NCBI GenBank assembly: GCA_000004695.1 | Contig: CM000150.2 | Span: 96,001 to 160,000 of the forward strand | DNA from: Dictyostelium discoideum | Lineage: Eukaryota | Direction: 5' to 3' | Length of the DNA: 64,000 nt | The notes under the pieces: model-generated | The model's database searches: none | Told to the model about the DNA's origin: nothing | Seen by the model: only the letters and a program-made list of their open reading frames with translations | Made by a program: the position numbers and the translations under genes | Shown here: piece after piece, positions 1-64,000 of the stretch | Numbering within the stretch: position 1 is the first letter of the stretch | How the letters are laid out: each line of letters begins with the position of its first letter

Positions 1-163
1 TTGGTGTTGAAATGTCCATTTACATCATAAAATTGTTTATAAGAACGGTAATATGCAAGACAAAATGGACATATATTTTTATGCATAATATAATGAATAA
101 TAATATTTTTAAAATTCTTTAATTTTTCTCTGCAATTAATGCATGACATGTTATTTAAATTCA
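1..163 (-). CDS. N-terminal fragment (runs off window start) of a multicopy Cys-rich / C2H2-like zinc-finger protein family; ATG at 161-163; reverse complement of 62505-62665
   Basis: Reverse complement encodes MNLNN(I/M)SCINCREKLKNFKNIIIHYIMHKNICPFC..., near-identical to the N-termini at 62505 and 58825. Confidence 0.6.
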
Positions 164-179
164 TTTTGTTTGCTGGCTG

Positions 180-894
180 GAAATTAAAAATAATATTTTT
201 TTTTTTTTTTTCCTCGAGTTTTTACGTTTTTTTTTTTTTTTTTTTTTCATTTTATTCAAATTTTAGCATTTTAGCAAGTAGATATATGATTTAGTACTTA
301 GAATTTTATATTTAGAGGGATATACCCCATTTTCAAAAAATGACCGGGAACCTATGACCCTGTCTATACCTTTTTCTTTTTAAAATATTAAAAAAAAAAA
401 CTATAAAATCTGCCCAATTTATTGTAAAACTACACTAATGCAATAATATACATGTGCACTCGTTAATTGTTTATTAATTATAAAAAATAAAAAATAAAAA
501 ATCTTTTTTTATATGTATGTTTATACTTATAATATAAATATGAAAAACAAATAATTAAATTTTTTTTTTTTTTTTTTTGATATTTTTCGCTTTTTGAAAT
601 GAAAAGTAAAATTTAAAATAACATAATATAAAACCCAAGGCAATTGAAACACTTATTTATTATTAATTAATAAAAATAATAATAATAGAATTCAATTGCC
701 ACTGAAACAAATAAATAAAGAATTAAAATTACTTTGGTTATCTTTTTAGTTTTTTTTTTTTTTTAATTTTCATAATTTTTTTTTTTTTCTTTTATTTTCT
801 TATTTTTTTTTTTTTTTTAATAAATTTGAAATAAATAGTGTAAAAATTGATTTGAAATGTATTTAAAATGCATTTAAAATGTATTTTAAAAAAT
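180..894. repeat. Inverted copy of the upstream region found at 60866-62504, lacking the TIR element present at 61472-62373 (the empty site)
   Basis: Reverse-complement identity by eye, including poly-A/T runs; the TIR element and its TA duplication are absent here. Confidence 0.6.
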
Positions 895-1135
895 ATAATT
901 AATAAAAGCTTAAAAAAGGATTAATAAGTAATTTTAAATTACATTAAAAATAACTTTTTTAAATTTATTATAAAGTGATTAAAACATTATTTAAAAACCG
1001 CTTTATAATAAATTTAAAAGGTCATTTTTAATGTAATTTTAAATGACCTTAAAAATATCTTTAAAATTACCTTTTTAAAAAGCAAATTTTAAGCCAATTT
1101 AAAGTTGATTTAATGGTGTAATTTTCATCGCTGTG
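895..1135 (-). mobile_element. Fragment of TIR hairpin element (variant terminus ...CATCGCTGTG at 1135); homolog of the 59728-59995 palindrome arm
   Basis: Sequence identity to the 59740-59990 region; terminal CGCTGTG motif. Confidence 0.5.
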
Positions 1136-2600
1136 TGGAAAGTTTACTTCCTGTTCTTCTGAAAACGGTTGTTGGTACCGTTGGCAGATTTGGTATTGTT
1201 GCTACCTGATGCAACATTACTTGGTGATCCATTGAAGTTGTTAGATCGGCCATTACTCCCACTACTGGATTTATTATCGCTACTGTTTCCTGTAGTGTTA
1301 TTACCACTTGGGTTAACTAATTTCTTGACATTGGGCTTGGAATGATAATTCAATTTTAACAATGATTGTTTAGCTTCGTTGTTCTTTCTGATTGACTTGG
1401 CTAGCTTTCTTACACGTTCAGTTTCAGTTTCATCAAAAATCTTTGGTGTATCCTTGATCTTAATTGGTAAGAGTACTTCAGAACCATAGATTTCTTTAGC
1501 GATGTTGTTACGAAGGACACGACTAAGCGATGCTTGAGCATTAACAACTAAGACGATTGCTCTCTGAGTTAAGTAACTAATAAGTTCTACATCGACATTA
1601 GAGCTATCAGATGATAAGATACTTGACATGAGAAGCAAAGGTTTCAAGCTATCGTTGATTCGCTTTTCAACAATCAACAAGTCAGTATCATTGTTCTTGA
1701 CGTTGGGTGATACAGTAATACCTTCAGGTGTACCGAATGGAGCGAAATTCACTTGGAAGTTAGATGGAAAGTTGAATACTTTATTCAATTCGGATATCTC
1801 ATCTTTCTTGAGGATTCATTCTTCTTCGACGACATTGTTACTTGATTCATCTTCACTTTGTTCATTCTCAGTGTCAGAGTCATCATGAGAAGGTTGGCTA
1901 CGTGAATTGGTATTAGATGAGAACATAGGTTCTTTCATGAATCTTGTTAAGGCTAAGGAAAGGTTGTTGATTTGATCCTCCATTGATTTCATTCTTAAAT
2001 CAAAGGATTCAGCGCTATTAGAGGTAGAGGTACTACCACTAGAGGCTTCATTATTATTAACAGTGGTAGACATATTTTATTGTTGATATCTAAAATTATA
2101 ATATGAGAAAAATAATAATATTAAAAATTAATAAAGAGAAATAATTATTTGTATAAAATTTGTGTGTGTGTGTATCTTAAATATATATAGGAGGAATTCC
2201 CAAATAAAATAAATCAAATTGTTTTAGTTTTTTGTGCCACTATTTATACGTTTTTATTTTCTTAAAAATTTCTCAAAACTCAAAAAAATAAGTGTTTTCG
2301 ACCCTTCACAACTTTGTGCATTGTGTCGGTTCGGAATTTTTATGTTTTTCGACCTTGCGCAATGATCGCGTCATTGTGCCGGTTCGAAATTTTTACTTTT
2401 CTTCGAAAATTTTTTATTCTTCGAATGTTCTAGAACATTCTAAAAAATTATCTTAAATATTTGGGATCGCGTCATTGTGCCGGTTCGAAATTTTTACTTT
2501 TCTTCGAAAATTTTTTATTCTTCGAATGTTCTAGAACATTCTAAAAAATTATCTTAAATATTTGGGAAATTAAAATAAATAAATGTTATTCATAATATAT
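1136..2600 (-). mobile_element. DIRS-type retrotransposon copy a: 5' ITR (2076-2600, with an internal ~115-bp tandem duplication) plus ORF1, truncated at 1136
   Basis: ORF1 protein nearly identical to other copies; ITR core sequence (gtgccggttcgaaattttt...gaatgttctagaacattc). Confidence 0.85.
1144..2073 (-). pseudogene. DIRS ORF1 (gag-like), split into two frames around 1790-1816
   Basis: ORF track entries 1816-2073 and 1144-1788 together match the 335-aa ORF1 of intact copies. Confidence 0.8.
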
Positions 2601-2858
2601 ATATGATAATATAAACACCGTCCAATAGCTCGTTAATGGATATAATTCTTTCGTGGAACGTTTTAATGTGCGGGTGTTTCCGCGCCAATGACGGCTAGCT
2701 GGTGGTCGCTTTTTGTAATAACAAACAAGATTGAACAGAGATATCATCATTAGCGATCAACTTAAATAAATAGTCGACAGTCTGGGGAGTAGTGGGCATT
2801 TCTGGATCGATAAGGTAAGCGTGACGATTATTTTAAATGGTTTCGCCTAAGCCCTTAA

Positions 2859-3108
2859 CTACTGTAGCAAAGCACGTTTGAAATATAAATTAAATACCAC
2901 AACTAGAACGTTAGGGTTACGTATAGCATACTCAATTAACCAGCGAGTTTTCCCAGTTTGACGTGAGCCACTGAAGCCAATTGTAAACAACTCTCGTAAA
3001 TGACATGCCTTAGTACCGCCAAGATTATTAGCAGCGCTACGCATTATTAATCGCAATACTTTTCTCAAGTTCTTGAACTATCGCATCATAATCAATTGTA
3101 GACGTCAT
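2859..3108 (-). pseudogene. Terminase-like P-loop ATPase gene fragment (Walker A GFSGSRQTGKT); frame broken relative to the paralog at 29994-30140
   Basis: SRQxGKT Walker-A motif of the type seen in phage large-terminase ATPases; RBS tgaggtaaaaaaatcATG; the paralog has an uninterrupted N-terminus MTSTTTIDYDAIEKSIAINNERSAANNLGGTKACQLRELFTIGLSGSR. Confidence 0.45.
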
Positions 3109-3120
3109 GATTTTTTTACC

Positions 3121-3288
3121 TCATTTATTTAAGTGGTTGTATGAACTCACAGGGTTATAGTCCTCATAAACAGGAAGTAGTAGACCAGGTGCATTAGGCA
3201 TTGTTATTAATACACGCTGCCCACGCACATAAGGTTGGTTGTTAACATATTTAAAATCAGTTGCCACATAGCCTTTTGGAATTTCCAT
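3121..3288 (-). CDS. Small phage-like gene (55 aa, MEIPKGYVATDFKYVNNQPYVRGQRVLITMPNAPGLL...); its stop overlaps the RBS of the downstream terminase-like gene
   Basis: RBS aagagga 9 nt upstream of ATG; conserved paralog at about 30158-30327. Confidence 0.5.
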   Translation of the reverse strand: MEIPKGYVATDFKYVNNQPYVRGQRVLITMPNAPGLLLPVYEDYNPVSSYNHLNK

Positions 3289-3549
3289 GGTAAACTAATC
3301 CTCTTAATAGGGGACCGATGGCGGGTTGACCGTCAGACTTCTACAACACCCAACCACGTAATATCGGAGTGCTTCTGTCATTGTTATTTTATTTTTAGAT
3401 GCTACGCGGTTGATTGTGGTTTACTTACACCAAAGTGTAAGCGTCGGTTATTTGCTGGCATACTTTCAGCCACGTCCCAAGTCTCCAATTCACCGCCTTC
3501 CTGCTATTAATGGTGCCTAATGACGGACATTCATCTCAAAATAAAACCA

Positions 3550-3585
3550 GGAGGGGTAAAACCCTCCTATATACTAATCTTACGG
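3550..3585. terminator. Bidirectional intrinsic terminator-like hairpin (AGGAGGGgtaaaaCCCTCCT flanked by A-run and T-run)
   Basis: GC stem with U-tract on both strands; repeated in the paralog at 30572-30606. Confidence 0.5.
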
Positions 3586-3889
3586 ACGTGGTGATATCGA
3601 ATACCACATTCTGTAATTTGGATCATGCTGGGTGTTATTTAATGTTTTGGCTATTGCTATAACCGACCGAGCTACTGTGTTTCCACAGAAATGACTCGAA
3701 CCATCGACCCACAGCGTGTATATAGTGAGCTGGTGGTTTAACCTCCCAAGGGCGGTGTTCGACTATTCGTCAAACGAAGACAAGCTTTTTAATTTAATTA
3801 AACTACCACACCATCTTCAATTTCGATTTTGGTAGAAGAGTTAGATTCAGTTAATCAATGTTGGCTTCGAAATCCAGAATCTCTTTTTC

Positions 3890-4078
3890 CTACTGCTTGA
3901 TTACTTTGCTGATCTCCAGCGGCTGATAACGTTCGATAACTGGATTAACGAACACAGCAATGGAAGCTTCATCGGCTTTCTTAGTACCGTTGAATGCTTC
4001 GGTGCGCGCGGTATTTTCACGCTGGTCAAAATTGGAGTTAGCGGTAACGTTGTGACGAGATATCGATTCGTAGTTCAC
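3890..4078 (-). CDS. Hypothetical phage-like protein (62 aa)
   Basis: ORF in the GC-rich island on the same strand as its neighbours; no recognisable motif. Confidence 0.3.
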   Translation of the reverse strand: MNYESISRHNVTANSNFDQRENTARTEAFNGTKKADEASIAVFVNPVIERYQPLEISKVIKQ

Positions 4079-4130
4079 TTTCTAAGCTTTGACAATATCG
4101 CGTTTCTCGCCTAATGCATTATGTGCATGT

Positions 4131-4761
4131 ACAGCAAAGAAAAATCCACATTTAAAGCAAATTTAAAGCAAAGTTGATTTAAATTGGATTTAAATTGAAT
4201 TTAAAGCCGGGTTTAAAAAATTCATTTTCAAGGTAATTTTTAAGATAATTTTAAGATATTTAAAAATGCCTTTAAAATTTATTTTAAAATAATTTTAAAG
4301 AGGATTTAAAGTTGATTTAAAGTAGATTTAAAGTGAATTAAAATTTCCTTTAAATATAAATTTAAGGTTTTTAATAAAAAACATCTAATTTTAGATCAAA
4401 AAAATGGGGATAAAATATTCTATCATTTTTAAATTATCATCAAAGCAATCAAATGGTGTAATGGTTGATGAGACTACCCTTTGATTGATGAGACTACCCT
4501 TTTGGTAAATTTTCAAAAATTTCAAAAAAAAATTTTATAAAATTTATCCGTTAAATAACGGCTTCGAACTCCGGACCTCGCTTTTAAAGCCATTAAAAAG
4601 CTAATTCCTAAGGTAATTATAAAGGTAATTTATAAGGTGGTTTTAAAGTAACCTTAAAAATTACCTTTAAAATTACCTTAAAAATTGCTTTTGTACAGGA
4701 CTTTAAATTCGCTTTAAATTAAATTTAAATTTGCTTTAAAGGTGGTTTTTCTTTCACTGTG
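4131..4761 (+). mobile_element. TIR hairpin element (B-type end ...A-type end; left terminus 2 bp short), inserted into the 3' end of a phage-like gene
   Basis: Termini ACAGCAAAGAAAAATCCAC ... GGTGGTTTTTCTTTCACTGTG; internal tRNA-like/hairpin core. Confidence 0.7.
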
Positions 4762-5026
4762 TAGTGTATTCTTTGCCAGCTACGGTAATAAGCGTACTAG
4801 CGTTGGACAATATCACTTTAGCAAGGATATCTTCACGCACACGAATGATATCTTGTAAACCATGGTAGTTTTCTTTGATCGCATCAGAAACCGCCCCAAC
4901 GGAATCATTGAAACCAGCTTCTTGGGCGAATTCATCAGTACCGCGAGTTAGTGAAATAAGCATCAGACCGTTGGACATGGATTTAACCGTGGCCAATGTA
5001 CGGGTAATTGAAATCTTAGTAGCCAT
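4754..5026 (-). CDS. Phage-like gene (MATKISITRTLATVKSMSNGLML...) truncated at its 3' end by the TIR element; the last codons read into the TIR
   Basis: RBS aaaggaaaaggaaatataATG; the ORF stop lies inside the CACTGTG terminus. Confidence 0.45.
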   Translation of the reverse strand: MATKISITRTLATVKSMSNGLMLISLTRGTDEFAQEAGFNDSVGAVSDAIKENYHGLQDIIRVREDILAKVILSNASTLITVAGKEYTTQ

Positions 5027-5157
5027 TATATTTCCTTTTCCTTTATACGTTATAGACAGAGTGCCGAACCCTGTTTTAGAGAACGGTAGAGGCTTTCACT
5101 CTTAGGCTTTCATCGATCCCCGTTCGTGACCGTTTAGCGATTTCTTTAGATCTTAAT

Positions 5158-5247
5158 TGGTAGAGAATTAGAGATTCGAACTCTAGGAGCGGTTTCCCGC
5201 CCGACGGTTTTTAAGACCGTTACCTTGAACCACTCGGACAATTCTCC
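5158..5247 (-). tRNA. Class-II tRNA-Leu (anticodon UAA), long variable arm, discriminator A73, genomically encoded CCA end
   Basis: Manual fold: acceptor GGAGAAT/ATTCTCT, anticodon stem ACGGT/ACCGT with loop CUUAAAA, T-arm TAGAG-TTCGAAT-CTCTA, 3' ACCA; close to the bacterial tRNA-Ser/Leu body GGAAGTGTGGCCGAGCGGTTGAAGG... Confidence 0.7.
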
Positions 5248-5336
5248 AATTGGGTGACACCCATTAGAATTTCACGTAGCTCTATAGCTATTACAGTCAA
5301 TACTAACACTTCACAAAAAGGCCTGGTTAACCCCTA

Positions 5337-6014
5337 CTGATTGAACTTAGGTTGTCTTAGAGTTCCTACCAGGAAAACTGCAACTGATATCATTGTTTGG
5401 TGATTACAAAAAAGACCAGTGTTATTGGCTGGTCTTTTTGAGTTATACGATACCGTTCTCTTTACGATAACGGAATATTTTTGATCTATCGATATTAAGC
5501 ATTTCTGCAATTACTTAATCGCTATTACCTCACCAAGCAGTTCGATAATCATGGCAATATGTTCTGGGTTAAGTTGTGTCTTTTGGCTTTTACTTAATGC
5601 TGATCTACCAACACAGCGAAGAAAAAACCACCTTTAAATTCGCTTTAAATTAAATTTAAATTTGCTTTAAAGTCCCGAATTAAAGCAATTTTAAAGGTAA
5701 TTTTAAAGCGAATTTAAAGGTGGTTTTTTCTTCGCTGTGTTGGTAGATCAGCATTAAGTAAAAGCCAAAAGACACAACTTAACCCAGAACATATTGCCAT
5801 GATTATCGAACTGCTTGGTGAGGTAATAGCGATTAAGTAATTGCAGAAATGCTTAATATCGATAGATCAAAAATATTCCGTTATCGTAAAGAGAACGGTA
5901 TCGTATAACTCAAAAAGACCAGCCAATAACACTGGTCTTTTTTGTAATCACCAAACAATGATATCAGTTGCAGTTTTCCTGGTAGGAACTCTAAGACAAC
6001 CTAAGTTCAATCAG
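5337..6014. repeat. Near-perfect ~275-bp-arm palindrome of phage-like sequence centred on a 128-bp mini TIR element
   Basis: 5337-5611 is the reverse complement of 5740-6014, read directly. Confidence 0.85.
5612..5739. mobile_element. Mini TIR element (internally deleted, two termini back to back) at the palindrome centre
   Basis: CACAGCGAAGAAAAAACCACCTTTAAA ... TTTAAAGGTGGTTTTTTCTTCGCTGTG. Confidence 0.7.
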
Positions 6015-6644
6015 TAAAACACTAAAAATTACCTTTAAAATTACCTTTAAAATTACCTTTTTAATCGCTTTAAAAGCGAGGTCCTGAGTTCGAAGCCGTT
6101 ATTTAACGGATAAATTTTTTAAAATTTTTTTTTTTAATTTTTCAAAAATTACCAAAAGGGATTCGATCCCCCGACCCTCTATCAAAGGGTAGTCTCATCA
6201 ACCATTACACCATTTGATTGCTTTGATGAAAATTTAAAAATGATAGAATATTTTATCCCCATTTTTTTGTTCTAAAATTAGATCTTTTTTATTAAAAACC
6301 TTAAATTTATGTTTAAAGGAAATTTAAATTCACTTTAAATCTACTTTAAATCTACTTTAAATCCTATTTAAAATTAATTTAAAATAAATTTTAAAGGTAT
6401 TTTTAAATATCATAAAAATTATCTTAAAAATTACCTTAAAAATCACCTTTAAAATCACCTTTAAAATCACCTTTATAAATTTATTTTAAAGCAAATTTTA
6501 AAGGCATTTTTAAATATCTTAAAAATTACCTTAAAAATTACCTTAAAAATGAATTTTTTAAACGCGGCTTTAAATTCAATTTAAATCCAATTTAAATCAA
6601 CTTTTCTTTAAATTTGCTTTAAAGGTGCATTTTTCTTTGCTGTG
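6015..6644 (-). mobile_element. TIR hairpin element, truncated on the palindrome side; B-type terminus at 6624-6644
   Basis: Internal modules and tRNA-like core in reverse orientation; terminus GGTGCATTTTTCTTTGCTGTG. Confidence 0.7.
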
Positions 6645-6693
6645 AAGAGATCCAGTTCTACCATTCTGGCGATGCTTGCTTGCCGATCAGTCA

Positions 6694-6810
6694 TTAACGA
6701 ATCTTCTTCAGTAACTGAGTACGAAGAATTGGATTAGCATCTCGCTTGGCTTTATCGGCCGCTGCAGTGCGTTTTGTACAGTTACCAAAATCAAAAGATT
6801 TACATGGCAT
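6694..6810 (-). CDS. Small basic protein (38 aa, MPCKSFDFGNCTKRTAAADKAKRDANPILRTQLLKKIR) with a strong GGAGG-type SD; paralog at 47855-47971
   Basis: Two copies about 90% identical, both with an RBS; hairpin after the stop in the 47972 copy. Confidence 0.5.
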   Translation of the reverse strand: MPCKSFDFGNCTKRTAAADKAKRDANPILRTQLLKKIR

Positions 6811-7054
6811 GACATCCCTCCATTGACTTAAAAGAAAAATAAGGGGATAACATGTGTTCTGGTCAAGCCATACCCTTAATGAGGGTGTTAATCTTCGTCA
6901 TAATAATTTTGATCTTTTGGAGTACTTGCATGCAGAGAGGTTATGGGGACCATCCCTACACATTATATCCGGTACTGTGTAAAACTTTACATATCAATAG
7001 ATCAAAAATAAGAGGATGTAGTACATCCCCTCTTTCAATTAAGGCAACATGACC

Positions 7055-7319
7055 CTAGTCAAGTAGCGCATTGTGTCACGTAATAGGGATACACGCCCGC
7101 GATTAAGATCAACAATACCGTAGTTCAAATGAATAGAATCGTTATATATACCTTCTGCGTTAAGCCTGAAGTTCAAACGCGAACGGAGCGTAGTATGAAC
7201 CTGACCTTCACTTCTGAAAATGTGTACTCGTTATCTAACGCCACATCAAAGGCAGGCCAACCTGTTAATGCTGTTGATCTTATCCCAATTACGTGAAACA
7301 ATGCGCTACTTGGCTAAGG
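7055..7319. repeat. ~30-bp inverted repeat (CAAGTAGCGCATTGTKTCACGTAAT) flanking about 200 bp in phage-like island C
   Basis: 7055-7084 is the reverse complement of 7288-7319. Confidence 0.5.
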
Positions 7320-7384
7320 TCATGGTGGCCAATACAACTCCACCTGTAAACCTTTCACCAACCACTTGTCATTGACTAATAACT

Positions 7385-7706
7385 AGTCAGTTTCGTTGTT
7401 CTTGACGTTGGGTGATACAGTAATACCTTCAGGTGTACCGAATGGAGCGACATTCACTTGGAAGTTAGATGGAAAATTGAATATTTTATTCAATTCGGAT
7501 ATCTCATCTTTCTTGAGGATACATTCTTATTTGACGAGTAAACCTTGATTGTTTACCATATGTTTGTACTGACCAAGTAAGGTATCGGATAATTGATAAT
7601 CGGTTGGAACATCGACATTGTTACTTGATTCATCTTCACTTTGTTCATTCTCAGTGTCAGAGTCATTATGAGAAGGTTGGCTACGTGAATTGGTATTAGA
7701 TGAGAA
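7385..7706 (-). mobile_element. DIRS ORF1 fragment with an internal deletion, abutting phage-like DNA at a small palindrome (TGACTAATAACTAGTCA)
   Basis: Matches ORF1 N-terminal coding sequence of other copies. Confidence 0.75.
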
Positions 7707-8222
7707 TTAATAATTTAATTTATTAAATTACATTTATATTAAATATATATAAATATATTATGAATAAAATTTATTTATATTATCATATATATATATATAT
7801 TATGAATAACATTTATTTATTTGAATTTCCCAAATATTTAAGATAATTTTTTAGAATGTTCTAGAACATTCGAAGAATAAAAAATTTTCGAAAGAAAAGT
7901 AAAAATTTCGAACCGGCACAATGACGCGATCATTGCGCAAGGTCGAAAAACTGAAAAATTCCGAACCGACACTATGCACAAAGTTGTGAAGGGTCGAAAA
8001 CTCTTATTTTTTTGAGTTTTGCTAAATTTTTAAGAAAATAAAAACGTATAAATAGTGGCACTAAAAACTAAAACAATTTGATTTATTTTATTTGGGAATT
8101 CCTCCTATATATATTTAAGATACACACACACACAAATTTTATACAAATAATTATTTCTCTTTATTAATTTTTAATATTATTATTTTTTCTCATATTATAA
8201 TTTTAGATATCAACAATAAAAT

Positions 8223-9230
8223 ATGTCTACCACTGTTAATAATAATGATGCCTCTAGTAGTAGTACCTCTGCCTCTAATAGCGCTGAATCCTTTGATTTA
8301 AGAATGAAATCAATGGAGGATCAAATCAACAACCTTTCCTTAGCCTTTACAAGATTCATGAAAGAACCTATGTTCTCTTCTAATACCAACTCACGTAGCC
8401 AACCTTCTCATGATAACTCTGACACCGAGAATGAACAAAGTGAAGATGAATCAAGTAACAATGTCGATGTTCCAACCGATTATCAATTATCCGATACCTT
8501 ACTTGGTCAGTACAAACATATGGTAAACAATAAAGGTTTACTCGTCGAAGAAGAATGTATCCTCAAGAAAGATGAGATATCCGAATTGAATAAAGTATTC
8601 AACTTTCCATCTAACTTCCAAGTGAATGTCGCTCCATTCGGTACACCTGAAGGTATTACTGTATCATCCAACGTCAAGAACAATGATACTGATTTGTTGA
8701 TTGTCGAAAAGCGAATCAACGATAGCTTGAAACCTTTGCTTCTCATGTCAAGTATGTTATCATCTGATAGCTCTAATGTCGATGTAGAACTTATTAGTTA
8801 CTTAACTCAGAGTGCAATCGTCTTAGCCGTTAACGCTCAAGCATCGCTTAGTCGTGTCCGTCGTAACAACATCGCTAAAGAAATCTATGGTTCTGAAGTA
8901 CTCTTACCAATTAAGATCAAGGATACACCAAAGATGTTTGATGAAACTGAAACTGAACGTGTAAGAAAGCTAGCCAAGTCAATCAGAAAGAACAACGAAG
9001 CAAAACAATCATTGTTAAAATTGAATTATCATTCCAAGCCCAATGTCAAGAAATCAGTTAACTCAAGTGGTAATAACACTACAGGAAACAGTAGTAATAG
9101 TAAATCCAGTAGTGGGAGTAATGGCCGATCTAACAACTTCAATGGATCACCAAGTAATGTTGCATCAGGTAGCAACAATACCAAGTCTGCCAACGGTACC
9201 AACAACCGTTTTCAGAAGAACAAGAAGTAA
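8223..9230 (+). CDS. DIRS ORF1 (gag-like, 335 aa)
   Basis: Full-length ORF conserved across copies. Confidence 0.8.
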   Translation: MSTTVNNNDASSSSTSASNSAESFDLRMKSMEDQINNLSLAFTRFMKEPMFSSNTNSRSQPSHDNSDTENEQSEDESSNNVDVPTDYQLSDTLLGQYKHMVNNKGLLVEEECILKKDEISELNKVFNFPSNFQVNVAPFGTPEGITVSSNVKNNDTDLLIVEKRINDSLKPLLLMSSMLSSDSSNVDVELISYLTQSAIVLAVNAQASLSRVRRNNIAKEIYGSEVLLPIKIKDTPKMFDETETERVRKLAKSIRKNNEAKQSLLKLNYHSKPNVKKSVNSSGNNTTGNSSNSKSSSGSNGRSNNFNGSPSNVASGSNNTKSANGTNNRFQKNKK

Positions 9231-12144
9231 ACTTACCAGTAGGTGGACGTCTGTTCCACCACAAACAAGTTTGGAAAGAATTGGGTCTTCCAAACTTTTG
9301 TCAAGAGGTCGTAAATGGATTAAAAGTCCATCTACTTCCAAACTTCAAGCCGATGCCAAACCCAATTCCGATTTCAATTCCAGAGGGTCCAAAATCAGAT
9401 TGCATCACAAAGGAAGTACAAGACTTGTTATTAGACGATGCCATCGAACAAGTACTTCCAAACCGTTATTCAAAGCGCGTTTTTTACTCCAACGTGTTTA
9501 CGGTTCCAAAACCTGGAACGAATCTACATCGTCCAGTTCTCGATTTAAAAAGGTTAAACACTTACATCAACAACCAATCATTCAAGATGGAAGGAATCAA
9601 GAATCTACCATCAATGGTCAAACAAGGTTATTACATGGTAAAACTCGATATCAAGAAAGCTTACCTCCACGTTTTAGTAGATCCGCAATACAGAGACTTA
9701 TTTCGCTTCGTGTGGAAAGGTTCGCACTACCGTTGGAAAACAATGCCGTTCGGGTTATCGACAGCTCCTCGTATCTTTACAATGTTGTTAAGACCTGTAC
9801 TTCGAATGTTGAGAGATATCAACGTATCCGTCATCGCATACTTGGACGATCTATTAATCGTCGGTTCAACAAAAGAAGAATGTTTATCCAACCTCAAAAA
9901 GACAATGGACTTACTTGTCAAACTAGGTTTCAAGTTAAATCTAGAAAAGAGTGTTCTCGAACCAACTCAATCAATTACATTTCTCGGATTACAAATCGAT
10001 TCGGTATCAATGAAGCTTCTTGTTCCCAAAGAAAAGAAGAAAAGTGTCATCAAGGAAATAAGAAACTTTTTAAAACTAGATTGTTGCTCCCCAAGAAAGC
10101 TTGCTGGTTTAAAAGGAAAGCTAATCGCACTGAAAGATGCAGTCATCCCTTTCAGACTTTACACTCGTCGAACAAACAAGTTTCACTCTCAGTGTCTGAC
10201 TCTAGCCAATGGAGATTGGGATCAATCATTCCCCATTCCTCAAGAGGTCAAGTCAGAGATTTCACATTGGTTAACAGTTCTAAACCAATGGAATGGAAAA
10301 GAAATCAGTCTGTTTCCAAGTTACGACTATGTTCTTACAACCGATGCCTCGGAATCAGGTGCAGGTGCCACACTCAAGAAAGGAAACAAGGTAATCAAAA
10401 CTTGGTCATTCCAGTGGTCAACAACTCAATCAAACATGTCGTCAAATCGTCGAGAAATGCTCGCGCTGCTAATGGCCTATCAAGCGCTATGTCAGAAACT
10501 GAACAACTGCAAGCTGAAGATCCAAACCGACAATACTACCACTCTCTCATACATCAATCGCCAGGGTGGTCAGATACAAGATCTCTCAGTTCTGTTCGAA
10601 CAACTTTGGAAACAATGCCTCAAGAAGAAAGTGAACTTGATTGGAGAGCATATTCCAGGATTCTTCAATGTAAAAGCCGACCACCTCAGTCGTCTTTCAG
10701 AGATGAATCACAAATCATCGACCAGAGTAATCAAGAGTTACATCTGGCAACTGAAGAAGGAAGTGTTCAATCGCATCCAACTTCAATTCGGTCAAATACA
10801 GATGGATCTGTTCGCATCTCACCTCAACCATCAAACGAACAACTACTCAACAATAAGAATGAATGCACTCAACCTCGATTGGAGTCAATGGAAGCAATGT
10901 CTGGCCTTTCCACCACCCATTCTTTTGCCTTCTATCCTGGAGAAGATGAACTCATCCAGTTCGAAGAAGGTTTCTATAATACTGATCTTCCCAATCTGGA
11001 GATCAGCAACTTGGTATCCGATGATTCAAGCACAAGTTCCTCGTCATCATCGTCACATGTTTCCTCAAGTACTGGGAACATTCCAAGAAGTATTGACCAA
11101 ACAATCAGTAGAGTCGATACCAATCCAGATTCAACAACGTTGGAAGCTGGGGATTATTCAACTTTCCAATCTCATGTAATGTCCTTCGCTCGTACAACAA
11201 ATACAAAAACAGCTGAGCTGTTAATGAAGTCATGGGAACCTTCAACTCTCAAAGTATATAGCTCCAGTTATACAAGATTCCGCAATTTCTGTACTTTGAA
11301 CTCTTTGAATCCAGCAAACATTACCTTAGTTGTTTTCATGGATTATCTTACACATCTATTCAAACACAAACCTCCGTTAGCTTTCTCAACTATTAACGGT
11401 CATCGATCTATGTTGAATCAGTTGTTACTCCTTAGGAATCAAACTGATATTGTTAATGATCCATTCATTACAAGAATTATGACTGGTATTCACAAGTTGC
11501 GTCCTTCATCTGCAAAGTATAAAGAGATATGGGATGCAAATCAAGTATTCAAGCACTTATCTACTATCAAAGTCATCCCCAAGTACACATACACTGCGCT
11601 ATTAAACAAGACACTTGTACTCTGTAAAATGTTTGGTTTAGCAAGATCATCAGACTTGGTGAAGTGGTCGTTCAAAGGTCTCATTATTACTCCTGACTCA
11701 ATCAAAGGTCCCGTTATTAATGCTAAAGAACAAAGAAGTGGTATTGTTTCAATCTTAGAATTAACATCGTTAGATGATACTAACTCTCAAGTGTGCCCTG
11801 TTCGCCACCTTGCAACATACCTTAGAGCATCTAAAGGAAGAAGAAAGCCCCATTCGGGTGACTCTGTCTTTATTAAGAATGAAGGTGAACCGCTCCAAGT
11901 TAATGATATTAATTCAATTGTACTATCAACACTCTCAAAGTCAGGTATTGATATTGTCAAGTTCAAATCTCACTCTACCCGTTCCGCTATGGCTTCTCTG
12001 CTGTTGTCCAATAACGTTCCGTTCCACGTTGTCAAAAAGATGGGTCGTTGGAAATCAAACGATACTGTAGATACCTTCTACGATAAAAGAATCATTGGTG
12101 AAAAATCTGGTGGTTTCTTAAATACTGTCGTCCAAATTTCATAA
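9043..12144 (+). CDS. DIRS long overlapping ORF; the C-terminal ~320 aa is a tyrosine recombinase (R..HxxR..Y), the N-terminal ~700 codons overlap the RT ORF in another frame
   Basis: RSSDL, KSHSTRSAMAS and GRWKSNDTVDTFY catalytic-residue context; the long overlap is kept open in every near-full-length copy. Confidence 0.8.
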   Translation: MSRNQLTQVVITLQETVVIVNPVVGVMADLTTSMDHQVMLHQVATIPSLPTVPTTVFRRTRSKLTSRWTSVPPQTSLERIGSSKLLSRGRKWIKSPSTSKLQADAKPNSDFNSRGSKIRLHHKGSTRLVIRRCHRTSTSKPLFKARFLLQRVYGSKTWNESTSSSSRFKKVKHLHQQPIIQDGRNQESTINGQTRLLHGKTRYQESLPPRFSRSAIQRLISLRVERFALPLENNAVRVIDSSSYLYNVVKTCTSNVERYQRIRHRILGRSINRRFNKRRMFIQPQKDNGLTCQTRFQVKSRKECSRTNSINYISRITNRFGINEASCSQRKEEKCHQGNKKLFKTRLLLPKKACWFKRKANRTERCSHPFQTLHSSNKQVSLSVSDSSQWRLGSIIPHSSRGQVRDFTLVNSSKPMEWKRNQSVSKLRLCSYNRCLGIRCRCHTQERKQGNQNLVIPVVNNSIKHVVKSSRNARAANGLSSAMSETEQLQAEDPNRQYYHSLIHQSPGWSDTRSLSSVRTTLETMPQEESELDWRAYSRILQCKSRPPQSSFRDESQIIDQSNQELHLATEEGSVQSHPTSIRSNTDGSVRISPQPSNEQLLNNKNECTQPRLESMEAMSGLSTTHSFAFYPGEDELIQFEEGFYNTDLPNLEISNLVSDDSSTSSSSSSSHVSSSTGNIPRSIDQTISRVDTNPDSTTLEAGDYSTFQSHVMSFARTTNTKTAELLMKSWEPSTLKVYSSSYTRFRNFCTLNSLNPANITLVVFMDYLTHLFKHKPPLAFSTINGHRSMLNQLLLLRNQTDIVNDPFITRIMTGIHKLRPSSAKYKEIWDANQVFKHLSTIKVIPKYTYTALLNKTLVLCKMFGLARSSDLVKWSFKGLIITPDSIKGPVINAKEQRSGIVSILELTSLDDTNSQVCPVRHLATYLRASKGRRKPHSGDSVFIKNEGEPLQVNDINSIVLSTLSKSGIDIVKFKSHSTRSAMASLLLSNNVPFHVVKKMGRWKSNDTVDTFYDKRIIGEKSGGFLNTVVQIS
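9281..11179 (+). CDS. DIRS reverse transcriptase / RNase H ORF (632 aa)
   Basis: YLDDLLIVG (YxDD), RNase H TDASESGAGA, NVKADHLSR motif. Confidence 0.85.
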   Translation: MGLPNFCQEVVNGLKVHLLPNFKPMPNPIPISIPEGPKSDCITKEVQDLLLDDAIEQVLPNRYSKRVFYSNVFTVPKPGTNLHRPVLDLKRLNTYINNQSFKMEGIKNLPSMVKQGYYMVKLDIKKAYLHVLVDPQYRDLFRFVWKGSHYRWKTMPFGLSTAPRIFTMLLRPVLRMLRDINVSVIAYLDDLLIVGSTKEECLSNLKKTMDLLVKLGFKLNLEKSVLEPTQSITFLGLQIDSVSMKLLVPKEKKKSVIKEIRNFLKLDCCSPRKLAGLKGKLIALKDAVIPFRLYTRRTNKFHSQCLTLANGDWDQSFPIPQEVKSEISHWLTVLNQWNGKEISLFPSYDYVLTTDASESGAGATLKKGNKVIKTWSFQWSTTQSNMSSNRREMLALLMAYQALCQKLNNCKLKIQTDNTTTLSYINRQGGQIQDLSVLFEQLWKQCLKKKVNLIGEHIPGFFNVKADHLSRLSEMNHKSSTRVIKSYIWQLKKEVFNRIQLQFGQIQMDLFASHLNHQTNNYSTIRMNALNLDWSQWKQCLAFPPPILLPSILEKMNSSSSKKVSIILIFPIWRSATWYPMIQAQVPRHHRHMFPQVLGTFQEVLTKQSVESIPIQIQQRWKLGIIQLSNLM

Positions 12145-12600
12145 TATATATATATATATGATAATATAAATTAAAAATTTAATTTATTAAATTATATTTT
12201 ATATTAAATATATATATATATATTAGTCCCATCCCACCCGCCCTTAGTCGGAATTCCATAAATCAAATTGTTTTAGTTTTTAGTGCCACTATTTATACGT
12301 TTTTATTTTCTTAAAAATTTAGCAAAACTCAAAAAAATAAGAGTTTTCGACCCTTCACAACTTTGTGCATAGTGTCGGTTCGGAATTTTTCAGTTTTTCG
12401 ACCTTGCGCAATGATCGCGTCATTGTGCCGGTTCGAAATTTTTACTTTTCTTTCGAAAATTTTTTATTCTTCGAATGTTCTAGAACATTCTAAAAAATTA
12501 TCTTAAATATTTGGGAAATTCAAATAAATAAATGTTATTCATAATATATATATATATATTTAATATAAAATATAATTTAATAAATTAAATTTTTAATTTA

Positions 12601-13263
12601 TTTGAACGACAGTATCAATGAAAATACCACCAGATTTTTCACCAATGATTCTTTTATCGTAGAAAGTATCTACAGTATCGTTTGATTTCCAGCGACCCAT
12701 CTTCTTGACAACATGGAACAGAACGTTATTGAACAACAGCAGAGAAGCCATAGCGGAACGGGTAGAGTGAGATTTGAACTTTCCAGTGTCAATACCTGAG
12801 CTTGAGAGTGTTGATAATACAATTGAACTAATATCATTAACTTGGAGCGGTTCACCCTCATTCTTAATAAAGACAGAGTCACCCGAATGGGGCTTTCTTC
12901 TTCCTTTAGAGGCTCTAAGGTATGTTGCAAGGTGGCGAACAGGACATACTTGAGAGTTAGTATCATCTAACGATGTTAATTATAAGATTGAAACAACACC
13001 ACTTCTTTGTTCTTTAGCATTGATAACTAGACCTTTGATTGAGTCAGTACTAATAATGAGACCTTTGAATGACCACTTCACCAAGTCTGATGATCTTGAT
13101 AAACCAAACATTTTACAGAGTACAAGTGTCTTGTTTAATAGCGCAGTGTATATGTACTTGGGGATAACTTTGATAGTAGACAAGTGCTTGGATACTTGAT
13201 TTGCACCCCATATCTCTTTATACTTTGCAGATGAAGGGAGCAACTTGTGAATACCAGTCATAA
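12601..13263 (-). mobile_element. DIRS copy c: 3' fragment of the recombinase ORF (frame-broken), tail-to-tail with copy b and sharing its ITR
   Basis: ORFs 12980-13261 and 12670-12966 match recombinase region. Confidence 0.8.
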
Positions 13264-14344
13264 TTATATATCGTGGTATTTGTAAATTATAAGGTAATTG
13301 GTATCATCAATTTGAATTGGTATAACTATATTTAGAATACTATCATACGTAATATAATTTATTTGAAAGAAAATGGTATTGGTCACCAACATATTTGTCA
13401 AAATAATTTAATAATATTGAATGTTTTACTAGTTATCATCCATTTCAATCATTGATATTGAATTGATAATACCTGACCATCTACCTGAAAGTTCATTATA
13501 TGATGCAACTTCAACTGCATCACCAACATTGTATATTTCTTTATTATTTTTAATTGATGAGTGAAAAGTTAAATTTTTATAATTTTGAAATAATGAATCT
13601 AATTTAATTTTTATGTTATCTAAATTATCTGGATTTTTTATTTTATAATTAATGCTGTACTTTCAGGTTCAATACTTTTTAATTTAAAAAATTTCACCAT
13701 GTTTAATTTGGTAACCCTTTCATATTGTTCATCCCTATTATTTGTATTATTATTTAAATAATTTTTAATTCTTGATAATTGTGCTTCAAAAGTTTCAGCT
13801 TAAGTGTATTTTGGTGCACCCCAATTTTTTATATAGATTGGATAATATAACAACAAGTGGAAATTCGTTATTTCTGTTTCAGTAATTAAATTTACTTTTG
13901 CATTAAACGATTCAATTAATACTTGAAGTGAAATTAAATCATTTTCATCAAAGGAGTCACTATATAATTTAAAACATATAGTTACTAATTGTTCCATTAT
14001 TAAAAATCATCATTTGATATTTGATTTTTAATTGATATTAAAAGGTAATATAATATTGATCTATTCTCTCTTCCTTTCCTTGTTTTATTTGCAAATAGTG
14101 AAATTGATGGTTTTGGTTTATTATCTATTATTTTTGCATTTTTTAAATTATTTAAAAAATTTTCAATTTTTTTATTTTTATCAAAAATGTAATTTAAACA
14201 CCTTTGTGCGACACCTAATAAAATATGTCTGGTTGTGTTTTTAAATAATTAATGGACAAGGGTTCGACACCCTCTGTCCACACCTTTGATACCAATATCT
14301 TTTGCTTTTTTTTCCCATACTTTTTTTAATTCTATATCAGCATT
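13264..14344 (-). pseudogene. 3' part of a Cys-rich gene-family copy (continues from 17147-17460 across the DIRS-d insertion); frame broken
   Basis: Reverse complement matches 63860-64000 and downstream; GVDRGW(V/C)... region. Confidence 0.55.
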
Positions 14345-17146
14345 TATATTATCATATATATATATATATTATGAATAACATTTATTTATTTGAATTTCCC
14401 AAATATTTAAGATAATTTTTTAGAATGTTCTAGAAGAATAAAAAATTTTCGAAAGAAAAGTAAAAATTTCGAACCGGCACAATGACGCGATAATTGTTTA
14501 AGGTCGAAAAACTGAAAAATTCCGAACCGACACTATGCACAAAGTTGTGAAGGGTCGAAAACACTTATTTTTTTGAGTTTTGCGAAATTTTTAAGAAATA
14601 AAAACGTATAAATAGTGGCACTAAAAACTAAAAACAATTTGATTTATTTTATTTGGGAATTCCTCCTATATATATTTAAGATACACACACACACAAATTT
14701 TATACAAATAATTATTTCTCTTTATTAATTTTTAATATTATTATTTTTCTCATATTATATTTTTAGATATCAACAATAAAATATGTCTACCACTGTTAAT
14801 AATAATGAAGCCTCTAGTAGCAATACCTCTGCCTCTAATAGCGCTGAATCCTTTGATTTAAGAATGAAATCAATGGAGGTTCAAATCAACAACCTTTCCT
14901 TAGCCTTTACAAGATTCATGAAAGAACCTATGTTCTCTTCTAATACCAACTCACGTAGCCCACCTTCTCATGATCACTCTGACACCGAGAATGAACAAAG
15001 TGAAGATGAATCAAGTAACAATGTCGATGTTCCAACCGATTATCAATTATCCGATACCTTACTTGGTCAGGAATGTATCCTCAAGAAAGATGAGATATCC
15101 GAATTGAATAAAGTATTCAACTTTCCATCTAACTTCCAAGTGAACGTCGCTCCATTCGGTACACCTGAAGGTATTACTGTATCATCCAACGTCAAGAACA
15201 ATGATACTGACTTGTTGATTGTCGAAAAGCGAATCAACGATAGCTTAAAACCTTTGCTTCTCATGTCAAGTATGTTATCATCTGATAGCTCTAATGTCGA
15301 TGTAGAACTTATTAGTTACTTAACTCAGAGTGCAATCGTCTTAGCCTTTAATGCTCAAGCATCGCTTAGTCGTGTCCGTCGTAACAACATCGCTAAAGAA
15401 ATCTATGGTTCTGAAGTACTCTTACCAATTAAGATCAAGGATACACCAAAGATGTTTGATGAAACTGAAACTGAACGTGTAAGAAAACTAGCCAAGTCAA
15501 TCAGAAAGAACAACGAAGCTAAACAATCATTGTTAAAATTGAATTATCATTCCAAGTCAAATGTCAAGAAATCAGTTAACTCAAGTGGTAATAACACTAC
15601 AGGAAACAGTAGTAATAGTAAATCCAGTAGTGGGAGTAATGGCCGATCTAACAACTTCAATGGATCACCAAGTAATGTTGCATCAGGTAGCAACAATACC
15701 AAGTCTGTTTCCAAGTTACGACTATGTTCTTACAACCGATGCCTCGGAATCAGGTGCAGGTGCCACACTCAAGAAAGGAAACAAGGTAATCAAAACTTGG
15801 TCATTCCAATGGTCAACAACTCAATCAAATATGTAGTCAAATCGTCGAGAAATGCTCGCGCTGCTGATGGCCTATCAAGCGCTATGTCGGAAACTGAACA
15901 ACTGCAAGCTGAAGATTCAAACCGACAACACTACCACTCTCTCTTACATCAATCGCCAGGGTGGTCAAATACAAGATCTCTCAGTTCTGTTCGAACAACT
16001 TTGGAAACAATGCCTCAAGAAGAAAGTGAACTTGATTGGAGAGCATATTCCAGGATTCTTCAATGTAAAAGCCGACCACCTCAGCCGTCTTTCAGAGATG
16101 AATCACAAATCATCGTCCAGAGTAATCAAGAGTTACAACTGGCAACTGAAGAAGGAAGTGTTCAATCGCATCCAACTTCAATTCGGTCAAATACAGATGG
16201 ATCTGTTCGCATCTCACCTCAACCATCAAACGAACAACTACTCAACAATCAGAATGAATGCACTCCACCTCGATTGGAGTCAATGGAAGCAATGTCTAGC
16301 CTTCCCACCACCCATTCTTTTGCCTTCTATCCTGGAGAAGATGAACTCATCCAGTTCGAAGAAGGTTTCTATAATACTGATCTTCCCAATCTGGAGATCA
16401 GCAACTTGGTATCCGATGATTCAAGCACAAGTTCCTCGTCATCATCTTCACATGTTTCCTCAAGTACTGGGAACATTCCAAGAAGTATTGACCAAACAAT
16501 CAGTAGAGTCGATACCAATCCAGATTCAACAACGTTGGAAGCTGGGGATTATTCAACTTTCCAATCTCATGTAATGTCCTTCGCTCGTACAACAAATACA
16601 AAAACAGCTGAGCTGTTAATGAAGTCATGGGAACCTTCAACTCTCAAAGTATATAGCTCCAGTTATACAAGATTCCACAATTTCTGTACTTTGAACTCTT
16701 TGAATCCAGCCAACATTACCTTAGTTGTTTTCATGGATTATCTTACACATCTGTTCAAACACAAACCTCCGTTAGCCTTCTCAACAATTAACGGTCCCAA
16801 ATAAAATAAATCAAATTGTTTTTAGTTTTTAGTGCCACTATTTATACGTTTTTATTTTCTTAAAAATTTCGCAAAACTCAAAAAAATAAGAGTTTTCGAC
16901 CCTTCACAACTTTGTGCATAGTGTCGGTTCGGAATTTTTCAGTTTTTCGACCTTAAACAATTATCGCGTCATTGTGCCGGTTCGAAATTTTTACTTTTCT
17001 TTCGAAAATTTTTTATTCTTCGAATGTTCTAGAACATTCTAAAAAATTATCTTAAATATTTGGGAAATTCAAATAAATAAATGTTATTCATAATATATAT
17101 ATATATATTTAATATAAAATATAATTTAATAAATTAAATTTTTAAT
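14345..17146 (+). mobile_element. DIRS copy d, inserted without target duplication into the host gene-family copy; two internal deletions; right end is an inverted L-ITR
   Basis: Host sequence is exactly contiguous across the insertion (ctatatcagcattt | aattcagcataa). Confidence 0.8.
14783..16804 (+). pseudogene. 673-aa fusion ORF from deletion: ORF1 - RT overlap frame - N-terminal recombinase
   Basis: Comparison with copy b shows about a 1.1-kb deletion and loss of the recombinase catalytic half. Confidence 0.75.
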
Positions 17147-17460
17147 TTAATTCAGCATAATTTGGTTTGATGGAGTGAAAATTTGTAATGTCTTCTTGTT
17201 TTCTTAATGTACCTGATTTGCAAATATATAAACCATCTATTGGATTGTCACATGTGTGACATGCATATTCATTTGAATTATGTCCATTAAGTTTACACGA
17301 TGCTCTAAATTCTGGAATATCCATTGTTAGTCCAAACGGTACAACATCTATTTGTTCATTTTCAATAATTAAATTAAACCCATTACCAATAAAAGATGAA
17401 AACAATGCCTAATGGTTTAATGAAAATTAAGTAACCAATCATATGGTACTACAAATAATA
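17147..17460 (-). pseudogene. Middle part of the same Cys-rich gene-family copy (…ENEQIDVVPFGLTMDIPEFRASCKLNGHNSNEYACHTCD…AELN), cut at 17460 by the second TIR family
   Basis: ORF 17142-17405 is homologous to 57529-57700 and 63600-63860. Confidence 0.6.
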
Positions 17461-18188
17461 CACAGGGGCGAAAAAAAATACTTAAAAGCATCTTTAAAGT
17501 AGGAACGTAAATAGTACTATTATAAAGTATACTTAATAAGTATATTTATTAAGTATACTTATTAAGTGTACTTATTAAGTATATTTATTAAGTATATTTA
17601 TTAAGTATACTTATTAAGTATATTTATTAAGTATATTTATTAAATATATTTATTAAATATATTTATTAAGTATATTTATTAAGTATATTTAATAAGTATA
17701 TTTATTAAGTATATTTATTAAGTATATTTATTAAGCATAATTATTAAGTATAATTATAAAATATAATTATTAATTAAAATTATTAAGTATAATTAATAAG
17801 GGTAATTATAAAGTTCACTTAATAAGAATACTTAAAAAGTTAAAAATAACATTTTATAATAATAATTTAAAATAAATTTAAAAAAAAAAAAAAAAAAAAC
17901 TAAAAAAAAAAAAAAGAATTAATTAAAAAGTAAAGTATTTGAAATCAGAAATTTTTTTTATTTAATTGTGAAAATTCTAAGGGTATTAATATGTTGACTT
18001 TAACAAGGGTCATACAACATTTATAATTGACTAATTTGAAAAGCAGAACTTTATTTCCATTATTATTTGTACCAAAAGCATTTACTTTACAGGTTCAAAT
18101 AAAAGAAGGGACAACCTAAAATATAATTGTTTTTTAAATTATATTAATCTCTTTATTTTATATTATTATTTTTTTTTTTCTTTGAACC
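17461..18188 (+). mobile_element. Second TIR family, left arm: terminus CACAGGGGCGAAAAAAAATACTTAAAAGCATCTTTAAAGTAGGAACG, satellite, ~300-bp unique part
   Basis: Reverse complement of 47170-47768. Confidence 0.7.
17528..17810. repeat. 13-bp tandem satellite (TTAAGTATAYTTA)n inside the second TIR family arm
   Basis: More than 20 tandem units read directly; mirrored at 47400-47700. Confidence 0.8.
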
Positions 18189-20895
18189 AGAGGGTCCGAA
18201 ATCAGATTGCATCACAAAGGAAGTACAAGACTTGTTATTAGACGATGCCATCGAACAAGTACTTCCAAACCGTTATTCAAAGCGCGTTTTTTACTCCAAC
18301 GTGTTTACGGTTCCAAAACCTGGAACGAATCTACATCGTCCAGTTCTCGATCTAAAAAGGTTAAACACTTACATCAACAACCAATCATTCAAGATGGAAG
18401 GAATCAAGAATCTACCGTCAATGGTCAAACAAGGTTATTACATGGTAAAACTCGATATCAAGAAAGCTTACCTCTACGTGTTAGTAGATCCACAATACAG
18501 AGACTTATTCCGCTTCGTGTGGAAAGGTTCGCACTACCGTTGGAAAACAATGCCGTTCGGGTTATCGACAGCTCCTCGTATCTTTACAATGCTGTTAAGA
18601 CCTGTGCTTCGAATGTTGAGAGATATAAACGTATCCGTCATCGCTTACTTGGACGATCTATTAATCGTCGGTTCAACAAAAGAAGAATGTTTATCCAACC
18701 TCAAAAAGACAATGGACTTACTTGTCAAACTAGGTTTCAAGTTAAATCTAGAAAAGAGTGTTCTCGAACTAACTCAATCAATTACGTTTCTCGGATTACA
18801 AATCGGTTCAATATCAATGAAGCTTCTTGTTCCCAAAGAAAAGAAGAAAAGTGTCATCAAAGAAATAAGAAACTTTTTAAAACTAGATTGTTGCTCCCCA
18901 AGAAAGCTTGCTGGTTTAAAAGGAAAGCTAGTCGCACTGAAAGATGCATTCAGACTTTCCACTCGTCGAACAAACAAGTTTCACTCTCAGTGTCTGACTC
19001 TAGCCAATGGAGATTGGGATCAATCGTTCCCCATTCCTCAAGATGTCAAGTCAGAGATTTCACATTGGTTAACAGTTCTAAACCAATGGAATGGAAAAGA
19101 AATCAGTCTGTTTCCAAGTTACGACTATGTTCTTACAACCGATGCCTCGGAATCAGGTGCAGGTGCCACACTCAAGAAAGGAAACAAGGTAATCAAAACT
19201 TGGTCATTCCAGTGGTCAACAACTCAATCAAACATGTCGTCAAATCGTCGAGAAATGCTCGCGCTGCTAATGGCCTATCAAGCGCTATGTCAGAAACTGA
19301 ACAACTGCAAGCTGAAGATTCAAACCGACAATACTACCACTCTCTCTTACATCAATCGCCAGGGTGGTCAGATACAAGATCTCTCAGTTCTGTTCGAACA
19401 ACTTTGGAAACAATGCCTCAAGAAGAAAGTGAACTTGATTGGAGAGCATATTCCAGGATTCTTCAATGTAAAAGCACCTCAGCCGTCTTTCAGAGAAGAA
19501 TCACAAATCATCGTCCAGAGTAATCAAGAGTTACAACTGGCAACTGAAGAAGGAAGTGTTCAATCGCATCCAACTTCAATTCGGTCAAATACAGATATAT
19601 CTGTTCGCATCTCACCTCAACCATCAAACGAACAACTACTCAACAATCAGAATGAATGCACTCCACCTCGATTGGAGTCAATGGAAGCAATGTCTGGCCT
19701 TCCCACCACCCATTCTTTTGCCTTCTATCCTGGAGAAGATGAACTCATCCAGTTCGAAGAAGGTTTCTTTAATACTGATCTTCCCAATCTGGAGATCAGC
19801 AACTTGGTATCCGATGATTCAAGCACAAGTTCCTCGTCATCATCGTCACATGTTTCCTCAAGTACTGGGAACATTCCAAGAAGTATTGACCAAACAATCA
19901 GTAGAGTCGATACCAATCCAGATTCAACAACGTTGGAAACTGGGGATTATTCAACTTTCCAATATCATGTAATGTCCTTCGCTGGTACAACAAATACAAA
20001 AACAGCTGAGCTGTTAATGAAGTCTTGGGAACCTTCTACTCTCAAAGTATATAGCTCCAGTTATACAAGATTCCGCAATTTCTGTACTTTGAACTCTTTG
20101 AATCCAGCAAACATTACCTTAGTTGTTTTCATGGATTATCTTACACATCTGTTCAAACACAAACCTCCGTTAGCCTTCTCAACAATTAATGGTCATCGCT
20201 CTATGTTGAATCAGTTGTTACTCCTTAGGAATCAAACTGATATTGTTAATGATCCATTCATCACAAGAATTATGACTGGTATTCACAAGTTGCGTCCTTC
20301 ATCTGCAAAGTATAAAGAGATATGGGATGCAAATCAAGTATTCAAGCACTTGTCTACTATCAAAGTCATCCCTAAGTACACATACACTGCGCTATTAAAC
20401 AAGACACTTGTACTCTGTAAAACGTTTGGTTTAGCAAGATCATCAGACTTGGTGAAGTGGTCGTTCAAAGGTCTCATTATTACTACTGACTCAATCAAAG
20501 GTCCAGTTATCAATGCTAAAGAACAAAGAAATGGTGTTGTTTCAATCTTAGAATTAACTTCGTTAGATGATACTAACTCTCAAGTATGCCCTGTTCGCCA
20601 CCTTGCAACATAACTTAGAGCCTCTAAAGGAAGAAGAAAGCCCCATTCGGGTGACTCTGTCTTTATTAAGAATGAGGGCGAACAGCTCCAAGTTAATGAT
20701 ATTAATTCAATTGTATTATCCTCACTCTCAAAGTCAGGTATTGATATTGCCAAGTTCAAATCTCACTCTACCCGTTCCTCTATGGCTTCTCTGCTGTTGT
20801 CCAATAACGTTCCGTTCCACGTTGTCAAGAAGATGGGTCGTTGGAAATCAAACGATACTGTGCCGGTTCGAAATTTTTTATTCTTCGAATGTTCT
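18189..20895 (+). mobile_element. DIRS copy e, 5'-truncated (starts inside the RT ORF), frame-switched, nonsense codon at 20611, ITR partly deleted and then split by the Skipper insertion; remainder at 27618-27713
   Basis: ORF 18232-20613 fuses the RT and recombinase frames; TAA replaces TAC at RHLAT*. Confidence 0.8.
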
Positions 20896-21330
20896 TGTGT
20901 AAAAGTCACTCACACTAATCTTCAATCCATTGTCACATTTGTTCAATCTTTAATCAAACAGTCCAATTTTTAAAGTAATGTTTTTTTAAAATGAAGGATA
21001 GAAAGAGTGAAAGACTAATATCATAAAAGTAAACATACATAAAAGAGATAATTAAAAGTAAGGGCGTTATGAAAAACTAAACCGAAAATCAGAATTTTTA
21101 TTATTATTTAAATTTTAATTTAATTTTATTTAATTTAATTTAATTTTTTATTTTTCAACTGAAAAAATAAAAAATTAAAAAATAAAAATTAAAATTAAAT
21201 GAAATATTTTTACATGGAGATGCGCGAATTTGTTACGTTGTTGAGCTCATACTAACTTTAAATTAATTTAGTTTTGAGTCTCCAACACCTTCCCCTTCCT
21301 TCTTTAGGCTAGCTTTGGCTTAGAGGTGGA

Positions 21331-21612
21331 CTATAATCTCTTCGGTGTAACTTTTCTTCCTGATCTTGTTGTTTTAATTTGTAAACTAAGATCAAGTTCA
21401 TCATCATCACTTGAAGTATTTTGATTTCTTGATTTTCTTTTCTTTGATTGGTTCATTTGATTTGAGTTGGAGTTTTGTTGTCTTGGAGGAGTTGGTTGCA
21501 ATGTTTGGGACCTTTGAACTTCTTGGGAGAGTGGAGGTGACACAATTGGCTCAACGGCTTCTGTAGTTACATTCTCTCTTTCTCTTCTAGAGTTCAATTG
21601 TTTCTTCTGCAC
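21331..21612 (-). CDS. C-terminal tail ORF of pol (basic/Ser-rich), frame-shifted relative to integrase
   Basis: ORF track entry; position as in Ty3/gypsy C-terminal extensions. Confidence 0.35.
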   Translation of the reverse strand: MQKKQLNSRRERENVTTEAVEPIVSPPLSQEVQRSQTLQPTPPRQQNSNSNQMNQSKKRKSRNQNTSSDDDELDLSLQIKTTRSGRKVTPKRL

Positions 21613-21613
21613 G

Positions 21614-23614
21614 TTATTCCAATACTCTCTGACTAACTAGTTTTACGATTTGATCCTTGTTGTACACATTGTGTTTCTTTGGATAACCTACTAAATCGAG
21701 TGTTACATTATTACCATGAACGGCAGTGATTATGAATGGTCCACAATTCTTGGATTCAAGTTTGTGAGAGATTAGATCTTTTGAAAGGTTAGTTTGGAAG
21801 AATTTTCTTTTAACCATCACCTTTTCTCCGACTACGAAGATAACATCACCACGACCTCGGTTGTAGTACTTTTGAGCATTGATTTGAGCATCTAGTATAT
21901 TATCACGGACAATCTTTTTGATGTTGCTCATTGGTATACGAGTCTTTGTTAATGAATTGAAATGATTAACTGGAGTTGGTGGATTGAATCCATAAACGAT
22001 TTGGAATGGTGACATCTTTGTAGACTTGCTCATTGATGAGTTCATTGCAAATTCAATAAGTGGAATGATATCTGAACAATTCTCCACATACTCTGTTGAG
22101 GCTTTAGTTAATATTCTAATAATTTCTCTATTCATTCTTTCAGTTTGACCATCAGCTTGTGCTCTGTGTGCCACAGTCATCTTGAGTTTAGAATCCATCG
22201 TCTTTGCCCATCTCTCACATATTTCTGAAAGGAATCTTGGATCTCTATCGGAGACGATTGTTCTTGGATAACCATGGAGTCTGAACACATGATTCAACAA
22301 TAATTGAGCGGTATGTTGGGCATCTATTGTCTTATGACATGGAACTATATTAACCATTTTAGATAATCTACAAACAATGACACAAACTTGATCGACTTCA
22401 ACTGTAAATCCGTTTAGTGCATACATTGTTTTTGGTAGCGATAAGAAATCGATTGATATATCTCTCCAAACTTCAAAGGGAATTTCTAAACTTTGGAGTA
22501 TACCATTATCTTTACGGTTAATTTTCAATTGACATGTTGCACAAGACTTTATGTACCTCTTGATAATAGAAAACATTTCTTTAAAATAGTAATCTTGTCT
22601 TATATTATTGTATGTTATATCTAAAGCGTAATGACCACTATATTTGGTATCGTGATATTCCCTAATGACGGTATGAATAGTTTCTTTATCTATGATGATT
22701 AATTTCTTGAACCCATCTTCACTAAGGTAACATAAATCATTAATTTCTTCAATGCATAAATTTGGATTCTTTTTCATCTCTAATAGCCATTGAGAATTGA
22801 TTTGTTCTTCCTTAATTTTATTTAAAAACGATTCATCCCATTGGAAATTATCATATTTACGAGATAAGAAATCAGCTATACAATTCTTTTTACCACTTAT
22901 ATGTCTTAATTCATAATCAAATTCTTTAATATATTTCATATAATTATCTTGTCTCTTTGTGAACGGTTTATCGTTTGACTTATTGATAATATATTTAAGA
23001 TTTTGGTGATCAGTGTAGATTGAAACCTTTTTACCAATTAATAAATGTTGAAACTTCTTTAGAGAATCAATGATTGAAAGGAACTCTCTATCACCTATGC
23101 TGTACCTCTTTTGAGTATCAGTAAGTTTTCTACTGTGAAACCAAATGACTTTGAATTTATCACCTTGAATTTGATATAATACACCTGATAATGCTTTATC
23201 ATTAACATCACAATACAAGTGAAAACTACCATTGTTTAGATTATTATTATCTGAATGGATTGGCATGTCTGTTGATGCTTTAACCTTTTCGATATCTATT
23301 GGTATGCAGTTATCTTGTTCAATTGGAATATCGACAATATTTTCACCTTCAAACTCTTTCTTTAGATTATTGAATTCTTTGAGTGATTCATCAGAAAGTG
23401 TTTTCTTGTTTTTTCCTATTGATTCTTTGGAAAGGTGATATGTTTTTTCAGCGTAATTTTCAATGTGTCTCCTGAAGAATCCAAAAAGACCTAATGCAGC
23501 TTCAGCTTCTTTGGCGTTTCTTGGTTCAGGTAACTCAGAGATAGCTCTAACCTTTGCAGCTCTTGGAGATATACCATCTTTATGAATGTGAAAACCAAGG
23601 AAATCTACTTCAGT
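21614..23614 (-). CDS. RNase H - integrase (HHCC zinc finger, D,D35E core), continuous with the RT frame apart from an in-frame TAA at 23615-23617
   Basis: Manual translation of 23267-23614 reads through (…FLGFHIHKDGISPRAAKVRAISELPEP…) into ORF 21614-23266. Confidence 0.7.
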   Translation of the reverse strand, partial: TEVDFLGFHIHKDGISPRAAKVRAISELPEPRNAKEAEAALGLFGFFRRHIENYAEKTYHLSKESIGKNKKTLSDESLKEFNNLKKEFEGENIVDIPIEQDNCIPIDIEKVKASTDMPIHSDNNNLNNGSFHLYCDVNDKALSGVLYQIQGDKFKVIWFHSRKLTDTQKRYSIGDREFLSIIDSLKKFQHLLIGKKVSIYTDHQNLKYIINKSNDKPFTKRQDNYMKYIKEFDYELRHISGKKNCIADFLSRKYDNFQWDESFLNKIKEEQINSQWLLEMKKNPNLCIEEINDLCYLSEDGFKKLIIIDKETIHTVIREYHDTKYSGHYALDITYNNIRQDYYFKEMFSIIKRYIKSCATCQLKINRKDNGILQSLEIPFEVWRDISIDFLSLPKTMYALNGFTVEVDQVCVIVCRLSKMVNIVPCHKTIDAQHTAQLLLNHVFRLHGYPRTIVSDRDPRFLSEICERWAKTMDSKLKMTVAHRAQADGQTERMNREIIRILTKASTEYVENCSDIIPLIEFAMNSSMSKSTKMSPFQIVYGFNPPTPVNHFNSLTKTRIPMSNIKKIVRDNILDAQINAQKYYNRGRGDVIFVVGEKVMVKRKFFQTNLSKDLISHKLESKNCGPFIITAVHGNNVTLDLVGYPKKHNVYNKDQIVKLVSQRVLE

Positions 23615-23617
23615 CTT

Positions 23618-24637
23618 TTACATTTCACTCTTTTCTCTTGAAATGAATAATAGGTACATTCTACAATATAGAAGCATTCTAATGATTTCAATGAAATGTA
23701 CCATGTAGTCGAGTTTTGAATGAACCAAAAGATCATCAAAGTATTGTAATAAACTTTTGATTTTTCCAAATATTTCGACCATCAATCTAGCGAATGTGGA
23801 TGGAGAGTTGACTAAACCTTGTGGCATTCTAGTATATTCAAATTTACCAATATGTGTAATGAAAATGGTGTACTTTGCGTGTTCTGGATTAATTAACACT
23901 TGTAAATAACCCATAATCATGTCAAACTTTGAGAAAAGCTTTGAATATTTACATTGATTTAAAAGACTATCAACCGGAGTGAATGGATGATCGTCTCTAA
24001 CAGTGACTTTATTTATTTGACGATAGTCGTGGACTACACGCCATGAATCTCTCTTCTTTAATAACATGATTGGGGATGAGTAATTTGATTCTGATCTTTT
24101 GATAATACCTAAATCTATAAATTTGAGAACCATTTCTTCGACATGTCTCTTATGATCATCTGTTGAGTAATAGATTTGTTTCTTTGTTGGTTCAACATCT
24201 TGATCTTTCTTTATTATGATATTATGTATGATATTACCTCTTCTGGAATTGTTAATCTGATCTGGAACATCAGGAAGTTTATCTACTATAACATCTTCGA
24301 ATGAATTATTAATGAAATCACGTACTGCTTGTATCTCTTCTTCTTCTGGATTATTTTTAACCAGTATATCACAAAGTTGTGATGGGATGCTTTCAATAAA
24401 CTTTGTAACTTGTTCTTTGATATCTTCATCATCATCTAGTAGATTATGTGACTGTGACTGATTATCATTGGATACGGTAACATGTTTTCTTGGAGCTTTT
24501 ACATTACAATGTAATTGATTCGACTGTTGATAATTAATTTTGTATGTACTGTTATTCAACTTGATTATTTTATCTTTTTGGTTAATGATAGAGTCCTTAA
24601 GGATATCATTACCAAAAAGTACATCAATGATATCCAA
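23618..24637 (-). CDS. Reverse transcriptase (…LQYFDDLLVHS…), separated from the protease by an in-frame TAA
   Basis: YxDD motif; RT begins immediately after the stop codon in the same frame. Confidence 0.75.
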   Translation of the reverse strand: MDIIDVLFGNDILKDSIINQKDKIIKLNNSTYKINYQQSNQLHCNVKAPRKHVTVSNDNQSQSHNLLDDDEDIKEQVTKFIESIPSQLCDILVKNNPEEEEIQAVRDFINNSFEDVIVDKLPDVPDQINNSRRGNIIHNIIIKKDQDVEPTKKQIYYSTDDHKRHVEEMVLKFIDLGIIKRSESNYSSPIMLLKKRDSWRVVHDYRQINKVTVRDDHPFTPVDSLLNQCKYSKLFSKFDMIMGYLQVLINPEHAKYTIFITHIGKFEYTRMPQGLVNSPSTFARLMVEIFGKIKSLLQYFDDLLVHSKLDYMVHFIEIIRMLLYCRMYLLFISREKSEM

Positions 24638-25342
24638 TTATATATTAAAGAAGTTATGAATTTCATTGTTAACTTGTATATTGATTTGTTCAACAAACTC
24701 TTCTTTGACGTCAAGTAGCGGTAAGTTAATCTTGGCTTTGGTTTTGTGAACGTGGTTCTTCATATCTTTTGAAATCAACCTCTTATTGATTAAACTAACA
24801 TTACTTCCAGTATCGAGAATTAATTTGAATTGTTTTTTTTTGGAATGAGAGTTAATTATAATCTTGGGTTTATCCATGTTTTCTCTGTTTGGAACGATTA
24901 AACATTTTAGAGTCGGAATGAGAGCAGTATCACTTGTACCAGTACTATGTAATAATGAGATGATTGGTTTGTTTGTTTCTTTATCGAATTTAATTGTGTA
25001 AAGCAATTCATCTTCTTCATCGTTAATTAATTCTTTACCAGAATTTAATATCTTTGGACGATTGAATATGTTTACAGTATAGTTTTTATCTTGAACATTT
25101 GTTAACTCTGTTGGAGTATTAAATTCAATCTTCTGTGGTGTATACTTCATCTCTGATTCCACAGCTTTTGGAATTGGAACGTTTGTATCAGGAACTAGTT
25201 TTATACCATATGAGTCTTTGACGTATTCTTTAAGTTTGTTGATGTTTTTATGAACATCATGTTGCTGGCTTTGTTGATGTAACTGTTTAACAATGTTTTG
25301 ATTATAAAAAGAGTTAAGAGTATAAAGTGAATCTTTGTTCAC
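24638..25342 (-). CDS. Aspartic protease (LILDTGSNVSLI)
   Basis: DTG active-site motif. Confidence 0.75.
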   Translation of the reverse strand: MNKDSLYTLNSFYNQNIVKQLHQQSQQHDVHKNINKLKEYVKDSYGIKLVPDTNVPIPKAVESEMKYTPQKIEFNTPTELTNVQDKNYTVNIFNRPKILNSGKELINDEEDELLYTIKFDKETNKPIISLLHSTGTSDTALIPTLKCLIVPNRENMDKPKIIINSHSKKKQFKLILDTGSNVSLINKRLISKDMKNHVHKTKAKINLPLLDVKEEFVEQINIQVNNEIHNFFNI

Positions 25343-25432
25343 TGGGTAATCATTATCCTCAAGGTGATGATATTGTGAAATTTTATAATTTTTATTTAAA
25401 ATCTTTGACCTGGACTCATCACCTTCATCGAG

Positions 25433-25852
25433 TCATTGTTGCTTTTTGGCTAATGGACCTGGATTGGCTTTGGCATCGACCGGATCAATTCTACATGTAG
25501 ATGTGGAGTGATTTGATTTACCACAATTGAGACAGTAGCCTTTGCTTTGACGGTAAACGATGAAACTGCTTCTTATCTTTTTGAGGTCTACCTTAGAGTC
25601 TTTTCTTATTTCGGGTAATATTGCAGCTCTAATCTTATCAGCTTGAGCATCAAAGGAATTCCTGTTATGAGAGTTATGATTTGGAGTAGCATGATTCTTT
25701 TTTAATGGAAACTTCTCATCAGTATTCGATGCAGAATCGGAAGGTCTTCTTCTCGAGAACTTATCAGCATTGTTAAGAACCAACTCGGTGATGGCTTCAC
25801 GACACTCGGTGATATCGGTTTGTAACCAGTCTGGTACGACCATCTTTAACAA
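25433..25852 (-). CDS. Skipper-like gag nucleocapsid with CCHC zinc knuckle (CLNCGKSNHSTSTC)
   Basis: CX2CX4HX4C motif. Confidence 0.7.
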   Translation of the reverse strand: MLKMVVPDWLQTDITECREAITELVLNNADKFSRRRPSDSASNTDEKFPLKKNHATPNHNSHNRNSFDAQADKIRAAILPEIRKDSKVDLKKIRSSFIVYRQSKGYCLNCGKSNHSTSTCRIDPVDAKANPGPLAKKQQ

Positions 25853-25879
25853 AGCAAGGATATTATTATCTAAAATTGA

Positions 25880-26567
25880 TCATAGATACTCTAATTGAAC
25901 TTCAGCAGTACCATGGATGAGATACACCGGATTAATTACATTGTGGTAACTCATAATGGCTTCGATGTTATTTATAACATCTTGGGCTGAGTAGCAGTTA
26001 CGATGGTTAATAGCTTCGACTACTTTAGTATTGGCAGCTTCGTAGTCAGTTTTGAATGGAACCAAAGTCTTGGATCTAAAGTTACGGTGGATTAGCTTCT
26101 TCAATGTTTCACCTTCAATTTTATCGTTGTTCTTAACTGATTCATTGTGGGTAGGTTGAAGCAATTGAAATAATTCATTTGATGCAGCACCATTGTCCAC
26201 AATGGTCTTCAAGGTTGGTTCAACACCATTCTGGGAGCAGTGGATGGTAAAAAGATTCATGAAGATGACAGCAGTGGCAGCATTTTTTAAAGCATCAATG
26301 GTTTTAGCTTCAATGGAATTGGTCTTTGATTTCTTTGGCACTTTCTCTCTGACTTCGACGTCGGATACATCAGTGCTTTCAGTTGAAATAAATTTCATCA
26401 TCAACTTCAGTGGGACGAAGAGTCTTTTTTGATTTTACTTGAACAGTAATAGCATCATGGGAGGCGGTTGTCACTTCAGCGGCACGTTTGGCGGTGGAAG
26501 ACACTTTGGCTTTACGGATGGCTTTCTTTGAAGGAGTAGTAGTTGATGACATGACTTTCACCAACAA
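25880..26567 (-). CDS. Skipper-like gag capsid region (two overlapping ORFs)
   Basis: ORFs 26379-26567 and 25880-26404. Confidence 0.55.
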
Positions 26568-26714
26568 TTATATATAAAATTTATTAAATATAATTTAATT
26601 TTATAATTTAATTTTATAATTTAATTTACATAATTTAATTATATAATTTAATTTAATTTATTTAATTTAATTTAATTTAATTTTTAATTAAATAATTAAA
26701 TATAAGTATTAATA

Positions 26715-26950
26715 TATGTTAACTGTTATTCCACTAATATATTTTTATTGTGGTGTCTTTATATTATTTAATTGATAATAAATATTATCTTAAATTATTT
26801 TAATTATAACAATGCATCAATATAACTGTTATTCCACTAATAATTTATATTGTGGTGTATTTATTTAACTGTTATTCCACTAATAATTTATATTGTGGTG
26901 TCTTTATTTAACTGTTATTCCACTAATAATTTATAGTGGTGTCTTTGTAT
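26715..26950. repeat. ~40-bp tandem repeats (ACTGTTATTCCACTAATAATTTATATTGTGGTGTCTTTATTTA) in the Skipper-like 5' leader
   Basis: Four direct copies. Confidence 0.7.
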
Positions 26951-27617
26951 TTGAGCATTATTATTAAATTAATTGATACAATCTTGTTTTATATTACTTT
27001 ATAAAAGATGCATGTTTACAATGTGAGTAGGAAGTGTCGTTGTACCGCCTAAGCAGTACAGCGTTAATCTTGCAAACAGAAGGGCCATTGTAATGCATTT
27101 TTATTTTGTTTTAAATACTACTGTTATTCCTCTAATCTGAAGAGTCGACTTCTTCATCATGAGGTGTCATTGTATACGAAATATAAGGATTGTATCTAAT
27201 TATTTGTTTTAATGTATTTGTTTTATGTTAAAATTAGAAAAAAAAAGTGTAAAAGTCACTCACACTAATCTTCAATCCATTGTCACATTTGTTTAATCTT
27301 TAATCAAACAGTCCAATCTTTAAAGTAATGTTTTTTTAAAATGAAGGATAGAAAGAGTGAAAGACTAATATCATAAAAGTAAACATACATAAAACAGATA
27401 ATTAAAAGTAAGGGCGTTATGAAAATCAGAATTTTTATTATTATTTAAATTTTAATTTAATTTTATTTAATTTAATTTTTTATTTTTCAACTGAAAAAAT
27501 AAAAAATTAAAAAATAAAAATTAAAATTAAATGAAATATTTTTACATGGAGATGCGAATTTGTTACGTTGTTGAGCTCATACAAACTTTAAATTAATTTA
27601 GTTTTGAGTCTCTAACA

Positions 27618-27713
27618 TCTAGAACATTCTAAAAAATTATCTTAAATATTTGGGAAATTCAAATAAATTAATGTTATTCATAATATATATATATATTTAA
27701 TATATAATATAAT
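27618..27713. mobile_element. Remainder of the DIRS ITR into which the Skipper-like element inserted (target gaatgttct|agaacattc)
   Basis: ITR core continues exactly after the right LTR. Confidence 0.75.
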
Positions 27714-29940
27714 TTAATAAATTAAATTTTTAATTGATTGAGTTGGTTCGAGAACACTCTTTTCTAGATTTAACTTGAAACCTAGTTTGACAAGTAAGTC
27801 CATTGTCTTTTTGAGGTTGGATAAACATTCTTCTTTTGTTGAACCGACGATTAATAGATCGTCCAAGTAAGCGATGACGGATACTTTGATATCTCTCAAC
27901 ATTCGAAGTACAGGTCTTAACAGCATTGTAAAGATACGAGGAGCTGTCGATAACCCGAACGACATTGTTTTCCAACGGTAATGCGAACCTTTCCACAAGA
28001 AGCGGAATAAGTCTCTGTATTGCGGATCTACTAACACGTGGAGTAGGCTTTCTTGATATCGAGTTTTACCATGTAATAACCTTGTTTGACCATTGACGGT
28101 AGATTCTTGATTCCTTCCATCTTGAATGATTGGTTGTTGATGTAAGTGTTTAACCTTTTTAGATCGAGAACTGGACGATGTAGATTCGTTCCAGGTTTTG
28201 GAACCGTAAACACGTTGGAGTAAAAAACGCGCTTTGAATAACGGTTTGGAAGTACTTGTTCGATGGCATCGTCTAATAACAAGTCTTGTACTTCCTTTGT
28301 GATGCAATCTGATTTCGGACCCTCTGGAATTGAAATCGGAATTGGGTTTAGCATCGGCTTGAAGTTTGGAAGTAGATGGACTTTTAATCCATTTACGACC
28401 TCTTGACAAAAGTTTAGAAGACCCAATTCTTTCCAAACTTGTTTGTGGTGGAACAGACGTCCACCTACTGGTAAGTTTACTTCTTGTTCTTCTGAAAACG
28501 GTTGTTGGTACCGTTGGCAGACTTGGTATTGTTGCTACCTGATGCAACATTACTTGGTGATCCATTGAAGTTGTTAGATCGGCCATTACTCCCACTACTG
28601 GATTTACTATTACTACTGTTTCCTGTAGTGTTATTACCACTTGAGTTAACTGATTTCTTGACATTGGACTTGGAATGATAATTCAATTTTAACAATGATT
28701 GTTTTGCTTCGTTGTTCTTTCTGATTGATTTGGCTAGCTTTCTTACACGTTCAGTTTCAGTTTCATCAAACATCTTTGGTGTATTCTTGATCTTAATTGG
28801 TAAGAGTACTTCAGAACCATAGATTTCTTTAGCGATGTTGTTACGACGGACACGACTAAGCGATGCTTGAGCATTAACGGCTAAGACGATTGCACTCTGA
28901 GTTAAGTAACTAACAAGTTCTACATCGACAATAGAGCTATCAGATGATAACATACTTGACATGAGAAGCAAAGGTTTTAAGCTATCGTTGATTCGCTTTT
29001 CGACAATCAACAAGTCAGTATCATTGTTCTTGACGTTGGATGATACAGTAATACCTTCAGGTGTACCGAATGGAGCGACGTTCACTTGGAAGTTAGATGG
29101 AAAGTTGAATACTTTATTCAATTCGGATATCTCATCTTTCTTGAGGATACATTATTCTTCGACGAGTAAACCTTGATTGTTTACCATATGTTTGTACTGA
29201 CCAAGTAAGGTATCGGATAATTGATAATCGGTTGGAACATCGACATTGTTACTTGATTCATCTTCACTTTGTTCATTCTCAGTGTCAGAGTTATCATGAG
29301 AAGGTAGGCTACGTCTTAAATCAAAGGATTCAGCGCTATTAGAGGCAGAGGTACTACTACTAGAGGCATCATTATTATTAACAGTGGTAGACATTTTTTA
29401 TTGTTGATATCTAAAATTATAATATGAGAAAAATAATAATATTAAAAATTAATAAAGAGAAATAATTATTTGTATAAAATTTGTGTGTGTGTGTATCTTA
29501 AATATATATAGGAGGAATTCCCAAATAAAATAAATCAAATTGTTTTAGTTTTTAGTGCCACTATTTATACGTTTTTATTTTCTTAAAAATTTCGCAAAAC
29601 TCAAAAAAATAAGAGTTTTCGACCCTTCACAACTTTGTGCATAGTGTCGGTTCGGAATTTTTCGACCTTGCGCAATGATCGCGTCACTGTGCCGGTTCGA
29701 AATTTTTATTTTTCTTTCGAAAATTTTTTTTTTCTTCGAATGTTCTAGAACATTCTAAAAAATTATCTTAAATATTTGGGAAATTCAAATAAATAAATGT
29801 TATTCATAATATTAATATATATATGATAATATAAATCTTGGAATGTTTTAGAACATTCTAAAAAATTATCTTAAATATTTGGGAAATTCAAATAAATAAA
29901 TGTTATTCATAATATATATATATGATAAATTAAATTTACT
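27714..29940 (-). mobile_element. DIRS copy f: 5' ITR (29400-29940, partly duplicated), ORF1 with an internal deletion, N-terminal half of the RT ORF; truncated at 27714
   Basis: ORFs 28477-29121, 29152-29394, 28031-28426, 27714-28664. Confidence 0.8.
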
Positions 29941-29993
29941 AGAACGTTAGGGTTACGGATAGCATACTCAAATAACCAGCGAGTTTTCCCAGT

Positions 29994-30140
29994 TTAACGT
30001 GAGCCACTCAAGCCAATTGTAAACAACTCTCGTAACTGACATGCCTTAGTACCGCCAAGGTTATTAGCAGCGCTACGCTCATTATTAATCGCAATACTTT
30101 TCTCAATCGCATCATAATCGATGGTTGTCGTAGACGTCAT
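29994..30140 (-). CDS. Terminase-like gene N-terminal fragment (48 aa, uninterrupted here; cut downstream by the DIRS-f ITR)
   Basis: RBS atgaggtaaaaaatcATG; homolog of 2859-3108. Confidence 0.45.
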   Translation of the reverse strand: MTSTTTIDYDAIEKSIAINNERSAANNLGGTKACQLRELFTIGLSGSR

Positions 30141-30334
30141 GATTTTTTACCTCATTTATTTAGGTGGTTGTATGAACCCACATGGGTATAGTCCTCATAA
30201 ACAGGAGCTACTTTTGCTGGTAGACCAGGTGCATTAAGCATTGTTTTTAATACACGCTGACCACGCACATAAGGTTGGTTGCTAACATATTTTAAATCAG
30301 TTGCCACATAGCCTTTTGGAATTTCCATGGTAAA

Positions 30335-30520
30335 CTAATCCTCTAAATAGGTGACCAATGGCGGGTTTACTTCTACAACACTCAACCACGTAATGTTGGA
30401 AGTGCTTCGGTATTGTTCTTTTATTTTGAGATGCCATGCGGTTGATCGTGGTTTACTTACCCCAAAGTGTAAGTGTCGGTTATTTGCTGGCATACTTTCA
30501 GCCACTTCCCAAGTCTCCAA
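30335..30520 (-). CDS. Small phage-like gene (61 aa, TTG start); the island-A copy (3300-3480) carries an in-frame stop
   Basis: Stop overlaps the RBS of the next gene; paralog pseudogenised. Confidence 0.4.
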   Translation of the reverse strand: METWEVAESMPANNRHLHFGVSKPRSTAWHLKIKEQYRSTSNITWLSVVEVNPPLVTYLED

Positions 30521-31121
30521 TTCACCGCCGTCCTGCTATTAAGGGTGCCCAATGACGGACATCCATCTCAAAATAAAACTAGGAGGGGGTAAAACCCTCC
30601 TATATACTGATCTTACGGACGTGGTGATATCGAATACCACATTCTGTAATTTGGATCACACTGGGTGTTATTTACAATACCTAACGGACTGTATTTATCG
30701 TAGAAGGATCCCACTGTTGCGTTGCAATACCGTTAACAATCAACACTAAGCTGATTGTCCATACACTATTCTTCGTCGATGTATGATAAGGTAGGACAAT
30801 CCCATCAGCCGGTAGCTTATCCAATACAGCATCAACAATCAGCGCTTTGGACGGTGCTAAAATAAGGAACATCCGTTGTTAGCTTTGTTTTCCATATTTG
30901 GTTCACTGTCTTACAAACAAACCACCGGCATCTTTACCCTGCGTGTTACTAATAGGAATGGGGAAGGCATTCCTATTAGTAACACGCATAACTGACGTTT
31001 TCACTAGGGGCTAATACTAATTAATATTACCATGCCAGCTACGGTGTCAATCCAGTGTGTCAAATTAGTAACAGCTTTGGAGCCATCCAGATATGACGGA
31101 ACGCCTGGGCCTGAAATTTAA

Positions 31122-32120
31122 AAATTTAATTTATTAAATTATATTTTATATTAAATATATATATATATATTATGAATAACATTTATTTATTTGAATTTCC
31201 CAAATATTTAAGATAATTTTTTAGAATGTTCTAGAACATTCGAAGAAAAAAAAATTTTCGAAAGAAAAGTAAAAATTTCGAACCGGCACAATGACGCGAT
31301 AATTGCGCAAGGTCGAAAAACTGAAAAATTCCGAACCGACACTATGCACAAAGTTGTGAAGGGTCGAAAACTCTTATTTTTTTGAGTTTTGCGAAATTTT
31401 TAAGAAAATAAAAACGTATAAATAGTAGCACTAAAAACTAAAAACAATTTGATATATGGAATTCCGACTAAGGGCGGGTGGGATGGGACTAATATATATA
31501 TATATATTTAATATAAAATATAATTTAATAAATTAAATTTTTAATTTATATTATCATATATATATATATATTATGAAATTTGGACGACAGTATTTAAGAA
31601 ACCACCAGATTTTTCACCAATGATTCTTTTATCGTAGAAGGTATCTACAGTATCGTTTGATTTCCAACGACCCATCTTCTTGACAACGTGGAACGGAACG
31701 TTATTGGACAACAGCAGAGAAGCCAGAGCGGAACGGGTAGAGTGAGATTTGAACTTGGCAATATCAATACCTGACTTTGAGAGTGTTGATAGTACAATTG
31801 AGTTAATATCATTAACTTGGAGCGGTTCACCCTCATTCTTAATAAAGACAGAGTCACCCGAATGAGGCTTTCTTCTTCCTTTAGAGGCTCTAAGGTATGT
31901 TGCAAGGTGGCGAACAGGGCATACTTGAGAGTTTGTATCATCTAACGAAGTTAATTCTAAGATTGAAACAACACCACTTCTTTGTTCTTTAGCATTAATA
32001 ACTGGACCTTTGATTGAGTCAGGAGTAATAATGAGACATTTGAACGACCACTTCACCAAGTCTGATGATCTTGCTAAACCAAACATTTTACAGAGAACAA
32101 GTGTCTTGTTTAATAGCGCA
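31122..32120 (-). mobile_element. DIRS copy g: 3' ITR plus recombinase C-terminus, truncated at 32120
   Basis: ORF 31571-32086 is the recombinase catalytic region; the ITR contains ggaattccgactaagggcgggtgggatgggac. Confidence 0.85.
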
Positions 32121-32569
32121 TTTATATTATCATATATATATATATATTATGAATAACATTTATTTATTTGAATTTCCCAAATATTTAAGATAATTTTTTA
32201 GAATGTTCTAGAACAATTGAAGAATAAAAAATTTTCGAAAGAAAAGTAAAAATTTCGAACCGGCACAATGACGCGATCATTGCGCAAGGTCGAAAAACTG
32301 AAAAATTCCGAACCGACACTATGCACAAAGTTGTGAAGGGTCGAAAACTCTTATTTTTTTGAGTTTTGCGAAATTTTTGAGAAAATAAAAACGTATAAAT
32401 AGTGGCACTAAAAACTAAAACAATTTGATTTATTTTATTTGGGAATTCCTCCTATATATATTTAAGATACACACACATACAAATTTTATACAAATAATTA
32501 TTTCTCTTTATTAATTTTTAATATTATTATTTTTTCTCATATTATAATTTTAGATATCAACAATAAAAT

Positions 32570-33577
32570 ATGTCTACCACTGTTAATAATAACGAAGCCT
32601 CTAGTAGTAGTACCTCTGCCTCTAATAGCGCTGAATCCTTTGATTTAAGAATGAAATCAATGGAGGATCAAATCAACAACCTTTCCTTAGCCTTTACAAG
32701 ATTCATGAAAGAACCTATGTTCTCTTCTAATACCAACTCACGTAGCCAACCTTCTCATGATAACTCTGACACCGAGAATGAACAAAGTGAAGATGAATCA
32801 AGTAACAATGTCGATGTTCCAACCGATTATCAATTATCCGATACCTTACTTGGTCAGTACAAACATATGGTTAACAATCAAGGTTTACTCGTCGAAGAAG
32901 AATGTATCCTCAAGAAAGATGAGATATCCGAATTGAATAAAGTATTCAACTTTCCATCTAACTTCCAAGTGAATGTCGCTCCATTCGGTACACCTGAAGG
33001 TATTACTGTATCATCCAACGTCAAGAACAATGATACTGACTTGTTGATTGTCGAAAAGCGAATCAACGATAGCTTAAAACCTTTGCTTCTCATGTCAAGT
33101 ATGTTATCATCTGATAGCTCCAATGTCGATGTAGAACTTATTAGTTACTTAACTCAGAGTGCAATCGTCTTAGCAGTTAATGCTCAAGCATCGCTTAGTC
33201 GTGTCCGTCGTAACAACATCGCTAAAGAAATCTATGGTTCTGAAGTACTCTTACCAATTAAGATCAAGGATACACCAAAGATGTTTGATGAAACTGAAAC
33301 TGAACGTGTAAGAAAGCTAGCCAAGTCAATCAGAAAGAACAACGAAGCAAAACAATCATTGTTAAAATTAAATTATCATTCCAAGACCAATGCAAAGAAA
33401 TTAGTTAACTCAAGTGGTAATAACACTACAGGAAACAGTAGTAATAGTAAATCCAGTAGTGGGAGTAATGGCCGATCTAACAACTTCAATGGATCACCAA
33501 GTAGTGTTGCATCAGGTAGCAACAATACCAAGTCTGCAAACGGTACCAACAACCGTTTTCAGAAGAACAAGAAGTAA
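32570..33577 (+). CDS. DIRS ORF1 (335 aa)
   Basis: Full length. Confidence 0.8.
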   Translation: MSTTVNNNEASSSSTSASNSAESFDLRMKSMEDQINNLSLAFTRFMKEPMFSSNTNSRSQPSHDNSDTENEQSEDESSNNVDVPTDYQLSDTLLGQYKHMVNNQGLLVEEECILKKDEISELNKVFNFPSNFQVNVAPFGTPEGITVSSNVKNNDTDLLIVEKRINDSLKPLLLMSSMLSSDSSNVDVELISYLTQSAIVLAVNAQASLSRVRRNNIAKEIYGSEVLLPIKIKDTPKMFDETETERVRKLAKSIRKNNEAKQSLLKLNYHSKTNAKKLVNSSGNNTTGNSSNSKSSSGSNGRSNNFNGSPSSVASGSNNTKSANGTNNRFQKNKK

Positions 33578-36491
33578 ACTTACCAGTAGGTGGACGTCTG
33601 TTCCACCACAAACAAGTTTGGAAAGAATTGGGTCTTCCAAACTTTTGTCAAGAGGTCGTAAATGGATTAAAAGTTCATCTACTTCCAAACTTCAAGCCGA
33701 TGCCAAACCCAATTCCGATTTCAATTCCAGAGGGTCCGAAATCAGATTGCATCACAAAGGAAGTACAAGACTTGTTATTAGACGATGCCATCGAACAAGT
33801 ACTTCCAAACCGTTATTCAAAGCGCGTTTTTTACTCCAACGTGTTTACGGTTCCAAAACCTGGAACGAATCTACATCGTCCAGTTCTCGATCTAAAAAGG
33901 TTAAACACTTACATCAACAACCAATCATTCAAGATGGAAGGAATCAAGAATCTACCATCAATGGTCAAACAAGGTTATTACATGGTAAAACTCGATATCA
34001 AGAAAGCTTACCTACACGTGTTAGTAGATCCACAATACAGAGACTTATTCCGCTTCGTGTGGAAAGGTTCGCACTACCGTTGGAAAACAATGCCGTTCGG
34101 GTTATCGACAGCTCCTCGTATCTTTACAATGCTGTTAAGACCTGCACTTCGAATGTTGAGAGATATCAACGTATCCGTCATCGCTTACTTGGACGATCTA
34201 TTAATCGTAGGTTCAACAAAAGAAGAATGTTTATCCAACCTCAAAAAGACAATGAACTTACTTGTCAAACTAGGTTTCAAGTTAAATCTAGAAAAGAGTG
34301 TTCTCGAACCAACTCAATCAATTACGTTTCTCGGATTACAAATCGATTCGGTATCAATGAAACTTCTTGTTCCCAAAGAAAAGAAGAAAAGTGTAATCAA
34401 GGAAATAAGAAACTTTTTAAAACTAGATTGTTGCTCCCCAAGAAAGCTTGCTGGTTTAAAAGGAAAGCTAATCGCACTGAAAGATGCAGTCATCCCATTC
34501 AGACTTTACACTCGTCGAACAAACAAGTTTCACTCTCAGTGTCTGACTCTAGCCAACGGAGATTGGGATCAATCATTCCCCATTCCTCAAGAGGTCAAGT
34601 CAGAGATTTCACATTGGTTAACAGTTCTAAACCAATGGAATGGAAAAGAAATCAGTCTGTTTCCAAGTTACGACTATGTTCTTACAACCGATGCCTCGGA
34701 ATCAGGTGCAGGTGCCACACTCAAGAAAGGAAACAAGGTAATCAAAACTTGGTCATTCCAGTGGTCAATAACTCAATCAAACATGTCGTCAAATCGTCGA
34801 GAAATGCTCGCGCTGCTAATGGCTTATCAAGCGCTATGTCGGAAACTGAACAACTGCAAGCTGAAGATTCAAACCGACAACACTACCACTCTCTCTTACA
34901 TCAATCGCCAGGGTGGTCAAATACAAGATCTCTCAGTTCTATTCGAACAACTTTGGAAACAATGCCTCAAGAAGAAAGTGAACTTAATTGGAGAGCATAT
35001 TCCAGGATTCTTCAATGTAAAAGCCGACCACCTCAGTCGTCTTTCAGAGATGAATCACAAATCATCGACCAGAGTAATCAAGAGTTACAACTGGCAACTG
35101 AAGAAGGAAGTGTTCAATCGCATTCAACTTCAATTCGGTCAAATACAGATGGATCTGTTCGCATCTCACCTGAACCATCAAACGAACAACTACTCAACAA
35201 TCAGAATGAATGCACTCCACCTCGATTGGAGTCAATGGAAGCAATGTCTGGCCTTCCCACCACCCATTCTTTTGCCTTCTATCCTGGAGAAGATGAACTC
35301 ATCCAGTTCGAAAAAGGTTTCTATAATACTGATCTTCCCAATCTGGAGATCAGCAACTTGGTATCCGATGATTCAAGCACAAGTTCCTCGTCATCATCGT
35401 CACATGTTTCCTCAAGTACTGGGAACATTCCAAGAAGTATTGACCAAACAATCAGTAGAGTCGATACCAATCCAGATTCAACAACGTTGGAAACTGGGGA
35501 TTATTCAACTTTCCAATCTCATGTAATGTCCTTCGCTCGTACAACAAATATAAAAACAGCTGAGCTGTTAATGAAGTCTTGGGAACCTTCCACTCTCAAA
35601 GTATATAGCTCCAGTTATACAAGATTCCGCAATTTCTGTACTTTGAACTCTTTGAATCCAGCAAACATTACCTTAGTTGTTTTCATGGATTATCTTACAC
35701 ATCTGTTCAAACACAAACCTCCGTTAGCCTTCTCAACAATTAACGGTCATCGCTCTATGTTGAACCAGTTGTTACTCCTTAGGAATCAAACTGATATTGT
35801 TAATGATCCATTCATCACAAGAATTATGACTGGTATTCACAAGTTGCGTCCTTCATCTGCAAAGTATAAAGAGATATGGGATGCAAACCAAGTATTCAAG
35901 CACTTATCTACTATCAAAGTTATCCCTAAGTACACATACACTGCGCTATTAAACAAGACACTTGTACTCTGTAAAATGTTTGGTTTAGCAAGATCATCAG
36001 ACTTGGTGAAGTGGTCGTTCAAAGGTCTCATTATTACTCCTGACTCAATCAAAGGTCCAGTTATCAATGCTAAAGAACAAAGAAGTGGTGTTGTTTCAAT
36101 CTTAGAATTAACATCGTTAGATGATACAAACTCTCAAGTATGCCCTGTTCGCCACCTTGCAACATACCTTAGAGCCTCAAAAGGAAGAAGAAAGCCCCAT
36201 TCGGGTGACTCTGTCTTTATTAAGAATGAGGGTGAACCACTCCAAGTTAATGATATTAACTCAATTGTATTATCAACGCTCTCAAAGTCAGGCATTGATA
36301 TTGTCAAGTTCAAATCTCACTCTACCCGTTCCGCTATGGCTTCTCTGCTGTTGTCCAATAACGTTCCGTTCCACGTTGTCAAGAAGATGGGTCGTTGGAA
36401 ATCAAACGATACTGTAGATACCTTCTACGATAAGAGAATCATTGGTGAAAAATCTGGTGGTTTCTTAAATACTGTCGTCCAAATTTCATAA
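33414..36491 (+). CDS. DIRS long overlapping ORF with C-terminal tyrosine recombinase (1025 aa)
   Basis: As in copy b. Confidence 0.8.
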   Translation: MVITLQETVVIVNPVVGVMADLTTSMDHQVVLHQVATIPSLQTVPTTVFRRTRSKLTSRWTSVPPQTSLERIGSSKLLSRGRKWIKSSSTSKLQADAKPNSDFNSRGSEIRLHHKGSTRLVIRRCHRTSTSKPLFKARFLLQRVYGSKTWNESTSSSSRSKKVKHLHQQPIIQDGRNQESTINGQTRLLHGKTRYQESLPTRVSRSTIQRLIPLRVERFALPLENNAVRVIDSSSYLYNAVKTCTSNVERYQRIRHRLLGRSINRRFNKRRMFIQPQKDNELTCQTRFQVKSRKECSRTNSINYVSRITNRFGINETSCSQRKEEKCNQGNKKLFKTRLLLPKKACWFKRKANRTERCSHPIQTLHSSNKQVSLSVSDSSQRRLGSIIPHSSRGQVRDFTLVNSSKPMEWKRNQSVSKLRLCSYNRCLGIRCRCHTQERKQGNQNLVIPVVNNSIKHVVKSSRNARAANGLSSAMSETEQLQAEDSNRQHYHSLLHQSPGWSNTRSLSSIRTTLETMPQEESELNWRAYSRILQCKSRPPQSSFRDESQIIDQSNQELQLATEEGSVQSHSTSIRSNTDGSVRISPEPSNEQLLNNQNECTPPRLESMEAMSGLPTTHSFAFYPGEDELIQFEKGFYNTDLPNLEISNLVSDDSSTSSSSSSSHVSSSTGNIPRSIDQTISRVDTNPDSTTLETGDYSTFQSHVMSFARTTNIKTAELLMKSWEPSTLKVYSSSYTRFRNFCTLNSLNPANITLVVFMDYLTHLFKHKPPLAFSTINGHRSMLNQLLLLRNQTDIVNDPFITRIMTGIHKLRPSSAKYKEIWDANQVFKHLSTIKVIPKYTYTALLNKTLVLCKMFGLARSSDLVKWSFKGLIITPDSIKGPVINAKEQRSGVVSILELTSLDDTNSQVCPVRHLATYLRASKGRRKPHSGDSVFIKNEGEPLQVNDINSIVLSTLSKSGIDIVKFKSHSTRSAMASLLLSNNVPFHVVKKMGRWKSNDTVDTFYDKRIIGEKSGGFLNTVVQIS
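33628..35526 (+). CDS. DIRS RT / RNase H (632 aa)
   Basis: YLDDLLIVG; TDASESGAG. Confidence 0.85.
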   Translation: MGLPNFCQEVVNGLKVHLLPNFKPMPNPIPISIPEGPKSDCITKEVQDLLLDDAIEQVLPNRYSKRVFYSNVFTVPKPGTNLHRPVLDLKRLNTYINNQSFKMEGIKNLPSMVKQGYYMVKLDIKKAYLHVLVDPQYRDLFRFVWKGSHYRWKTMPFGLSTAPRIFTMLLRPALRMLRDINVSVIAYLDDLLIVGSTKEECLSNLKKTMNLLVKLGFKLNLEKSVLEPTQSITFLGLQIDSVSMKLLVPKEKKKSVIKEIRNFLKLDCCSPRKLAGLKGKLIALKDAVIPFRLYTRRTNKFHSQCLTLANGDWDQSFPIPQEVKSEISHWLTVLNQWNGKEISLFPSYDYVLTTDASESGAGATLKKGNKVIKTWSFQWSITQSNMSSNRREMLALLMAYQALCRKLNNCKLKIQTDNTTTLSYINRQGGQIQDLSVLFEQLWKQCLKKKVNLIGEHIPGFFNVKADHLSRLSEMNHKSSTRVIKSYNWQLKKEVFNRIQLQFGQIQMDLFASHLNHQTNNYSTIRMNALHLDWSQWKQCLAFPPPILLPSILEKMNSSSSKKVSIILIFPIWRSATWYPMIQAQVPRHHRHMFPQVLGTFQEVLTKQSVESIPIQIQQRWKLGIIQLSNLM

Positions 36492-36945
36492 TATATATAT
36501 ATATATGATAATATAAATTAAAAATTTAATTTATTAAATTATATTTTATATTAAATATATATATATATATTGGTCCCATCCCACCCGCCCTTAGTCGGAA
36601 TTCCATAAATCAAATTGTTTTAGTTTTTAGTGCCACTATTTATACGTTTTTATTTTCTCAAAAATTTCGCAAAACTCAAAAAAATAAGAGTTTTCGACCC
36701 TTCACAACTTTGTGCATAGTGTCGGTTCGGAATTTTTCAGTTTTTCGACCTTGCGCAATGATCGCGTCATTGTGCCGGTTCGAAATTTTTACTTTTCTTT
36801 CGAAAATTTTTTATTCTTCAATTGTTCTAGAACATTCTAAAAAATTATTTTAAATATTTGGGAAATTCAAATAAATAAATGTTATTCATAATATATATAT
36901 ATATATTTAATATAAAATATAATTTAATAAATTAAATTTTTAAGT

Positions 36946-39900
36946 GTATGTGTACTTAGGGATGACTTTGATAGTAGATAAGTGCTTGAATACTTGATTT
37001 GCATCCCATATCTCTTTATACTTTGCTGATGAAGGGCGCAACTTGTGAATACCAGTCATAATTCTTGTAATGAATGGATCATTAACAATATCAGTTTGAT
37101 TCCTAAGGAGTAACAACTGATTCAACATAGAGCGATGACCGTTAATTGTTGAGAAGGCTAACGGAGGTTTGTGCTTGAACAGATGTGTAAGATAATCCAT
37201 GAAAACAACTAAGGTAATGTTTGCTGGATTCAAAGAGTTCAAAGTACAGAAATTGCGGAATCTTGTATAACTGGAGCTATATACTTTGAGAGTTGAAGGT
37301 TCCCAAGACTTCATTAACAGCTCAGCTGTTTTTGTATTTGTTGTACGAGCGAATGACATTACATGAGATTGGAAAGTTGAATAATCCCCAGCTTCCAACG
37401 TTGTTGAATCTGGATTGGTATCGACTCTACTGATTGTTTGGTCAATACTTCTTGGAATGTTCCCAGTATTTGAGGAAACATGTGACGATGATGACGAGGA
37501 ACTTGAGCTTGAATCATCGGATACCAAGTTGCTGATCTCCAGATTGGGAAGATCAGTATTATAGAAACCTTCTTCGAACTGGATGAATTCATCTTCTCCA
37601 GGATAGAAGGCAAAAGAATGGGTGGTGGGAAGGCTAGACATTGCTTCCATTGACTCCAATCGAGGTGGAGTGCATTCATTCTGATTGTTGAGTAGTTGTT
37701 CGTTTGATGGTTGAGATGAGATGCGAACAGATCCATCTGTATTTGACCGAATTGGAGTTGGATGCGATTGAACACTTCCTTCTTCAGTTGCCAGTTGTAA
37801 CTCTTGATTACTCTGGTCGATGATTTGTGATTCATCTCTGAAAGACGACTGAGGTAGTCGGCTTTTACATTGAAGAATCCTGGAATATGCTCTCCAATCA
37901 AGTTCACTTTCTTCTTGAGGCATTGTTTCCATAGTTGTTCGAATAGAACTGAGAGATCCTGTATCTGACCACCCTGGCGATTGATGTAAGAGAGAGTGGT
38001 AGTGTTGTCGGTTTGAATCTTCAGCTTGCAGTTGTTCAGTTTCCGACATAGCGCTTGATAGGCCATTAGCAGCGCGAGCATTTCTCGACGATTTGACGAC
38101 ATGTTTGATTGAGTTGTTGACCACTGGAATGACCAAGTTTTGATTACCTTGTTTCCTTTCTTGAGTGTGGCACCTGCACCTGATTCCGAGGCATCGGTTG
38201 TAAGAACATAGTCGTAACTTGGAAACAGACTGATTTCTTTTCCATTCCATTGGTTTAGAACTGTTAACCAATGTGAAATCTCTGACTTGACCTCTTGAGG
38301 AATGGGGAATGATTGATCCCAATCTCCATTGGCTAGAGTCAGACACTGAGAGTGAAACTTGTTTGTTCGACGAGTGTAAAGTCTGAATGGGATGACTGCA
38401 TCTTTCAGTGCGATTAACTTTCCTTTTAAACCAGCAAGCTTTCTTGGGGAGCAACAATCTAGTTTTAAAAAGTTTCTTATTTCTTTGATGACACTTTTCT
38501 TCTTTTCTTTGGGAACAAGAAGCTTCATTGATACCGAATCGATTTGTAATCCGAGAAAAGTAATTGATTGAGTTGGTTCGAGAACACTCTTTTCTAGATT
38601 TAACTTGAAGCCTAGTTTGACAAGTAAGTCCATAGTCTTTTTGAGGTTGGATAAACATTCTTCTTTTGTTGAACCGACGATTAATAGATCGTCCAAGTAA
38701 GCGATGACGGATACGTTGATATCTCTCAACATTCGAAGTACAGGTCTTAGCAGCATTGTAAAGATACGAGGAGCTGTCGATAACCCGAATGGCATTGTTT
38801 TCCAACGGTAGTGCGAACCTTTCCACACGAAGCGGAATAAGTCTCTGTATTGTGGGTCTACTAACACGTGGAGGTAGGCTTTCTTGATATCGAGTTTTAC
38901 CATGTAATAACCTTGTTTGACCATTGACGGTAGATTCTTGATTCCTTCCATCTTGAATGATTGGTTGTTGATGAAGGTGTTTAACCTTTTTAAATCTAGA
39001 ACTGGACGATGTAGATTCGTTCCAGGTTTTGGAACCGTAAACACGTTGGAGTAAAAAACGCGCTTTGAATAACGGTTTGGAAGTACTTGTTCGATAGCAT
39101 CGTCTAATAACAAGTCTTGTACTTCCTTTGTGATGCAATCTGATTTGGGACCCTCTGGAATTGAAATCGGAATTGGGTTTAGCATCGGCTTGAAATTTGG
39201 AAGCAGATGGACTTTTAATCCATTTACGACCTCTTGACAAAAGTTTGGAAGACCCAATTCTTTCCAAACTTGTTTGTGGTTGAACAGACGTCCACCTACT
39301 GGTAAGTTTACTTCTTGTTCTTCTGAAAACGGTTGTTGGTACCGTTGGCAGACTTGGTATTGTTGCTACCTGATGCAACATTACTTGGTGATCCATTGAA
39401 GTTGTTAGATCGGCCATTACTCCCACTACTGGATTTACTATTGCTACTGTTTCCTGTAGTGTTATTACCACTTGAGTTAACTGATTTCTTGACATTGGAC
39501 TTGGAATGATAATTCAATTTTAACAATGATTGTTTAGCTTCGTTGTTCTTTCTGATTGACTTGGCTAGCTTTCTTACACGTTCAGTTTCAGTTTCATCAA
39601 ACATCTTTGGTGTATCCTTGATCTTAATTGGTAAGAGTACTTCAGAACCATAGATTTCTTTAGCGATGTTGTTACGACGGACACGACTAAGCGATGCTTG
39701 AGCATTAACGGCTAAGACGATTGCACTCTGAGTTAAATAACTAATAAGTTCTACATCGACATTAGAGCTATCAGATGATAACATACTTGACATGAGAAGC
39801 AAAGGTTTTAAGCTATCGTTGATTCGCTTTTCGACAATCAACAAGTCAGTATCATTGTTCTTGACGTTGGATGATACAGTAATACCTTCAGGTGTACCGA

Positions 39901-40752
39901 ATGGAGCGACATTCACTTGGAAGTTAGATGGAAAGTTGAATACTTTATTCAATTCGGATATCTCATCTTTCTTGAGGATACATTCTTCGACAAGTAAACC
40001 TTGATTGTTTACCATATGTTTGTACTGACCAAGTAAAGTATCGGATAATTGATAATCGGTTGGAACATCGACATTGTTACTTGATTCATCTTCACTTTGT
40101 TCATTCTCGGTGTCAGAGTTATCATGAGAAGGTTGGCTACGTGAATTGGTATTAGATGAGAACATAGGTTCTTTCATGAATCTAGTAAAGGCTAAGGAAA
40201 GGTTGTTGATTTGATCCTCCATTGATTTCATTCTTAAATCAAAGGATTCAGCGCTATTAGAGGCAGAGGTATTGCTACTAGAGGCTTCATTATTATTATC
40301 AGTGGTAGACATATTTTATTGTTGATATCTAAAATTATAATATGAGAAAAATAATAATATTAAAAATTTATAAAGAGAAATAATTATTTGTATAAAATTT
40401 GTGTGTGTGTGTATCTTAAATATATATAGGAGGAATTCCCAAATAAAAATTGTTTTTAGTTTTTAGTGCTACTATTTATACGTTTTTATTTTCTTAAAAA
40501 TTTCGCAAAACTCAAAAAAATAAGAGTTTTCGACCCTTCACAACTTTGTGCATAGTGTCGGTTCGGAATTTTTCAGTTTTTCGACCTTGCGCAATGATCG
40601 CGTCATTGTGCCGGTTCGAAATTTTTACTTTTCTTTCGAAAATTTTTTATTCTTCGAATGTTCTAGAACATTCTAAAAAATTATCTTAAATATTTGGGAA
40701 ATTCAAATAAATAAATGTTATTCATAATATATATATATATATGATAATATAA
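36946..40752 (-). mobile_element. DIRS copy i, 3'-truncated (recombinase lacks its last ~180 aa, no 3' ITR), tail-to-tail with copy h
   Basis: ORFs 39308-40312, 37359-39257, 36940-39495; 5' ITR 40313-40752. Confidence 0.85.
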
Positions 40753-42267
40753 AAGACTGATCAATACCCATCACTAATTTACCATTAGGGCAGGGGATCT
40801 CACGGATACTAGATTGCGCAAAACTTCCCGTATTCTCATCAATAAGAAGATATGTGGTGATTGTATCCACAGTGGGGGCTGGGATGGTCCCAATGCCGTG
40901 TTCCAGGCCTGATAAAACTTATCAGAATTAGAACCGCCATCTTGCACAACTATCGCTGGTGTTAATGTAGCAGCCGCAACAAACAACCCTTGATCAAATT
41001 TTAATCTATTTCCTGCCTTCGCACTAATACGCACATCTCAACTATCGGAAGCAGGACCCGCCATCATATTTAAAATGATAGGTGTGCCGCCATCTTCCAT
41101 GTACGCTATGAGTGTTGCGTTCTGAATTGTAGGACCTAGTGCACCATTACCGTAAGCTTGAATGAACTGGCCCTTAGGGGTAGGAATACCGTTATCGCGC
41201 CTGGAGCTGATAATATTTCGTTGTCCGTAACATCCTGTTTCGTGTAAGCCGTGTGAGTAGCCACTGATACTTTGGGTGCTGTAAAGACGTCTTTCACAAT
41301 GTCATTAATCTCTGCAGCGGTCACAACACCGCCCTGGATAACTTCCTCTATGTCTGGTAATCCTCCGTTACCACCACCACCGCCCGCTAATGCGATTATA
41401 TCGCCTAACGTTGCTTTCCTTAAGGCTAATCGTCCATCTTCATTTAGTTGGGAAATCGCAACAATCTCCTGACCCGTTATAGTTTGAGCTGCTGGTAATG
41501 TAGAAAATTTAACAGCCATAATAACGCTCCATAATTCAACCGATTTAAATGCTAAAATATCAATATATTGCAATGGTCAAAGCATGGGGTTTTATAGGAG
41601 CCCTACTAGACTCTCTCGTTTAAACTTTATACACTACTTATTATTATTGATTTAAAAATGAGTGCAGGACTCATTAAGGCTTGCACAGGGAATTGAACCC
41701 CAATCCACGTTATCGTTGGTGGCTCTAGGCCGCTGTGAGCTACATACATTCTGTCAGAAAGGTAACCTACGTCCCTCCAACTTTAACGCACTCTATTGTT
41801 GAGCTATACAAGCATAACATAAATGACCCAGCCTCGCAGTATTTATTACATTCGCAGCGGCGATGCACGCCTAACCACACAGTTTATGAACCCACTAGAT
41901 TATCAGATCCCGACTGGAAGTTTTGTCACGAACTCTATTGTAGGGTAATTAATCCTACGGTCAAGCCGTCTACCAATTAGTTAAGTACCTAGTAAATGTT
42001 CAACGATTAAGACATCATCCTCTGGACTCAGTCCGTATCTGTTCTTTGCGTGTCTGGCTATTACTGGCTTATTTGTTTGCAGTGGGTCTTTGCTATCATC
42101 GCTGAGACTTGGATGATAAAAATACCAACCAAGTCTTGTTCACCGCTCCACGTATAAGGGGAAAATATTGTCTCCTCAAGACAGCCCGAAGGTAGTCGGT
42201 GGCTAACCACAGCCCAACTCACCTTTTGCTCAGGATTTACCCTAAAAGGCTATTAACTTTATAACCT
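40753..42267. other. Prokaryote/phage-like island D
   Basis: GC-rich; gene with a GGAG RBS; degenerate tRNA-like stretch at about 41660-41760. Confidence 0.65.
41136..41519 (-). CDS. Phage-like structural-type protein (127 aa, MAVKFSTLPAAQTITGQEIVAISQLNEDGRLALRKATLGDIIALAGGGGGNGGLPDIEEV...)
   Basis: RBS ttatGGAGcgttattATG; Gly-rich central loop; function not recognisable. Confidence 0.4.
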   Translation of the reverse strand: MAVKFSTLPAAQTITGQEIVAISQLNEDGRLALRKATLGDIIALAGGGGGNGGLPDIEEVIQGGVVTAAEINDIVKDVFTAPKVSVATHTAYTKQDVTDNEILSAPGAITVFLPLRASSFKLTVMVH

Positions 42268-42850
42268 CATCTTTGAGTGCGATTAGCTTTCCTTTTAAAC
42301 CAGCAAGCTTTCTTGGGGAGCAACAATCTAGTTTTAAAAGTTTCTTATTTCCTTGATGACACTTTTCTTCTTTTCTTTGGGAACAAGAAGCTTCATTGAT
42401 TTTGAATCGATTTGTAATCCGAGAAATGTAATTGATTGAGTTGGTTCAAGAACAATCTTTTCTAGATTCAGCTTGAAACCTAGTTTGACAAGTAAGTCCA
42501 TTGTCTTTTTGAGGTTGGATAAACATTCTTCTTTTGTTGAACCGACGATTAATAGATCGTCCAAGTAAGCGATTACGGACACGTTGATATCTCTCAACAT
42601 TCGAAGTACATGTCTTAACAACATTGTAAAGATACGAGGAGCTGTCGATAACCCGAACGGCATTGTTTTCCAACGGTAGTGCGAACCTTTCCACACGAAG
42701 CGGAATAAGTCTCTGTATTGCGGATCTACTAAAACGTGGAGGTAGGCTTTCTTGATATCGAGTTTTACCATGTAATAACCTTGTTTGACCATTGACGGTA
42801 GATTCTTGATTCCTTCCATCTTGAATGATTGGTTGTTGATGTAAGTGTTT
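42268..42850 (-). mobile_element. DIRS copy j: RT-ORF fragment
   Basis: ORF 42334-42819 matches the RT YLDD region. Confidence 0.8.
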
Positions 42851-43765
42851 ATTTATATTATCATATATATATATATTATGAATAACATTTATTTATTTGA
42901 ATTTCCCAAATATTTAAGATAATTTTTTAGAATGTTCTAGAACATTTGAAGAATAAAAAATTTTCAAAAGAAAAGTAAAAATTTCGAACAGGCACAATGA
43001 CGAGATAATTGCGCAAGGTCGAAAAACATAAAAATACCGAACCGACACAATGCACAAATTTGTGAAGGGTCGAAAACACTTATTTTTTTGAGTTTTGCGA
43101 AATTTTTAAGAAAATAAAAACGTATAAATAGTAGCACTAAAAACTAAAACAATTTGATTTATTTTATTTGGGAATTCCTCCTATATATATTTAAGATATA
43201 CACACACACAAATTTTATACAAATAATTATTTCTCTTTATTAATTTTTAATATTATTATTTTTCTCATATTATAATTTTAGATATCAAAAATAAAATATG
43301 TCTACAACTGTTAATAATAATTATACCTCTAGTAGTAGTACCTCTGCCTCTAATAGCGCTGAATCCTTTGATTTAAGAATGAAATCAATGGAGGATCAAA
43401 TCAACAACCTTTCTTTAGACTTTACAAGATTCATGAAAGAACCTATGTTCTCATCTAATACCAATTCACGTAGCCAACCTTCTCATGATGATTCTGACAC
43501 TGAGAATGAACAAAGTGAAGATGAATCAAGTAACAATGTCGATGTTCCAACCGATTATAAATTATCCGATACCTTACTTGGTCAGTACAAACATATGGTA
43601 AACAATCAAGGTTTACTCGTCGAAGAAGAATGTATCCTCAAGAAAGATGAGATATCCGAATTGAATAAAGTATTCAACTTTCCATCCAACTTCCAAGTCA
43701 ACGTCGCTCCATTCGGTACACCTGAAGGTATTACTGTATCATCCAACGTCAAGAACAATGATTAA
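42851..43765 (+). mobile_element. DIRS copy k: L-ITR plus ORF1 N-terminal 155 aa, truncated
   Basis: ORF 43298-43765. Confidence 0.8.
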
Positions 43766-43769
43766 TGTA

Positions 43770-44419
43770 AAAAAATAAAAAAAAATAATAAAAAAAATGA
43801 AACCATAAAACATAAATAAAATGATATGTTTTATTTTTTAATTTAATTTTGTATAAATATTTGTGAATACAATGAGAAATAATATACCGGGTTACACTGA
43901 ATTATATAAATAATAACATAATCTTTCTGAAAAACTTATTAATTTTTTTTTTTTTTTTTTTTTATTTTTTTATTTTTTTTTTTTTTAGTAATTGTTGACT
44001 AAAACCTATAAATATTTTCATTTATGTAACTACTGTATTCTAAACTTAACTATAATTATATATTTGATATGTGTTTATTAATAATTTACCATTATAAATT
44101 GTAAAATAATTTTTAATTTTTTTTTTTTTTACCTTTTTTTTTATCTTTAATTTTTTTTTATCTTTTTTTTTTAACCTTTTTTTTTTATCTTTTTTTAACC
44201 TTTTTTTTATCTTTTTTTTTTTTTTTCTAAAATATTATTGCTACATTTGTTGTTAAAAAAAAATAGGAATTTTATTTTTTTTTTATATTTTTTTTCATCA
44301 CACATTCACAAACATGCTTTATTTTTTAAAAAAAAAATATTTAAATTAAAAAAACATGCTTTATTTTTTTTTACAAAAATAAATTTTTTTTTTTTTATTT
44401 TTTTTTTTAAACCTATAAA
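43770..44419. repeat. Low-complexity poly-T / (T)nATC / (T)nAACC tracts
   Basis: Read directly. Confidence 0.7.
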
Positions 44420-45121
44420 CACAGCAAAGAAAAATGCACCTTTAAAGCAAATTTAAAGTAAAGTTGATTTAAATTGGATTTAAATTGAATTTAAAGCCGC
44501 GTTTAAAAAATTCATTTTTAAGGTAATTTTTAAGGTAATTTTTAAGATATTTAAAAATGCCTTTAAAATTTGCTTAAAAATTTATTTTAAAGGTAATTTT
44601 AAAGGTGATTTTTAAGGTAATTTTTAAAATGATTTTTAAGATATTTAAAAATACCTTTAAAATTTATTTTAAATTAATTTTAAATAGGATTTAAAGTAGA
44701 TTTAAAGTAGATTTAAAGTGAATTTAAATTTCCTTAATATATAAATTTAAGGTTTTTAATAAAAAAGATCTAATTATAGATAAAAAAAATGGGGATAAAA
44801 TATTCTATCATTTTTAAATTTTCATCAAAGCAATCAAATGGTCGGGGGATCGAATCCCTTTTGGTAATTTTTGAAAAAATTAAAAAAAAAAAATTTAAAA
44901 AATTTATCCGTTAAATAACGGCTTCGAACTCAGGACCTCGCTTTTAAAGCGATTAAAAAGGTAATTTTAAAGGTAATTTTAAAGGTAATTTTAAAGGTGA
45001 TTTTAAAGTAACCTTAAAAATTACCTTTCAAATTACCTTTAAAATTGCTTTAATTCAGGACTTTAAAGCAAATTTAAATTTAATTTAAAGCGAATTTAAA
45101 GGTGGTTTTTTCTTTGCTGTG
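44420..45121 (+). mobile_element. TIR hairpin element (B-end to A-end), complete
   Basis: CACAGCAAAGAAAAATGCACC ... GGTGGTTTTTTCTTTGCTGTG. Confidence 0.75.
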
Positions 45122-45470
45122 AAATATTTTGCTTTTTTTTTTTTTTTTTTTTTTTTATTATTTTTTTTTACCAACACATAACGACTCTTCCTTACTTATA
45201 ATATATAAGCAAATAACATTAAAAAAATTGTTAAATTATTTACATAACTTTTACGTAAAAACGAACGGATTTTTATTTTTATTTTTATTTTTTTTCAATT
45301 TTTTTTTTTTTTGTTTCGGTTATTATTTTTCAGACTTAAATTATTATTTATAAATTAAATATAAAAAATAATATTGCATCATCTGGAAATGGTAATTATT
45401 TAAATTGATATTATCCAACTTCGCTTATTTTAAATAAAAATGAAACTGCACTAAATCAAAACTGGTAAGG

Positions 45471-46024
45471 TAAGATGATTTTTAAGGTAATTTTTAAGAT
45501 AATTTTTAAGATATTTAAAAAATACCTTTAAAATTTATTTTAAATTAATTTTAAATAGGATTTAAAGTAGATTTAAAGTATATTTAAAGTGAATTTAAAT
45601 TTCCTTTAAGTATAAATTTAAGGTTTTTAATTAAAAAGATCCATTTTTAGATCAAAAAAATGGGGATAAAATATTCTACCATATTTAAATTTTCATCAAA
45701 GCAATCAAATGGTGTAATGGTTGATGAGACTATCCTTTGATAGAGGGTCGGGGGATCGAATCCCTTTTGGTAATTTTTGAGAAATTAAAAAAAAAAATTT
45801 TAAAAAATTTATCCGTTAAATAACGGCTTCGAACCCAGGACCTCGCTTTTAAAGCGATTAAAAAGGTAATTTTAAAGGTAATTTTAAAGGTAATTTTTAA
45901 GGTGATTTTAAAGTAACCTTAAAAATTACCTTTAAAATTACCTTAAAAATTGCTTTAATTCAGGACTTTAAATTCGCTTTAAATTAAATTTAAATTTGCT
46001 TTAAAGGTGGTTTTTTCTTCGCTG
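45471..46024 (+). mobile_element. TIR hairpin element, 5'-truncated; its A-end terminus ends 2 bp from the stop codon of the adjacent gene paralog
   Basis: ...GGTGGTTTTTTCTTCGCTGTG at 46004-46024. Confidence 0.7.
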
Positions 46025-46026
46025 TG

Positions 46027-46745
46027 TTAATGCCGATTTTTTTCATTTTTTGTTTTGTTTCTAATTTTATTTTGAGGATTTGAAAAATCTTGTTTATTTG
46101 GTTTTGAATTGTGAAAGTCAATAATATCTTTTTGATTTCTAAAATTTCCTTCTTTTAATAAATAATCGACACCTCTTGGTTTATCACATGTATGACATGA
46201 GAAATCATTGCAATTATAATGGTTAATCCTACAAGATGATCTAAATTCTGTTATATGCATTGTTAATCCATATGGTATAATTTCATAATCATTTTCATTA
46301 TTATCTTTAATTTTTAATTTATTATTAAATTGCGCTGAAAATAATTTTTTAATTGTTTGATGTATATTGTGAAACCATTCTTTTGGAACAATAAAAAAAA
46401 CAATTTTATTATTTTTAAAAAATGGACCAACATAATTTTCAAAATCTACCAATAATGTATAATCTGATCTACCTTGATGACTCATTCCTTCACTAAATAT
46501 TCTTAATAAAATAAATTTATATAAAATTGAATTTTTTATTTTATTAAACTGTTCTCCAGATTTATAATTTTTATAAATACCTTGCTCATAGTCTTTTGAG
46601 AAATCTAAATATTCTAAAAAATTTTTTTTTTCAATTAATAATTTAACAACTGAATAAATTTCAAAATAAAAAATTGACTCTTCATTTGTAACTCAAAAAG
46701 TGACCATCGATAGGTAAATTTGCTAAAAATATAGAATCCATACAC
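46027..46745 (-). pseudogene. Diverged paralog (~45% identity, C-terminal domain only) of the Cys-rich gene family; in-frame stops near the N-terminus; bounded on both sides by outer TIR ends
   Basis: ORF 46027-46485 (…PYGLTMHITEFRSSCRINHYNCNDFSCHTCDKPRG…) plus upstream MDSIFLANLPIDGHFLSYK*. Confidence 0.5.
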
Positions 46746-46775
46746 AGCGAAGAAAAAACCACCTTAAAAGCAAAT
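46746..46775 (+). mobile_element. Solo TIR terminus (ACACAGCGAAGAAAAAACCACC) abutting the ATG of the paralog
   Basis: Read directly. Confidence 0.55.
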
Positions 46776-47768
46776 TTAATCTAAAAAAAAAACAAAAAAA
46801 GTATTATTTTAGATTTCTTCAACTTCATCAATAATATCAATGCTTTCAAAACCAATCACCAGTTCTTTTAAAATAAATTGATACTACAATTAAATAATAG
46901 CTGGTAAGTTAATATAATTTTTTTTTAAAAAAAAAAAAAATTAAAAAAAAAAAAAAAATAAATAATAATAATAAAATAAAATAGATAGACTAATTTGAAA
47001 AATAATAATTATATTTTAGGTTACCTTTCTTATTATACCAACAACCACTTCTTTTCAATCAAATTGATACTTCACTTATATAATAACTGGTAAGTCAATA
47101 TAATTTTTTTTTTTTAAAAAAAAAATAATAATATAAAATAAAGAGATTAATATAATTTAAACAATTATATTTTAGGTTGTTTCTTCTTTTATTAGAACCT
47201 GTAAAGTAAATGCTTTTGGTACAAATTATAATGGAAATAAAGTTCTGCTTTTCAAATTAGTCAATTATAAATGTTGTATTACCATTAAATAAAAAAAATT
47301 TCTGATTTCAAATACTTTTACTTTTTAATTAATTCTTTTTTTTTTTTTTTTTTTTTTAAATTTATTTTAAATTATTATTATAAAATGTTATTTTTAATTT
47401 TTATTTTTAAGTATTCTTATTAAGTGAACTTTATAATTACCCTTAATAATTACCCTTATTAATTATAATTAATAATTCCACTTAATAGTTATACTTAATA
47501 ATTATACTTAATAATTTTAATTATTAATTATATTTTATTATTATACTTAATAATTATGCTTAATAAATATACTTTTTAATTATACTTAATAAATATACTT
47601 AATAAATATACTTTTTAATTATACTTATTAATTATACTTAATAAATATACTTAATAATTATACTTAATAATTATACTTAATAAATATACTTATTAAGTAT
47701 ACTTAATAATAGTACTATTTACGTTCCTACTTTAAAGATGCTTTTAAGTATTTTTTTTCGCCCCTGTG
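46776..47768 (-). mobile_element. Second TIR family, right arm (tandem ~200-bp units with GTAAGT...TTTTAG intron-like boundaries, satellite 47400-47700, terminus ending CCCCTGTG at 47768)
   Basis: Reverse complement of the 17461-18188 arm. Confidence 0.65.
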
Positions 47769-47854
47769 GAGATTAACACCCTCATTTAGGGGATGTCTTG
47801 ACCAGAACACAGGTTATCCCCTTATTTTTTCTTTTAATTCAATGGAGGAATGTC

Positions 47855-47971
47855 ATGCCATGTAAACCTTTTGATTTTGGTAACAGGACAAAACGCACTG
47901 CAGCGGTCGATAAAGCCAAGCGAGTTGCTAATCCAATTCGTCGTACTCAGTTACTGAAGAAGATTCGTTAA
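47855..47971 (+). CDS. Small basic protein (38 aa, MPCKPFDFGNRTKRTAAVDKAKRVANPIRRTQLLKKIR), paralog of 6694-6810
   Basis: SD aatGGAGGaatgtcATG; hairpin TGACTgatcggaAAGTCA after the stop. Confidence 0.5.
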   Translation: MPCKPFDFGNRTKRTAAVDKAKRVANPIRRTQLLKKIR

Positions 47972-48740
47972 TGACTGATCGGAAAGTCAGCATCGCTAGA
48001 ATGGTAGATTGTCGTTGAGATGCAGGGCGTAAAGCCCAGCTATTGGCAAAGATGTAAGCGGCTTAAGAGCCCCTAATTAGTATCCGCGGTCACGGCCGCA
48101 CATCCTAGCCTATGGGCTCACACCAATGCGTAATATGGTAGCAAAAATCATGTCAGATGAAGACATCCCAGATCATGATACCCGTACATGGTATTGTCTC
48201 CAGTATCCAATAACCTCAATCTGCCATCAAACCAAATTATAATATTTAAAAAAAAAAATTTGAATCTCAAAAATCATTTTCTAGATCTGAAAAAACCCAC
48301 TTAAATTATTATTAAATTACTATTTTTTTTAATAATTTAGTAAATAGATATTTTAAGTCATAAATTAAGCGATAAAATCTATTTTTTTGGTTAACCAGCA
48401 TAGTCTAGGTGTTTATCTATTTAATATGTTTTTTGTGGATAATAAAGCATATTTCAATCACTAATGATATTTATTAAATTTATTAAATTTGTTTATTTTT
48501 TTTTTCCGTGATGGAAAATGGTAAGACCATTAGTTCGTTCTGCATTGCCCATTACATCACCACTTCTTACATGTCAGCGTCTGGTGAAGTTACGCTGGGT
48601 GATGCAGCCGATAAAGAGACACAGTTCGCTATTAACTCGACTGGATCGATTAATATGTAAGCGCCACGTTTTGTTCTGAAGGGTATTCGGGATGAGAGAA
48701 CACCTGTTTTTGAATGCTCATGAATTATCCAGCATAGTAT

Positions 48741-48989
48741 GTGGAATTCTATAGACCCTATTACCAGAAATACGACCACGGAAGATCTTGGTTCGCAACG
48801 CGTTTGCTGAAGTGGTTCACACACAACTATCCAACAGCGGTGATTGATGTGGTTAAGTCCGTGGCCCTGGTTCTTGTTAAACATCGCGATTTGATTGGTA
48901 ACCCATCATTCATTGACACAGAGTGGTTTTTGGATGGTGAGTGTTTGCGTCATCTTAATAACGCACTGGTCATGGAAAACGAACCGGTT
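48741..48989 (+). CDS. Phage-like gene truncated by insertion of DIRS copy l
   Basis: ORF 48741-49025 reads from GC-rich sequence into the ITR. Confidence 0.35.
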
Positions 48990-51900
48990 TATTTATATTA
49001 TCATATATATATATATATATTATGAATAACATTTATTTATTTGAATTTCCCAAATATTTAAGATAATTTTTTAGAATGTTCTAGAACATTCGAAGAATAA
49101 AAAAAATTTTCCAAAGAAAAGTAAAAATTTCGACCCGGCACAATGATGCGATAATTGTGCAAGGTCGAAAAACTGAAAAATTCGGAACCGACACTATGTA
49201 CAAAGTTGTGAAGGGTCGAAAACTCTTATTTTTTTGAGTTTTGCGAAATTTTTAAGAAAATAAAAACGTATAAATAGTGGCACTAAAAACTAAAACAATT
49301 TGATTTATTTTATTTGGGAATTCCTCCTATATATATTTAAGATACACACACACACAAATTTTATACAAATATTTATTTCTCTTTATTAATTTTTTATATT
49401 ATTATTTTTCTCATATTATAATTTTAGATATCAACAATAAAATATGTCTACCACTGTTAATAATAATGATGCCTCTAGTAGTAGTGCCTCTGCCTCTAAT
49501 AGCGCTGAATCCTTTGATTTAAGAATAAAATCAATGGAGGATCAAATCAACAACCTTTCTTTAGCCTTTACAAGATTCATGAAAGAACCTATTTTCTCAT
49601 CTAATTCCAATTCACGTAGCCAACCTTCTCATGATAACTCTGACACCGAGAATGAACAAAGTGAAGATGAATCAAGTAACAATGTCGATGTTCCAACCGA
49701 TTATCAATTATCCGATACCTTACTTGGTCAGTACAAACATATGGTAAACAATCAAGGTTTACTCGTCGAAGGAATCAAGAATCTACCATCAATGGTCAAA
49801 CAAGGTTATTACATGGTAAAACTCGATATCAAGAAAGCCTACCTCCACGTTTTAGTAGATCCGCAATACAGAGACTTATTCCGCTTCGTGTGGAAAGGTT
49901 CGCACTACCGTTGGAAAACAATGCCGTTCGGGTTATCGACAGCTCATCGTATCTTTACAATGTTGTTAAGACCTGTACTTCGAATGTTGAGAGATATCAA
50001 CGTATCCGTCATCGCTTACTTGGACGATCTATTAATCGTCGGTTCAACAAAAGAAGAATGTTTATCCAACCTCAAAAAGACGATGGACTTACTTATCAAA
50101 CTAGGTTTCAAGTTAAATCTAGAAAAGAGTGTTCTCGAACCAACTCAATCAATTACGTTTCTCGGATTACAAATCGATTCAAAATCAATGAAGCTTCTTG
50201 TTCCCAAAGAAAAGAAGAAAAGTGTCATCAAGGAAATAAGAAACTTTTTAAAACTAGATTGTTGCTCCCCAAGAAAGCTTGCTGGTTTAAAAGGAAAGCT
50301 AATTGCACTGAAAGATGCAGTTATCCCATTCAGACTTTACACTCGTCGAACAAACAAGTTTCACTCTCAGTGTCTGACTCTAGCCAATGGAGATTGGGAT
50401 CAATCATTCCACATTCCTCAAGATGTCAAGTCAGAGATTTCACATTGGTTAACAGTTCTAAACCAATGGAATGGAAAAGAAATCAGTCTGTTTCCAAGTT
50501 ACGACTATGTTCTTACAACCGATGCCTCGGAATCAGGTGCAGGTGCCACACTCAAGAAAGGAAGCAAAGTAATCAAAACTTGGTCATTCCAGTGGTCAAT
50601 AACTCAATCAAACATGTCGTCAAATCGTCGAGAAATGCTCGCGCTGCTGATGGCCTATCAAGCGCTATGTCAGAAACTGAACAACTGCAAGCTGAAGATT
50701 CAAACCGACAACACTACCACTCTCTCTTACATCAATCGCCAGGGTGGTCAGATACAGGATCTCTCAGTTCTGTTCGAACAACTTTGGAAACAATGCCTCA
50801 AGAAGAAAGTGAACTTGATTGGAGAGCATATTCCAGGATTCTTCAATGTAAAAGCCGACCACCTCAGTCGTCTTTCAGAGATGAATCACAAATCATCGTC
50901 CAGAGTAATCAAGAGTTACAACTGGCAACTGAAGAAGGAAGTGTTCAATCGCATCCAACTTCAATTCGGTCAAATACAGATGGATCTGTTCGCATCTCAC
51001 TTCAACCATCAAACGAACAACTACTCAACAATCAGAATGAATGCACTCCACCTCGATTGGAGTCAATGGAAGCAATGTCTGGCCTTTCCACCACCCATTC
51101 TTTTGCCTTCTATCCTGGAGAAGATGAACTCATCCAGTTCGAAGAAGGTTTCTATAATACTGATCTTCCCAATCTGGAGATCAGCAACTTGGTATCCGAT
51201 GATTCAAGCTCAAGTTCCTCGTCATCATCGTCACATGTTTCCTCAAGTACTGGGAACATTCCAAGAAGTATTGACCAAACAATCAGTAGAGTCGATACCA
51301 ATCCAGATTCAACAACGTTGGAAGCTGGGGATTATTCAACTTTCCAATCTCATGTAATGTCCTTCGCTCGTACTACAAATACAAAAACAGCTGAGCTGTT
51401 AATGAAGTCATGGGAACCTTCAACTCTCAAAGTATATAGCTCCAGTTATACAAGATTCCGCAATTTCTGTACGTTGAACTCTTTGAATCCAGCAAACATA
51501 ACCTTAGTTGTTTTCATGGATTATCTTACACATCTGTTCAAGCACAAACCTCCGTTAGCCTTCTCAACAATTAACGGTCATCGCTCTATGTTGAATCAGT
51601 TGTTACTCCTTAGGAATCAAACTGATATTGTTAATGATCCATTCATCACAAGAATTATGACTGGTATTCACAAGTTGCGTCCTTCATCTGCAAAGTATAA
51701 AGAGATATGGGATGCAAATCAAGTATTCAAGCACTTATCTACTGTCAAAGTCATCCCTAAGTACACATACACTGCGCTATTAAACAAGACACTTGTACTC
51801 TGTAAAATGTTTGGTTTAGCAAGATCATCAGACTTGGTGAAGTGGTCGTTCAAAGGTCTCATTATTACTACTGACTCAATCAAAGGTCCAGTCATTAATG

Positions 51901-52782
51901 CTAAAGAACAAAGAAGTGGTGTTGTTTCAATATTAGAATTAACTTCGTTAGATGATACAAACTCTCAAGTGTGCCCTGTTCGCCACCTTGCAACATACCT
52001 TAGAGCCTCTAAAGGAAGAAGAAAGCCCCATTCGGGTGACCCTGTCTTTATTAAGAATGAGGGTGAACCGCTCCAAGTTAATGATATTAACTCAATTGTA
52101 CTATCAACGCTCTCAAAGTCAGGCATTGATATTGTCAAGTTCAAATCTCACTCTACCCGTTCCGCTATGGCTTCTCTGCTGTTGTCCAATAACGTTCCGT
52201 TCCACGTTGTCAAGAAGATGGGTCGTTGGAAATCAAACGATACTGTAGATTCCTTCTACGATAAAAGAATCATTGGTGAAAAATCTGGTGGTTTCTTAAA
52301 TACTGTCGTCCAAATTTCATAATATATATATATATATGATAATATAAATTAAAAATTTAATTTATTAAATTATATTTTATATTAAATATATATATATATA
52401 TTAGTCCCATCCCACCCGCCCTTAGTCGGAATTCCATAAATCAAATTGTTTTAGTTTTTATTGCCACTATTTATACGTTTTTATTTTCTTAAAAATTTCG
52501 CAAAACTCAAAAAAATAAGTGTTTTCGACCCTTCACAACTTTGTGCATAGTTTCGGTTCAGAATTTTTCAGTTTTTCGACCTTGTGCAATGATCGCGTCA
52601 TTGTGCCGGTTCGAAATTTTTACTTTTCTTTCGAAAATTTTTTTTATTCTTCGAATGTTCTAGAACATTCTAAAAAATTATCTTAAATATTTGGGAAATT
52701 CAAATAAATAAATGTTATTCATAATATATATATATATATTTAATATAAAATATAATTTAATAAATTAAATTTGTAATTAAAC
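48990..52782 (+). mobile_element. DIRS copy l: both ITRs; internal deletion fusing ORF1 in frame to RT (637-aa ORF 49444-51357); recombinase ORF 49890-52322 intact
   Basis: LLVEE|GIKNLPSMVKQ junction compared with copy b. Confidence 0.85.
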
Positions 52783-53313
52783 AGAACCCTGAGACGTATG
52801 TGGTCTACCAGAAGGTATCAAATGTAGCAAATCGCGTGCTTTAGAACAATCGCATGTATTCGGTGTGTTATGTATTCCAACGTACCATACCCGTAATCAT
52901 TCGTTTGGTTTCAAATATGTGTTGGTATCGAAGAACCTACAGCGTCTTCAACCAGGTGAGCACCTTGCGGCGGGGGACAATTTTTGCACACTCCCCTAAT
53001 TTGACAGAGGGCGGTGACTAAATACGGGTGTGAAACTAACGTGTGTTTCATGTCACTACCAGAAGTCGAACAGGATGGAATGATTGCTACGGAATCATTC
53101 GTTAATGCCATGGCGTGTGATAAGATGGAGAGTCGTTTATTGCAATGGGGTGAGAACAATGTACTTGTTAAACAACTACAAACCTTATCCAGTGATCGGG
53201 GAACAAATTCGGGATGATGGTTTTTTATTCGCAATGCGCAATATCGAATCTGATGTTGGTCTGGTCAACATGACTGCGAAAGCATTGATGGAAGTGGATG
53301 TCATCTTGGATAA

Positions 53314-53835
53314 ATGCGTGTACGGCGACCTAGTGCAACGGTAATCAACATTACCATCAAGTCCAACCGCCTGCGTACAGGTCGTTCAGAAGTTCAGTTC
53401 TATGATAAACAATCCGACCCCTATGAAAAAGCAGACCGTGACTTTCCTATCAATCTGCGTGGTGTGTATGAAACATTATTGAGTCGTCACCCACATACCT
53501 TAATGTTAGAGCCTAGTCTGAACACTTTGGTCAATAATGCCATATCTGATACCGGTGGTTTGGATCGTCGAATGAATGCCCAAACTGGTGCAATCTTGGC
53601 GATGGATAAAGGTGTTCAGATCTATAACAAGTTCCTATCGGCTACTGGCGTGCTTAGATCTCTTTTGTTAAATGCATTGTGGCAGGTGTGCGTTTCAAGA
53701 TCTCTGACAGTCATGAGGGTAAAGGTGTTATCGTTCATGTCTTTAAAGATGAAGATGCACCGACATGGCGTGCGTACAGATGTCATCGTGGATAACGCCT
53801 CTATCACTAAAACTCTATTGAACAGTTTGAGTTGA
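53314..53835 (+). CDS. Phage-like hypothetical protein (173 aa); upstream frames 53014-53344 look like frameshifted parts of the same gene
   Basis: ORF track; overlapping stop/start with the next gene. Confidence 0.35.
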   Translation: MRVRRPSATVINITIKSNRLRTGRSEVQFYDKQSDPYEKADRDFPINLRGVYETLLSRHPHTLMLEPSLNTLVNNAISDTGGLDRRMNAQTGAILAMDKGVQIYNKFLSATGVLRSLLLNALWQVCVSRSLTVMRVKVLSFMSLKMKMHRHGVRTDVIVDNASITKTLLNSLS

Positions 53836-54452
53836 TGTCCAACAGTCCTATCTATCAGTCCAAAGCAAACCGTGATCATCATGTGAGCTGGGTGATTGAA
53901 CATGAAGTAGAGCTGCTAGCGTTAACTGATCGCTTGTATTATGGGGCAGAGCAGATTCTTCGCATTAAGAAGAACCATGACTTCCCAACATATCCTGCTC
54001 GTTATCGAGCACCTTATGGGAGGTTTGTGATAACTCGTGATCCAGTAATGATTGTACCAGTGTATATCATCCTGTTGGAAAAGATGAGGGAATATTTGGT
54101 TTCCTATGCAGTGCCTAAGTTAATGCACTTCGGTACTTTATCTATTATTACTCAAGTAGACAAGTACGCCCTCCCTTGGCGTAATGTACCAACTCGTTTG
54201 GCTGGTGAGTCAGACATTCGTCTGTTCTGGCGGCTGGTACACAAACCGTCTATTATCATTGCCAATACACCGGCAATGCAGAAAGCAGTAGGTAAGTTAT
54301 TGCGTCATGAGAATCCAATGCGTATTGACAATTTGATGGATGAAAGTGTATCTCCACTAGGTCGTAATCGACCAGTGCAGATGTATAAACACATGCAAGC
54401 TTGTCGTGGTATTCGCTTTGAACGTCAATTGTTAACTGAAGGGGCCGCTTAA
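53835..54452 (+). CDS. Phage-like hypothetical protein (about 205 aa)
   Basis: ATG at 53835 overlaps the TGA of the upstream ORF. Confidence 0.4.
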   Translation: MSNSPIYQSKANRDHHVSWVIEHEVELLALTDRLYYGAEQILRIKKNHDFPTYPARYRAPYGRFVITRDPVMIVPVYIILLEKMREYLVSYAVPKLMHFGTLSIITQVDKYALPWRNVPTRLAGESDIRLFWRLVHKPSIIIANTPAMQKAVGKLLRHENPMRIDNLMDESVSPLGRNRPVQMYKHMQACRGIRFERQLLTEGAA

Positions 54453-54474
54453 AGCAGATCGGCAAGATTTGCTA

Positions 54475-55059
54475 ATGAATGGAGAGCAGATCTGGTCGTT
54501 AGATCCTCAGTGTAATAATCCTAAAGTTCAGGTTCTCGCTGAGGATAAAACTTTTGAGATGTTGGTGCGTCCTCTGATAGCCAGCTGGCCAATTCAGAAG
54601 TTCCAAGAAGGGATGGCTCTGGGTAAGCGGCATTTCTTAACAGGGTTCCGCATTTCAAACAAAGGTATCCGTAACATACTGACCGAAGGGTATCGTGACT
54701 ACGATATGATCATTGTACAACTAATGGGCACTGATCTGACCGGTGGGTTCATCGATGTAGTGAAATTTAACTCATTACAAGCCCGTACCATTAACCATAT
54801 CAACAACGCCTTTGTTGCAAGAATTCCTGAATATGTCACTACTGCAAGTATGGTTGACTATTTAGAGATTCTATTATTCGTCAAGTTCGAGCAGGTCTGG
54901 TTTAGTTCCAGAAATCTATCGGCTAGGCTTATAAGAAAGGACTGGGCCATATCAAAAACCCTGATAAATTTCCAAAGAATCAAATCGCTGAGGATATCAA
55001 ACAAGGCGGTGTTTCCGATGGCCAGACTGCTCAGGTGTTTATCTCATGTGGTTACCTAA
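54475..55059 (+). CDS. Phage-like hypothetical protein (about 194 aa)
   Basis: ORF track; ATG 23 bp after the previous stop. Confidence 0.35.
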   Translation: MNGEQIWSLDPQCNNPKVQVLAEDKTFEMLVRPLIASWPIQKFQEGMALGKRHFLTGFRISNKGIRNILTEGYRDYDMIIVQLMGTDLTGGFIDVVKFNSLQARTINHINNAFVARIPEYVTTASMVDYLEILLFVKFEQVWFSSRNLSARLIRKDWAISKTLINFQRIKSLRISNKAVFPMARLLRCLSHVVT

Positions 55060-55990
55060 CCGACCATAACTCCAGGATCTTTGTTCGTCCTGTTACGGTC
55101 AAGGTATTGGTAGCTTCTATGAAGCCTTTGTTGAATCACATTCTGCTACTGAGGCCATGATCTTTACCAAGAAACCATTGGAGGATTCAGAATGGTTTAA
55201 CCGTAAGTTACAATTGGTCGGTTAGGCCATACAGCGCGTCCATCTTGGTGAGGATTGAGGTACTCAAATTACAGTACCGGTAATAATGCGTCCAGGCTGG
55301 TCCGGTGTAATGGCGGGTAAGTATTACGTAGACGACAGTGGTCAGATGTAAGCCATTCATGAGAAAGATGAAGGTAAACTGCTGCGTATAAGGTCACTAA
55401 TGTATTGTCAGCATAAATATCGTTCGGGTGTTTATGAGCGCTGTTATGGTAAGTTGGCTATGTCGATCCCGTATTTCAACGTACTGGGCAAGATAGGGAA
55501 AAACGAAGCCATTGCTGGGCACGTGTCCGCAACAGAATTTGATGCTGCTTTATAACAGAAGATGTTGTCCACTAAACACCTGGATACTTCTTCTACGGTG
55601 GATCCGTTTATCATTCATCGTGAAGATGCAATTTATATAACGTGTGGTATTCGTGATAATACTGCTGGTTTAAACCTACGACTGAAAGGGCAGAATGTAG
55701 CCAGATGACGTAGGGATTGTGCTTGATCAGTTCTTAGAGTTACTTAACCGACTTCTACAGGTGAATATCGTTCATGCTGAAATGATTCTGTACTCGGTAA
55801 TGGTGCGTGACCCAAGCAAGTTGGATCATTGCTTACCGCGCGCTAACGAACAACGGCAGTTTAGTTCTTATCACGAATGTATCGAATTCCCCAGTCTTTT
55901 GGTGCAGTTGCTGTATCAAGAGCAAGCGGATGTTATGATGAAACCCATGACGTTCTTAATTGATAACCGTCAGTCACATCGGCAGATAGA

Positions 55991-56083
55991 TTATATTACC
56001 CATCTGTTCAAGCACAAACCTCCGTTAGCCTTCTCAACAATTAACGGTCATCGATCAATGTTGAATCAGTTGTTACTCCTTAG
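55991..56083 (+). mobile_element. ~93-bp fragment of the DIRS recombinase ORF (…HLFKHKPPLAFSTINGHRSMLNQLLLL…) embedded in phage-like island E
   Basis: Near-identity to DIRS sequence; shares the ttcaaGcac variant with the adjacent copy l. Confidence 0.7.
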
Positions 56084-56110
56084 TATCTTTGCAGACTAAG
56101 GGGTAGGGCG

Positions 56111-56506
56111 ATGCGCACTACGGCAACGCTTATCATTGGTAATCATGGATTTACGGTTAAAGACTACAATGATGAGTTCTACAGTAAGGCAAGGGCGTAC
56201 TGCGCACGTTTCGTTAAATACCGGATTGAATCTAAGGTCGTCCAAGGACGGAGATCTTTTGTCAAGGTACCAGATCGTGTATTCGGCTCAGCTTCGAAGG
56301 ACCGTAAAGAGCTACACATTAACTGTTTAGCTGAATTTAAACAATTTATGTTGAATAGTGGTTGGAACCCTGAACGGTTCAAAGAAATCACCAGGGAATT
56401 ACCTGAGGGACGAGATGTCAATTCCAATGACCACCAGGTTGCAGTACCAGTTAGAGAAAGATCCTTCTGGTATCACGACCCGAATCAATACATTGCAAAC
56501 GGGTAA
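56111..56506 (+). CDS. Phage-like hypothetical protein (131 aa)
   Basis: ORF track. Confidence 0.35.
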   Translation: MRTTATLIIGNHGFTVKDYNDEFYSKARAYCARFVKYRIESKVVQGRRSFVKVPDRVFGSASKDRKELHINCLAEFKQFMLNSGWNPERFKEITRELPEGRDVNSNDHQVAVPVRERSFWYHDPNQYIANG

Positions 56507-56615
56507 AGGAAAGACATTCTATGCCATATACAACATGTTCAAACTGCAGAAGCTCACTGGCATTATGTTAATGCCGAAGTACATCACGACTTGGCATACT
56601 GGCTTACATGACTTT

Positions 56616-57334
56616 CACAGCGAAGAAAAAACCACCTTTAAAGCAAATTTAAAGCAAATTTGATTTAAATTGGATTTAAATTGAATTTAAAGCCGCGTTT
56701 AAAAAATTCATTTTTAAGGTAATTTTTAAGGTAATTTTTAAGATATTTAAAAATGCCTTTAAAATTTGCTTTAAATTAAATTTTTAAGCAATTTTTAAGG
56801 TAATTTTTAAGGTGATTTTTAAGATAATTTTAAGATATTTTAAAAATACCTTTAAAATTTATTTTAAAGTAATTTTAAAGAAGATTAAAAGTAGATTTAA
56901 AGTGAATTTAAATTTCCTTTAAACATAAATTTAAGGTTTTTAATAAAAAAGATCTAGTTTTAGAACAAAAAAATGGTGATAAAATATTCTATCATTTTTA
57001 AATTTTTCATCAAAGCAATCAAATGGTGTAATGGTTGATGAGACTATCCTTTGATAGAGGGTCGGGGGATCGAATCCCTTTTGGTAATTTTTGAAAAAAT
57101 TAAAAAAAAAATTTAAAAAATTTATCCGTTAAATAACGGCTTCGAACTCAGGACCTCGCTTTTAAAGCGATTAAAAAGGTAATTTTAAAGGTAATTTTAA
57201 AGGTAATTTTAAAGGTAATTTTAAAGTAACCTTAAAAATTACCTTTAAAATTACCTTTAAAATTGCTTTAATTCAGGACTTTAAAGCAAATTTAAATTTA
57301 AAGCGAATTTAAAGGTGGTTTTTTCTTCGCTGTG
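56616..57334 (+). mobile_element. TIR hairpin element, complete (B-end to A-end)
   Basis: CACAGCGAAGAAAAAACCACC ... GGTGGTTTTTTCTTCGCTGTG; tRNA-like hairpin core 57020-57100. Confidence 0.75.
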
Positions 57335-57528
57335 AAAAGATAATAATTTAATAAACTTTAAATGTTTTTTGAAAAAACACATTTAGGGTCAGTGATTTTT
57401 TTTTTCACTGCGCTACTGTAGTGAAATTAAATAATAAAATTAACTACGCTACTGTAGTGAAATTTTATTGAAAATTCCCTACAACAATTTGGTTTGGTTG
57501 AGTGAAAATTTGTAATATCATCTTGTTT

Positions 57529-58825
57529 TCATAATGTACCTGATTGGCAAATAAATAAACCATCTCTTGGCTTGTCACATGTGTGACATGAATATTCATT
57601 TGAATTATGTCCATTAAGTTTACACGATGCTCTAAATTCTGGAATATCCATTGTCAGTCCCAACGGTACAACATCTATTTGTTCGTTTTCAATAATTAAA
57701 TTAAAGCCAATACCAATAAAAGATGAAAACAATGTCATAATGGTTTGATGAAAATTAAGTAACCAATCATTTGGTACTACAAATAATAATAATTTATTGT
57801 TTTTAAATTCATTTCCAATATAATTTTCTATATCCAGCATTATAGAATAATCTTTCTTGTATTGACACCGCATACTATCAGTGAATATTCTAAGTAAAAC
57901 AATTTTATTTTTATTTTTATTTTTCGAATCTTTAAATTGTTGACCACTTTTATAATTTGTATAAATTCCAGTTTCAAAATGTGTATCAAAATCAATTCTA
58001 TTAAAAAATTGCTTTTTATTCAATAAAGTTTCTAATACTTTTTTAATTTCAAAATAAAAAATTGAGTGATCATAATTTTTATTTATAAATGTTTCTCCTT
58101 TTATTTGAAAATTTTCCATAAATAATTTATCCATATATAGAGGTGTGTATCTTATTAGATTTAAATTAGTTTATTTTTGTCAATAAAACTTTTAAATTTT
58201 TCAAGTAGCTTTAAACTTATTGAGTTTTCAATTCCCAACATTAAAAATTCAATTTCAGTTTCATTTAATTTTTTTTTGATTTTTTATTATCTAAATTATT
58301 ATTTTGATTATTATTTATTGGTTCATTTTGACCATTTTCATTATTTTCATTATTTTCATTATTTTTTGCTCCATTTTGATCTATTATATTTTCATCATCA
58401 CTATGTCGCAACCTAATTGTATCATGATTTTCTTCATTATCAATTGTTTGATTGTTTTCATTATTTTCATTATTTTCTTGATAAATAATTTCATCTTGGT
58501 TTTGGTTACATAAATGTTTACATGGGTCATCTATATCATTTGTTGGATATTTTATTTTTTCACCAGTAATATCCATTGATTTTTTATAAAAGCTATCTCT
58601 TTTTGGATTATTTGTAATAATTTTACTTTGTTCATTTTTACATTTTTTGGTGTTGAAATGTCCATTTCCATCATAAAATTGTTTATAAGAACGGTAATAT
58701 GAAAGACAAAATGGACATATATTTTTATGCATAATATAATGAATAATAATATTTTTAAAATTCTTTAATTTTTCTCTGCAATTAATGCATGATATGTTAT
58801 TTAAATTCATTTTGTTTGCAGTCAA
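57529..58825 (-). pseudogene. Cys-rich / zinc-finger-like gene-family copy; a 9-versus-10 A-run difference at about 58140-58260 shifts the frame
   Basis: ORFs 58265-58825 (N-terminal zinc finger and acidic NEN repeats) and 57529-58134 (C-terminal domain) are collinear with the open reading frame at 62505-64000. Confidence 0.55.
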
Positions 58826-58901
58826 ATGACCTATCAGTGAATAATTGAATTAATTATAATTAACTCAGCATATTTTAAAAAAGATGGAGTTATCCTAGAA
58901 A

Positions 58902-59472
58902 TCACAGCGAAGAAAAAACCACCTTTAAATTCGCTTTAAATTAAATTTAAATTTGCTTTAAAGTCCTGAATTAAAGCAATTTTAAAGGTAATTTTAAAGG
59001 TAATTTTTAAGGTTACTTTAAAATTACCTTTAAAATTACCTTTAAAATTACCTTTTTAATCGCTTTAAAAGCGAGGTCCTGAGTTCGAAGCCGTTATTTA
59101 ACGGATAAATTTTTTAAATTTTTTTTTTTAATTTTTCAAAAATTACCAAAAGGGATTCGATCCCCCGACCCTCTATTAAAGGATACTCTCATCAACCATT
59201 ACACCATTTGATTGCTTTGATGAAAAATTTAAAAATGATAGAATATTTTATCCCCATTTTTTTGTCTAAAATTAGATCTTTTTTTATTAAAAACCTTAAA
59301 TTTATTTTAAAGCGATTAAAAAGGTAATTTTAAAGGTAATTTTTAAGGTGATTTTAAAGTAACCTTAAAAATTACCTTTAAAATTACCTTAAAAATTGCT
59401 TTAATTCAGGACTTTAAATTCGCTTTAAATTAAATTTAAATTTGCTTTAAAGGTGGTTTTTTCTTCGCCGTG
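58902..59472. mobile_element. TIR hairpin element with A-type ends on both sides, starting 77 bp upstream of the gene start at 58825
   Basis: CACAGCGAAG... and ...CTTCGCCGTG termini. Confidence 0.7.
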
Positions 59473-59727
59473 CTTAAAAATCACCTTTAAAATAAACTTT
59501 AAAATGACCTTGAAAATTACCTTTAAAATTATCTTTAAAATGACCTTTAAAATTACCTTTAAAATGCTCTTTAAAATTAAGTTTAAAATGCCCTTTAAAA
59601 TTAACTTTATAATGCTCTTTAAAATTACTTAAAAATATGATTAAAAATTATATTAATAATTACATTTTAAAGTTCCTTAAAAATTGAATTTTAAAGTTTA
59701 TTAATAATTACATTAAAGCACCTTACA
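59473..59727. repeat. Tandem ~20-bp repeats (ACCTTTAAAATNNN)
   Basis: Read directly. Confidence 0.6.
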
Positions 59728-60240
59728 CAGCAAAGAAAAATGCACCTTTAAAGCCAATTTCAAGCAAATACAATTTAAATTTGCTTTAAATTGGCTTTAA
59801 ATTTGCTTTTTAAAAAGGTAATTTTAAGGATATTTTTAAGGTCATTTAAAATTACATTAAAAATGACCTTTTAAATTTATTATAAAGCGGTTTTTAAATA
59901 ATGTTTTAATCACTTTATAATAAATTTAAAAAAGTTATTTTTAATGTAATTTAAAATAACTTATCAATCCTTTTTTAAGCTTTTATTACACAGCAAAGAA
60001 AAAACCACCTTTAAATTCGCTTTAAATTAAATTTAAATTTGCTTTAAAGTCCTGAATTAAAGCAATTTTAAAGGTAATTTTAAAGCGAATTTAAAGGTGG
60101 TTTTTTCTTTGCTGTGTAATAAAAGCTTAAAAAAGGATTGATAAGTTATTTTAAATTACATTAAAAATAACTTTTTTAAATTTATTATAAAGTGATTAAA
60201 ACATTATTAAAACCGCTTATAATAATTAAAAGGCATTTTA
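59728..60240. repeat. Imperfect palindrome (~130-250-bp arms) centred on a mini TIR element (59989-60116)
   Basis: Flanks aagcttttatta | taataaaagctt are reverse complements. Confidence 0.7.
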
Positions 60241-60865
60241 TGTAATTTAAGACCTAAAAATCCTAAATACCTTTTTAATGGCTTTAAAAGCGAGGTCCTG
60301 AGTTCGAATCCGTTATTTACGAATAATTTTTTAAATTTTTTTTTTATTTTTCAAAAATTACCCAAAAGGGATTCGATCCCCCGACCCTCTATCAAAGGGT
60401 AGTCTCATCAACCATTACACCATTTGATTGCTTTGATGAAAAATTTAAAAATGATAGAATATTTTATCCCCATTTTTTTGTGCTAAAATTAGATCTTTTT
60501 TATTAAAAACCTTAAATTTATGTTTAAAGGAAATTTAAATTCACTTTAAATCTACTTTTAATCTACTTTAAATCCTATTTAAAATTAATTTAAAATAAAT
60601 TTTAAAGGTATTTTTAAATATCTTAAAAATTATCTTAAAAATTACCTTAAAAATCACCTTTAAAATCACCTTTAAAATCACCTTTAAAATTGCTTAAAAA
60701 TTTATTTTAAAGCAAATTTTAAAGGCATTTTTAAATATCTTAAAAATTACCTTAAAAATTACCTTAAAAATGAATTTTTTAAACGCGGCTTTAAATTCAA
60801 TTTAAATCCAATTTAAATCAACTTTTCTTTAAATTTGCTTTAAAGGTGCATTTTTCTTTGCTGTG
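60241..60865 (-). mobile_element. TIR hairpin element (B-type terminus at 60845-60865), left side merging into the palindrome
   Basis: Reverse-orientation internal modules; terminus GGTGCATTTTTCTTTGCTGTG. Confidence 0.65.
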
Positions 60866-61471
60866 TAATTATATTTTTTAAAATACATTTTAAATGCATT
60901 TTAAATACATTTCAAATCAATTTTTACACTATTTATTCCAAATTTATTAAAAAAAAAAAAAAAAAATAAGAAAATAAAAAAAAAAAAAAAAATTAAGAAA
61001 ATTAAAAAAAAAAAAAACTAAAAAGATAACCAAATTAATTTTAATTCTTTATTTATTTGTTTCAGTGGCAATTGAATTCTATTATTATTATTTTTATTAA
61101 TTAATAAAAAATAAGTGTTTCAGTTGCCTTGGGTTTTATATTATTTTATTTTAAATTTTACTTCTCATTTCAAAAAGCGAAAAATATCAAAAAAAAAAAA
61201 AAAAAAATTTAATTATTTGTTTTGCATATTTATATTATAAGTATAAACATACATATAAAAAAAGATTTTTTATTTTTTATTTTTAATAATTAATAAACAA
61301 TTAACGAGTGCACAGGTATATTATTGCATTAGTGTAGTTTTACAATAAATTGGGCAGATTTTATAGTTTTTTTTTTAATATTTTAAAAAGAAAAAGGTAT
61401 AGACAGGGTCATAGGTTCCCCGTCATTTTTTGAAAATGGGGTATATCCCTCTAAATATAAAATTCTAAGTA

Positions 61472-62373
61472 CACAGCAAAGAAAAATGCACCTTTAAAGC
61501 AAATTTAAAGAAAAGTTGATTTAAATTAGATTTAAATTGAATTTAAAGCCGCGTTTAAAAAATTCATTTTTAAGGTAATTTTTAAGGTAATTTTTAAGAT
61601 ATTTAAAAATGCCTTTAAAATTTGCTTTAAAATAAATTTTTAAGCAATTTTAAAGGTGATTTTAAAGGTGATTTTAAAGGTAATTTTTAAGGTAATTTTT
61701 AAGATAATTTTTAAGATATTTAAAAATACCTTTAAAATTTATTTTAAATTAATTTTAAATAGGATTTAAAGTAGATTTAAAGTAGATTTAAAGTGAATTT
61801 AAATTTCCTTTAAACATAAATTTAAGGTTTTTAATAAAAAAGATCTAATTTTAGAACAAAAAAATGGTGATAAAATATTCTATCATTTTTAAATTTTTCA
61901 TCAAAGCAATCAAATGGTGTAATGGTTGATGAGAATACCCTTTGATAGAGGGTCGGGGGGATCGAATCCCTTTTGGTAATTTTAGAACAAAAAAATGGTG
62001 ATAAAATATTCTATCATTTTTAAATTTTTCATCAAAGCAATCAAATGGTGTAATGGTTGATGAGACTATCCTTTGATAGAGGGTCGGGGGATCGAATCCC
62101 TTTTGGTAATTTTTGAAAAATTAAAAAAAAAAATTTAAAAAATTTATCCGTTAAATAACGGCTTCGAACTCAGGACCTCGCTTTTAAAGCGATTAAAAAG
62201 GTAATTTTAAAGGTAATTTTAAAGGTAATTTTAAAGGTAATTTTAAAGGTAATTTTAAAGTAACCTTAAAAATCACCTTTAAAATTACCTTTAAAATTGC
62301 TTTAATTCAGGACTTTAAAGCAAATTTAAATTTAATTAAAAGCGAATTTAAAGGTGGTTTTTTCTTCGCTGTG
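61472..62373 (+). mobile_element. TIR hairpin element, complete, with TA target duplication (61470-61471 and 62374-62375) and an internal ~125-bp tandem duplication of the tRNA-like core
   Basis: The empty site (gatttagTActtagaa) is present in the inverted paralogous copy at about 286-300. Confidence 0.8.
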
Positions 62374-62504
62374 TACTAAATCATATATCTACTTTCTATA
62401 ATGCTAAAATTTGAATAAAATGAAAAAAAAAAAAAAAAAAACGTAAAAACTCGAGGAAAAAAAAAAAAAAAAATATTATTTTTAATTTCCAGCCAGCAAA
62501 CAAA

Positions 62505-64000
62505 ATGAATTTAAATAACATATCATGCATTAATTGCAGAGAAAAATTAAAGAATTTTAAAAATATTATTATTCATTATATTATGCATAAAAATATATGT
62601 CCATTTTGTCTTGCATATTACCGTTCTTATAAACAATTTTATGATGTAAATGGACATTTCAACACCAAAAAATGTAAAAATGAACAAAATAAAATTATTA
62701 CAAATAATCAAAAAAGAGATAGCTTTTATAAAAAATTAATGGATATTACTGGTGAAAAAATAAAATATCCAACAAATGATCCAGATGACCCATGTAAACA
62801 TTTATGTAACCAAAACCAAGATGAAATTTTTTATCAAGAAAATAATGAAAATAATGAAAATAATCAAACAATTGATAATGAAGAAAATCATGATATAATT
62901 GGGTTGGTACATAGTGAAGATGAAAACAATGAAATTAGAATAGATGAAAATGAAGCAAACATTAATAATGAAAATAATGAAAATAATGAAAATGAAAATG
63001 CTCAAAACGAACCAATAAATAATAATCTAAATAATAATTTAGATAATGAAAAATCAAAAAAAAAATTAAATGAAACTGAAATTGAATTTTTAATGTTGGG
63101 AATTGAAAACTCAATAAGTTTAAAGCTACTTGAAAAATTTAAAAGTTTTATTGACAAAAATAAAACCAATTTAAATCAAATAAGATACACACCTCAATAT
63201 ATGGATAAATTATTTATGGAAGATTTTCAAATAAAAGGAGAAACATTTATAAATAAAAATTATGATCACTCAATTTTTTATTTTGAAATTAAAAAAGTAT
63301 TAGAAACTTTATTAAATAAAAAGCAATTTTTTGAAAGAATAGATTTTGATACAGATTTTGAAACTGGAATTTATACAAATTATAAAAGTGGTCAACAATT
63401 TAAAGATTTAAAAAATAAAAATAAAAATAAAATTGTTTTACTTAGAATATTCACTGATAGTATGCAGTGTCAAAACAAGAAAGATTATACTATAATGCTG
63501 GATATAGAAAATTATATTGGAAATGAATTTAAAAATAATAAATTATTATTATTTGTAGTACCAAATGATTGGTTACTTAATTTTCATCAAACAATTAGGG
63601 CATTGTTTTCATCTTTTATTGGTAATGGCTTTAATTTAATTATTGAAAATGAACAAATAGATGTTGTACCGTTTGGACTGACAATGGATATTCCAGAATT
63701 TAGAGCATCGTGTAAACTTAATGGACATAATTCAAATGAATATGCATGTCACACATGTGACAAACCAAGAGATGGTTTATTTATTTGCAAATCAGGTACA
63801 TTAAGAAAACAAGAAGATATTACAAATTTTCACTCCAACAAACCAAATTATGCTGAATTAAATGCTGATATAGAATTAAAAAAAGTATGGGAAAAAAAAG
63901 CAAAAGATATTGGTATCAAAGGTGTGGACAGAGGGTGGGTCGAACCCTTGTCCATTAATTATTTAAAAACACAACCAGACATATTACATAATATTTTATT
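62505..64000 (+). CDS. Cys-rich / C2H2-like zinc-finger protein of the multicopy family, open to the window end (at least 498 codons): N-terminal CxxC...HxxxH finger, acidic NEN repeats, C-terminal domain with CKLNGHNSNEYACHTCDKPRDGLFIC
   Basis: Manual translation from the ATG at 62505 without a stop; absent from the ORF track because no stop lies in the window. Confidence 0.6.
   Translation, partial: MNLNNISCINCREKLKNFKNIIIHYIMHKNICPFCLAYYRSYKQFYDVNGHFNTKKCKNEQNKIITNNQKRDSFYKKLMDITGEKIKYPTNDPDDPCKHLCNQNQDEIFYQENNENNENNQTIDNEENHDIIGLVHSEDENNEIRIDENEANINNENNENNENENAQNEPINNNLNNNLDNEKSKKKLNETEIEFLMLGIENSISLKLLEKFKSFIDKNKTNLNQIRYTPQYMDKLFMEDFQIKGETFINKNYDHSIFYFEIKKVLETLLNKKQFFERIDFDTDFETGIYTNYKSGQQFKDLKNKNKNKIVLLRIFTDSMQCQNKKDYTIMLDIENYIGNEFKNNKLLLFVVPNDWLLNFHQTIRALFSSFIGNGFNLIIENEQIDVVPFGLTMDIPEFRASCKLNGHNSNEYACHTCDKPRDGLFICKSGTLRKQEDITNFHSNKPNYAELNADIELKKVWEKKAKDIGIKGVDRGWVEPLSINYLKTQPDILHNIL

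Follow-up and report, generated by a model that had tools for sequence, protein, structure and literature searches.

Foreign DNA that has settled in nuclei and decays there as junk is familiar from NUMTs and NUPTs, from Wolbachia-to-insect nuclear transfers, including WO prophage genes, and from endogenous viral elements. The locus described here, in a 64-kb window (the whole stretch of DNA analysed) of Dictyostelium discoideum AX4 chromosome 1, shares with these cases the joining to the chromosome, the lack of function, the neutral decay and the colonisation by host transposons, but its donor would be a lytic virus of bacteria, neither infecting the eukaryote nor being an organelle or endosymbiont, and its site is a centromeric retrotransposon cluster. 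The reading put forward, with a probability of about 0.88, is that jumbo-phage DNA was joined into the DIRS-1-rich centromere of chromosome 1, decayed without function, was duplicated and was cut by transposons; DNA of a virus of bacteria would in this way have become a stable part of a eukaryotic chromosome. No earlier jumbo-phage 'fossil' in a eukaryotic chromosome is known to us, and a search for an earlier report of these particular fossils found none.

The closest phage systems are the Agricanvirus-type jumbo phages (Erwinia phages Ea35-70, RAY, AH06 and Simmy50) and Salmonella phage vB_SalM_SA002 (SA002 below), which share with the window the order nvRNAP beta-type subunit 1, subunit 2 and SF2 helicase, as well as a hypervariable block (MGA_204/205/206 = gp213/217/219) near which they too have a type II tRNA. 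Identity per segment amounts to 66-67% at the nucleotide and ≈ 50-80% at the amino acid level, but the window copy is no phage genome: ≈ 11 kb of fragmented genes are left, all of them disrupted, and the GC content is lower (43% versus 47% in the homologous SA002 region). SA002 and AH06, for their part, are without a counterpart of the tail-fibre-like gene that the window carries between gp218 and gp219. Chromosome 1 centromere regions at the same place have been published; that paper reports no coding capacity, GC difference or origin for them, whereas jumbo-phage pseudogenes are described here, and the published regions may not be exactly these islands.

The setting is the DIRS-1 centromeric cluster of chromosome 1. 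The annotated genes DDB_G0267292 and DDB_G0267330 are each exactly equal to an open reading frame of the window, and DDB_G0267332 matches with two of its three exons at 100% identity on island 5, the third reaching 94% across splice boundaries. DIRS-1 itself is recognised by its length of ≈ 4.8 kb, its inverted terminal repeats, the Pfam domains Phage_integrase and RVT_1, and ORF1, which is DDB_G0267292; the full copy at 7773-12596 recurs with 100% identity in another D. discoideum assembly. Masking of the window with this full copy set the limits of seven islands:

2615-4129, minus strand: island 1, distal part of tract A copy 1
4763-5614, minus strand: island 2, proximal part of tract A copy 1
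6647-7373, minus strand: island 3, in tract A copy 1, sequence upstream of the MGA_204-like gene
29928-31113, minus strand: island 4, distal part of tract A copy 2
40755-42267, minus strand: island 5, proximal part of tract A copy 2
47770-48987, plus strand: island 6, beginning of the SA002 MGA_204-like gene, with its ATG at 48126, preceded by its upstream region; AT-rich repeats adjoin it on the left, a DIRS-1 terminus (48988) on the right
52779-56615: island 7, tract B

The initial annotation had recognised the same seven segments, flanked and in places interrupted by DIRS and TIR-element termini, and its ends fall within ≈ 15 bp of those obtained by masking, except that island 2 is real but had been closed 278 bp too early, at 5336 instead of 5614. 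DIRS termini coincide with island ends, and TIR-element termini are present as described. The islands had further been credited with twice the GC of their surroundings; at 38-43% they do stand out from the AT-rich DDT-like and satellite DNA (17-23%), but the doubling is true of these AT-rich parts only, because the DIRS-1 copies that flank most islands have 38-42% GC themselves. The seven islands are not seven separate pieces: 5 and 4 form one tract, 1 and 2 with 3 a second, and 6 and 7 are the remainder.

Homology search placed all islands in one type of jumbo phage, and by these alignments all seven are phage-derived, at a level far beyond chance. Island 7 gave blastn matches of 66-67% nucleotide identity over 60-71% of its length (E down to 3e-91) and tblastn matches with E down to 1e-131. 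Its relatives are Agricanvirus-like nucleus-forming jumbo phages (Erwinia phages Ea35-70, RAY and AH06; Salmonella phage SA002): 21 jumbo-phage records match at 66-67% nucleotide identity across nvRNAP beta, beta' and helicase, whose order they share, one 206-aa open reading frame is matched by 175 jumbo-phage records, and the top protein identity is 60%, to Ea35-70-type phages. The split beta/beta' arrangement of the multisubunit nvRNAP was recovered with SA002 MGA_257/258 (tblastn, E 1e-28 to 1e-131). Islands 1, 2, 4 and 6 show collinear matches to SA002 MGA_204/205/206 and AH06 gp217/219. The collinear matches lie at 213.6-219.0 kb and 173.4-177.0 kb of SA002 and at 170.7-172.5 kb of AH06, with conserved gene order, and on this comparison islands 1-6 are assigned to one hypervariable region of the same phage type, ≈ 36 kb upstream of the island 7 equivalent in SA002. 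Islands 5 and 4 together match P0123, a 453-aa jumbo-phage protein (E 1e-52) whose gene sits on a 118-kb phage-like contig; jumbo phages of Erwinia and Serratia encode partial homologues of it, one of which carries the annotation tail fibre. For parts of islands 3, 5 and 6 the databases gave no match, and their assignment to phage follows solely from their contiguity with sequence that did match.

From the closest relatives, the donor is inferred to belong to the Agricanvirus / nucleus-forming, Chimalliviridae type. The chimallin and PhuZ tubulin genes lie outside the phage parts retained in the window; AH06 encodes a tubulin/FtsZ-like protein, and RAY is a chimallin-encoding nucleus-forming phage (PMC10299810). 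Among GenBank phages, IMG/VR and JGI metagenomes no donor phage closer than ≈ 60% amino acid identity was found, so that the donor lineage is placed only approximately.

Gene transfers from bacteria to Dictyostelium are known from the genome literature, and this precedent speaks for an indirect arrival, in which the phage DNA would have come as part of a longer stretch of bacterial chromosome or plasmid, e.g., from a symbiont or prey with phage remnants. Such a route is very unlikely, as no gene of a bacterial chromosome came to light, all islands with matches map to jumbo-phage genomes, and a tblastn comparison of the whole window with SA002 (E 1e-3) gave matches confined to the islands. Furthermore, phages of this type are, to our knowledge, strictly lytic and not found as prophages. 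Capture of jumbo-phage DNA as such is therefore preferred. The only tyrosine-recombinase matches in the window are those of DIRS-1.

The state of the phage genes is best seen in tract B:

52779-55985, plus strand: RNAP subunit pseudogenes, DIRS-1 terminus at 52778
52779-54425, plus strand: nvRNAP beta-type subunit pseudogene (SA002 MGA_257 aa ≈ 94-701), at least three frame changes
54463-55979, plus strand: second RNAP subunit (MGA_258 aa 7-423 and 555-647), two frame changes and a 393-bp deletion
55986-56083, plus strand: internal DIRS-1 fragment, 98 bp (DIRS positions 3566-3663, 92% identity)
56084-56615, plus strand: SF2 helicase remnants (MGA_259 aa 1-104 and 124-148, then MGA_260 aa 331-364)

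At least six frame changes and two large deletions have accumulated in 3.8 kb. One of the frameshifts, at 53833 within the single nvRNAP beta gene, had been read as an overlapping stop/start (TGATG), but there is no gene junction at this position. The DIRS-1 fragment replaces ≈ 29 bp between the stop of RNAP subunit 2 and the helicase start, and resembles filler DNA or what is left of an insertion; the helicase has lost ≈ 1 kb between its MGA_259-like and MGA_260-like parts and is truncated by a DDT-like TIR-element terminus at 56616. Island differences from SA002 at codon positions 1/2/3 number 50/45/119, 28/17/53 and 34/26/67, and this third-position excess indicates that the genes evolved as coding genes before arrival. 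In their present form the phage genes are dead: they carry frameshifts and stops and have lost 0.4 and 1 kb by deletion, and nothing resembling a functional prophage or active phage was found, since every matched gene carries such a lesion and only ≈ 11 kb is left.

Tract A is represented twice. Copy 1, in islands 1-3, contains the following features:

3077-2862, minus strand: P-loop (GSRQTGKT) pseudogene, homologue of AH06 gp219 / SA002 MGA_206 (island 1)
3288-3121, minus strand: 55-aa small open reading frame (island 1)
3569-3548, minus strand: terminator-like hairpin (island 1)
3641 to ≈ 3570, minus strand: last ≈ 20 codons of the tail-fibre-like gene (island 1)
4129 to ≈ 3810, minus strand: C-terminal part of the gp217/MGA_205-like gene (island 1)
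5026-4763, minus strand: N-terminal 95 codons of the gp217/MGA_205-like gene (phrog_1491 'tail fiber') (island 2)
5247-5158, minus strand: tRNA-Leu(UAA) with encoded CCA, ending ACCA (Rfam, 50.7 bits)
5404-5440: bidirectional terminator hairpin (-13 kcal/mol, z -4.9)
5615-5741: mini TIR element, 127 bp
5742-6016: inverted copy of phage 5335-5609, 100% identical

Several bacterial-type signals of the initial annotation are borne out, namely the tRNA with encoded CCA, the intrinsic terminator hairpins (5404-5440 and 3569-3548) and Shine-Dalgarno-like motifs (GGAG, GAGG or GGGG) 6-10 nt 5' of several homology-supported starts. The motif GSRQTGKT is also present (open reading frame 2859-3068), but what had been taken for a terminase-like Walker A belongs to the homologue of AH06 gp219 / SA002 MGA_206, a small hypothetical protein (phrog_2586). 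These misread details (terminase, TGATG, GC contrast with DIRS) have no effect on the conclusion. Island 1 adjoins a DIRS-1 terminus at 2614/2615, and the limits of island 3 are the terminus of a TIR element (6646) and a breakpoint internal to DIRS (7374); within island 3, 6657-6894 repeats 48008-47770 in inverted form at 93% identity, and the remainder is without database match. The gp217-like gene contains in-frame stops.

Copy 2 occupies islands 4 and 5:

30140-29937, minus strand: codons 1-73 of the gp219/MGA_206-like gene (island 4)
30328-30152, minus strand: 58-aa small open reading frame (island 4)
31117-30619, minus strand: C-terminal half of the 453-aa tail-fibre-like gene (P0123 aa 255-453) (island 4)
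41519-40766, minus strand: N-terminal half of the tail-fibre-like gene (P0123 aa 1-250), two frameshifts (island 5)

Upstream of the tail-fibre-like gene, island 5 holds ≈ 750 bp in which AH06 gp218 is weakly matched. On this island lies DDB_G0267332, a spliced AX4 gene model whose 'introns' skip the frameshifts. This model and the tRNA-Leu(UAA) are the two candidates for domestication of some phage sequence: the tRNA is structurally intact (50.7 bits) and reads UUA, a very common codon in the AT-rich Dictyostelium genome. Domestication is nonetheless extremely unlikely: the three pieces that the 'introns' of DDB_G0267332 join are frame-shifted parts of the tail-fibre-like pseudogene, none of the protein genes is intact, and the locus lies within a DIRS cluster. 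Decay of the phage DNA as functionless sequence remains the favoured description.

The segment 29938-30674 is a diverged copy of 2902-3641, with 89% identity when gaps are counted and 93% at aligned sites. The copies differ by 51 substitutions in 719 positions, with no third-position excess (3/6/2 and 2/0/4 at codon positions 1/2/3), and by seven indel runs, mostly not multiples of 3. It is conceivable, if unlikely, that several independent integrations of related phage DNAs, or a phage concatemer, gave the two copies with no duplication in the centromere. The DIRS junctions of the copies do differ, at 2615 and at a point 290 bp further in, and so does the internal structure, copy 1 being without gp218-like sequence and most of the tail-fibre-like gene. 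Yet the between-copy differences, with frameshifting indels and without third-position bias, are what is expected from neutral decay after arrival and not from divergence of two phages under selection; a later duplication would leave the same picture as a concatemer or as two molecules of one phage. A duplication within the centromere is accordingly retained as the preferred origin of the two copies.

Two insertions interrupt phage genes:

4130-4762: DDT-like TIR DNA transposon, 633 bp, with family termini CACAGCGAAGAAAAAACC, inside the gp217-like gene
31114-40754: nested DIRS-1 block, 9.6 kb, made up of a full copy and two partial ones, each outer end being an element terminus

The TIR termini CACAGCGAAGAAAAAACCACC are shared by 12 sites, and no target-site duplication was seen at 4129/4763; the family name DDT, from PMC2665215, is applied here by likeness. 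Excision of 4130-4762 in silico gives a single frame aligned to AH06 gp217 aa 1-197 (E 3e-33), and excision of the DIRS-1 block, which splits the tail-fibre-like gene, gives a tblastn alignment to P0123 aa 114-288 that crosses the junction. Host mobile elements hence sit within foreign genes, with phage sequence continuous on both sides; phage DNA was physically integrated, became pseudogenes and received transposons after its arrival, in support of the earlier proposal of integrated phage DNA later shredded by eukaryotic transposons.

The chromosome 1 centromere of the AX4 reference was manually reconstructed from Sanger reads (PMC2665215). Contaminating phage clones or reads might have been stitched into it, and the mini TIR element forms, together with the inverted copy 5742-6016 and phage 5335-5609, a perfect palindrome (5335-6016) that resembles a possible assembler product. 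Such an artefact, the chimeric assembly named at the outset as the refuting alternative, has next to no probability. A Dictyostelium TIR element and a DIRS block lie inside phage genes whose reading frames run on to either side of them, tract B includes a 98-bp DIRS fragment, the two tract A copies are 7-11% apart, and free phage would not have at least six frameshifts in its RNA polymerase. It has, moreover, already been largely refuted by Logan short-read contigs from at least eight other runs, which contain the DIRS/phage junctions of island 7 and constitute the independent junction support; exact-ORF look-ups for the junctions of the other islands gave no match. The contig concerned, identical in eight samples, spans 52733-56030 with both island 7 DIRS junctions at 98.9% identity, and differs from the window by SNPs, 4- and 9-bp indels and a 7-bp inversion, which mark it as a diverged allele or paralogue and not a product of the same reads.

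A history consistent with genuine integration can be outlined. DNA of a lytic, nucleus-forming-type jumbo phage, related to Agricanvirus (Erwinia phages Ea35-70, RAY and AH06) and Salmonella phage SA002, would have entered the nucleus of a D. discoideum ancestor, probably upon phagocytosis of phage-infected enterobacteria, the food of the amoeba, and may have been joined non-homologously at a chromosome break in the DIRS-1-rich centromeric region. Without function, it would have decayed neutrally by frameshifts, stops and deletions of 0.4-1 kb; partial duplication and inversion within the centromere would have given the two tract A copies, 89-93% identical, and later DIRS-1 and DDT-like TIR insertions would have cut up the phage DNA. 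One original block or several is a matter of inference. A tentative version, to which somewhat less than even odds are given, posits a single block of at least 45 kb (the equivalents of SA002 173-219 kb), captured from phage-infected prey and integrated into the centromere, whose eroded and duplicated fragments would now segregate in natural strains. If true, it would be the first jumbo-phage 'fossil' in a eukaryotic chromosome, as far as known, and would suggest that DIRS centromeres are sinks for foreign DNA. Between islands 6 and 7, which share one orientation, there is only a single DIRS copy, itself internally deleted, as would fit a block that was once continuous and then lost a large internal part.

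The window as a whole has a GC content of 32%, with stretches of 17–23% GC alternating with stretches of 38–43% GC. The GC-richer DNA consists mostly of DIRS-1 copies, many full or partial, which share 93–98% identity and whose ORFs encode reverse transcriptase and tyrosine-recombinase domains, and the rest of the window is of three kinds, namely the remnant of a Ty3-type LTR retrotransposon, an AT-rich TIR transposon family, and AT-rich tandem repeats. Once DIRS-1 was masked, the GC-rich non-DIRS DNA was exactly that of the seven islands delineated in the initial annotation:

2615-4129, island 1 (tract A, copy 1)
4763-5614, island 2 (tract A, copy 1)
6647-7373, island 3 (with tract A, copy 1)
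7773-12596, complete DIRS-1 element, 4.8 kb
20896-27617, minus strand, Ty3-type LTR retrotransposon remnant with RT, RNase H, integrase zinc-binding and integrase core domains
29928-31113, island 4 (tract A, copy 2)
40755-42267, island 5 (tract A, copy 2)
47770-48987, island 6
52779-56615, island 7 (tract B)

With DIRS-1 masked, the island ends proposed earlier proved accurate to within ~15 bp, with the exception of island 2, which extends to 5614, with a perfect inverted copy coming after it. The seven segments are present but make up fewer, larger tracts, and the GC contrast originally described holds against the AT-rich elements but not against DIRS, which has equal GC. At a further centromere locus of D. 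discoideum, one whose DIRS copy is identical, island sequence is absent. The Ty3-type remnant, which we take to be probably Skipper or DGLT-A, has a pol region split into several ORFs (21614–25342). The AT-rich TIR family, with termini CACAGCGAAGAAAAAACCACC, probably corresponds to the 'DDT' elements of PMC2665215. Two AT-rich tandem-repeat arrays (17508–17880 and 47354–47721) match each other in both orientations at 75–89% identity, and island 6 is bordered on its left by one of the two. The ORF at 8223–9230 is identical to DDB_G0267292 at every residue, the minus-strand ORF at 39308–40312 is DDB_G0267330, and two of the three DDB_G0267332 exons on island 5 match at 100% identity, the third at 94% across splice boundaries. 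Each of these proteins belongs to D. discoideum AX4, which places the window within the DIRS-rich centromeric region of chromosome 1 of that strain.

Island 7 matches 21 jumbo-phage genomes at 66–67% nucleotide identity, including those of Erwinia phages AH06, Ea35-70, RAY, and Simmy50 and of Salmonella phage vB_SalM_SA002 (SA002, MN445183.1). The matches cover two genes for beta-type subunits of the non-virion RNA polymerase and the SF2 helicase next to them, with the phage gene order kept. The top protein identity, 60%, is to the Ea35-70 group; remoter protein matches lie in phiKZ-like phages of Pseudomonas, Serratia, Klebsiella, and others. No donor phage nearer than 60% amino-acid identity was found, nor did a 206-aa RNAP ORF used as query in IMG/VR and the JGI metagenomes yield one. 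A word-indexed protein search found solely a Logan protein, 99% identical, and missed the 60% identical phage homologues.

When all six-frame pieces of the window were compared with the whole SA002 genome and with 50 kb of AH06, the matches were confined to the islands. The matches of islands 1, 2, 4, and 6 fall in a single small neighbourhood, at 173.4–177.0 kb of SA002 (MGA_204, 205, and 206), ~36 kb upstream of the SA002 RNAP genes and equivalent to gp213, gp217, and gp219 of AH06. Several bacterial-type signals reported initially are borne out: Shine-Dalgarno-like motifs precede several homology-supported starts, Rho-independent terminator hairpins lie at 5404–5440 and 3569–3548, and the tRNA with encoded CCA is a type II tRNA-Leu(UAA) at 5158–5247 on the minus strand, the same neighbourhood of SA002 carrying a tRNA-Tyr. 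On the other hand, the ORF with the supposed terminase-like Walker A motif is a P-loop homologue of gp219/MGA_206 and no terminase, and the TGATG at 53833, taken for an overlapping stop/start, is a frameshift within RNAP subunit 1. Pfam found no domain in eight island ORFs or in the six SA002 and AH06 homologues, and PHROGs gave only two matches among the island ORFs, phrog_1491 'tail fiber' and phrog_2586. A non-coding stretch of ~100 bp, at 3443–3542 and again at 30473–30574, shares 76% nucleotide identity with SA002 176586–176686; it lies upstream of the MGA_206/gp219-like gene, exceeds the surrounding coding DNA in identity, and could represent a regulatory element or a small RNA of the phage.

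Islands 5 and 6 gave no blastn match to phages and the island 5 ORF no tblastn match; island 5 likewise had no phage match in PHROGs. An exhaustive HMMER search with island 5 led to a 453-aa protein (P0123) at 56% identity; the 118-kb phage-like contig that encodes it also carries thymidylate synthase, gyrase A, a phiKZ-type prohead protease domain, and an S74 tail-fibre chaperone domain. Partial homologues of P0123 occur in jumbo phages of Erwinia and Serratia, and one of these homologues carries a tail-fibre annotation. Residues 1–250 align with island 5 and residues 255–453 with island 4 on the same strand, so that these islands are two halves of one gene. The 118-kb contig was ruled out as donor, the P0123 gene being the sole gene it has in common with the window. 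Parts of islands 3, 5, and 6 had no match in the searches.

Six observations, on junctions with mobile elements, an independent short-read contig, and gene decay, agree that the phage DNA is integrated in the chromosome and is not contamination. The TIR element between islands 1 and 2 spans 4130–4762, limits set by the family consensus termini, and excising exactly these 633 bp in silico yields one reading frame that matches residues 1–197 of AH06 gp217 (E 3e-33), with in-frame stops. The DIRS block at 31114–40754 is nested: a full DIRS-1 copy and two partial ones make it up, and element termini mark both of its outer ends. With the block excised, the P0123 alignment (residues 114–288) continues straight over the junction. 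Most of the remaining island ends fall at a terminus of DIRS or of a TIR element, as had been noted from the outset and as would be expected for elements inserting into pre-existing phage DNA. A 98-bp internal DIRS-1 fragment (55986–56083; DIRS positions 3566–3663, 92% identity) lies precisely between the stop of RNAP subunit 2 and the start of the helicase, in place of ~29 bp of phage sequence, and looks like filler DNA taken up as a break was repaired or like all that is left of an insertion since deleted. Phage origin, chromosomal integration, pseudogenisation, and later transposon insertion are established, in line with the initial proposal of phage or bacterial DNA subsequently cut by eukaryotic transposons. 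The TIR family (termini CACAGCGAAGAAAAAACCACCTTTAAA, 12 termini) shows no target-site duplication at 4129/4130 and 4762/4763, the sole insertion for which the phage reading frame allows the empty site to be rebuilt. A TGTA or TA duplication was considered and dropped, since the consensus termini fall at 4130–4762 and exact excision restores the frame.

A Logan short-read contig, identical in 8 sequencing runs, spans 52733–56030 and contains both the left DIRS terminus and the right DIRS fragment of island 7. Between contig and window there are 17 substitutions, indels of 4 and 9 bp, and an inversion of 7 bp, which makes the contig a diverged allele or paralogue from other material. The inversion, at 54901–54907, reads TTTAGTT versus AACTAAA between complementary flanks (GG...CC) and is a small hairpin-loop inversion polymorphism. 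Exact-product look-ups for three island ORFs picked to cross junctions, and for DDB_G0267330, returned no record.

The phage genes are dead. RNAP subunit 1 has at least three frame changes and the tail-fibre-like gene two frameshifts; RNAP subunit 2 carries two frame changes and has a deletion of 393 bp, and the helicase carries one frame change and has lost ~1 kb. DDB_G0267332 (41041–41749, minus strand, 176 aa, 'hypothetical protein') is a spliced model with three exons. These exons are three frame-shifted pieces of the tail-fibre-like pseudogene, and the 'introns' merely skip the frameshifts, so that the gene model is almost certainly spurious; the phage origin explains this annotated 'gene' as an artefact.

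D. discoideum eats enterobacteria. It can be envisaged that phage DNA from infected prey reached the nucleus and was joined at a break by non-homologous repair; its survival in a centromeric transposon cluster would fit a region tolerant of insertions. The transfer of prokaryotic and viral DNA to eukaryotic nuclei is known mainly from organelles, endosymbionts, and viruses infecting the host itself. Compared with such known fossils of foreign DNA the event is of the same kind, but it is unusual in that a lytic jumbo phage was the donor and a centromere the site. With a lytic virus of bacteria as donor and a bacterivorous amoeba as recipient, the islands would offer a physical case of the 'you are what you eat' route, in which the transferred DNA was kept as neutral junk and not as a selected gene, within the reference genome of a major model organism. 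To our knowledge, genomes of the relevant jumbo phages became available only after 2009. Glockner and Heidel reported that ~14% of the D. discoideum centromere sequence could not be identified as transposon, recorded two tRNA genes in the chromosome 1 centromere, and described non-coding multiplied sequence of unknown origin in this region (PMC2665215). A full-text literature search returned no report linking Dictyostelium with jumbo-phage DNA or placing phage DNA in its centromeres.

The order of events can be read from the divergence. Between islands and SA002, differences concentrate at third codon positions (119/214, 53/98, and 67/127); most of this divergence therefore came about in phages, with the genes still under selection. 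Two copies of tract A exist (2902–3641 versus 29938–30674; 6657–6894 versus 48008–47770; 89–93% identity), and between them the substitutions have no third-position excess and the 7 indel runs are mostly not multiples of three, the pattern expected of neutral divergence after arrival. Copy 1 is without gp218-like sequence and most of the tail-fibre-like gene, while copy 2 is partly inverted, with the DIRS truncation at a different point. A common DIRS/phage junction of islands 1 and 4 was rejected as proof of co-duplication, as the junctions differ. The DIRS copies that split the islands are 95–98% identical to other copies and are therefore younger than the tract A duplication. Islands 6 and 7 share the same orientation, and all that lies between them is a single DIRS copy with an internal deletion. 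This arrangement would suit a larger phage block, formerly continuous, from which ~39 kb was lost, and other histories are possible. The phage pseudogenes, the nested DIRS and DDT insertions, and the duplicates at 89–93% identity provide datable markers for centromere history across Dictyostelium strains and species, and the islands supply a minimum age and diverged sequence for a jumbo-phage lineage without close sequenced relative.

A perfect palindrome occupies 5335–6016, with 275-bp arms (5335–5609 and 6016–5742) that are 100% identical. It may be an assembly artefact of the manually built centromere, or may have arisen very recently at a transposon by fold-back or inverted duplication; its centre is a 127-bp mini TIR element (5615–5741) built of two transposon ends.

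Follow-up and report, generated by a model that had tools for sequence, protein, structure and literature searches.

NUMTs and bacterial-DNA fossils, for example the Wolbachia inserts of insects, are foreign DNA held in nuclear chromosomes. Endogenous giant-virus elements occur in fragmented and duplicated form in amoebal genomes, and the viruses concerned infect amoebae. Dictyostelium discoideum itself reportedly carries functional bacterial HGT genes, which are intact, expressed and located in the chromosome arms. We analysed a stretch of 64,000 nucleotides (hereafter the window) from the chromosome 1 centromeric transposon cluster of D. discoideum AX4 and found that it contains ~9–11 kb of decayed jumbo-phage DNA, in scattered fragments that are interspersed with DIRS-1 and Skipper-like retrotransposons (Table 1). 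The literature searched contained no account of jumbo-phage DNA from Dictyostelium. DIRS-1, a ~4.8 kb element with overlapping ORFs for RT, RNase H and tyrosine recombinase, is present in many copies with a mutual identity of 97–98%. Other repeats of the window code for gypsy-type RT and integrase. The termini of a small TIR element (CACAGCGAAGAAAAAACCACC) occur 13 times within the window, with full-length copies at further sites. DIRS clusters at chromosome ends have been described, and the AX4 chromosome 1 centromere was reconstructed manually from shotgun reads (PMC2665215).

Table 1. Phage-derived, phage-like and associated host features of the window (positions within the 64,000-nucleotide stretch)
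Feature	Position	Strand	Basis or remarks
Phage fragment A	2616..4130	-	tblastx and tblastn vs Erwinia phage AH06, PHROG, terminator scan, blastn block
A: P-loop pseudogene, AH06_219 homologue	~3108-2616	-	2-nt frameshift
A: ORF58	3288-3121	-	
A: intrinsic-terminator hairpin	3569-3548	-	terminator scan
A: conserved 45-nt intergenic block	3751-3795		blastn, 88.9% to AH06
A: AH06_217 homologue, C-terminal half	4135-3854	-	2 stops
Amoeba AT-rich TIR element, ~0.63 kb (631 bp), termini CACAGCGAAGAAAAAACCACC	4131..4761	.	both termini present
Fragment A continuation	4762..5610	-	AH06 comparison
A continuation: AH06_217 homologue, N-terminal half	5026-4763	-	
A continuation: tRNA-Leu(TAA)	5158-5247		
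A continuation: upstream block	5253-5334		matches AH06 170081-170166
Mini TIR element, 130 bp	5611-5740	.	97.7% to 59988-60117
Inverted duplicate of phage segment 5335-5610	5741-6016	.	identical 58-aa ORFs, opposite strands
Island B, GC-rich, bacterial style	6657..7380	-	composition, gene structure, context
B: 38-aa basic ORF	6694-6810	-	
Phage fragment A-prime	29936..30674	-	self-blastn, MAFFT, AH06 comparison
A-prime: P-loop pseudogene N-terminus	30140-29936	-	nonsense codon, 12-nt deletion, DIRS-1 repeat truncation
A-prime: ORF58	30328-30152	-	
A-prime: 61-codon ORF	30520-30335	-	
A-prime: intrinsic-terminator hairpin	30602-30580	-	
GC-rich segment, 42% GC	30675..31117	.	directly joined to A-prime; alignment with A breaks at 30674/30675
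Island 3	40754..42260	-	non-coding blocks collinear with AH06
Island B-prime	47770..48240	+	blastn paralogue of B
B-prime: 38-aa ORF	47855-47971	+	
GC-rich island, 44% GC	48500..48990	.	phage-like composition; ends at DIRS-1 repeat
RNA-polymerase island, three pseudogenes, AH06 order 267-268-269	52780..56615	+	AH06 comparison
Non-virion RNA polymerase beta pseudogene, aa 96-701	52782-54440	+	AH06_267, 63%; 10 frameshifts, 1 stop
Beta-prime pseudogene, aa 7-424 and 556-648	54463-55979	+	AH06_268, 61-72%; 2 frameshifts, 4 stops
SF2 helicase pseudogene, aa 1-182	within 52780..56615	+	AH06_269; 1 frameshift

Searches by blastn and tblastx gave matches to the phages AH06, Desertfox, Ea35-70 and SA002. 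The closest sequenced relatives were Erwinia Agricanvirus phages such as AH06, and Salmonella phage SA002, with an amino-acid identity of 50–72% and a nucleotide identity of ~67%. Gene order was kept in two AH06 blocks, one with genes 267-268-269 at 52780–56615, the other with 217-intergenic-219 and the upstream block at 5334–2889. The former contains split multisubunit non-virion RNA polymerase beta/beta-prime genes, by which phiKZ-like (Chimalliviridae-type) DNA is recognised; in the RNA-polymerase search 175 phage records matched, and the matches listed were all jumbo phages. These results demonstrated that A, A-prime and the RNA-polymerase island are phiKZ-like jumbo-phage DNA, and a phage origin of the islands that the first-pass annotation had called phage-like is supported. 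The donor belongs to an unsampled phage lineage: searches of phage, IMG/VR and protein collections gave no matching phage, and the nearest living relative in a set of 1.84 billion representative proteins reached 61% identity. A complete or functional phage, with intact ORFs and genes for capsid, terminase, tubulin and shell, was not found in the window, since tblastx of its whole length against all 275 kb of AH06 gave only the blocks in Table 1, and all long phage genes are broken.

The RNA-polymerase island, which DIRS-1 truncates at 52779 and a TIR element truncates at 56616, showed ~18 disabling lesions in 3.8 kb (~13 frameshifts and 5 stops), in addition to a 131-codon deletion at 55699/55701 in the beta-prime pseudogene. 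The interval 55060–55720, described earlier as riddled with stops, belongs to this pseudogene, which is frameshifted there at 55096 and has in-frame stops at 55223, 55256, 55349 and 55553. In fragment A, the TIR element at 4131–4761 lies inside the AH06_217-homologous gene, whose aa 1–95 and aa 99–197 are collinear on its two sides; no target-site duplication was resolved. The palindrome arms at 5335–5660 and 5691–6016 were 98% complementary, which demonstrates that local duplication of phage DNA does happen in this region.

The PHROG matches in fragment A were phrog_2586 and phrog_1491. The first of these, a family of unknown function, was matched by the gene that had been labelled terminase-like, a label that was not supported. 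The gene is a homologue of AH06_219, for which no Pfam family was matched, and its product is a small P-loop protein. A terminase large subunit was not supported, because against the AH06 terminase only Walker A (PRQSGKTV/PRQTGKSV) could be aligned, with E = 0.08–0.17, and the P-loop protein has 172 aa compared with 731 aa of the terminase. It had also been proposed that this gene is frameshifted in A and intact in A-prime. The frameshift in A was confirmed (a 2-nt deletion, in addition to a 6-nt deletion), but the A-prime copy is broken as well: it has lost 12 nt, carries a nonsense codon (CAA>TAA) within Walker A (GSRQTGKT -> GSR*TGKT), and ends after codon 68 at a DIRS-1 terminal repeat (29935/29936).

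Alignment of the two copies agreed with the earlier estimate of about 90% identity with the same gene order and terminator. By self-blastn, 2885–3641 matched 29925–30674 with 88.4% identity over 776 columns. By MAFFT, 668 matches, 53 substitutions (29 transitions and 24 transversions) and 7 internal indels (1, 8, 9, 1, 6, 12 and 2 nt) were obtained, corresponding to 92.6% identity at aligned sites only and ~88% with indels counted. The genes of both copies are all on the minus strand, in unchanged order. The 61-aa gene, reported as stopped in A, does contain in-frame stops there, and is regarded as a candidate ORF only. Self-blastn and the element termini bore out the copy-specific transposon junctions, with all four flanks being different.

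A second pair is formed by islands B and B-prime, which are 41 kb apart and inverted relative to each other, an orientation not stated when the 38-aa ORF pair was first noticed at about 90% identity. The pair itself was recovered, and the flanking match (6657–6894 vs 48008–47770) showed 93.3% identity with 16 substitutions and 1 indel. Island B is bounded by a TIR element at 6646 and a DIRS-1 fragment at 7381, and B-prime, at 47769, by another element with a CACAG-type terminus. The inversion and the 41 kb spacing count against an account of the copies by duplication. A phage origin of both islands is suggested, for B by composition, gene structure and context.

Island 3 contains two blocks (42153–42186 and 42041–42085) collinear with AH06 171749–172072, the same phage neighbourhood as that of A. 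After these blocks a frameshifted ORF starting MAVKFSTLPAAQ was found, which differs from the gene following in A. The AX4 gene model DDB_G0267332 was built on this island, and an ORF of the window is 100% identical to it; the frameshifted ORF had no match in PHROG, Pfam or phage sequences. The segment 30675–31117, which is unrelated to the sequence following A and has, near 30940–30988, a hairpin whose stem is ~20 bp long, is weakly phage-like in composition and is probably phage-derived. For 48500–48990, composition points to a possible phage origin; it is not the N-terminal part that the RNA-polymerase beta pseudogene lacks. Phage homologues of B, B-prime, 30675–31117 and 48500–48990 were not detected in the phage searches, and their absence counts against the best explanation given below.

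That explanation, in which we have moderate confidence, is a neutral jumbo-phage fossil whose paired pieces split early, most likely by duplication or rearrangement. The source would be a virulent jumbo phage, phiKZ-like (nucleus-forming type), with a Gram-negative bacterium as its host. Its DNA would have entered the nucleus of a D. discoideum ancestor, likely through phagocytosed infected prey, and would have been joined, perhaps in a single acquisition, to chromosome 1 at the centromeric end, which is rich in DIRS-1, to be junk thereafter. Frameshifts, stops and deletions would have accumulated under neutral evolution, while DIRS-1, the Skipper-like element and small TIR elements fragmented the insert and local rearrangement reshuffled it. 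A/A-prime and B/B-prime would be overlapping pieces from the same two phage neighbourhoods, which parted during acquisition or shortly afterwards, most likely because the insert was duplicated or rearranged early; each copy would then have decayed alone, to ~7% divergence. The timing follows from the comparison of the copies: no shared host flank, host transposon insertion or post-integration lesion was found between them, at low power, which dates the split to about the time of acquisition. Of the earlier proposal of long residence and duplication inside this genome, the residence was borne out; the duplication is plausible, and the joint integration of several phage copies would explain the data almost equally well.

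By such co-integration (multi-copy co-integration), several phage copies or fragments would have been end-joined into a scrambled array in one integration, like the arrays of transfected DNA, with no duplication inside the amoeba. We consider it a possible though less probable alternative. Wherever AH06 allowed a lesion to be polarised, the lesion was confined to one copy (6-nt and 2-nt deletions in A, 12-nt deletion and nonsense codon in A-prime), which favours co-integration, but the verified coding overlap of ~0.4 kb gave low power to find shared lesions. The two pairs are nearly equally divergent (7.4% for A/A-prime and 6.7% for B/B-prime), which also suits co-integration and argues against unrelated independent acquisitions. 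Co-integration is also favoured by the breakpoints, which differ at both sides of each pair, by the opposite orientation of B-prime, and by island 3, which comes from the neighbourhood of A yet has a different gene after it. Moreover, the GC-rich DNA that A-prime adjoins at 30675 is unrelated, and no transposon separates the two; this direct joining of phage-like segments at 30674/30675 resembles end-joining of separate fragments and counts against duplication. On the other side, simulation of random fragments from a 270-kb genome put the probability of two or more overlapping pairs at P = 0.027 and that of three or more at 0.005, so that such overlaps would be rare unless the pool was sub-genomic or highly multi-copy, and the 98% palindrome demonstrates local DNA duplication in the region. 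The overlap excess and the equal divergence fit early duplication and multi-copy co-integration alike.

Two acquisitions from related phages, or paralogous regions of one phage, with the 7% divergence predating the transfer, would accord with the mosaic nature of jumbo-phage accessory regions and with the neighbours of A-prime and island 3, which differ from those of A. This is very unlikely in view of the substitutions between the paralogues. Counting of synonymous and non-synonymous differences gave Sd = 5/98.6 synonymous sites and Nd = 20/327.4 non-synonymous sites, that is, omega ~1.2 from only 25 substitutions, and omega <= 0.2 was rejected (p = 5e-5). In the 38-aa ORF pair 6/6 differences were non-synonymous, and frameshift, nonsense and multi-nucleotide indel differences distinguish the copies. 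These results demonstrated that the copies diverged without selection. In addition, the genome of AH06 has its intergenic region only once. No sign of function was found in any part of the phage-derived DNA.

Two Logan contigs (L008 and L009), which are independent read assemblies, span 52733–56030. The DIRS-1/phage junction at 52779/52780 was identical in L008, which was found in 8 samples; the Logan contigs (9 read sets) share this junction, the 131-codon deletion and most lesions, and differ from the window by only 12 SNPs, two indels and one 7-bp microinversion. A, A-prime, B and B-prime were not recovered in the independent assemblies searched, and A and A-prime rest on the hand-reconstructed AX4 centromere (PMC2665215). 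The amoeba transposon within a collinear phage gene, the recurring DIRS-1/phage junction and the heavy pseudogenisation support the view that the islands are long-term genome residents and exclude contamination by a single phage, as had been argued from the first reading. That phage library clones were stitched into the chromosome 1 centromere is hardly credible, even though this centromere was built by hand from shotgun reads and A and A-prime were not found again elsewhere, because the TIR element within the phage gene is complete, the junction and lesions recur with real polymorphisms in assemblies of other read sets, the genes are much too decayed for a live contaminant, and the collections searched hold no matching phage.

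Phage-to-eukaryote nuclear DNA transfer is rarely documented, and the window contains a rare fossil of it. Under the preferred reading of an early-split neutral insert, it would provide a concrete, datable case of viral DNA that passed from the prey of bacterivorous amoebae into the amoeba genome and became fixed there, and its unsampled donor lineage is a hint that the soil bacteria eaten by Dictyostelium have jumbo phages. The transposon-built centromere tolerates phage DNA, and the islands can serve as neutral markers with which to follow how centromeres rearrange and which mutations arise in an extremely AT-rich genome. For at least one 'hypothetical protein' of the AX4 annotation (DDB_G0267332), the gene model covers a foreign pseudogene with a frameshift. 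We also consider, as an improbable extension, that the fragments are what can be seen here of a much larger jumbo-phage genome, once nearly complete, which was acquired before the discoideum strains diverged and whose pieces spread via transposon-driven rearrangement through one or several centromeres; the phage DNA might then be a structural, possibly small-RNA-producing part of amoeba centromeric heterochromatin.

Compared with AH06 and other Agricanvirus (Ea35-70-like) phages and with vB_SalM_SA002, the window has the split beta and beta-prime genes followed by the SF2 helicase in the same order, and it shares with AH06 a second syntenic block, AH06_217-intergenic-AH06_219, with an 89%-identical 45-nt element. 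In contrast to the ~270 kb phage genome, however, it contains ~9–11 kb of scattered pieces in a eukaryotic chromosome, and of the genes for which a phage homologue can be recognised almost all are broken. NUMTs and Wolbachia inserts resemble this locus in neutral evolution, pseudogenisation, invasion by host transposons and secondary duplication, but here the donor is a virulent bacteriophage that neither lives in nor infects the amoeba, and the location is a retrotransposon-built centromere. Like giant-virus elements, the islands are large-virus DNA fossilised, fragmented and duplicated in an amoeba genome, whereas the host of the virus would here be the bacterial prey of the amoeba. The D. 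discoideum HGT genes are likewise prokaryote-derived sequence in the same nuclear genome; unlike them, the phage genes are pseudogenes in a centromeric transposon cluster.

All 275 kb of AH06, an Erwinia jumbo phage (Agricanvirus), were compared with the window by tblastx, tblastn and frameshift-aware alignment, and on this homology the main islands can be assigned to phage DNA. The polymerase island (52780-56615) showed ~67% nucleotide identity by blastn to ~20 jumbo phages, including Erwinia Agricanvirus AH06, Desertfox and Ea35-70 and Salmonella SA002, with matches spanning the beta and beta-prime genes of the non-virion RNA polymerase and the helicase next to them. The genes of this island were 61-72% identical to those of AH06 and lay in the same order. 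The minus strand of 2889-5334 was collinear with 170.08-172.49 kb of AH06, in the order upstream block, tRNA-Leu(TAA), AH06_217 homologue (phrog_1491), a 45-nt intergenic block of island A with 89% nucleotide identity to AH06, and AH06_219 homologue (phrog_2586), hereafter the P-loop gene. In A-prime, the paralogue of A, 29937-30140 matched amino acids 1-73 of AH06_219. Island 40754-42260 contained two collinear non-coding blocks matching AH06 171749-172072; it shares the phage neighbourhood of A, and a different, frameshifted ORF comes next. The donor belongs with the phiKZ-like jumbo phages, near Agricanvirus. The closest live relative among 1.84 billion representative proteins was 61% identical, and an IMG/VR scan gave no close relative of the polymerase fragment.

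Features annotated in the window
Feature	Coordinates	Strand	Details
RNA polymerase beta, amino acids 96-701	52782-54440		AH06 alignment
RNA polymerase beta-prime, amino acids 7-424 and 556-648	54463-55979		AH06 alignment
Helicase, amino acids 1-182	56111-56615		AH06 alignment
tRNA-Leu(TAA), bacterial-type, long arm	5158-5247	minus	Rfam, 50.7 bits
TIR element, complete, AT-rich, 631 bp	4131-4761		inverted termini CACAGCGAAGAAAAAACCACC
CACAGCG-terminus elements	4131-4761, 6023-6646, 44420-46027, 56616-57334, 58903-62373		
Near-perfect palindrome	5335-6016		arms 5335-5660 / 5691-6016, 98% complementary, 30-nt spacer

The tRNA-Leu(TAA), a short distance upstream of the AH06_217 homologue, looks intact although the neighbouring genes are broken. 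ARAGORN detected no tRNA at the syntenic position in AH06, and the Rfam scan gave no match other than this tRNA. It was also observed that the non-coding blocks 3751-3795, 42041-42085 and 42153-42186 shared 83-89% nucleotide identity with AH06 171324-171368 and 171749-172072 (L004), although the proteins were only ~40-60% identical between fossils and AH06. One of these blocks contains a hairpin (GGCTGTCTTGNGGAGACAA). The conserved blocks in the 'intergenic' region of AH06 217-219 could represent a phage regulatory element or small RNA, and the annotated AH06_218 looks spurious.

The window has a background GC of 18-26%, with blocks at 31-44%. Self-comparison revealed many copies, 97-98% identical, of a ~4.8 kb element whose overlapping ORFs encode reverse transcriptase, RNase H and tyrosine recombinase, indicating DIRS-1 architecture. 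The segment 20862-27617, which had no match in a phage nucleotide search, was assigned to a Skipper-like retrotransposon because it encodes gypsy-type RT/RNase H/integrase. One ORF matched part of 'hypothetical protein DDB_G0267332' (D. discoideum AX4) with 100% identity. Taken together, the DIRS-1 copies, the Skipper-like element and this identity indicate that the window most likely represents the centromeric, DIRS-1-rich end of chromosome 1 in AX4, a region that was reconstructed manually and consists 'mostly but not entirely' of transposons (Glöckner and Heidel 2009, PMC2665215). The DIRS-1 copy at 7773-12230 showed 100% identity over 4458 nt with a copy in another Dictyostelium assembly (L007; GCA_054883475.1, CM142509.1 56023-63030) that has a different left flank, which would point to very recent transposition, gene conversion or an element common to strains. 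A 13-nt tandem repeat (ATACTTAATAATT-like) forms arrays at 17435-17900 and 47319-47720 within another AT-rich repeat (17461-18178 and 47116-47768, 84% identical), whose terminus CCACAGGGGCG adjoins island B-prime, a member of the second paralogue pair.

The phage islands are a real part of the amoeba genome. The complete TIR element splits the AH06_217 homologue between amino acids 95 and 99 with both halves collinear, and such an insertion inside a phage gene places the islands in the amoeba genome. In a protein search, Logan assemblies of sequencing runs yielded a product with 99% identity, and its contigs, L008 (SRR26869267; found in 8 samples) and L009 (SRR26869246), span 52733-56030. The DIRS-1 repeat/phage junction and a 131-codon deletion were the same in these contigs as in the window, and nearly all frameshifts and stops were common to both. 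Relative to the window they show 12 SNPs, two indels (4 bp and 9 bp) and a 7-bp microinversion (TTTAGTT at 54901-54907 of the window, AACTAAA at 2169-2175 of L008); the stop at 55349 is AX4-specific. Such differences represent polymorphism at an inherited locus and not error, and the microinversion, the two indels and the AX4-specific stop indicate that decay of the phage fossil continues within the species. Contamination from a single phage, against which the first-pass annotation had argued, is excluded by the TIR element in a phage gene, the independent junction and the heavy lesions: the polymerase and helicase genes hold, within 3.8 kb, ~13 frameshifts, 5 stops and one large deletion, which would not be expected of a live contaminant. 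Exact-protein look-ups in other assemblies did not recover A, A-prime, B-prime or the AH06_217 N-terminus, and a word-based search with ORF58, an ORF beside the P-loop gene, gave no match.

Termini of the CACAGCGAAGAAAAAACCACC type occur 13 times in the window; a TA target-site duplication, read at first for the TIR element, was withdrawn after the 13 termini were compared. The CACAGCG-terminus family is AT-rich and 0.13-0.7 kb long, with internal arrays of ~12 nt period (TTTAAAG-type) and, in some elements, tRNA-like fragments (e.g. 6075-6110 and 6160-6220). Phage islands end unusually often at CACAGCG termini (4131, 4761, 5611, 5740, 6646 and 56616). The idea that the phage pieces travel as cargo of the TIR elements was rejected, because B and B-prime adjoin such termini at different, non-homologous positions. 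In the palindrome, a 130-bp mini TIR element (5611-5740; second copy at 59988-60117, 97.7%) has phage-derived DNA on either side, and the structure is either a recent foldback duplication or a manual-assembly artefact.

The first-pass annotation had put both paralogue pairs at ~90% identity. Alignment of A (2885-3641) with A-prime (29936-30674) gave 668 matches and 53 substitutions (92.6% identity) and 7 internal indels. In both, the minus strand carries the same terminator hairpin, a 61-codon ORF, ORF58 and the P-loop gene, in the common order reported before. The 61-codon ORF has stops in A, as had been noted, and is open in A-prime; nothing indicated that it is a gene. Polarisation of the P-loop indels with AH06_219 as outgroup showed losses of 6 nt and of 2 nt in A, the shorter one being the frameshift; A-prime lost 12 nt, acquired a TAA within its Walker A motif and was then cut by DIRS-1. 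The gene, previously called 'terminase-like', is thus broken by separate lesions in both copies; its N-terminus is frameshifted in A as described, but not intact in A-prime. Upstream of 3641/30674, A stays phage-collinear, whereas A-prime runs into unrelated GC-rich DNA. B (6657-6894) and B-prime (48008-47770), which contain the 38-aa ORF, share 93.3% identity in inverted orientation; different transposons truncate them, at opposite ends.

Nei-Gojobori counts covered ORF58, the 38-aa ORF and the P-loop gene where it stays in frame; synonymous differences numbered 5 (98.6 sites) and non-synonymous ones 20 (327.4 sites), giving an omega of ~1.2. An omega of <=0.2 was rejected (p = 5e-5), and 0.5 was borderline (p = 0.049). 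Together with the frame-breaking indels and the 38-aa ORF, in which 6/6 differences alter the amino acid, these values show divergence without purifying selection, after the DNA had ceased being phage. Sequencing error is not the source of the ~7% difference, because the reference and independent assemblies differ by <1% over 3.3 kb, in discrete polymorphisms rather than an error profile.

How the copies arose is less clear-cut. A/A-prime and B/B-prime have no lesion, transposon insertion or flank in common, and the lesion density of ~1 per 0.4 kb per copy was taken as not lower than that of the single-copy polymerase island (~5 per kb); on these grounds the copies parted at roughly the time when the DNA was acquired. 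Two origins fit: an early duplication of the insert, which is mildly preferred, and the integration at one time of several phage copies joined end to end. Unrelated independent acquisitions are disfavoured by three observations: fragments of the observed sizes, drawn at random from a 270-kb genome, gave at least 2 overlapping pairs in 2.7% of trials and at least 3 in 0.5%, the divergence of the two pairs is almost equal, and the palindrome demonstrates local duplication at the locus. The first-pass observation largely held, with corrections, and its interpretation was partly supported: long residence stood, and duplication inside the genome is plausible.

The GC-rich pieces 6647-7380, 30675-31117, 47770-48240 and 48500-48990 had no detectable homologue; their phage origin is suggested by composition, bacterial-style gene starts and context. 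Phage nucleotide searches with 6647-7380, 30675-31117, 47770-48990 and the whole island 40754-42260 gave no match, nor did PHROG or Pfam with the ORFs of unassigned islands, or tblastn against all phages with the 127-aa and 84-aa ORFs. The candidate that 48500-48990 is the missing polymerase beta N-terminus across DIRS-1 was rejected, its score equalling the shuffle mean. A hairpin with a perfect ~20 bp stem (TGCGTGTTACTAATAGGAATG ... CATTCCTATTAGTAACACGCA) lies at 30940-30988 in the GC-rich DNA joined to A-prime. The gene model DDB_G0267332 (176 aa; 40754-41782, minus strand) joins three frames of a frameshifted foreign ORF via presumed introns and probably reflects misannotation of a pseudogene.

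A bacterivorous amoeba may have eaten prey infected by a jumbo phage, whose DNA would have entered the nucleus, been joined into gene-poor centromeric transposon DNA and been tolerated there. Its later decay is shown by the sequence: DIRS-1, Skipper-like and TIR elements inserted into it and recombined around it in the meantime. The phage islands are a fossil without evident function. In the literature searched, coverage of which was incomplete, no account of phage DNA in the centromeres of Dictyostelium was found. The fossil is the same kind of phenomenon as NUMT-like or Wolbachia-like dead inserts and endogenous viral elements, and is notable for the type of donor and its location.

Follow-up and report, generated by a model that had tools for sequence, protein, structure and literature searches.

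Genes and features at the locus

The window, i.e., the whole stretch of 64,000 nucleotides of Dictyostelium discoideum DNA that was analysed, carries gene models of AX4 chromosome 1 and lies in the centromeric DIRS-1 array. Close to its beginning, the remnants of several genes and of a structured RNA are found next to one another, bordered and interrupted by repeats:

2465..2615, DIRS-1 terminal repeat adjoining copy 1 of the P-loop pseudogene, with ~95-97% identity to more than 10 other copies of the repeat
2616..2849, minus strand, non-DIRS DNA between the stop of copy 1 and the DIRS terminal repeat, with a trace of the family HMM
2850..3108, minus strand, copy 1 of the P-loop pseudogene, of phrog_2586 type, delimited by sequence and alignment, with ~85 N-terminal codons recognisable
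3121..3288, minus strand, 55-aa ORF (MEIPKGYVATDF...) immediately preceding the P-loop gene and provided with a Shine-Dalgarno-like site
3379..3550, minus strand, structured RNA relic upstream of the operon, supported by covariation and a covariance model
3538..3568, minus strand, terminator-like hairpin read from the sequence (aggaggg / ccctcct stem, then a T-run), just upstream of the RNA element
3854..4130, minus strand, C-terminal part of a phrog_1491-type gene, matched by tblastn to residues 115-228 of the SA002 ORF
4131..4762, AT-rich dispersed repeat inside the phrog_1491-type gene, with multiple copies of 85-95% identity in the window
4763..5026, minus strand, N-terminal part of the phrog_1491-type gene, annotated as DDB_G0267286 (phrog_1491, E 7e-16)

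Part of this segment is present a second time in the window:

~29836-29925, end of a DIRS-1 repeat adjoining copy 2, the counterpart of the repeat at 2465..2615
29925..30140, minus strand, copy 2 of the P-loop pseudogene (family HMM positions 3-67, E 1e-18)
30152-30328, counterpart of the 55-aa ORF, 58 aa
30411-30582, counterpart of the structured RNA relic

The two copies align over 2885-3641 and 29925-30674 with 88-90% identity, and their similarity stops abruptly at 3641/30674, the flanks beyond being unrelated. The motif GFSGSRQTGKT and its occurrence in two copies, from which the original prediction of a terminase gene fragment started, are both present where they had been placed.

Two differently decayed copies of a P-loop gene

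Copy 1 begins with an ATG at 3106-3108 on the minus strand and reads MTSTIDYDAIVQELEKSIAINNA in its first frame, before a stop. When compared to copy 2, it shows a 2-nt deletion near 3041 that shifts the frame; the second frame is SAANNLGGTKACHLRELFTIGFSGSRQTGKTRWLIEYAIRNPNVLVVVFNLYFKRALLQ*, with the Walker A motif GFSGSRQTGKT at 2946-2978 and the premature stop at 2859-2861. Because of this frameshift, the peptide that accompanied the original prediction is a two-frame reconstruction, as its ellipsis already indicated. The family HMM likewise matches copy 1 in two separate frames, at positions 2-21 and 21-85. The annotated gene DDB_G0267284 (2859-3044) overlaps copy 1. The DNA at 2616..2849 probably represents what is left of the C-terminal half of the gene: a weak, non-significant trace of the family HMM is found there (positions 106-131 at ~2626-2700, i-E 0.16), and the DIRS repeat similarity ends at 2614/2615.

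In copy 2, overlapped by the annotated DDB_G0267318, the ATG lies at 30138-30140 and the N-terminus shares the frame of the P-loop, but a nonsense codon is found inside Walker A (CAA to TAA, giving SR*TGKT, at 29994-29996), together with a 6-nt insertion and a 12-nt deletion by which VQEL is lost. This copy is indeed cut by a DIRS terminal repeat, at ~29925, as had been predicted. The accompanying claim that both copies end at almost the same residue is to be qualified, as copy 1 extends eight codons further and terminates at a stop codon, with no repeat there.

No disabling mutation within the P-loop gene is common to the two copies, each of which has its own lesions and its own boundaries, and neither displays the uninterrupted, conserved frame of a functional Dictyostelium gene. 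Read from their sequence, both copies are pseudogenes.

More copies exist outside the window. A third one, DDB_G0267234, reads 44 codons past the stop and has 97% protein identity to copy 1, and another, DDB_G0294314, is found on a floating contig. In an independent assembly, GCA_054883475.1, the locus is found again, with the AT-rich repeat inserted as in the window; over the shared locus the identity is 96.4%, a value for which divergence between strains, a paralogous copy or errors in the reads could account. Exact-protein look-ups of the window ORFs in other assemblies mostly gave no match.

The copies might alternatively be kept for host use, as a centromere component, as a source of small RNAs silencing DIRS or as short expressed peptides. 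Multiplied non-transposon sequences have been reported to be exclusive to centromeres (Gloeckner and Heidel, 2009), the segment has persisted in more than a single copy and recurs in another assembly, and gene models (DDB_G0267284 and DDB_G0267318) have been assigned to it. However, these models, of 48-61 aa, result from automatic ORF calling, nothing points to a conserved ORF, the ~10% divergence between copies looks unconstrained, and the disabling lesions and boundaries differ from copy to copy. We therefore consider such a retention very unlikely.

A family of small phage P-loop proteins

The reconstructed window peptide matches phrog_2586 in PHROGs (E = 3.5e-11, profile positions 6-77 of 166), and the family HMM, run on translated frames, detects copy 1 with E = 1e-20 and copy 2 with E = 1e-18. 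By tblastn, 29 phage records are found, all of them genomes of 247-307 kb, the best with 47-49% identity (E 1e-15). The closest relatives are Enterobacterales jumbo phages, namely Salmonella phage SA002 and Erwinia Agricanvirus phages, and this homology bears out the predicted tailed-phage origin of the DNA.

A search of 1.84 billion representative proteins yielded 117 relatives, with lengths of 61-376 aa; except for three (61, 89 and 376 aa), all are 138-206 aa long (114/117). phrog_2586 is matched by every one of the 79 aligned members. The homologues measure 194 aa in SA002, 157 aa in MJ359, 169 aa in Moabite and 172 aa in AH06, and the intact ones are complete proteins with conserved N- and C-termini. 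ACSA002_2060 (SA002), AH06_219 (AH06, Agricanvirus) and CPT_Moabite_081 (Serratia phage Moabite) are homologous to the window sequence over its N-terminal ~85 residues and have in common with it an N-terminal YDAI..EL motif and a [PS]RQTGKT Walker A. Unlike these phage genes, the copies in the window have become truncated pseudogenes, located in the centromere of a eukaryote, and their identity to them does not exceed the 47-49% given above. The family consensus for Walker A is PRQTGKT (GGPRQTGKT), copy 1 having GSRQTGKT. A Walker-B-like hhhhD (QIFIDG/Q) follows in the family, with no glutamate after the aspartate; in the window copies, this region is lost or decayed.

The AlphaFold model (pLDDT 81, pTM 0.80) is a single domain. 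Its best viral structural matches are uncharacterised proteins of 145-172 aa from phiKZ-like and T4-like phages, and the structural matches are those generic for RecA-like domains. With Foldseek against the PDB nothing is found at E <= 0.001, and the matches to helicases, with E of only ~0.01, therefore tell the fold class but not the family. In SF2/SF1 helicases (DEAD-box, NS3, UvsW), domain 1 is RecA-like as well; its sequence identity to the family is only 6-17%, and the family differs from these enzymes by having a single RecA-like domain and, apart from Walker A and B, no helicase motifs. When the PDB was searched by sequence, either with one query sequence or with two profiles, only non-significant P-loop matches were obtained, the best to F1-ATPase alpha and to a designed ATPase. 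No family member reaches any Pfam threshold; nothing was obtained for nine sequences scanned against NCBIfam, and only one weak HTH match (E 0.013) for eight sequences scanned with PADLOC.

The ancestral protein was thus very likely a stand-alone phrog_2586 protein of ~170-195 aa, made of a single RecA-like P-loop domain. It may have acted as a nucleic-acid-dependent NTPase, perhaps an RNA-related one, a tentative guess suggested by the RNA-rich neighbourhood of the gene and by the helicase-domain-1-like fold.

The fragment is not part of a large terminase

The original prediction had read the motif as the P-loop of a large terminase (TerL), so that the fragment would be the N-terminal ATPase part of this enzyme and the islands would mark a packaging module. 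T4 gp17 is an example of such a tailed-phage large terminase with an ATPase domain. At the level of the motif, the prediction stands. The family has the [RK]Q.GK[ST] Walker A of an ASCE ATPase, it has in common with TerL an xRQxGK[ST] P-loop and the RecA-like ASCE fold class, and TerL of the same lineage carries a Walker A of the same kind (IQPRQTGKS, versus GGPRQTGKT). When the family profile is aligned by hhalign with the profile of same-lineage TerL, a probability of 43% is obtained over 44 columns around Walker A. In addition, one GenBank record names the 157-aa homologue 'terminase large subunit', Pfam GpA_ATPase is approached below threshold by one of the 79 members (E 0.009-0.018), and the ATPase domain of P74-26 TerL is ranked 18 by Foldseek.

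As a gene, however, the fragment does not behave like a terminase. The same RQTGKT string is found in F1-ATPase alpha (GDRQTGKT), and the motif alone is therefore not discriminating. TerL, with its consensus HIDEG at Walker B, is a protein of ~720 aa in this lineage, with a catalytic glutamate and a nuclease, and large terminases generally join an ATPase and an RNase H-like nuclease domain within ~400-750 aa, whereas the family, with ~150-200 aa, has neither the glutamate nor the nuclease, exists besides a bona fide TerL, and includes no relative of terminase size. Profile searches in PHROGs lead the fragment to phrog_2586 and not to terminase profiles; a terminase PHROG is matched by none of the 79 members, and no significant terminase match is found in Pfam or NCBIfam. 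In structural comparisons, helicase domains outscore terminases.

The genomic context points in the same direction. SA002 possesses a separate TerL of 726 aa (ACSA002_1790, 153.6-155.7 kb), and its small P-loop gene lies 21 kb away, at 176.7 kb. In SA002, this gene is thus not the packaging ATPase of the genome and is not located in a structural/packaging module, and it has the same context in Moabite, AH06 and pEa_SNUABM_37; its phage neighbours are small hypothetical genes, tRNAs and structured RNAs, not packaging genes, contrary to the context that had been proposed. When the window was searched with SA002 TerL, or with any SA002 ORF, five gene families were recovered, with no terminase and no TerL-like sequence among them. 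Judged at this level, the TerL identity of the fragment is largely refuted, and we regard both this identity and the packaging module as extremely unlikely. With the TerL sequence of SA002 alone in place of a profile, hhalign aligned the family over no more than 11 columns, and in a control against a helicase nothing was aligned.

Taken alone, the fragment is a pseudogene of a phage protein that is itself uncharacterised, and nothing out of the ordinary. The terminase label should be dropped from it; the GenBank record mentioned above bears the same mislabel.

A neighbourhood conserved in jumbo phages

The minus strand of the window, from 5026 to 2850, is collinear with 174.8-177.0 kb of SA002 and follows the order of AH06 genes 217-218-219. 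In Enterobacterales jumbo phages, the P-loop gene comes after a tail-fibre-like gene, a structured RNA and sometimes one or two small ORFs. It is followed by a tRNA in SA002, in pEa_SNUABM_37 and in the metagenomic L013 and L014, this tRNA being a tRNA-Tyr in the two annotated genomes of these. The window has the same neighbourhood, in that a tail-fibre-like gene and the structured RNA precede the P-loop gene; the position of the tRNA-Tyr has there been lost to the DIRS repeat.

The tail-fibre-like gene is the phrog_1491-type gene, which resembles ACSA002_2050 of SA002 and whose N-terminal part matches 174.8-175.1 kb of this phage. Its C-terminus is parted from its N-terminus by the repeat insertion, and two other gene models show the protein uninterrupted. 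The 55-aa ORF located between the RNA element and the P-loop gene is, by contrast, a lineage-specific feature of the window when compared to the phrog_2586 phages: it has no significant match by tblastn against phages, i.e., no detectable phage homologue, and one or two unrelated small ORFs occupy its position in AH06, L014, L017 and pEa_SNUABM_37.

The RNA relic has 76% nucleotide identity to an intergenic region of SA002, whose version of the element has a z of -4.19. The element covaries, is widespread in viral contigs, and reaches covariance model scores of 147.9 and 159.8 bits. A 22-nt hairpin insertion is common to both window copies and is missing from all six phage versions (6/6). Rfam scans of the window and of the phage loci assigned it to no family, and a literature search with its core sequence returned nothing relevant. 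This element of ~135-180 nt could be a processing element, a ribozyme or a leader of a class not yet described.

These neighbouring features bear on whether related phages integrated twice, each time leaving one of the two copies. The abrupt end of similarity at 3641/30674, between unrelated flanks, would fit such a scenario, as would the lack of any disabling P-loop mutation common to the copies. Nevertheless, the same 22-nt hairpin insertion is present in both RNA elements and the same 55-aa ORF, absent from phage records, in both segments; moreover, the copies are 88-90% identical to each other, versus at most 76%, locally, to any phage, and the 97% protein identity of the third copy to copy 1 suggests serial copying in place. 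Two integrations are thus unlikely. According to the duplication that we favour, ~750 bp comprising the RNA element, the small ORF and the 5' part of the P-loop gene would have been copied within the array, and the copies would have drifted to the present distance of ~10%.

A second island and the origin of the phage DNA

Jumbo-phage DNA is not restricted to the duplicated segment:

52776..56615, plus strand, RNA polymerase/helicase island, comprising the decayed genes of the non-virion RNA polymerase (beta and beta') together with that of an SF2 helicase, collinear with 213.6-219.0 kb of SA002

In this island, the frame changes at least five times, in-frame stops number more than 15, and internal deletions are found at two places; it also contains a short DIRS-derived stretch. 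Its relatives are the Erwinia phages RAY, AH06 and Desertfox, as well as SA002, with ~67% nucleotide identity, and its GC content is 37-44%, versus 46-52% for the SA002 homologues. A phage-type tRNA is also part of the decayed jumbo-phage DNA of the window, whereas the ORF of a third island had no significant match to phages by tblastn. The RNA polymerase genes are split into beta and beta' and collinear with those of the phages, as in a Chimalliviridae-like donor; we take Agricanvirus and SA002-type phages to belong to the Chimalliviridae, their records listing Caudoviricetes or Agricanvirus only. Chimallin, PhuZ tubulin and the major capsid protein were not detected in the 64-kb window using SA002 ORFs. 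The known phages are distant, with at most 67% nucleotide identity over the RNA polymerase genes, and donor and date can therefore not be fixed.

That the phage islands might be contamination or a chimeric assembly, and not part of the amoeba genome, has to be considered, as the chromosome-1 centromere was rebuilt manually from shotgun reads, and as Klebsiella is a common food of Dictyostelium while relatives of the phage infect Enterobacterales, including Klebsiella. Yet every phage-derived gene is full of stops, frameshifts and deletions, unlike what freshly acquired phage DNA should show; at least three to four copies exist, ~10% diverged; Dictyostelium repeats lie within phage-derived genes and a DIRS-derived stretch in the RNA polymerase/helicase island; the GC content is lower than that of the phage homologues; and the locus recurs with its insertion in an independent assembly. 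Contamination is accordingly highly improbable.

All these results lead us to the view that a single small phage gene very probably gave rise to both fragments, now pseudogenes, and that they belong to decayed jumbo-phage relics copied in the centromere of chromosome 1. DNA of an SA002-type phage would, long ago, have entered the germ line of D. discoideum, most plausibly via phagocytosed prey bacteria that were infected. It would have lodged in the centromeric DIRS-1 array of chromosome 1, where it may never have been under selection, and would there have gathered frameshifts, stops and deletions and been cut by insertions of DIRS-1 and other repeats, besides the copying described above.

A broader possibility is that the fragment, in its segment with the RNA relic, is one piece of a multi-copy relic of a phiKZ-like jumbo phage genome, so far overlooked in the D. 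discoideum centromeres, that would explain both the non-transposon repeats described in 2009 and the centromeric tRNA genes, which were found to be mostly pseudogenes (Gloeckner and Heidel, 2009). We give this extension roughly even chances. Phage is not mentioned in the 2009 centromere paper, and nothing relevant was returned by literature searches on Dictyostelium together with phages (jumbo phages and phiKZ included), centromeres or horizontal transfer, or by searches for the two gene identifiers.

Significance of a phage relic in a centromere

To our knowledge, the transfer of bacteriophage DNA into eukaryotic nuclear genomes has rarely been documented. Here, several kb of jumbo-phage DNA, with RNA polymerase subunits, a helicase, a tail-fibre-like gene, a tRNA, a structured RNA and a P-loop gene, are found in a model organism, in a centromere built of retrotransposons. 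Foreign insertions in nuclear genomes include the organelle-derived NUMTs and Wolbachia DNA in insect genomes. The phage relic resembles them in being non-functional foreign DNA that became fixed, was broken up by transposons and duplicated, and has been decaying since, but it differs from them by its source, a lytic-type jumbo phage of bacteria, and by its location in a retrotransposon-built centromere.

Such relics would exemplify the uptake of DNA from prey ('you are what you eat') and offer a concrete origin for non-transposon repeats of Dictyostelium centromeres that have been left unexplained. They could also serve as neutral markers for dating centromere turnover. Independently of its setting, the RNA element beside the P-loop gene may be of interest to RNA biologists.

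Two decayed copies of a P-loop gene

The window is AT-rich and consists mostly of copies, 94-98% identical, of a 4.8-kb element coding for a reverse transcriptase, an RNase H and a tyrosine recombinase (Pfam domains), a content which identifies it as DIRS-1. The ORFs under study correspond to annotated D. discoideum AX4 chromosome 1 gene models, DDB_G0267284 (copy 1) and DDB_G0267318 (copy 2), neither of which is mentioned in full-text searches of open-access papers. Together, the DIRS-1 content and the gene models place the window within the chromosome-1 centromeric DIRS array (Gloeckner and Heidel, 2009; PMC2665215). As the original prediction had it, the motif GFSGSRQTGKT belongs to a gene present in two copies, and this observation is confirmed.

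Features of the two P-loop gene copies
3106-3108, minus strand: ATG start of copy 1, opening MTSTIDYDAIVQELEKSIAINNA, followed by a stop
to 2859-2861, minus strand: continuation of copy 1 in a second frame as SAANNLGGTKACHLRELFTIGFSGSRQTGKTRWLIEYAIRNPNVLVVVFNLYFKRALLQ, ending in the stop at these positions
2946-2978, minus strand: Walker A of copy 1
30138-30140, minus strand: ATG start of copy 2, in frame across the point of the copy 1 frameshift

The alignment with copy 2 shows that 2 nt are missing from copy 1 near 3041, and this loss explains its frame change. In copy 2, a CAA to TAA change at 29994-29996 interrupts the P-loop (SR*TGKT), and the copy has also gained 6 nt by insertion and lost 12 nt by deletion. 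The copies can be aligned over 2885-3641 and 29925-30674, with 88-90% identity, and their flanks are unrelated beyond 3641/30674. The flank of copy 2 away from the DIRS repeat (30675-31114) gives no phage match by blastn. Copy 2 had also been described as cut by a DIRS terminal repeat at almost the same residue as the end of copy 1. Such a repeat does adjoin copy 2, at about 29925, but falls eight codons short of the position of the copy 1 stop; the copy 1 ORF is closed by this stop codon, from which non-DIRS DNA extends to the repeat boundary at 2615/2616.

The gene belongs to the small-protein family phrog_2586

The reconstructed peptide scores E = 3.5e-11 with phrog_2586, a family of unknown function whose profile has a length of 166. 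A tblastn search of 50,697 phage records gives 29 matches, all in genomes of 247-307 kb; the hosts of these phages belong to Serratia, Klebsiella, Erwinia, Salmonella and Pectobacterium. The best matches, with 47-49% identity (E 1e-14 to 1e-15), come from Salmonella phage SA002 and from the Erwinia phages AH06 and pEa_SNUABM_37/48. On the translated frames of the window, the family HMM recovers copy 1 at E = 1e-20, over HMM positions 2-21 in one frame and 21-85 in another, and copy 2 at E = 1e-18 (positions 3-67), with no significant match for the C-terminal half of the gene in copy 1. The motif is thus not a chance occurrence.

The intact homologues of SA002 (194 aa), Klebsiella phage MJ359 (157 aa), Moabite (169 aa) and AH06 (172 aa) are all small, complete proteins. 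An invariant N-terminus, MAAINYDAIAQEL, is common to all 16 close homologues (183-201 aa), which also display GGPRQTGKT, a Walker-B-like QIFIDG/Q and a conserved C-terminus, KYYTWLAK...LTWLID. Searched exhaustively with a profile, 1.84 billion representatives yield 117 relatives of 61-376 aa, none of terminase length and all but three (61, 89 and 376 aa) of 138-206 aa; phrog_2586 is matched by 79 of the 79 aligned members.

The AlphaFold2 model of a relative 97% identical to the SA002 protein (pLDDT 81, pTM 0.80) contains a single alpha/beta domain. Foldseek gives only weak matches in the PDB: DEAD-box domain 1 has an E of about 0.01, and the terminase ATPase of P74-26 ranks 18th. Among predicted viral structures, phiKZ-like (201phi2-1, Noxifer, PhiPA3, Phabio, EL) and T4-like phages provide the best matches, which are uncharacterised proteins of 145-172 aa. 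The family is thus a stand-alone RecA-like P-loop protein.

The fragment had been taken for a piece of a large terminase (TerL) from a tailed-phage packaging module. At the motif level this is justified, as the 726-aa TerL of the SA002 lineage reads IQPRQTGKS, but the gene itself is not a TerL: in the alignment of the 16 homologues, both the second, nuclease domain and the glutamate after Walker B are absent. No significant terminase match is found in Pfam, PHROG or NCBIfam, GpA_ATPase being sub-threshold in one of the 79 members, and the PDB sequence search is without significant match, the best being F1-ATPase alpha subunits with the same RQTGKT string. In a profile-profile comparison with 30 jumbo-phage terminases, 44 columns around Walker A are aligned, at 43% probability. 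The packaging-module context is not supported either: in SA002, the small gene lies beside small hypothetical genes, with a tRNA-Tyr alongside, 21 kb from the true terminase, and its neighbourhoods in Moabite, AH06 and pEa_SNUABM_37 resemble that of SA002. No sequence like the SA002 terminase is detected in the 64-kb window. Past the level of the motif, the terminase interpretation finds no support.

A 'terminase large subunit' label is also carried by the 157-aa homologue in GenBank PQ182779.1 (Klebsiella phage vB_kp_MJ359; L002:3001-3474, in our phage loci), and is probably a motif-driven over-call of the same kind.

A conserved structured RNA upstream of the gene

Within the duplicated segment, conservation is highest in a non-coding part.

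Positions of the RNA element
3379-3550, minus strand: relic upstream of copy 1
30411-30582, minus strand: relic upstream of copy 2
L001:5831-5979, L012:1495-1690, L013:1096-1244 and others: copies in phage loci

The relic is 76% identical to an unannotated intergenic stretch of SA002, whose folding z is -4.2. Nine sequences give a four-way-junction consensus with a long closing helix, compensatory changes in 10 of 36 pairs and an invariant core, AAAUAGGAGACUUGGGA ... CUGAAAGUAC ... CGAAUA; at least 120 IMG/VR contigs contain the core pattern. Among the sequences examined, the covariance model gives 86 matches of 45-174 bits, 82 of them spanning the full model. In the resulting alignment, which was fitted to the model and is thereby biased in favour of structure, pairing holds in 92.6% of cells, as against 26-46% with partners slid, and 31 of the 36 pairs have changes on both sides. 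Neither the relic, nor the jumbo-phage copies, nor five distant loci match Rfam 15 at E <= 1. The P-loop gene follows the element only in jumbo-phage-type copies; in the remaining copies the intergenic setting differs, the element usually closely preceding a gene on its own strand.

Jumbo phages also have sub-threshold matches to the Y RNA-like family YrlA (L012:876-979 and L013:374-445; 36-42 bits, for a gathering score of 69), which precede the P-loop gene by a few hundred bases. The SA002 upstream region displays several tRNA-like T-arm motifs, without an ARAGORN call.

The ancestral protein is predicted to be a small nucleic-acid-associated NTPase. An RNA-related role would be our tentative preference, at somewhat less than even chances, because of the helicase-domain-like fold and of the RNA-rich neighbourhood (tRNAs, sub-threshold Y-RNA-like matches, structured RNA).

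Phage-derived DNA around the copies

Comparison with the whole SA002 genome (tblastx and tblastn) reveals five gene families in the window.

Phage-derived and associated features
5026-4763 and about 4177/4130-3854, minus strand: ACSA002_2050-like gene, phrog_1491 'tail fiber' (DDB_G0267286), SA002 match
two positions, minus strand: P-loop gene, SA002 match
near 48.1 kb: weak trace of ACSA002_2040, SA002 match
52776-56615, plus strand: RNA polymerase beta/beta' and SF2 helicase, collinear with SA002 213.6-219.0 kb
4131-4762: 632-bp AT-rich dispersed repeat, with copies in the window, splitting the tail-fibre-like gene
5158-5247, minus strand: class II bacterial-type tRNA with encoded CCA end, Leu(taa) by ARAGORN

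Around copy 1, the minus-strand order is tail-fibre-like gene, RNA element, small ORF and P-loop gene, as in AH06 genes 217-218-219. Homology and gene order with jumbo phages thus support the phage origin proposed for the fragment. Uninterrupted tail-fibre-like proteins are encoded by other genomic copies (P0135, 230 aa; DDB_G0294314, 255 aa). The RNA polymerase island shares about 67% nucleotide identity with the non-virion RNA polymerase genes of Erwinia phages (Agricanvirus), among them AH06, RAY and Desertfox. Its reading frame changes at least five times, and it contains more than 15 in-frame stops as well as two internal deletions. The GC content of the islands is 37-44%, versus 46-52% in the SA002 homologues.

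The tRNA, 76-86% identical to phage tRNA-Ser genes, is probably phage-derived, its anticodon possibly having mutated. Gloeckner and Heidel (2009; PMC2665215) reported multiplied non-transposon sequences that occur exclusively in the centromeres, and also centromeric tRNA genes, mostly pseudogenes, without proposing an origin for either; the present tRNA may be among these genes.

ORF 55719-56099 ends in THLFKHKPPLAFSTINGHRSMLNQLLLL (about 55995-56090, plus strand), which is DIRS-1 ORF sequence, so that the RNA polymerase relics are separated from the helicase relic by a short DIRS fragment. Another non-repeat island (40755-42260, GC about 44%) contains a 145-aa ORF (41136-41573, minus strand) with a tail-fibre-like N-terminus and a glycine run, without any PHROG or Pfam match or tblastn match in the phage collection.

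Origin and history of the islands

If the islands were contamination by fresh phage DNA, neither pseudogenisation nor multiple copies nor interruption by host repeats would be expected, and all three are present here. A third copy on chromosome 1 (DDB_G0267234, 105 aa) reads past the copy 1 stop, and a further copy lies on a floating contig (DDB_G0294314). Moreover, this locus, repeat insertion included, is found in the independent assembly GCA_054883475.1, where it is 96.4% identical. Contamination is therefore not favoured, and we conclude that the islands are genuine, old genome components.

Both copies have a 55/58-aa ORF and, within the RNA element, an inserted hairpin of 22 nt, each absent from every phage version examined, and their 88-90% likeness far exceeds that of either to any phage; the disabling lesions form a separate set in each. 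Two separate phage integrations, although each copy has its own lesions, are thus less likely than a single acquisition followed by copying. The simplest reading is that phage DNA would have entered once, presumably through phagocytosed phage-infected prey, that a fragment of about 750 bp would then have been duplicated within the DIRS array, and that the copies would have decayed independently. The fragments would be neutral relics, with no function inferred in Dictyostelium, and would owe their present form to DIRS insertion, recombination and mutation.

As a gene, the fragment is unremarkable, a pseudogene from an uncharacterised but already known phage family; the interest lies in its context, jumbo-phage relics in a eukaryotic centromere and an unclassified conserved RNA. 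Full-text searches of open-access papers retrieve nothing on phage-derived DNA in the centromeres of Dictyostelium, a description elsewhere being possible.

Finally, two identical 58-aa ORFs lie on opposite strands in an inverted duplication (5334-5510, minus; 5841-6017, plus), which may be a local rearrangement; positions 5611-6645 are missing from the independent assembly.

Follow-up and report, generated by a model that had tools for sequence, protein, structure and literature searches.

How does a bacterial-type tRNA gene come to lie in a chromosome of the amoeba Dictyostelium discoideum, and what has it become there? The question is raised by 90 nt on the minus strand at 5158..5247 of the window, by which we mean the whole stretch of DNA that was analysed (64,000 nucleotides of contig CM000150.2, assembly GCA_000004695.1). 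A first-pass annotation, made from the letters alone, had folded these nucleotides by hand into a cloverleaf with a long variable arm, the anticodon loop CUUAAAA, A73 and an encoded CCA, and had read them as a bacterial-type class-II tRNA-Leu(UAA) that is foreign to its eukaryotic surroundings. As regards the cloverleaf, ARAGORN and Rfam agree with the hand fold. ARAGORN calls a 90-nt tRNA-Leu with anticodon taa, the sole tRNA that it finds in the 64-kb window, and the comparison with Rfam RF00005 that had been proposed as a check gives 50.7 bits (E = 6e-8) for 5161..5247 on the same strand, a full-length match to model positions 1-71 against a gathering score of 29 bits. The acceptor stem, whose pairing was to be verified by realignment, keeps its seven pairs when read from the alignment, the first of them (G1.U72) being a wobble. 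The anticodon stem and the T stem are clean (5/5 pairs each), with the loops CUUAAAA and UUCGAAU, respectively. In the D stem, C11-G24 and C12-G23 are paired and U10.U25 is mismatched, while G13.A22 is the arrangement typical of tRNA-Ser. The variable region of 18 nt, with a 6-bp stem (GGGCGG/CCGCUC) and a GAAA loop, exceeds 10 nt and forms a stem-loop of its own, as in class II, and the 3' end consists of A73 followed by a genomically encoded CCA. The class-II body and the CCA support the bacterial or phage type that had been proposed. The sequence at 5158..5247 is therefore a real tRNA gene of bacterial/phage type, as judged by ARAGORN, Rfam, Ser and Leu profile HMMs and alignment.

The thermodynamic (MFE) fold of the tRNA does not return the cloverleaf (z = -1.8). 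Such a miss is common for unmodified tRNA sequences, and the fold is poorer still here because the 10-25 pair is broken; it is counted neither for nor against the identity of the tRNA.

The name given to the gene is another matter. The tRNA-Leu(UAA) call takes its authority solely from the anticodon and A73, whereas the body that carries them is of the tRNA-Ser(UGA) type by nearest neighbours, profile HMMs and BLAST, which makes the call misleading. When the 90 nt are compared with 50,697 phage records, 28 records match; the annotated matches are all tRNA-Ser except PhiPA3 (two records, annotated as tRNA-Thr), and none is a tRNA-Leu. The phage BLASTN check that had been suggested thus upholds the phage type of the tRNA and speaks against its Leu isotype. 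The best match is likewise a tRNA-Ser gene in all 5,426 complete genomes of E. coli, where no tRNA-Leu matches. When the anticodon arm is masked and the rest is compared with 193 unique class-II phage tRNAs (99 Ser, 47 Leu, 20 Tyr and others), Ser accounts for 49 of the 50 nearest sequences and Leu for none, the best Ser neighbour agreeing at 55/70 positions and the best Leu at 43/70. Profile HMMs score the tRNA at 60.2 bits for Ser against 10.3 bits for Leu.

Position 35 separates two sets of viral sequences. The exact 18-nt anticodon arm with G35 is present in at least 120 IMG/VR contigs, and the 108 tRNAs recovered at such sites are all tRNA-Ser(UGA), mostly with G73 and at most 71/87 identical to the window tRNA. 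The arm with A35 is present in 7 contigs, all of which hold a genuine tRNA-Leu(UAA). These seven share the whole anticodon arm with the window tRNA and, like phage tRNA-Leu(UAA) in general, the CUUAAAA loop, A73, the class-II length and the encoded CCA, but their D-arm (GGUGGAAUGG..ACAC), variable arm and acceptor stem differ, so that only 50-57/87 positions are identical. Anticodon UAA and A73 are therefore those of a tRNA-Leu(UAA), while the body is not of Leu type. What the body has in common with bacterial and phage tRNA-Ser(UGA) is far more extensive: the D-arm GNCCGAGUGGUUNAAGGNA with G13.A22 and positions 20a/20b, a 17-18-nt anticodon arm that is identical except at position 35, a long variable arm whose 6-bp stem is capped by a GNRA-type loop, CUAGAGUUCGAAUCUCUA as the T arm, GGAGAA as the 5' strand of the acceptor stem, and a CCA encoded in the gene. 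The window tRNA differs from them in having A35 and not G35, A73 and not G73, U72 and not C72, and U10.U25 in place of G10-C25, as well as in residing in a eukaryotic nucleus. Since the nearest tRNA-Ser bodies come from unrelated phages, one of them crAss-like, the tRNA sequence cannot identify the donor.

The differences all point the same way. Compared with 68 unique tRNA-Ser(UGA) sequences, in which the anticodon UGA is conserved at 100% and G73 at 82%, the tRNA deviates, among the columns with at least 80% conservation, only by G10>T (G10 87%), G35>A, C72>T (C72 96%) and G73>A, with a further departure, C25>T, in a column that is 72% conserved. Every one of these changes from the Ser consensus runs from GC to AT. 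Three of them weaken helices and the other two give the apparent Leu identity. Conserved G/C columns are changed in 4/29 cases and conserved A/T columns in 0/20, a difference without statistical significance on its own. Because A35 and A73 are each one G>A transition away from the Ser state, the tRNA is filed as Ser-derived, and not as a working tRNA-Ser.

The sequence is thus probably a non-functional, decaying phage tRNA-Ser pseudogene in the nucleus of the amoeba, and neutral AT-biased decay of a phage tRNA-Ser(UGA) is the simplest account of it. We infer an original anticodon UGA, with the ancestral G35 and G73 taken from the tRNA-Ser genes of other phages and not from the donor's own tRNA. 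The D. discoideum genome is extremely AT-rich (~22% GC), and AT-biased mutation in this host would have changed G35 to A, and so UGA to UAA, hence the Leu call; the same bias would have produced G73>A, C72>T (leaving G1.U72) and G10>T with C25>T (leaving U10.U25). Decayed in this way, the tRNA would be a pseudogene without a role in the amoeba. The decay is mild, because most stems are intact and the GC content of the tRNA (49%) is still above that of its flanks. Against decay, it can be noted that A35 and A73 are exactly the two features that make the tRNA look like Leu, a coincidence of roughly 1-2% a priori for two named positions, and one that could instead reflect selection in the donor.

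Such selection would have remoulded a tRNA-Ser into a genuine phage tRNA-Leu(UAA) by the anticodon shift and G73>A before transfer, and the gene would have reached the amoeba roughly as it now stands. Jumbo phages with AT-rich genomes commonly provide tRNAs for codons that end in A or U; UAA and A73 are both in place, A73 is found in all genuine phage Leu(UAA) genes examined, and the anticodon, T and variable stems are intact. We nevertheless regard this history as unlikely. Among 2.9 million viral contigs, a Ser-type D-arm is followed at the right spacing by CUUGAAA in at least 120 and by CUUAAAA in 0, and none of the 47 unique phage tRNA-Leu sequences resembles the body, the best of them being the 43/70 neighbour that falls behind the 55/70 of Ser. 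U10.U25 and G1.U72 moreover disturb positions that tRNA-Ser conserves. What bacterial SerRS reads is the long variable arm, not the anticodon, and a tRNA remoulded in this manner would therefore risk placing Ser at Leu codons.

The reading as a decayed phage tRNA-Ser draws further on the surroundings, for the flanks of the gene are phage-derived and collinear with phage. The tRNA heads a relic of about 3 kb that is collinear with genes 217 and 219 of the Erwinia jumbo phage AH06, within an island of ~40% GC (island A) between the DIRS terminal repeats 2503-2604 and 7791-7892, the first of which is the DIRS-1 inverted terminal repeat adjoining the island on its left and the second its partner. 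A phage-like gene had been placed 130 bp from the tRNA, and the start codon of a gp217 homolog is indeed found at 5026, 131 nt downstream of the tRNA 3' end. The N-terminal part of this homolog (residues 1-95 of AH06 gp217 / Ea35-70 gp199, phrog_1491) lies at 4763..5026 on the minus strand (PHROG E = 7e-16; tblastn 47%, E = 2e-17). It begins with ATG behind a Shine-Dalgarno-like motif, AAGGAAA, and its 90-aa ORF at 5026-4754 matches phrog_1491 positions 1-93. The C-terminal part, residues 99-214, lies at 3810..4135 on the same strand (tblastn E = 3e-13), with two in-frame stops and a frameshift: an ORF at 4078-3890 matches phrog_1491 profile positions 117-178, and tblastn with the 218-aa protein of the Erwinia jumbo phage Ea35-70 places residues 99-197 at 4135-3854 and the tail at 3881-3810 in another frame. 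The two parts are separated by a non-autonomous Tc1/mariner-like DNA transposon at 4136..4762 (627 bp, AT-rich with 23% GC), which has the TIRs CAGTGAAAGAAAAA.../...TTTTTCTTTGCTG and TA on both flanks, and of which at least 6 related copies occur elsewhere in the window. The neighbouring phage gene is thus a pseudogene split by a host transposon, which the first-pass annotation had not seen. Further along, a remnant of a gp219 homolog (residues 5-86 of 172, AH06 gp219, phrog_2586) is found at 2862..3114 on the minus strand (PHROG E = 2.6e-8; tblastn 39-49%), and the order and strand of the two genes in island A are the same as in AH06. Searches of the other short ORFs of 2605-7380 against PHROG and Pfam give nothing besides gp217 and gp219.

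Upstream of the tRNA, the sequence at 5248..5610 (minus strand) is also of non-host-like composition, at ~40% GC by sequence reading and GC profile, and has no protein or DNA homolog in our searches. It contains at ~5408-5439 a hairpin made of an A-run, a 6-bp stem and a T-run (aaaaagaccag..ctggtctttttt), which resembles a bidirectional intrinsic terminator; owing to its loop of 9 nt, it escaped a simple scan for terminators. An inverted duplicate (98%) of 5335-5660 follows at 5691..6016 on the plus strand, as revealed by repeat comparison, and most of it (5722-6014) is missing from a second D. discoideum assembly. At the DNA level, similarity to phages across 4700-6300 is confined to the tRNA. 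Part of a GC-rich stretch at 6650-7380 is repeated at 47770-48008.

Further DNA from this phage lineage is found elsewhere in the window, at distances of 25 and 48 kb, where the first-pass annotation had not noticed it; it came to light when the ORFs of AH06 were all compared locally with the window. Island A', at 29925..30674 on the minus strand, is by sequence comparison an 88%-identical duplicate of 2885-3641, including the gp219 homolog remnant. Island B, at 52776-56615 on the plus strand, is collinear with AH06 genes 267-269. Its first gene (52776..54440) is a homolog of the non-virion RNA polymerase beta subunit (AH06 gp267, residues 132-739; PHROG 9e-45; tblastn 60%, E = 1e-76), which is frameshifted and truncated at its left end by a DIRS-1 end at 52778. 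The second (54460..55979) is an RNA polymerase beta' homolog (AH06 gp268; PHROG 4e-23 and 1e-12; tblastn up to 72%), of which residues 13-430 and 562-654 are present, with an internal deletion and frameshifts. The third (56108..56615), recognised by PHROG and tblastn, is homologous to AH06 gp269, an ATP-dependent DNA helicase, of which the N-terminal 191 residues remain; at 56616 it is cut off by another member of the TIR transposon family to which the element at 4136-4762 belongs. All phage protein genes in the window are dead, through stops, frameshifts, deletions or truncations.

From which phage did these pieces come? The best phage matches of all of them are the Agricanvirus phages Ea35-70 and AH06, Salmonella phage SA002 and Erwinia phage pEa_SNUABM_37, at 35-72% amino acid identity, and Agricanvirus belongs to the Chimalliviridae, the phiKZ-like jumbo phages. 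Two marks of this family are found here. The non-virion RNA polymerase is split into beta and beta' (phrog_3295 at 9e-45 and phrog_3015 at 4e-23, with 60% identity to the Agricanvirus beta subunit), and the gene order is collinear with AH06 for gp217-gp219 and for gp267-gp268-gp269, on the same relative strand. Other hallmarks (chimallin, PhuZ tubulin and the major capsid protein) were not found in the window or in contig JBTAPE010000022.1 of the second assembly when the AH06 ORFs of 50 aa or more were all run in tblastn, which matched only homologs of gp217, gp219 and gp267-269; within the 64 kb, the phage genome is represented by fragments only. Since the protein identities reach only 35-72%, the donor is an unsampled relative. 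Wider searches agree: IMG/VR holds two loci with relatives of gp217, neither closer than 42%; exhaustive HMMER over 1.84 billion representative proteins finds nothing closer than 61% except the amoeba's own copies; and word-indexed protein searches match these copies alone.

The position of the tRNA suits this lineage as well. Agricanvirus-group phages have single tRNA genes (Asn, Tyr) scattered in the late-region gp217/gp219 module, which makes a tRNA 131 nt upstream of a gp217 homolog in character. Ea35-70, pEa_SNUABM_37 and SA002 have in common with the window a lone tRNA on the same strand, a few hundred bases from the gp217 and gp219 homologs, but it is a tRNA-Asn or a tRNA-Tyr and not Ser or Leu. 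In AH06, ARAGORN finds no tRNA gene at 160000-182000. A permissive Rfam scan detects no remnant of any other tRNA, for instance of the tRNA-Tyr found behind gp219 in relatives; its sub-threshold miRNA matches are hairpins of the palindrome at 5335-6016 and of the transposon. The T4-like phages to which the tRNA had been linked can be set aside as donors: the flanking genes match only phiKZ-like jumbo phages and are collinear with the Agricanvirus-group Chimalliviridae, and the tRNA itself matches generic tRNA-Ser genes from many kinds of phage. A mitochondrial or plastid origin is likewise rejected because both flanks are phage genes.

The host side of the locus is equally distinct. The window has a GC content of 20-40% and is dominated by about six copies of a DIRS-type retroelement, whose overlapping ORFs encode a reverse transcriptase, RNase H, a Dam-like domain and a tyrosine recombinase; one Ty3/gypsy-type element is also present. 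The 90-aa ORF beside the tRNA has a single match in 5.8 billion proteins, 99% identical and annotated in D. discoideum. The matching protein is encoded by JBTAPE010000022.1 (GCA_054883475.1), which is collinear with positions 1-15310 of the window at 99.9% identity. [quoted passage not shown] Together, the DIRS and Ty3 elements, the D. discoideum match and the centromeric DIRS-1 arrays make the eukaryotic context real, as had been proposed from the letters, and the context is a centromere-type heterochromatin. A tRNA of bacterial/phage type beside a phage-derived neighbour is foreign to such a genome, which again bears out the earlier reading. The phage DNA resides in the nucleus. Its stops and frameshifts, the transposon insert and the truncation by DIRS ends identify it as old nuclear DNA and not contamination. 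Its islands have 40-43% GC, against 44-48% in the phage (44-47% in the homologous regions and 48% in AH06 as a whole).

A model of how this arrangement arose can be proposed. Phage DNA would have been taken up together with phagocytosed prey bacteria, and one or several genome pieces of a phiKZ-like jumbo phage related to Agricanvirus and SA002 would have entered the D. discoideum nucleus, probably by illegitimate integration into the DIRS-1 centromeric heterochromatin. There, the insert would have evolved without selection, while stops, frameshifts and deletions accumulated in its protein genes. Copies of DIRS-1 and an element of the Tc1/mariner-like type would have inserted into it or truncated it, and one part would have been duplicated.

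Could the amoeba have put the tRNA to use? A domesticated gene would be transcribed by Pol III in Dictyostelium, for instance to provide additional decoding of UUA, a very frequent codon. To the extent that the letters can tell, nothing in the terminator, the location or the neighbours is suggestive of this, and we consider it very unlikely. Internal A-box-like and B-box-like sequences (TGTCCGAGTGG / AGTTCGAATCT) are kept, as in any tRNA, and A73, the main LeuRS determinant in eukaryotes, is present. The tRNA is also identical in GCA_054883475.1, but the two assemblies differ by only ~0.1%, so this identity is uninformative on constraint. No run of four or more T is read within 131 nt downstream, and there is therefore no Pol III terminator. 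The tRNA has a broken D stem and a weakened first acceptor pair; the location is DIRS-1 centromeric heterochromatin, the neighbouring phage genes are all dead, and the tRNA is flanked by phage sequence, with no tRNA-targeting retroelement of the TRE or DGLT-A type beside it.

A native nuclear gene of Dictyostelium for Leu or Ser that has a CCA by chance and stands next to foreign DNA by accident would be highly improbable. Eukaryotic cytosolic Leu and Ser tRNAs do have a D-arm layout similar to that of bacterial tRNA-Ser, and a chance CCA has a probability of 1/64. The features of a eukaryotic nuclear (Pol III) tRNA gene, i.e. a CCA that is not encoded, an oligo-T and host-like flanks, are nonetheless lacking at 5158-5247. 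Both flanks have ~40% GC, against ~23% in the host transposon; the downstream one runs into a phage gene with a Shine-Dalgarno-like motif, and the upstream one contains the bacterial-type terminator-like hairpin. Besides having no T-run terminator, the gene is the only tRNA in 64 kb, and its anticodon arm is, G35>A aside, identical to that of the tRNA-Ser(UGA) in at least 120 viral contigs. Contamination or chimeric assembly, in which reads of a food bacterium or its phage were joined to amoeba repeats, is hardly credible, even though enterobacteria are the food on which Dictyostelium is grown and Erwinia, Salmonella and Serratia are the hosts of the closest phages. It is excluded by the combination of a host transposon with TIRs and TA flanks inside a phage gene, DIRS-1 ends that adjoin phage DNA at three places, genes full of stops and frameshifts, an internal duplicate that has diverged by 12%, and the recurrence of the same structure at 98.9-99.9% identity, both in a long-read contig of independent origin and in short-read assemblies (island B in the Logan assemblies of at least 8 SRA runs, at 98.9%). 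No sequenced phage, moreover, comes closer than ~61% amino acid identity.

With the tRNA read as a decayed phage tRNA-Ser, the locus as a whole deserves more attention than the tRNA as such, which is of little weight, being an ordinary bacterial-type gene in decay. We lean towards the view that DNA of the Chimalliviridae, several kb long and in at least three fragments within 64 kb, is fixed in the centromeric DIRS-1 heterochromatin of the amoeba, is common to several isolates and was previously unreported. Prokaryote-type DNA fixed in a nucleus is also known from NUMT/NUPT-like inserts, from fragments of Wolbachia and its phage WO in insects and from bacterial genes in Dictyostelium, and the decayed ones among such transfers likewise arrived dead, became pseudogenes and were invaded by transposons of the host. 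Here, by contrast, the DNA came neither from an organelle nor from an endosymbiont but from a strictly lytic jumbo phage of the nucleus-forming kind; it lies among centromeric DIRS-1 arrays, and a tRNA gene is part of it. The searchable literature yielded no account of phage sequences in Dictyostelium, and a paper describing comparable long-read assemblies never mentions phage; the donor type, the recipient site and the included tRNA gene thus appear to be unreported. Dictyostelium centromeres have become accessible only recently, through long-read assemblies.

If this view is correct, the locus is a fossil of direct transfer of DNA from phage to eukaryote by feeding (“you are what you eat”), and the insert may extend well beyond the window and be datable across Dictyostelium species. 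The fragments of tRNA, RNA polymerase and helicase would then document strictly lytic jumbo-phage DNA fixed in the nucleus of a phagotroph, and centromeric repeats would be a place where foreign inserts can persist neutrally. They would provide material for the idea that bacterivores gain foreign DNA by feeding, most of it dead on arrival. As relics, they could also serve as a neutral yardstick of GC to AT decay, transposon insertion and segmental duplication for the evolution of Dictyostelium centromeres. Finally, a caution for annotation follows from the two genes of island A: anticodon-based tools call a Ser-derived relic tRNA-Leu, and the public annotation contains a “protein”, ACTFIT_001916, that was made by splicing the transposon out of a dead phage gene.

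A second phage relic lies at 52776-56615 on the forward strand. It holds three pseudogenes, for the beta subunit of the non-virion RNA polymerase, its beta' subunit and a DNA helicase, which are collinear with genes 267-269 of the Erwinia jumbo phage AH06. This relic (island B) comes from the same jumbo-phage lineage as the tRNA-bearing one, and it is the larger of the two. It is bordered by a DIRS-1 end on one side and by a terminal inverted repeat (TIR) transposon on the other. The latter is part of a family of AT-rich, non-autonomous DNA transposons of about 0.6 kb, located at 4136-4762, 6016-6650, 44409-46043, 56616-57344, and 58903-62390. These elements have CAG..CTG terminal inverted repeats flanked by TA, with TTTAAAG-type repeats of 11-12-bp period in their interior, and copies are present at the edges of the phage-derived islands or inside them.

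The remnant of the AH06 gp219 homolog is itself duplicated, with a copy on the reverse strand at 29925-30674 (island A') that is 88% identical to 2885-3641. The neighbouring DIRS sequence was copied along with it (29314-29927, about 91% identical to 1993-2611), and about 290 bp are missing from the copy between the DIRS and phage blocks. Since DIRS sequence was duplicated together with the gp219 remnant, the segmental duplication of phage DNA took place after the DIRS insertion.

The public gene model ACTFIT_001916 (protein P0001) covers positions 10001-11136 of L002, the contig carrying the same locus in a second D. discoideum assembly. In this model, the N-terminal part of the dead phage gene beside the tRNA is fused to a segment from the C-terminal part of that gene, the inserted transposon being taken as an intron. 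The model is an annotation artefact, through which the D. discoideum proteome gains a protein that derives from a phage pseudogene.

A short way upstream from the tRNA is a near-perfect 326-bp palindrome, whose arms (5335-5660 and 5691-6016) are 98% identical and separated by a 30-nt spacer. Most of one arm (5722-6014) is absent from the other assembly (L002 9299-9305); either the difference is a genuine polymorphism, or one of the assemblies contains a long-read artefact here. At 5587-5764 and 4600-4694, both strands match several families of plant and animal miRNA precursors in Rfam, at scores below the threshold. These are not miRNA genes, but long AT-rich hairpins of the palindrome center and the transposon.

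The GC-rich (41%) stretch at 6650-7380 has no match to proteins, PHROG, or AH06. It contains a 47-nt inverted repeat (7045-7091/7281-7327), and part of it (6657-6894) recurs at 48008-47770 with 93% identity. The stretch may be a repeat of the host, or phage DNA that evolves fast.

Among the host elements, a Ty3/gypsy-type retrotransposon sits amid DIRS copies on the reverse strand (21614-25342), with reverse transcriptase, RNase H, and an integrase having zinc-binding and SH3-like domains. In the DIRS copies (9281-11179 on the forward strand, and others), the RT/RNase H ORF has an additional Pfam match, to the Dam (N6-adenine methyltransferase) domain (E = 4e-12). A 13-bp tandem repeat forms arrays at 17435-17902 and 47319-47700, about 30 kb apart, with 49 register-shifted copies reported.

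Follow-up and report, generated by a model that had tools for sequence, protein, structure and literature searches.

In the work of Butler and Yao and of Tanaka et al., palindromes reportedly arise from a short inverted repeat lying near a break, both in Tetrahymena rDNA and in mammalian gene amplification. Inverted chimeras are also said to form during multiple displacement amplification (an observation attributed to Lasken and Stockwell in 2007), and Sanger sequencing has well-known problems with stops at hairpins. A scheme in which a quasi-palindrome gives rise to template switching or snap-back synthesis is established (PMC7202029, PMC7954356, PMC8794818, PMC5728401, PMC11724301). DDT elements make up about 20% of the centromeres of Dictyostelium discoideum (PMC2665215), and DDT-B has been reported to carry an A/B-box motif, a target of the TRE5-A retrotransposon (PMC9012585). 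Here we describe two long palindromes, P1 and P2, each at the end of a transposon of probable DDT type, within a stretch of 64,000 nt of D. discoideum DNA that was analysed as a whole (the window).

The window is a D. discoideum centromeric repeat cluster, not phage or bacterial DNA. Its background is very AT-rich, and it carries several retrotransposon copies with overlapping gag, RT/RNase H/Dam-methylase and tyrosine recombinase ORFs, which is the architecture of DIRS-1, as well as a gypsy-type element encoding RT, RNase H and integrase. The mixture of DIRS, DDT and Skipper elements agrees with that of published D. discoideum centromeres (PMC2665215). An ORF at 57529–58134 is 100% identical to DDB_G0267348 of D. 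discoideum AX4, and from this one protein match we infer that the window is part of the chromosome 1 centromere of the AX4 reference. For chromosome 1, that reference contains a centromere described as "manually reconstructed", made from short-insert Sanger reads because clones were limited to short-insert libraries; primer walking and the joining of read pairs and contigs were used for the later centromeres, those of chromosomes 2 and 3 (PMC2665215). One DIRS-1 copy (7773–12598) is 100% identical over 4826 bp to positions 9551–14376 of another locus, L002 (on the chromosome-scale record CM142509.1, 6.43 Mb), with different flanks; the identity suggests very recent transposition or gene conversion, and apart from this copy L002 shares nothing with the window. 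AT-rich, low-complexity palindromic arrays at 17503–17832 and 47389–47711 (arms of 100–160 nt, 71–83% complementary, no spacer) are unrelated to the terminal inverted repeat (TIR) family described below.

DNA resembling that of phiKZ-type jumbo phages is embedded in the cluster at 52779–56613, and also at 4762–5611, 6645–7373 and 2862–3077, with a GC content of 40–44% compared with about 20% in host spacer. It holds a split RNA-polymerase beta-subunit gene pair, collinear but frameshifted, that matches PHROG 3295 and 3015; one RNA-polymerase fragment has 60% protein identity to Erwinia phage Ea35-70, and a tail-fibre fragment and an unknown phage family are also included. The tail-fibre region is decayed across transposon copy E7, and the tRNA-Leu(UAA) next to P1 is the only tRNA found in the window. 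The two loci of a second assembly introduced below (L001 and L005) contain the phage-like DNA, as do Logan contigs of at least eight sequencing runs (L006), there at 98.9% identity. Given its presence in independent data sets, it appears to be a real, old, decaying phage-to-amoeba transfer, and it is a more remarkable feature of the window than the palindromes; a literature search for a link between jumbo-phage DNA and Dictyostelium found no paper. An earlier reading of the window from its letters alone (the sequence-only reading) had described the arms of P1 as phage-like. This fits the neighbourhood of P1, with its tail-fibre PHROG match and bacterial-type tRNA-Leu, but not the arms themselves, which have no database match: blastn of the P1 flank returned no match in phages and E. 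coli genomes, and the tRNA alone in plasmids.

Both of the palindromes noticed in that reading exist, far above chance. The longest perfect inverted arms are 315 nt in P1 and 130 nt in P2, compared with at most 12 nt in shuffled controls (20 shuffles per region), and P1, P2 and the 171-nt arms of transposon copy E6 are the longest inverted repeats in the window at separations below 400 nt. The arms of about 275 bp ascribed to P1 correspond to flank portions of 277 nt (5335–5611 and 5740–6016) that are 100% complementary, on either side of a 128-bp centre (5612–5739) with the same 27-nt terminus at both ends in opposite orientation. The claim that P2 has the same central unit was also correct (97.7% identity between the two centres), as was the claim that its flank is inverted for more than 100 bp, since 60086–60208 is the exact reverse complement of 59897–60019. 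The start given for the second palindrome, 59728, was mistaken; at this position, which lies outside P2, is the tip of another, outer element.

The window holds 19 copies of the 27-nt terminus (CACAGCRAAGAAAAAACCACCTTTAAA), with 0 expected by chance. The termini pair into a family of elements of about 0.57–0.9 kb with at least seven copies in the window (E1 to E7, Table 1) and two types of end, A (..AAAAAACCACC) and B (..AAAAATGCACC). Inside the elements are tRNA-like B-box motifs and TTTAAA repeats spaced 11–12 bp apart. A MAFFT alignment of the seven copies places E1 and E2, which carry P1 and P2, collinear with the other five from A tip to B tip, the sole departure being an extra block after A-end position 97. 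Direct 2-bp target duplications flank four copies (AA at E1 and E4, TA at E2 and E3). The complete elements are a non-autonomous TIR transposon of about 0.75 kb. The family probably belongs to the DDT group, a name applied on the strength of described features, namely the numbers of termini and copies, the 2-bp duplications and the internal B-box motifs.

Several further observations concern this family. The tRNA-like fragments with B-box-like motifs (GAGTTCGAAGCC and GGGATTCGATCCCCC) lie at 6076–6100 and 6160–6185 in E1 and have equivalents in all copies. E2 is nested in another DDT-like element with a B-type tip (59726–59988 and from 60866 onward; a paralogue lies at 768–1135 on the minus strand), which fits the reported habit of DDT elements of inserting into their own kind (PMC2665215). 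Three A ends, those of E7, of the end at 46026 and of the right end of E6, carry an inverted segment that amounts to inversion of a spacer between short inverted repeats; this inversion is found in both assemblies and so is a genuine in vivo inverted-repeat rearrangement. E6 is itself a palindromic derivative, also present in L001, with A-type ends on both sides and no B end, its 171-nt arms being 91% complementary around 234 nt.

Table 1. Coordinates of the features discussed in the text (positions in the window; positions within an element are counted from its A tip).
Feature	Position	Strand	Details
P1 inverted-repeat arms	5335–5660 and 5691–6016		326 nt, 98% complementary, 30 nt between
P2 inverted-repeat arms	59876–60037 and 60068–60229		162 nt, 91% complementary
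Phage-like DNA hosting E1 and E7	4762–5611, resuming 6645 to ~7373
Tail-fibre-like ORF	4754–5026	−	PHROG match
tRNA-Leu(UAA), bacterial/phage type	5158–5247	−	~80% identical to bacterial tRNA-Leu genes
E1, complete non-autonomous TIR element	5612–6644	+	A end left, B end right; from alignment with six copies, flanks and intact allele
E1 target duplication	5610–5611 and 6645–6646		AA, direct, 2 bp
E1 natural A end, positions 1–97	5612–5708	+	same as intact allele; holds hairpin 1
E1 block template (P1 left arm)	5335–5642	+	277 nt of left flank plus first 31 nt of element
E1 inverted block	5709–6016	+	exact reverse complement of 5335–5642, 308/308 nt
E1 junction J2	6017–6022	+	2-nt overlap TA, then AAACAC vs AAATCACCT in the intact allele
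E2, complete element, same family as E1	59989–60865	+	877 bp in the window
E2 target duplication	59987–59988 and 60866–60867		TA, direct, 2 bp
E2 natural A end, positions 1–97	59989–60085	+	same as intact allele in L001
E2 inverted block	60086–60278	+	reverse complement of A-end 31–1 plus ~165–178 nt of left flank
Low-quality-looking patch	60209–60345	+	nearly all single-base deletions vs template or intact allele; spans J2 of E2
Paralogous empty site of E2	885–916	−	reads TTTTTAAGCTTTTAT-TA-ATTATATTTTTTAAA; no element, non-palindromic
E3, family copy	61472–62373	−	intact A end; reference
E4, family copy	44420–45121	−
E5, family copy	56616–57334	−
E6, family copy	58903–59472	+
E7, family copy	4130–4761	−
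Inverted A-end segment, positions ~21–61	4701–4741; 45966–46006; 59412–59452		in E7; in the end at 46026; in the right end of E6

A second D. discoideum assembly, GCA_054883475.1 (locus tags ACTFIT_), was reached via exact-protein look-ups. Its locus L001 (JBTAPE010000027.1, 7.7 kb) matches the window at 52904–60085 with one substitution, and L005 (JBTAPE010000022.1) matches 6023–15310 with zero differences and 1–5708 with one substitution and two small indel events. Across the roughly 22 kb compared there are thus 2 substitutions and 2 small indel events, and the two palindromes are the only structural differences. L005 has E1 at the site that it occupies in the window, with identical phage-like surroundings, and L001 has E2 at its TA site, each with its A end intact; E1 is 749 bp in the intact allele (L005 8667–9415) compared with 1033 bp in the window. 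The intact alleles also hold natural A-end sequence that is missing from the window, 19 nt in E1 and about 55 nt in E2. This extra sequence identifies the intact alleles as ancestral, and not as products of deletion or collapse.

The sequence-only reading had taken the 128-bp centre for a separate mini TIR element, and had suggested that palindrome centres might be its preferred targets. The unit is instead natural A-end positions 1–97 followed by an inverted copy of positions 31–1 (31 nt), its first 97 nt being the ordinary A end of the complete ~0.75-kb element, common to the five larger copies. Transposition of a 128-bp MITE into palindromes that already existed, precisely at their centres, would account for the outward-facing termini of the unit and for the near identity of its two copies, but the remaining observations make this explanation scarcely credible. 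The P1 unit has AA on its left and TT on its right, where the full element has a direct duplication; the TA/TA around the P2 unit is uninformative, as TA is self-reverse-complementary. The direct target duplication expected of a simple insertion is present at the ends of the complete elements. When 59989–60865 and one TA are removed from the window, the sequence left matches 885–916 (minus strand) at 32/32 nt, so that what the pre-insertion site lacks is the entire 877 bp of E2 and not 128 bp. Since this site is non-palindromic, insertion into a palindrome centre is refuted. In the orthologous alleles the tip is retained, and nothing but the internal inverted block is missing. Nor do free-standing copies occur: outward tip pairs 100–160 bp apart number 2 in the window, at P1 and P2, and 0 in L001–L005 (about 81 kb), loci L002, L003 and L004, from other places or assemblies, have no family termini, and the 32-nt tip pattern has no match in viral and metagenome contigs. 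The idea of a palindrome centre attracting a mini element can therefore be dropped, whether the palindromes are artefact or real, while the earlier argument that a simple insertion is inadequate to explain them is supported.

The structure of both loci is that of an exact inverted copy of adjacent sequence that has replaced original bases, over 308/308 nt in E1 and over the first 123/123 nt (60086–60208) of the ~193-nt block in E2. The proximal junction, J1, is the same in E1 and E2: position 97 is joined to the reverse complement of position 31, giving GGTAATTTTAAAGCGAATTTAAAGGTGG, with 7 nt of microhomology (TTTAAAG), where the intact A end reads GGTAATTTTAAAG-GTAATTTTTAAGGTTACTTTAAAATCACC across the same site. 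The distal junctions, J2, differ. In E1, natural positions 98–116 are lost and the element is re-entered at internal position 119, over an overlap of 2 nt; three single bases are then missing relative to the intact allele, within 12 nt, after which normal element sequence follows, and the arm itself is clean. In E2, about 55 nt of natural sequence (positions about 98–152) are lost and re-entry is at position ~165, over a 16-nt overlap (AAAATTACCTTTTTAA). The E2 block differs from its template from 60209 to ~60278 by 17 missing bases and 0 substitutions, and in the 70 nt past J2 the window departs from L001 at about half a dozen small places, most of them missing bases. All of these junctions lie off the transposon tips, and the palindrome axis falls at about position 64 inside the element. 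The ancestral state is known at both loci from L005 and L001.

Each block carries the marks of its own neighbourhood. The E2 block shares with its own left flank two private variants that are missing from a paralogue at 900–1078, and the inverted tips match the tip variant of their own element, G in E1 and A in E2. These variants indicate that each block was copied in place from its own neighbour. Old divergence was considered as a source of the deletions in the P2 arm and was rejected, given that there are no substitutions and that the private variants of the flank are present. Inheritance of the shared J1 from one ancestral palindromic tip was likewise judged unlikely, the orthologous alleles being intact and the tip variants locus-specific.

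The intact A end was folded as single-stranded DNA over a 138-nt segment. Two adjacent hairpins are predicted (−27.1 kcal/mol, z = −5.7): hairpin 1, with a robust core stem of 51–59/69–77, and hairpin 2, with a 15-bp stem of 97–111/124–138. J1 lies exactly at the 5′ foot of predicted hairpin 2 (position 97), and once hairpin 1 folds, the 3′-terminal TTTAAAG (91–97) is able to pair with CTTTAAA (32–38). Each palindrome is most likely the product of snap-back synthesis (a template switch) at one end of a complete transposon, in which the stall and the snap-back itself are reconstructed from the junctions. In the simplest mechanism the proposed steps would be as follows. A polymerase would stall at hairpin 2, and the free 3′ end (TTTAAAG) would fold back via hairpin 1 onto CTTTAAA at positions 32–38. 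It would then be extended along its own strand, through the tip and into the left flank, and would rejoin the element a few tens of nt further downstream. A stall at hairpin 2 combined with snap-back via hairpin 1 would explain why J1 is identical at two loci.

The foldback or template-switch origin that had been among the earlier proposals is thus retained, on the evidence of the exact inverted copies and the microhomology, and it can be read in two ways. We think it probable that the palindromes are a sequencing, cloning or assembly artefact of this assembly, in which snap-back would have occurred in sequencing reactions or clones and its products would have been joined to reads from the other side; the palindromes would then not belong to the genome of the living organism. 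The caution against artefacts in the sequence-only reading has held up, as both loci are without palindromes in the independent assembly. It is this absence from a near-identical assembly, together with the runs of single-base deletions at the distal junctions, that makes an artefact the most likely explanation. The low-quality signature at the novel junctions consists in P2 of the deletions in the distal arm and the differences past J2, and in P1 of the three deletions beside a clean arm. An artefact is favoured because two special events would otherwise separate genomes that differ by about 1 substitution per 11 kb, because the density of deletions is that of poor read ends, unlike the errors of cellular polymerases or divergence, because J1 is placed at a predicted polymerase stop, and because the region was manually reconstructed from short-insert clones. 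Snap-back in a reaction would run to the primer or the insert end and so would give arms of arbitrary length. A palindrome with 315-nt perfect arms should also be hard to maintain in E. coli; following Leach (in 1994), cloning of such a palindrome in standard E. coli hosts is reportedly expected to be difficult. Counting against an artefact, the right arm of P1 is a perfect, noise-free 308-nt copy, of which a single poor read is not an obvious source, and both elements re-enter the same element within 20–70 nt and with microhomology, so that two reads would have had to be merged across very small overlaps, of 2 nt in P1. Other inverted-repeat rearrangements of the family are moreover shared by the two assemblies, which shows that events of this kind take place in vivo.

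Alternatively, the snap-back or template-switch events might have taken place in living cells and have reached fixation in the sequenced strain, though not in the one behind GCA_054883475.1, a possibility that we hold only tentatively. A fork stalled at hairpin 2, or a break there repaired by foldback-primed synthesis, would have allowed the nascent 3′ end to copy its own strand via the tip into the flank and to rejoin the element by microhomology. A four-point structure that has microhomology at J1 as well as at J2, and that re-enters the same element within 20–70 nt, is the classic signature of a switch inside cells, and the perfect copy in P1 is what a very recent event predicts. The other inverted-repeat rearrangements common to both assemblies (inversion of A-end segment 22–60 in E7 and in the ends at 46026 and 59472, and the A/A element E6) point the same way, as does the finding that in E. 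coli, yeast and primates template switching lengthens inverted repeats and makes them perfect (PMC7202029, PMC8604942, PMC7954356, PMC8794818). Yet two independent events would be needed within 55 kb, in lineages whose divergence is so low, and the P2 copy has 17 single-base deletions within ~85 nt which, like the deletions after both J2, resemble read errors, at a density far above known error rates of cellular polymerases. A palindrome with such arms should also be poorly clonable, yet the reference was made from plasmid clones. It is accordingly rather doubtful that the blocks are real, independent and very recent in vivo products, which would make the double hairpin of the A end a hypermutable snap-back site. 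A transposase-driven origin was part of the earlier proposals, through hairpins of the hAT or Transib kind; RAG-type hairpins, aborted excision, and sister-chromatid or reversed-ends transposition as in maize Ac/Ds, belong with it. Both events are at a transposon end, and the subterminal TTTAAA repeats with their 11–12-bp spacing, which are likely (predicted) transposase binding sites, lie around the axis. Such an origin is nonetheless very improbable. The expected junctions would join a precise tip to other DNA, but here position 97 is joined to the reverse complement of position 31, J2 joins flank to internal position 119 or ~165 with the tip intact inside the arm, and neither novel junction is at a tip; flank hairpins would put the axis at the boundary of flank and tip, not at about position 64 inside the element. 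We give hardly any weight, finally, to the palindromes being ancestral and real, with a deletion, or their collapse while long reads were assembled, accounting for their loss from the other assembly. Palindromic DNA is unstable and may be mishandled by assemblers, but the other assembly holds the 19 nt (E1) and ~55 nt (E2) of natural sequence, matching the family consensus, which deletion or collapse of a palindrome would be unable to produce.

If the palindromes are artefacts, the reference contains two local errors, of ~284 bp (5709–6022) and ~120 bp (60086–60345), both with one shared cause, the double hairpin at the transposon end, and mining of D. discoideum for palindromes, hairpins or "MITEs" should expect similar errors. 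If they are real, stalled synthesis copies up to ~300 nt of host flank into a transposon, inside its termini. A cut-and-paste element would then have been directly observed to take up DNA from its surroundings and to form long hairpins, potential precursors of small RNAs, and this would bear on how DNA transposons acquire host fragments. The two loci would also offer a clean natural example of a long-tract template switch nucleated by a transposon end, with both the ancestral and the derived alleles known.

Among known systems, MITEs and foldback elements resemble the 128-bp unit in having inverted transposon termini and a long hairpin (−54 kcal/mol for the unit). Unlike MITEs, the unit is not inserted independently, lacks a target duplication of its own and occurs only within the full element. 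The palindromes of Tetrahymena rDNA and mammalian amplification are alike in that a short natural inverted repeat sets the axis and one flank is duplicated in inverted form; those palindromes reach the end of the molecule, whereas the arms of P1 and P2 stop after 277 or ~170 nt and the original sequence resumes. In vitro snap-back chimeras share with P1 and P2 the inverted junctions, short microhomology and hairpin-prone sequence, and likewise recur at the same site in different copies while being absent from other data on the genome, but J2 of P1 and P2 requires an extra assembly step that such chimeras alone do not provide. We know of no documented case with exactly this behaviour at the level of reads.

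Snap-back repair of the SD-MMEJ/Pol theta type (PMC5728401, PMC11724301, PMC9303309) is similar in that a 3′ end folds back on a nearby inverted repeat and primes an inverted copy, which microhomology then connects with the other side. Its inverted insertions are mostly 5–34 bp (PMC11724301), shorter than those in P1 and P2, and it is based on breaks, whereas P1 and P2 are without a documented break. The four-point or quasi-palindrome switches of E. coli, yeast and great apes (PMC7202029, PMC8604942, PMC7954356, PMC8794818) have in common with P1 and P2 that an imperfect inverted repeat nucleates the switch, that an exact reverse complement of adjacent sequence replaces bases with microhomology at both points, and that the net result is a hairpin with longer, more perfect arms. 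They copy a few to tens of nucleotides, compared with tracts of 308 and ~193 nt here, and, unlike them, the tracts of P1 and P2 run from a transposon end into flanking DNA. If real, P1 and P2 are thus a long-tract instance of a known mutational mechanism, with the twist that flanking DNA is copied into a mobile element.
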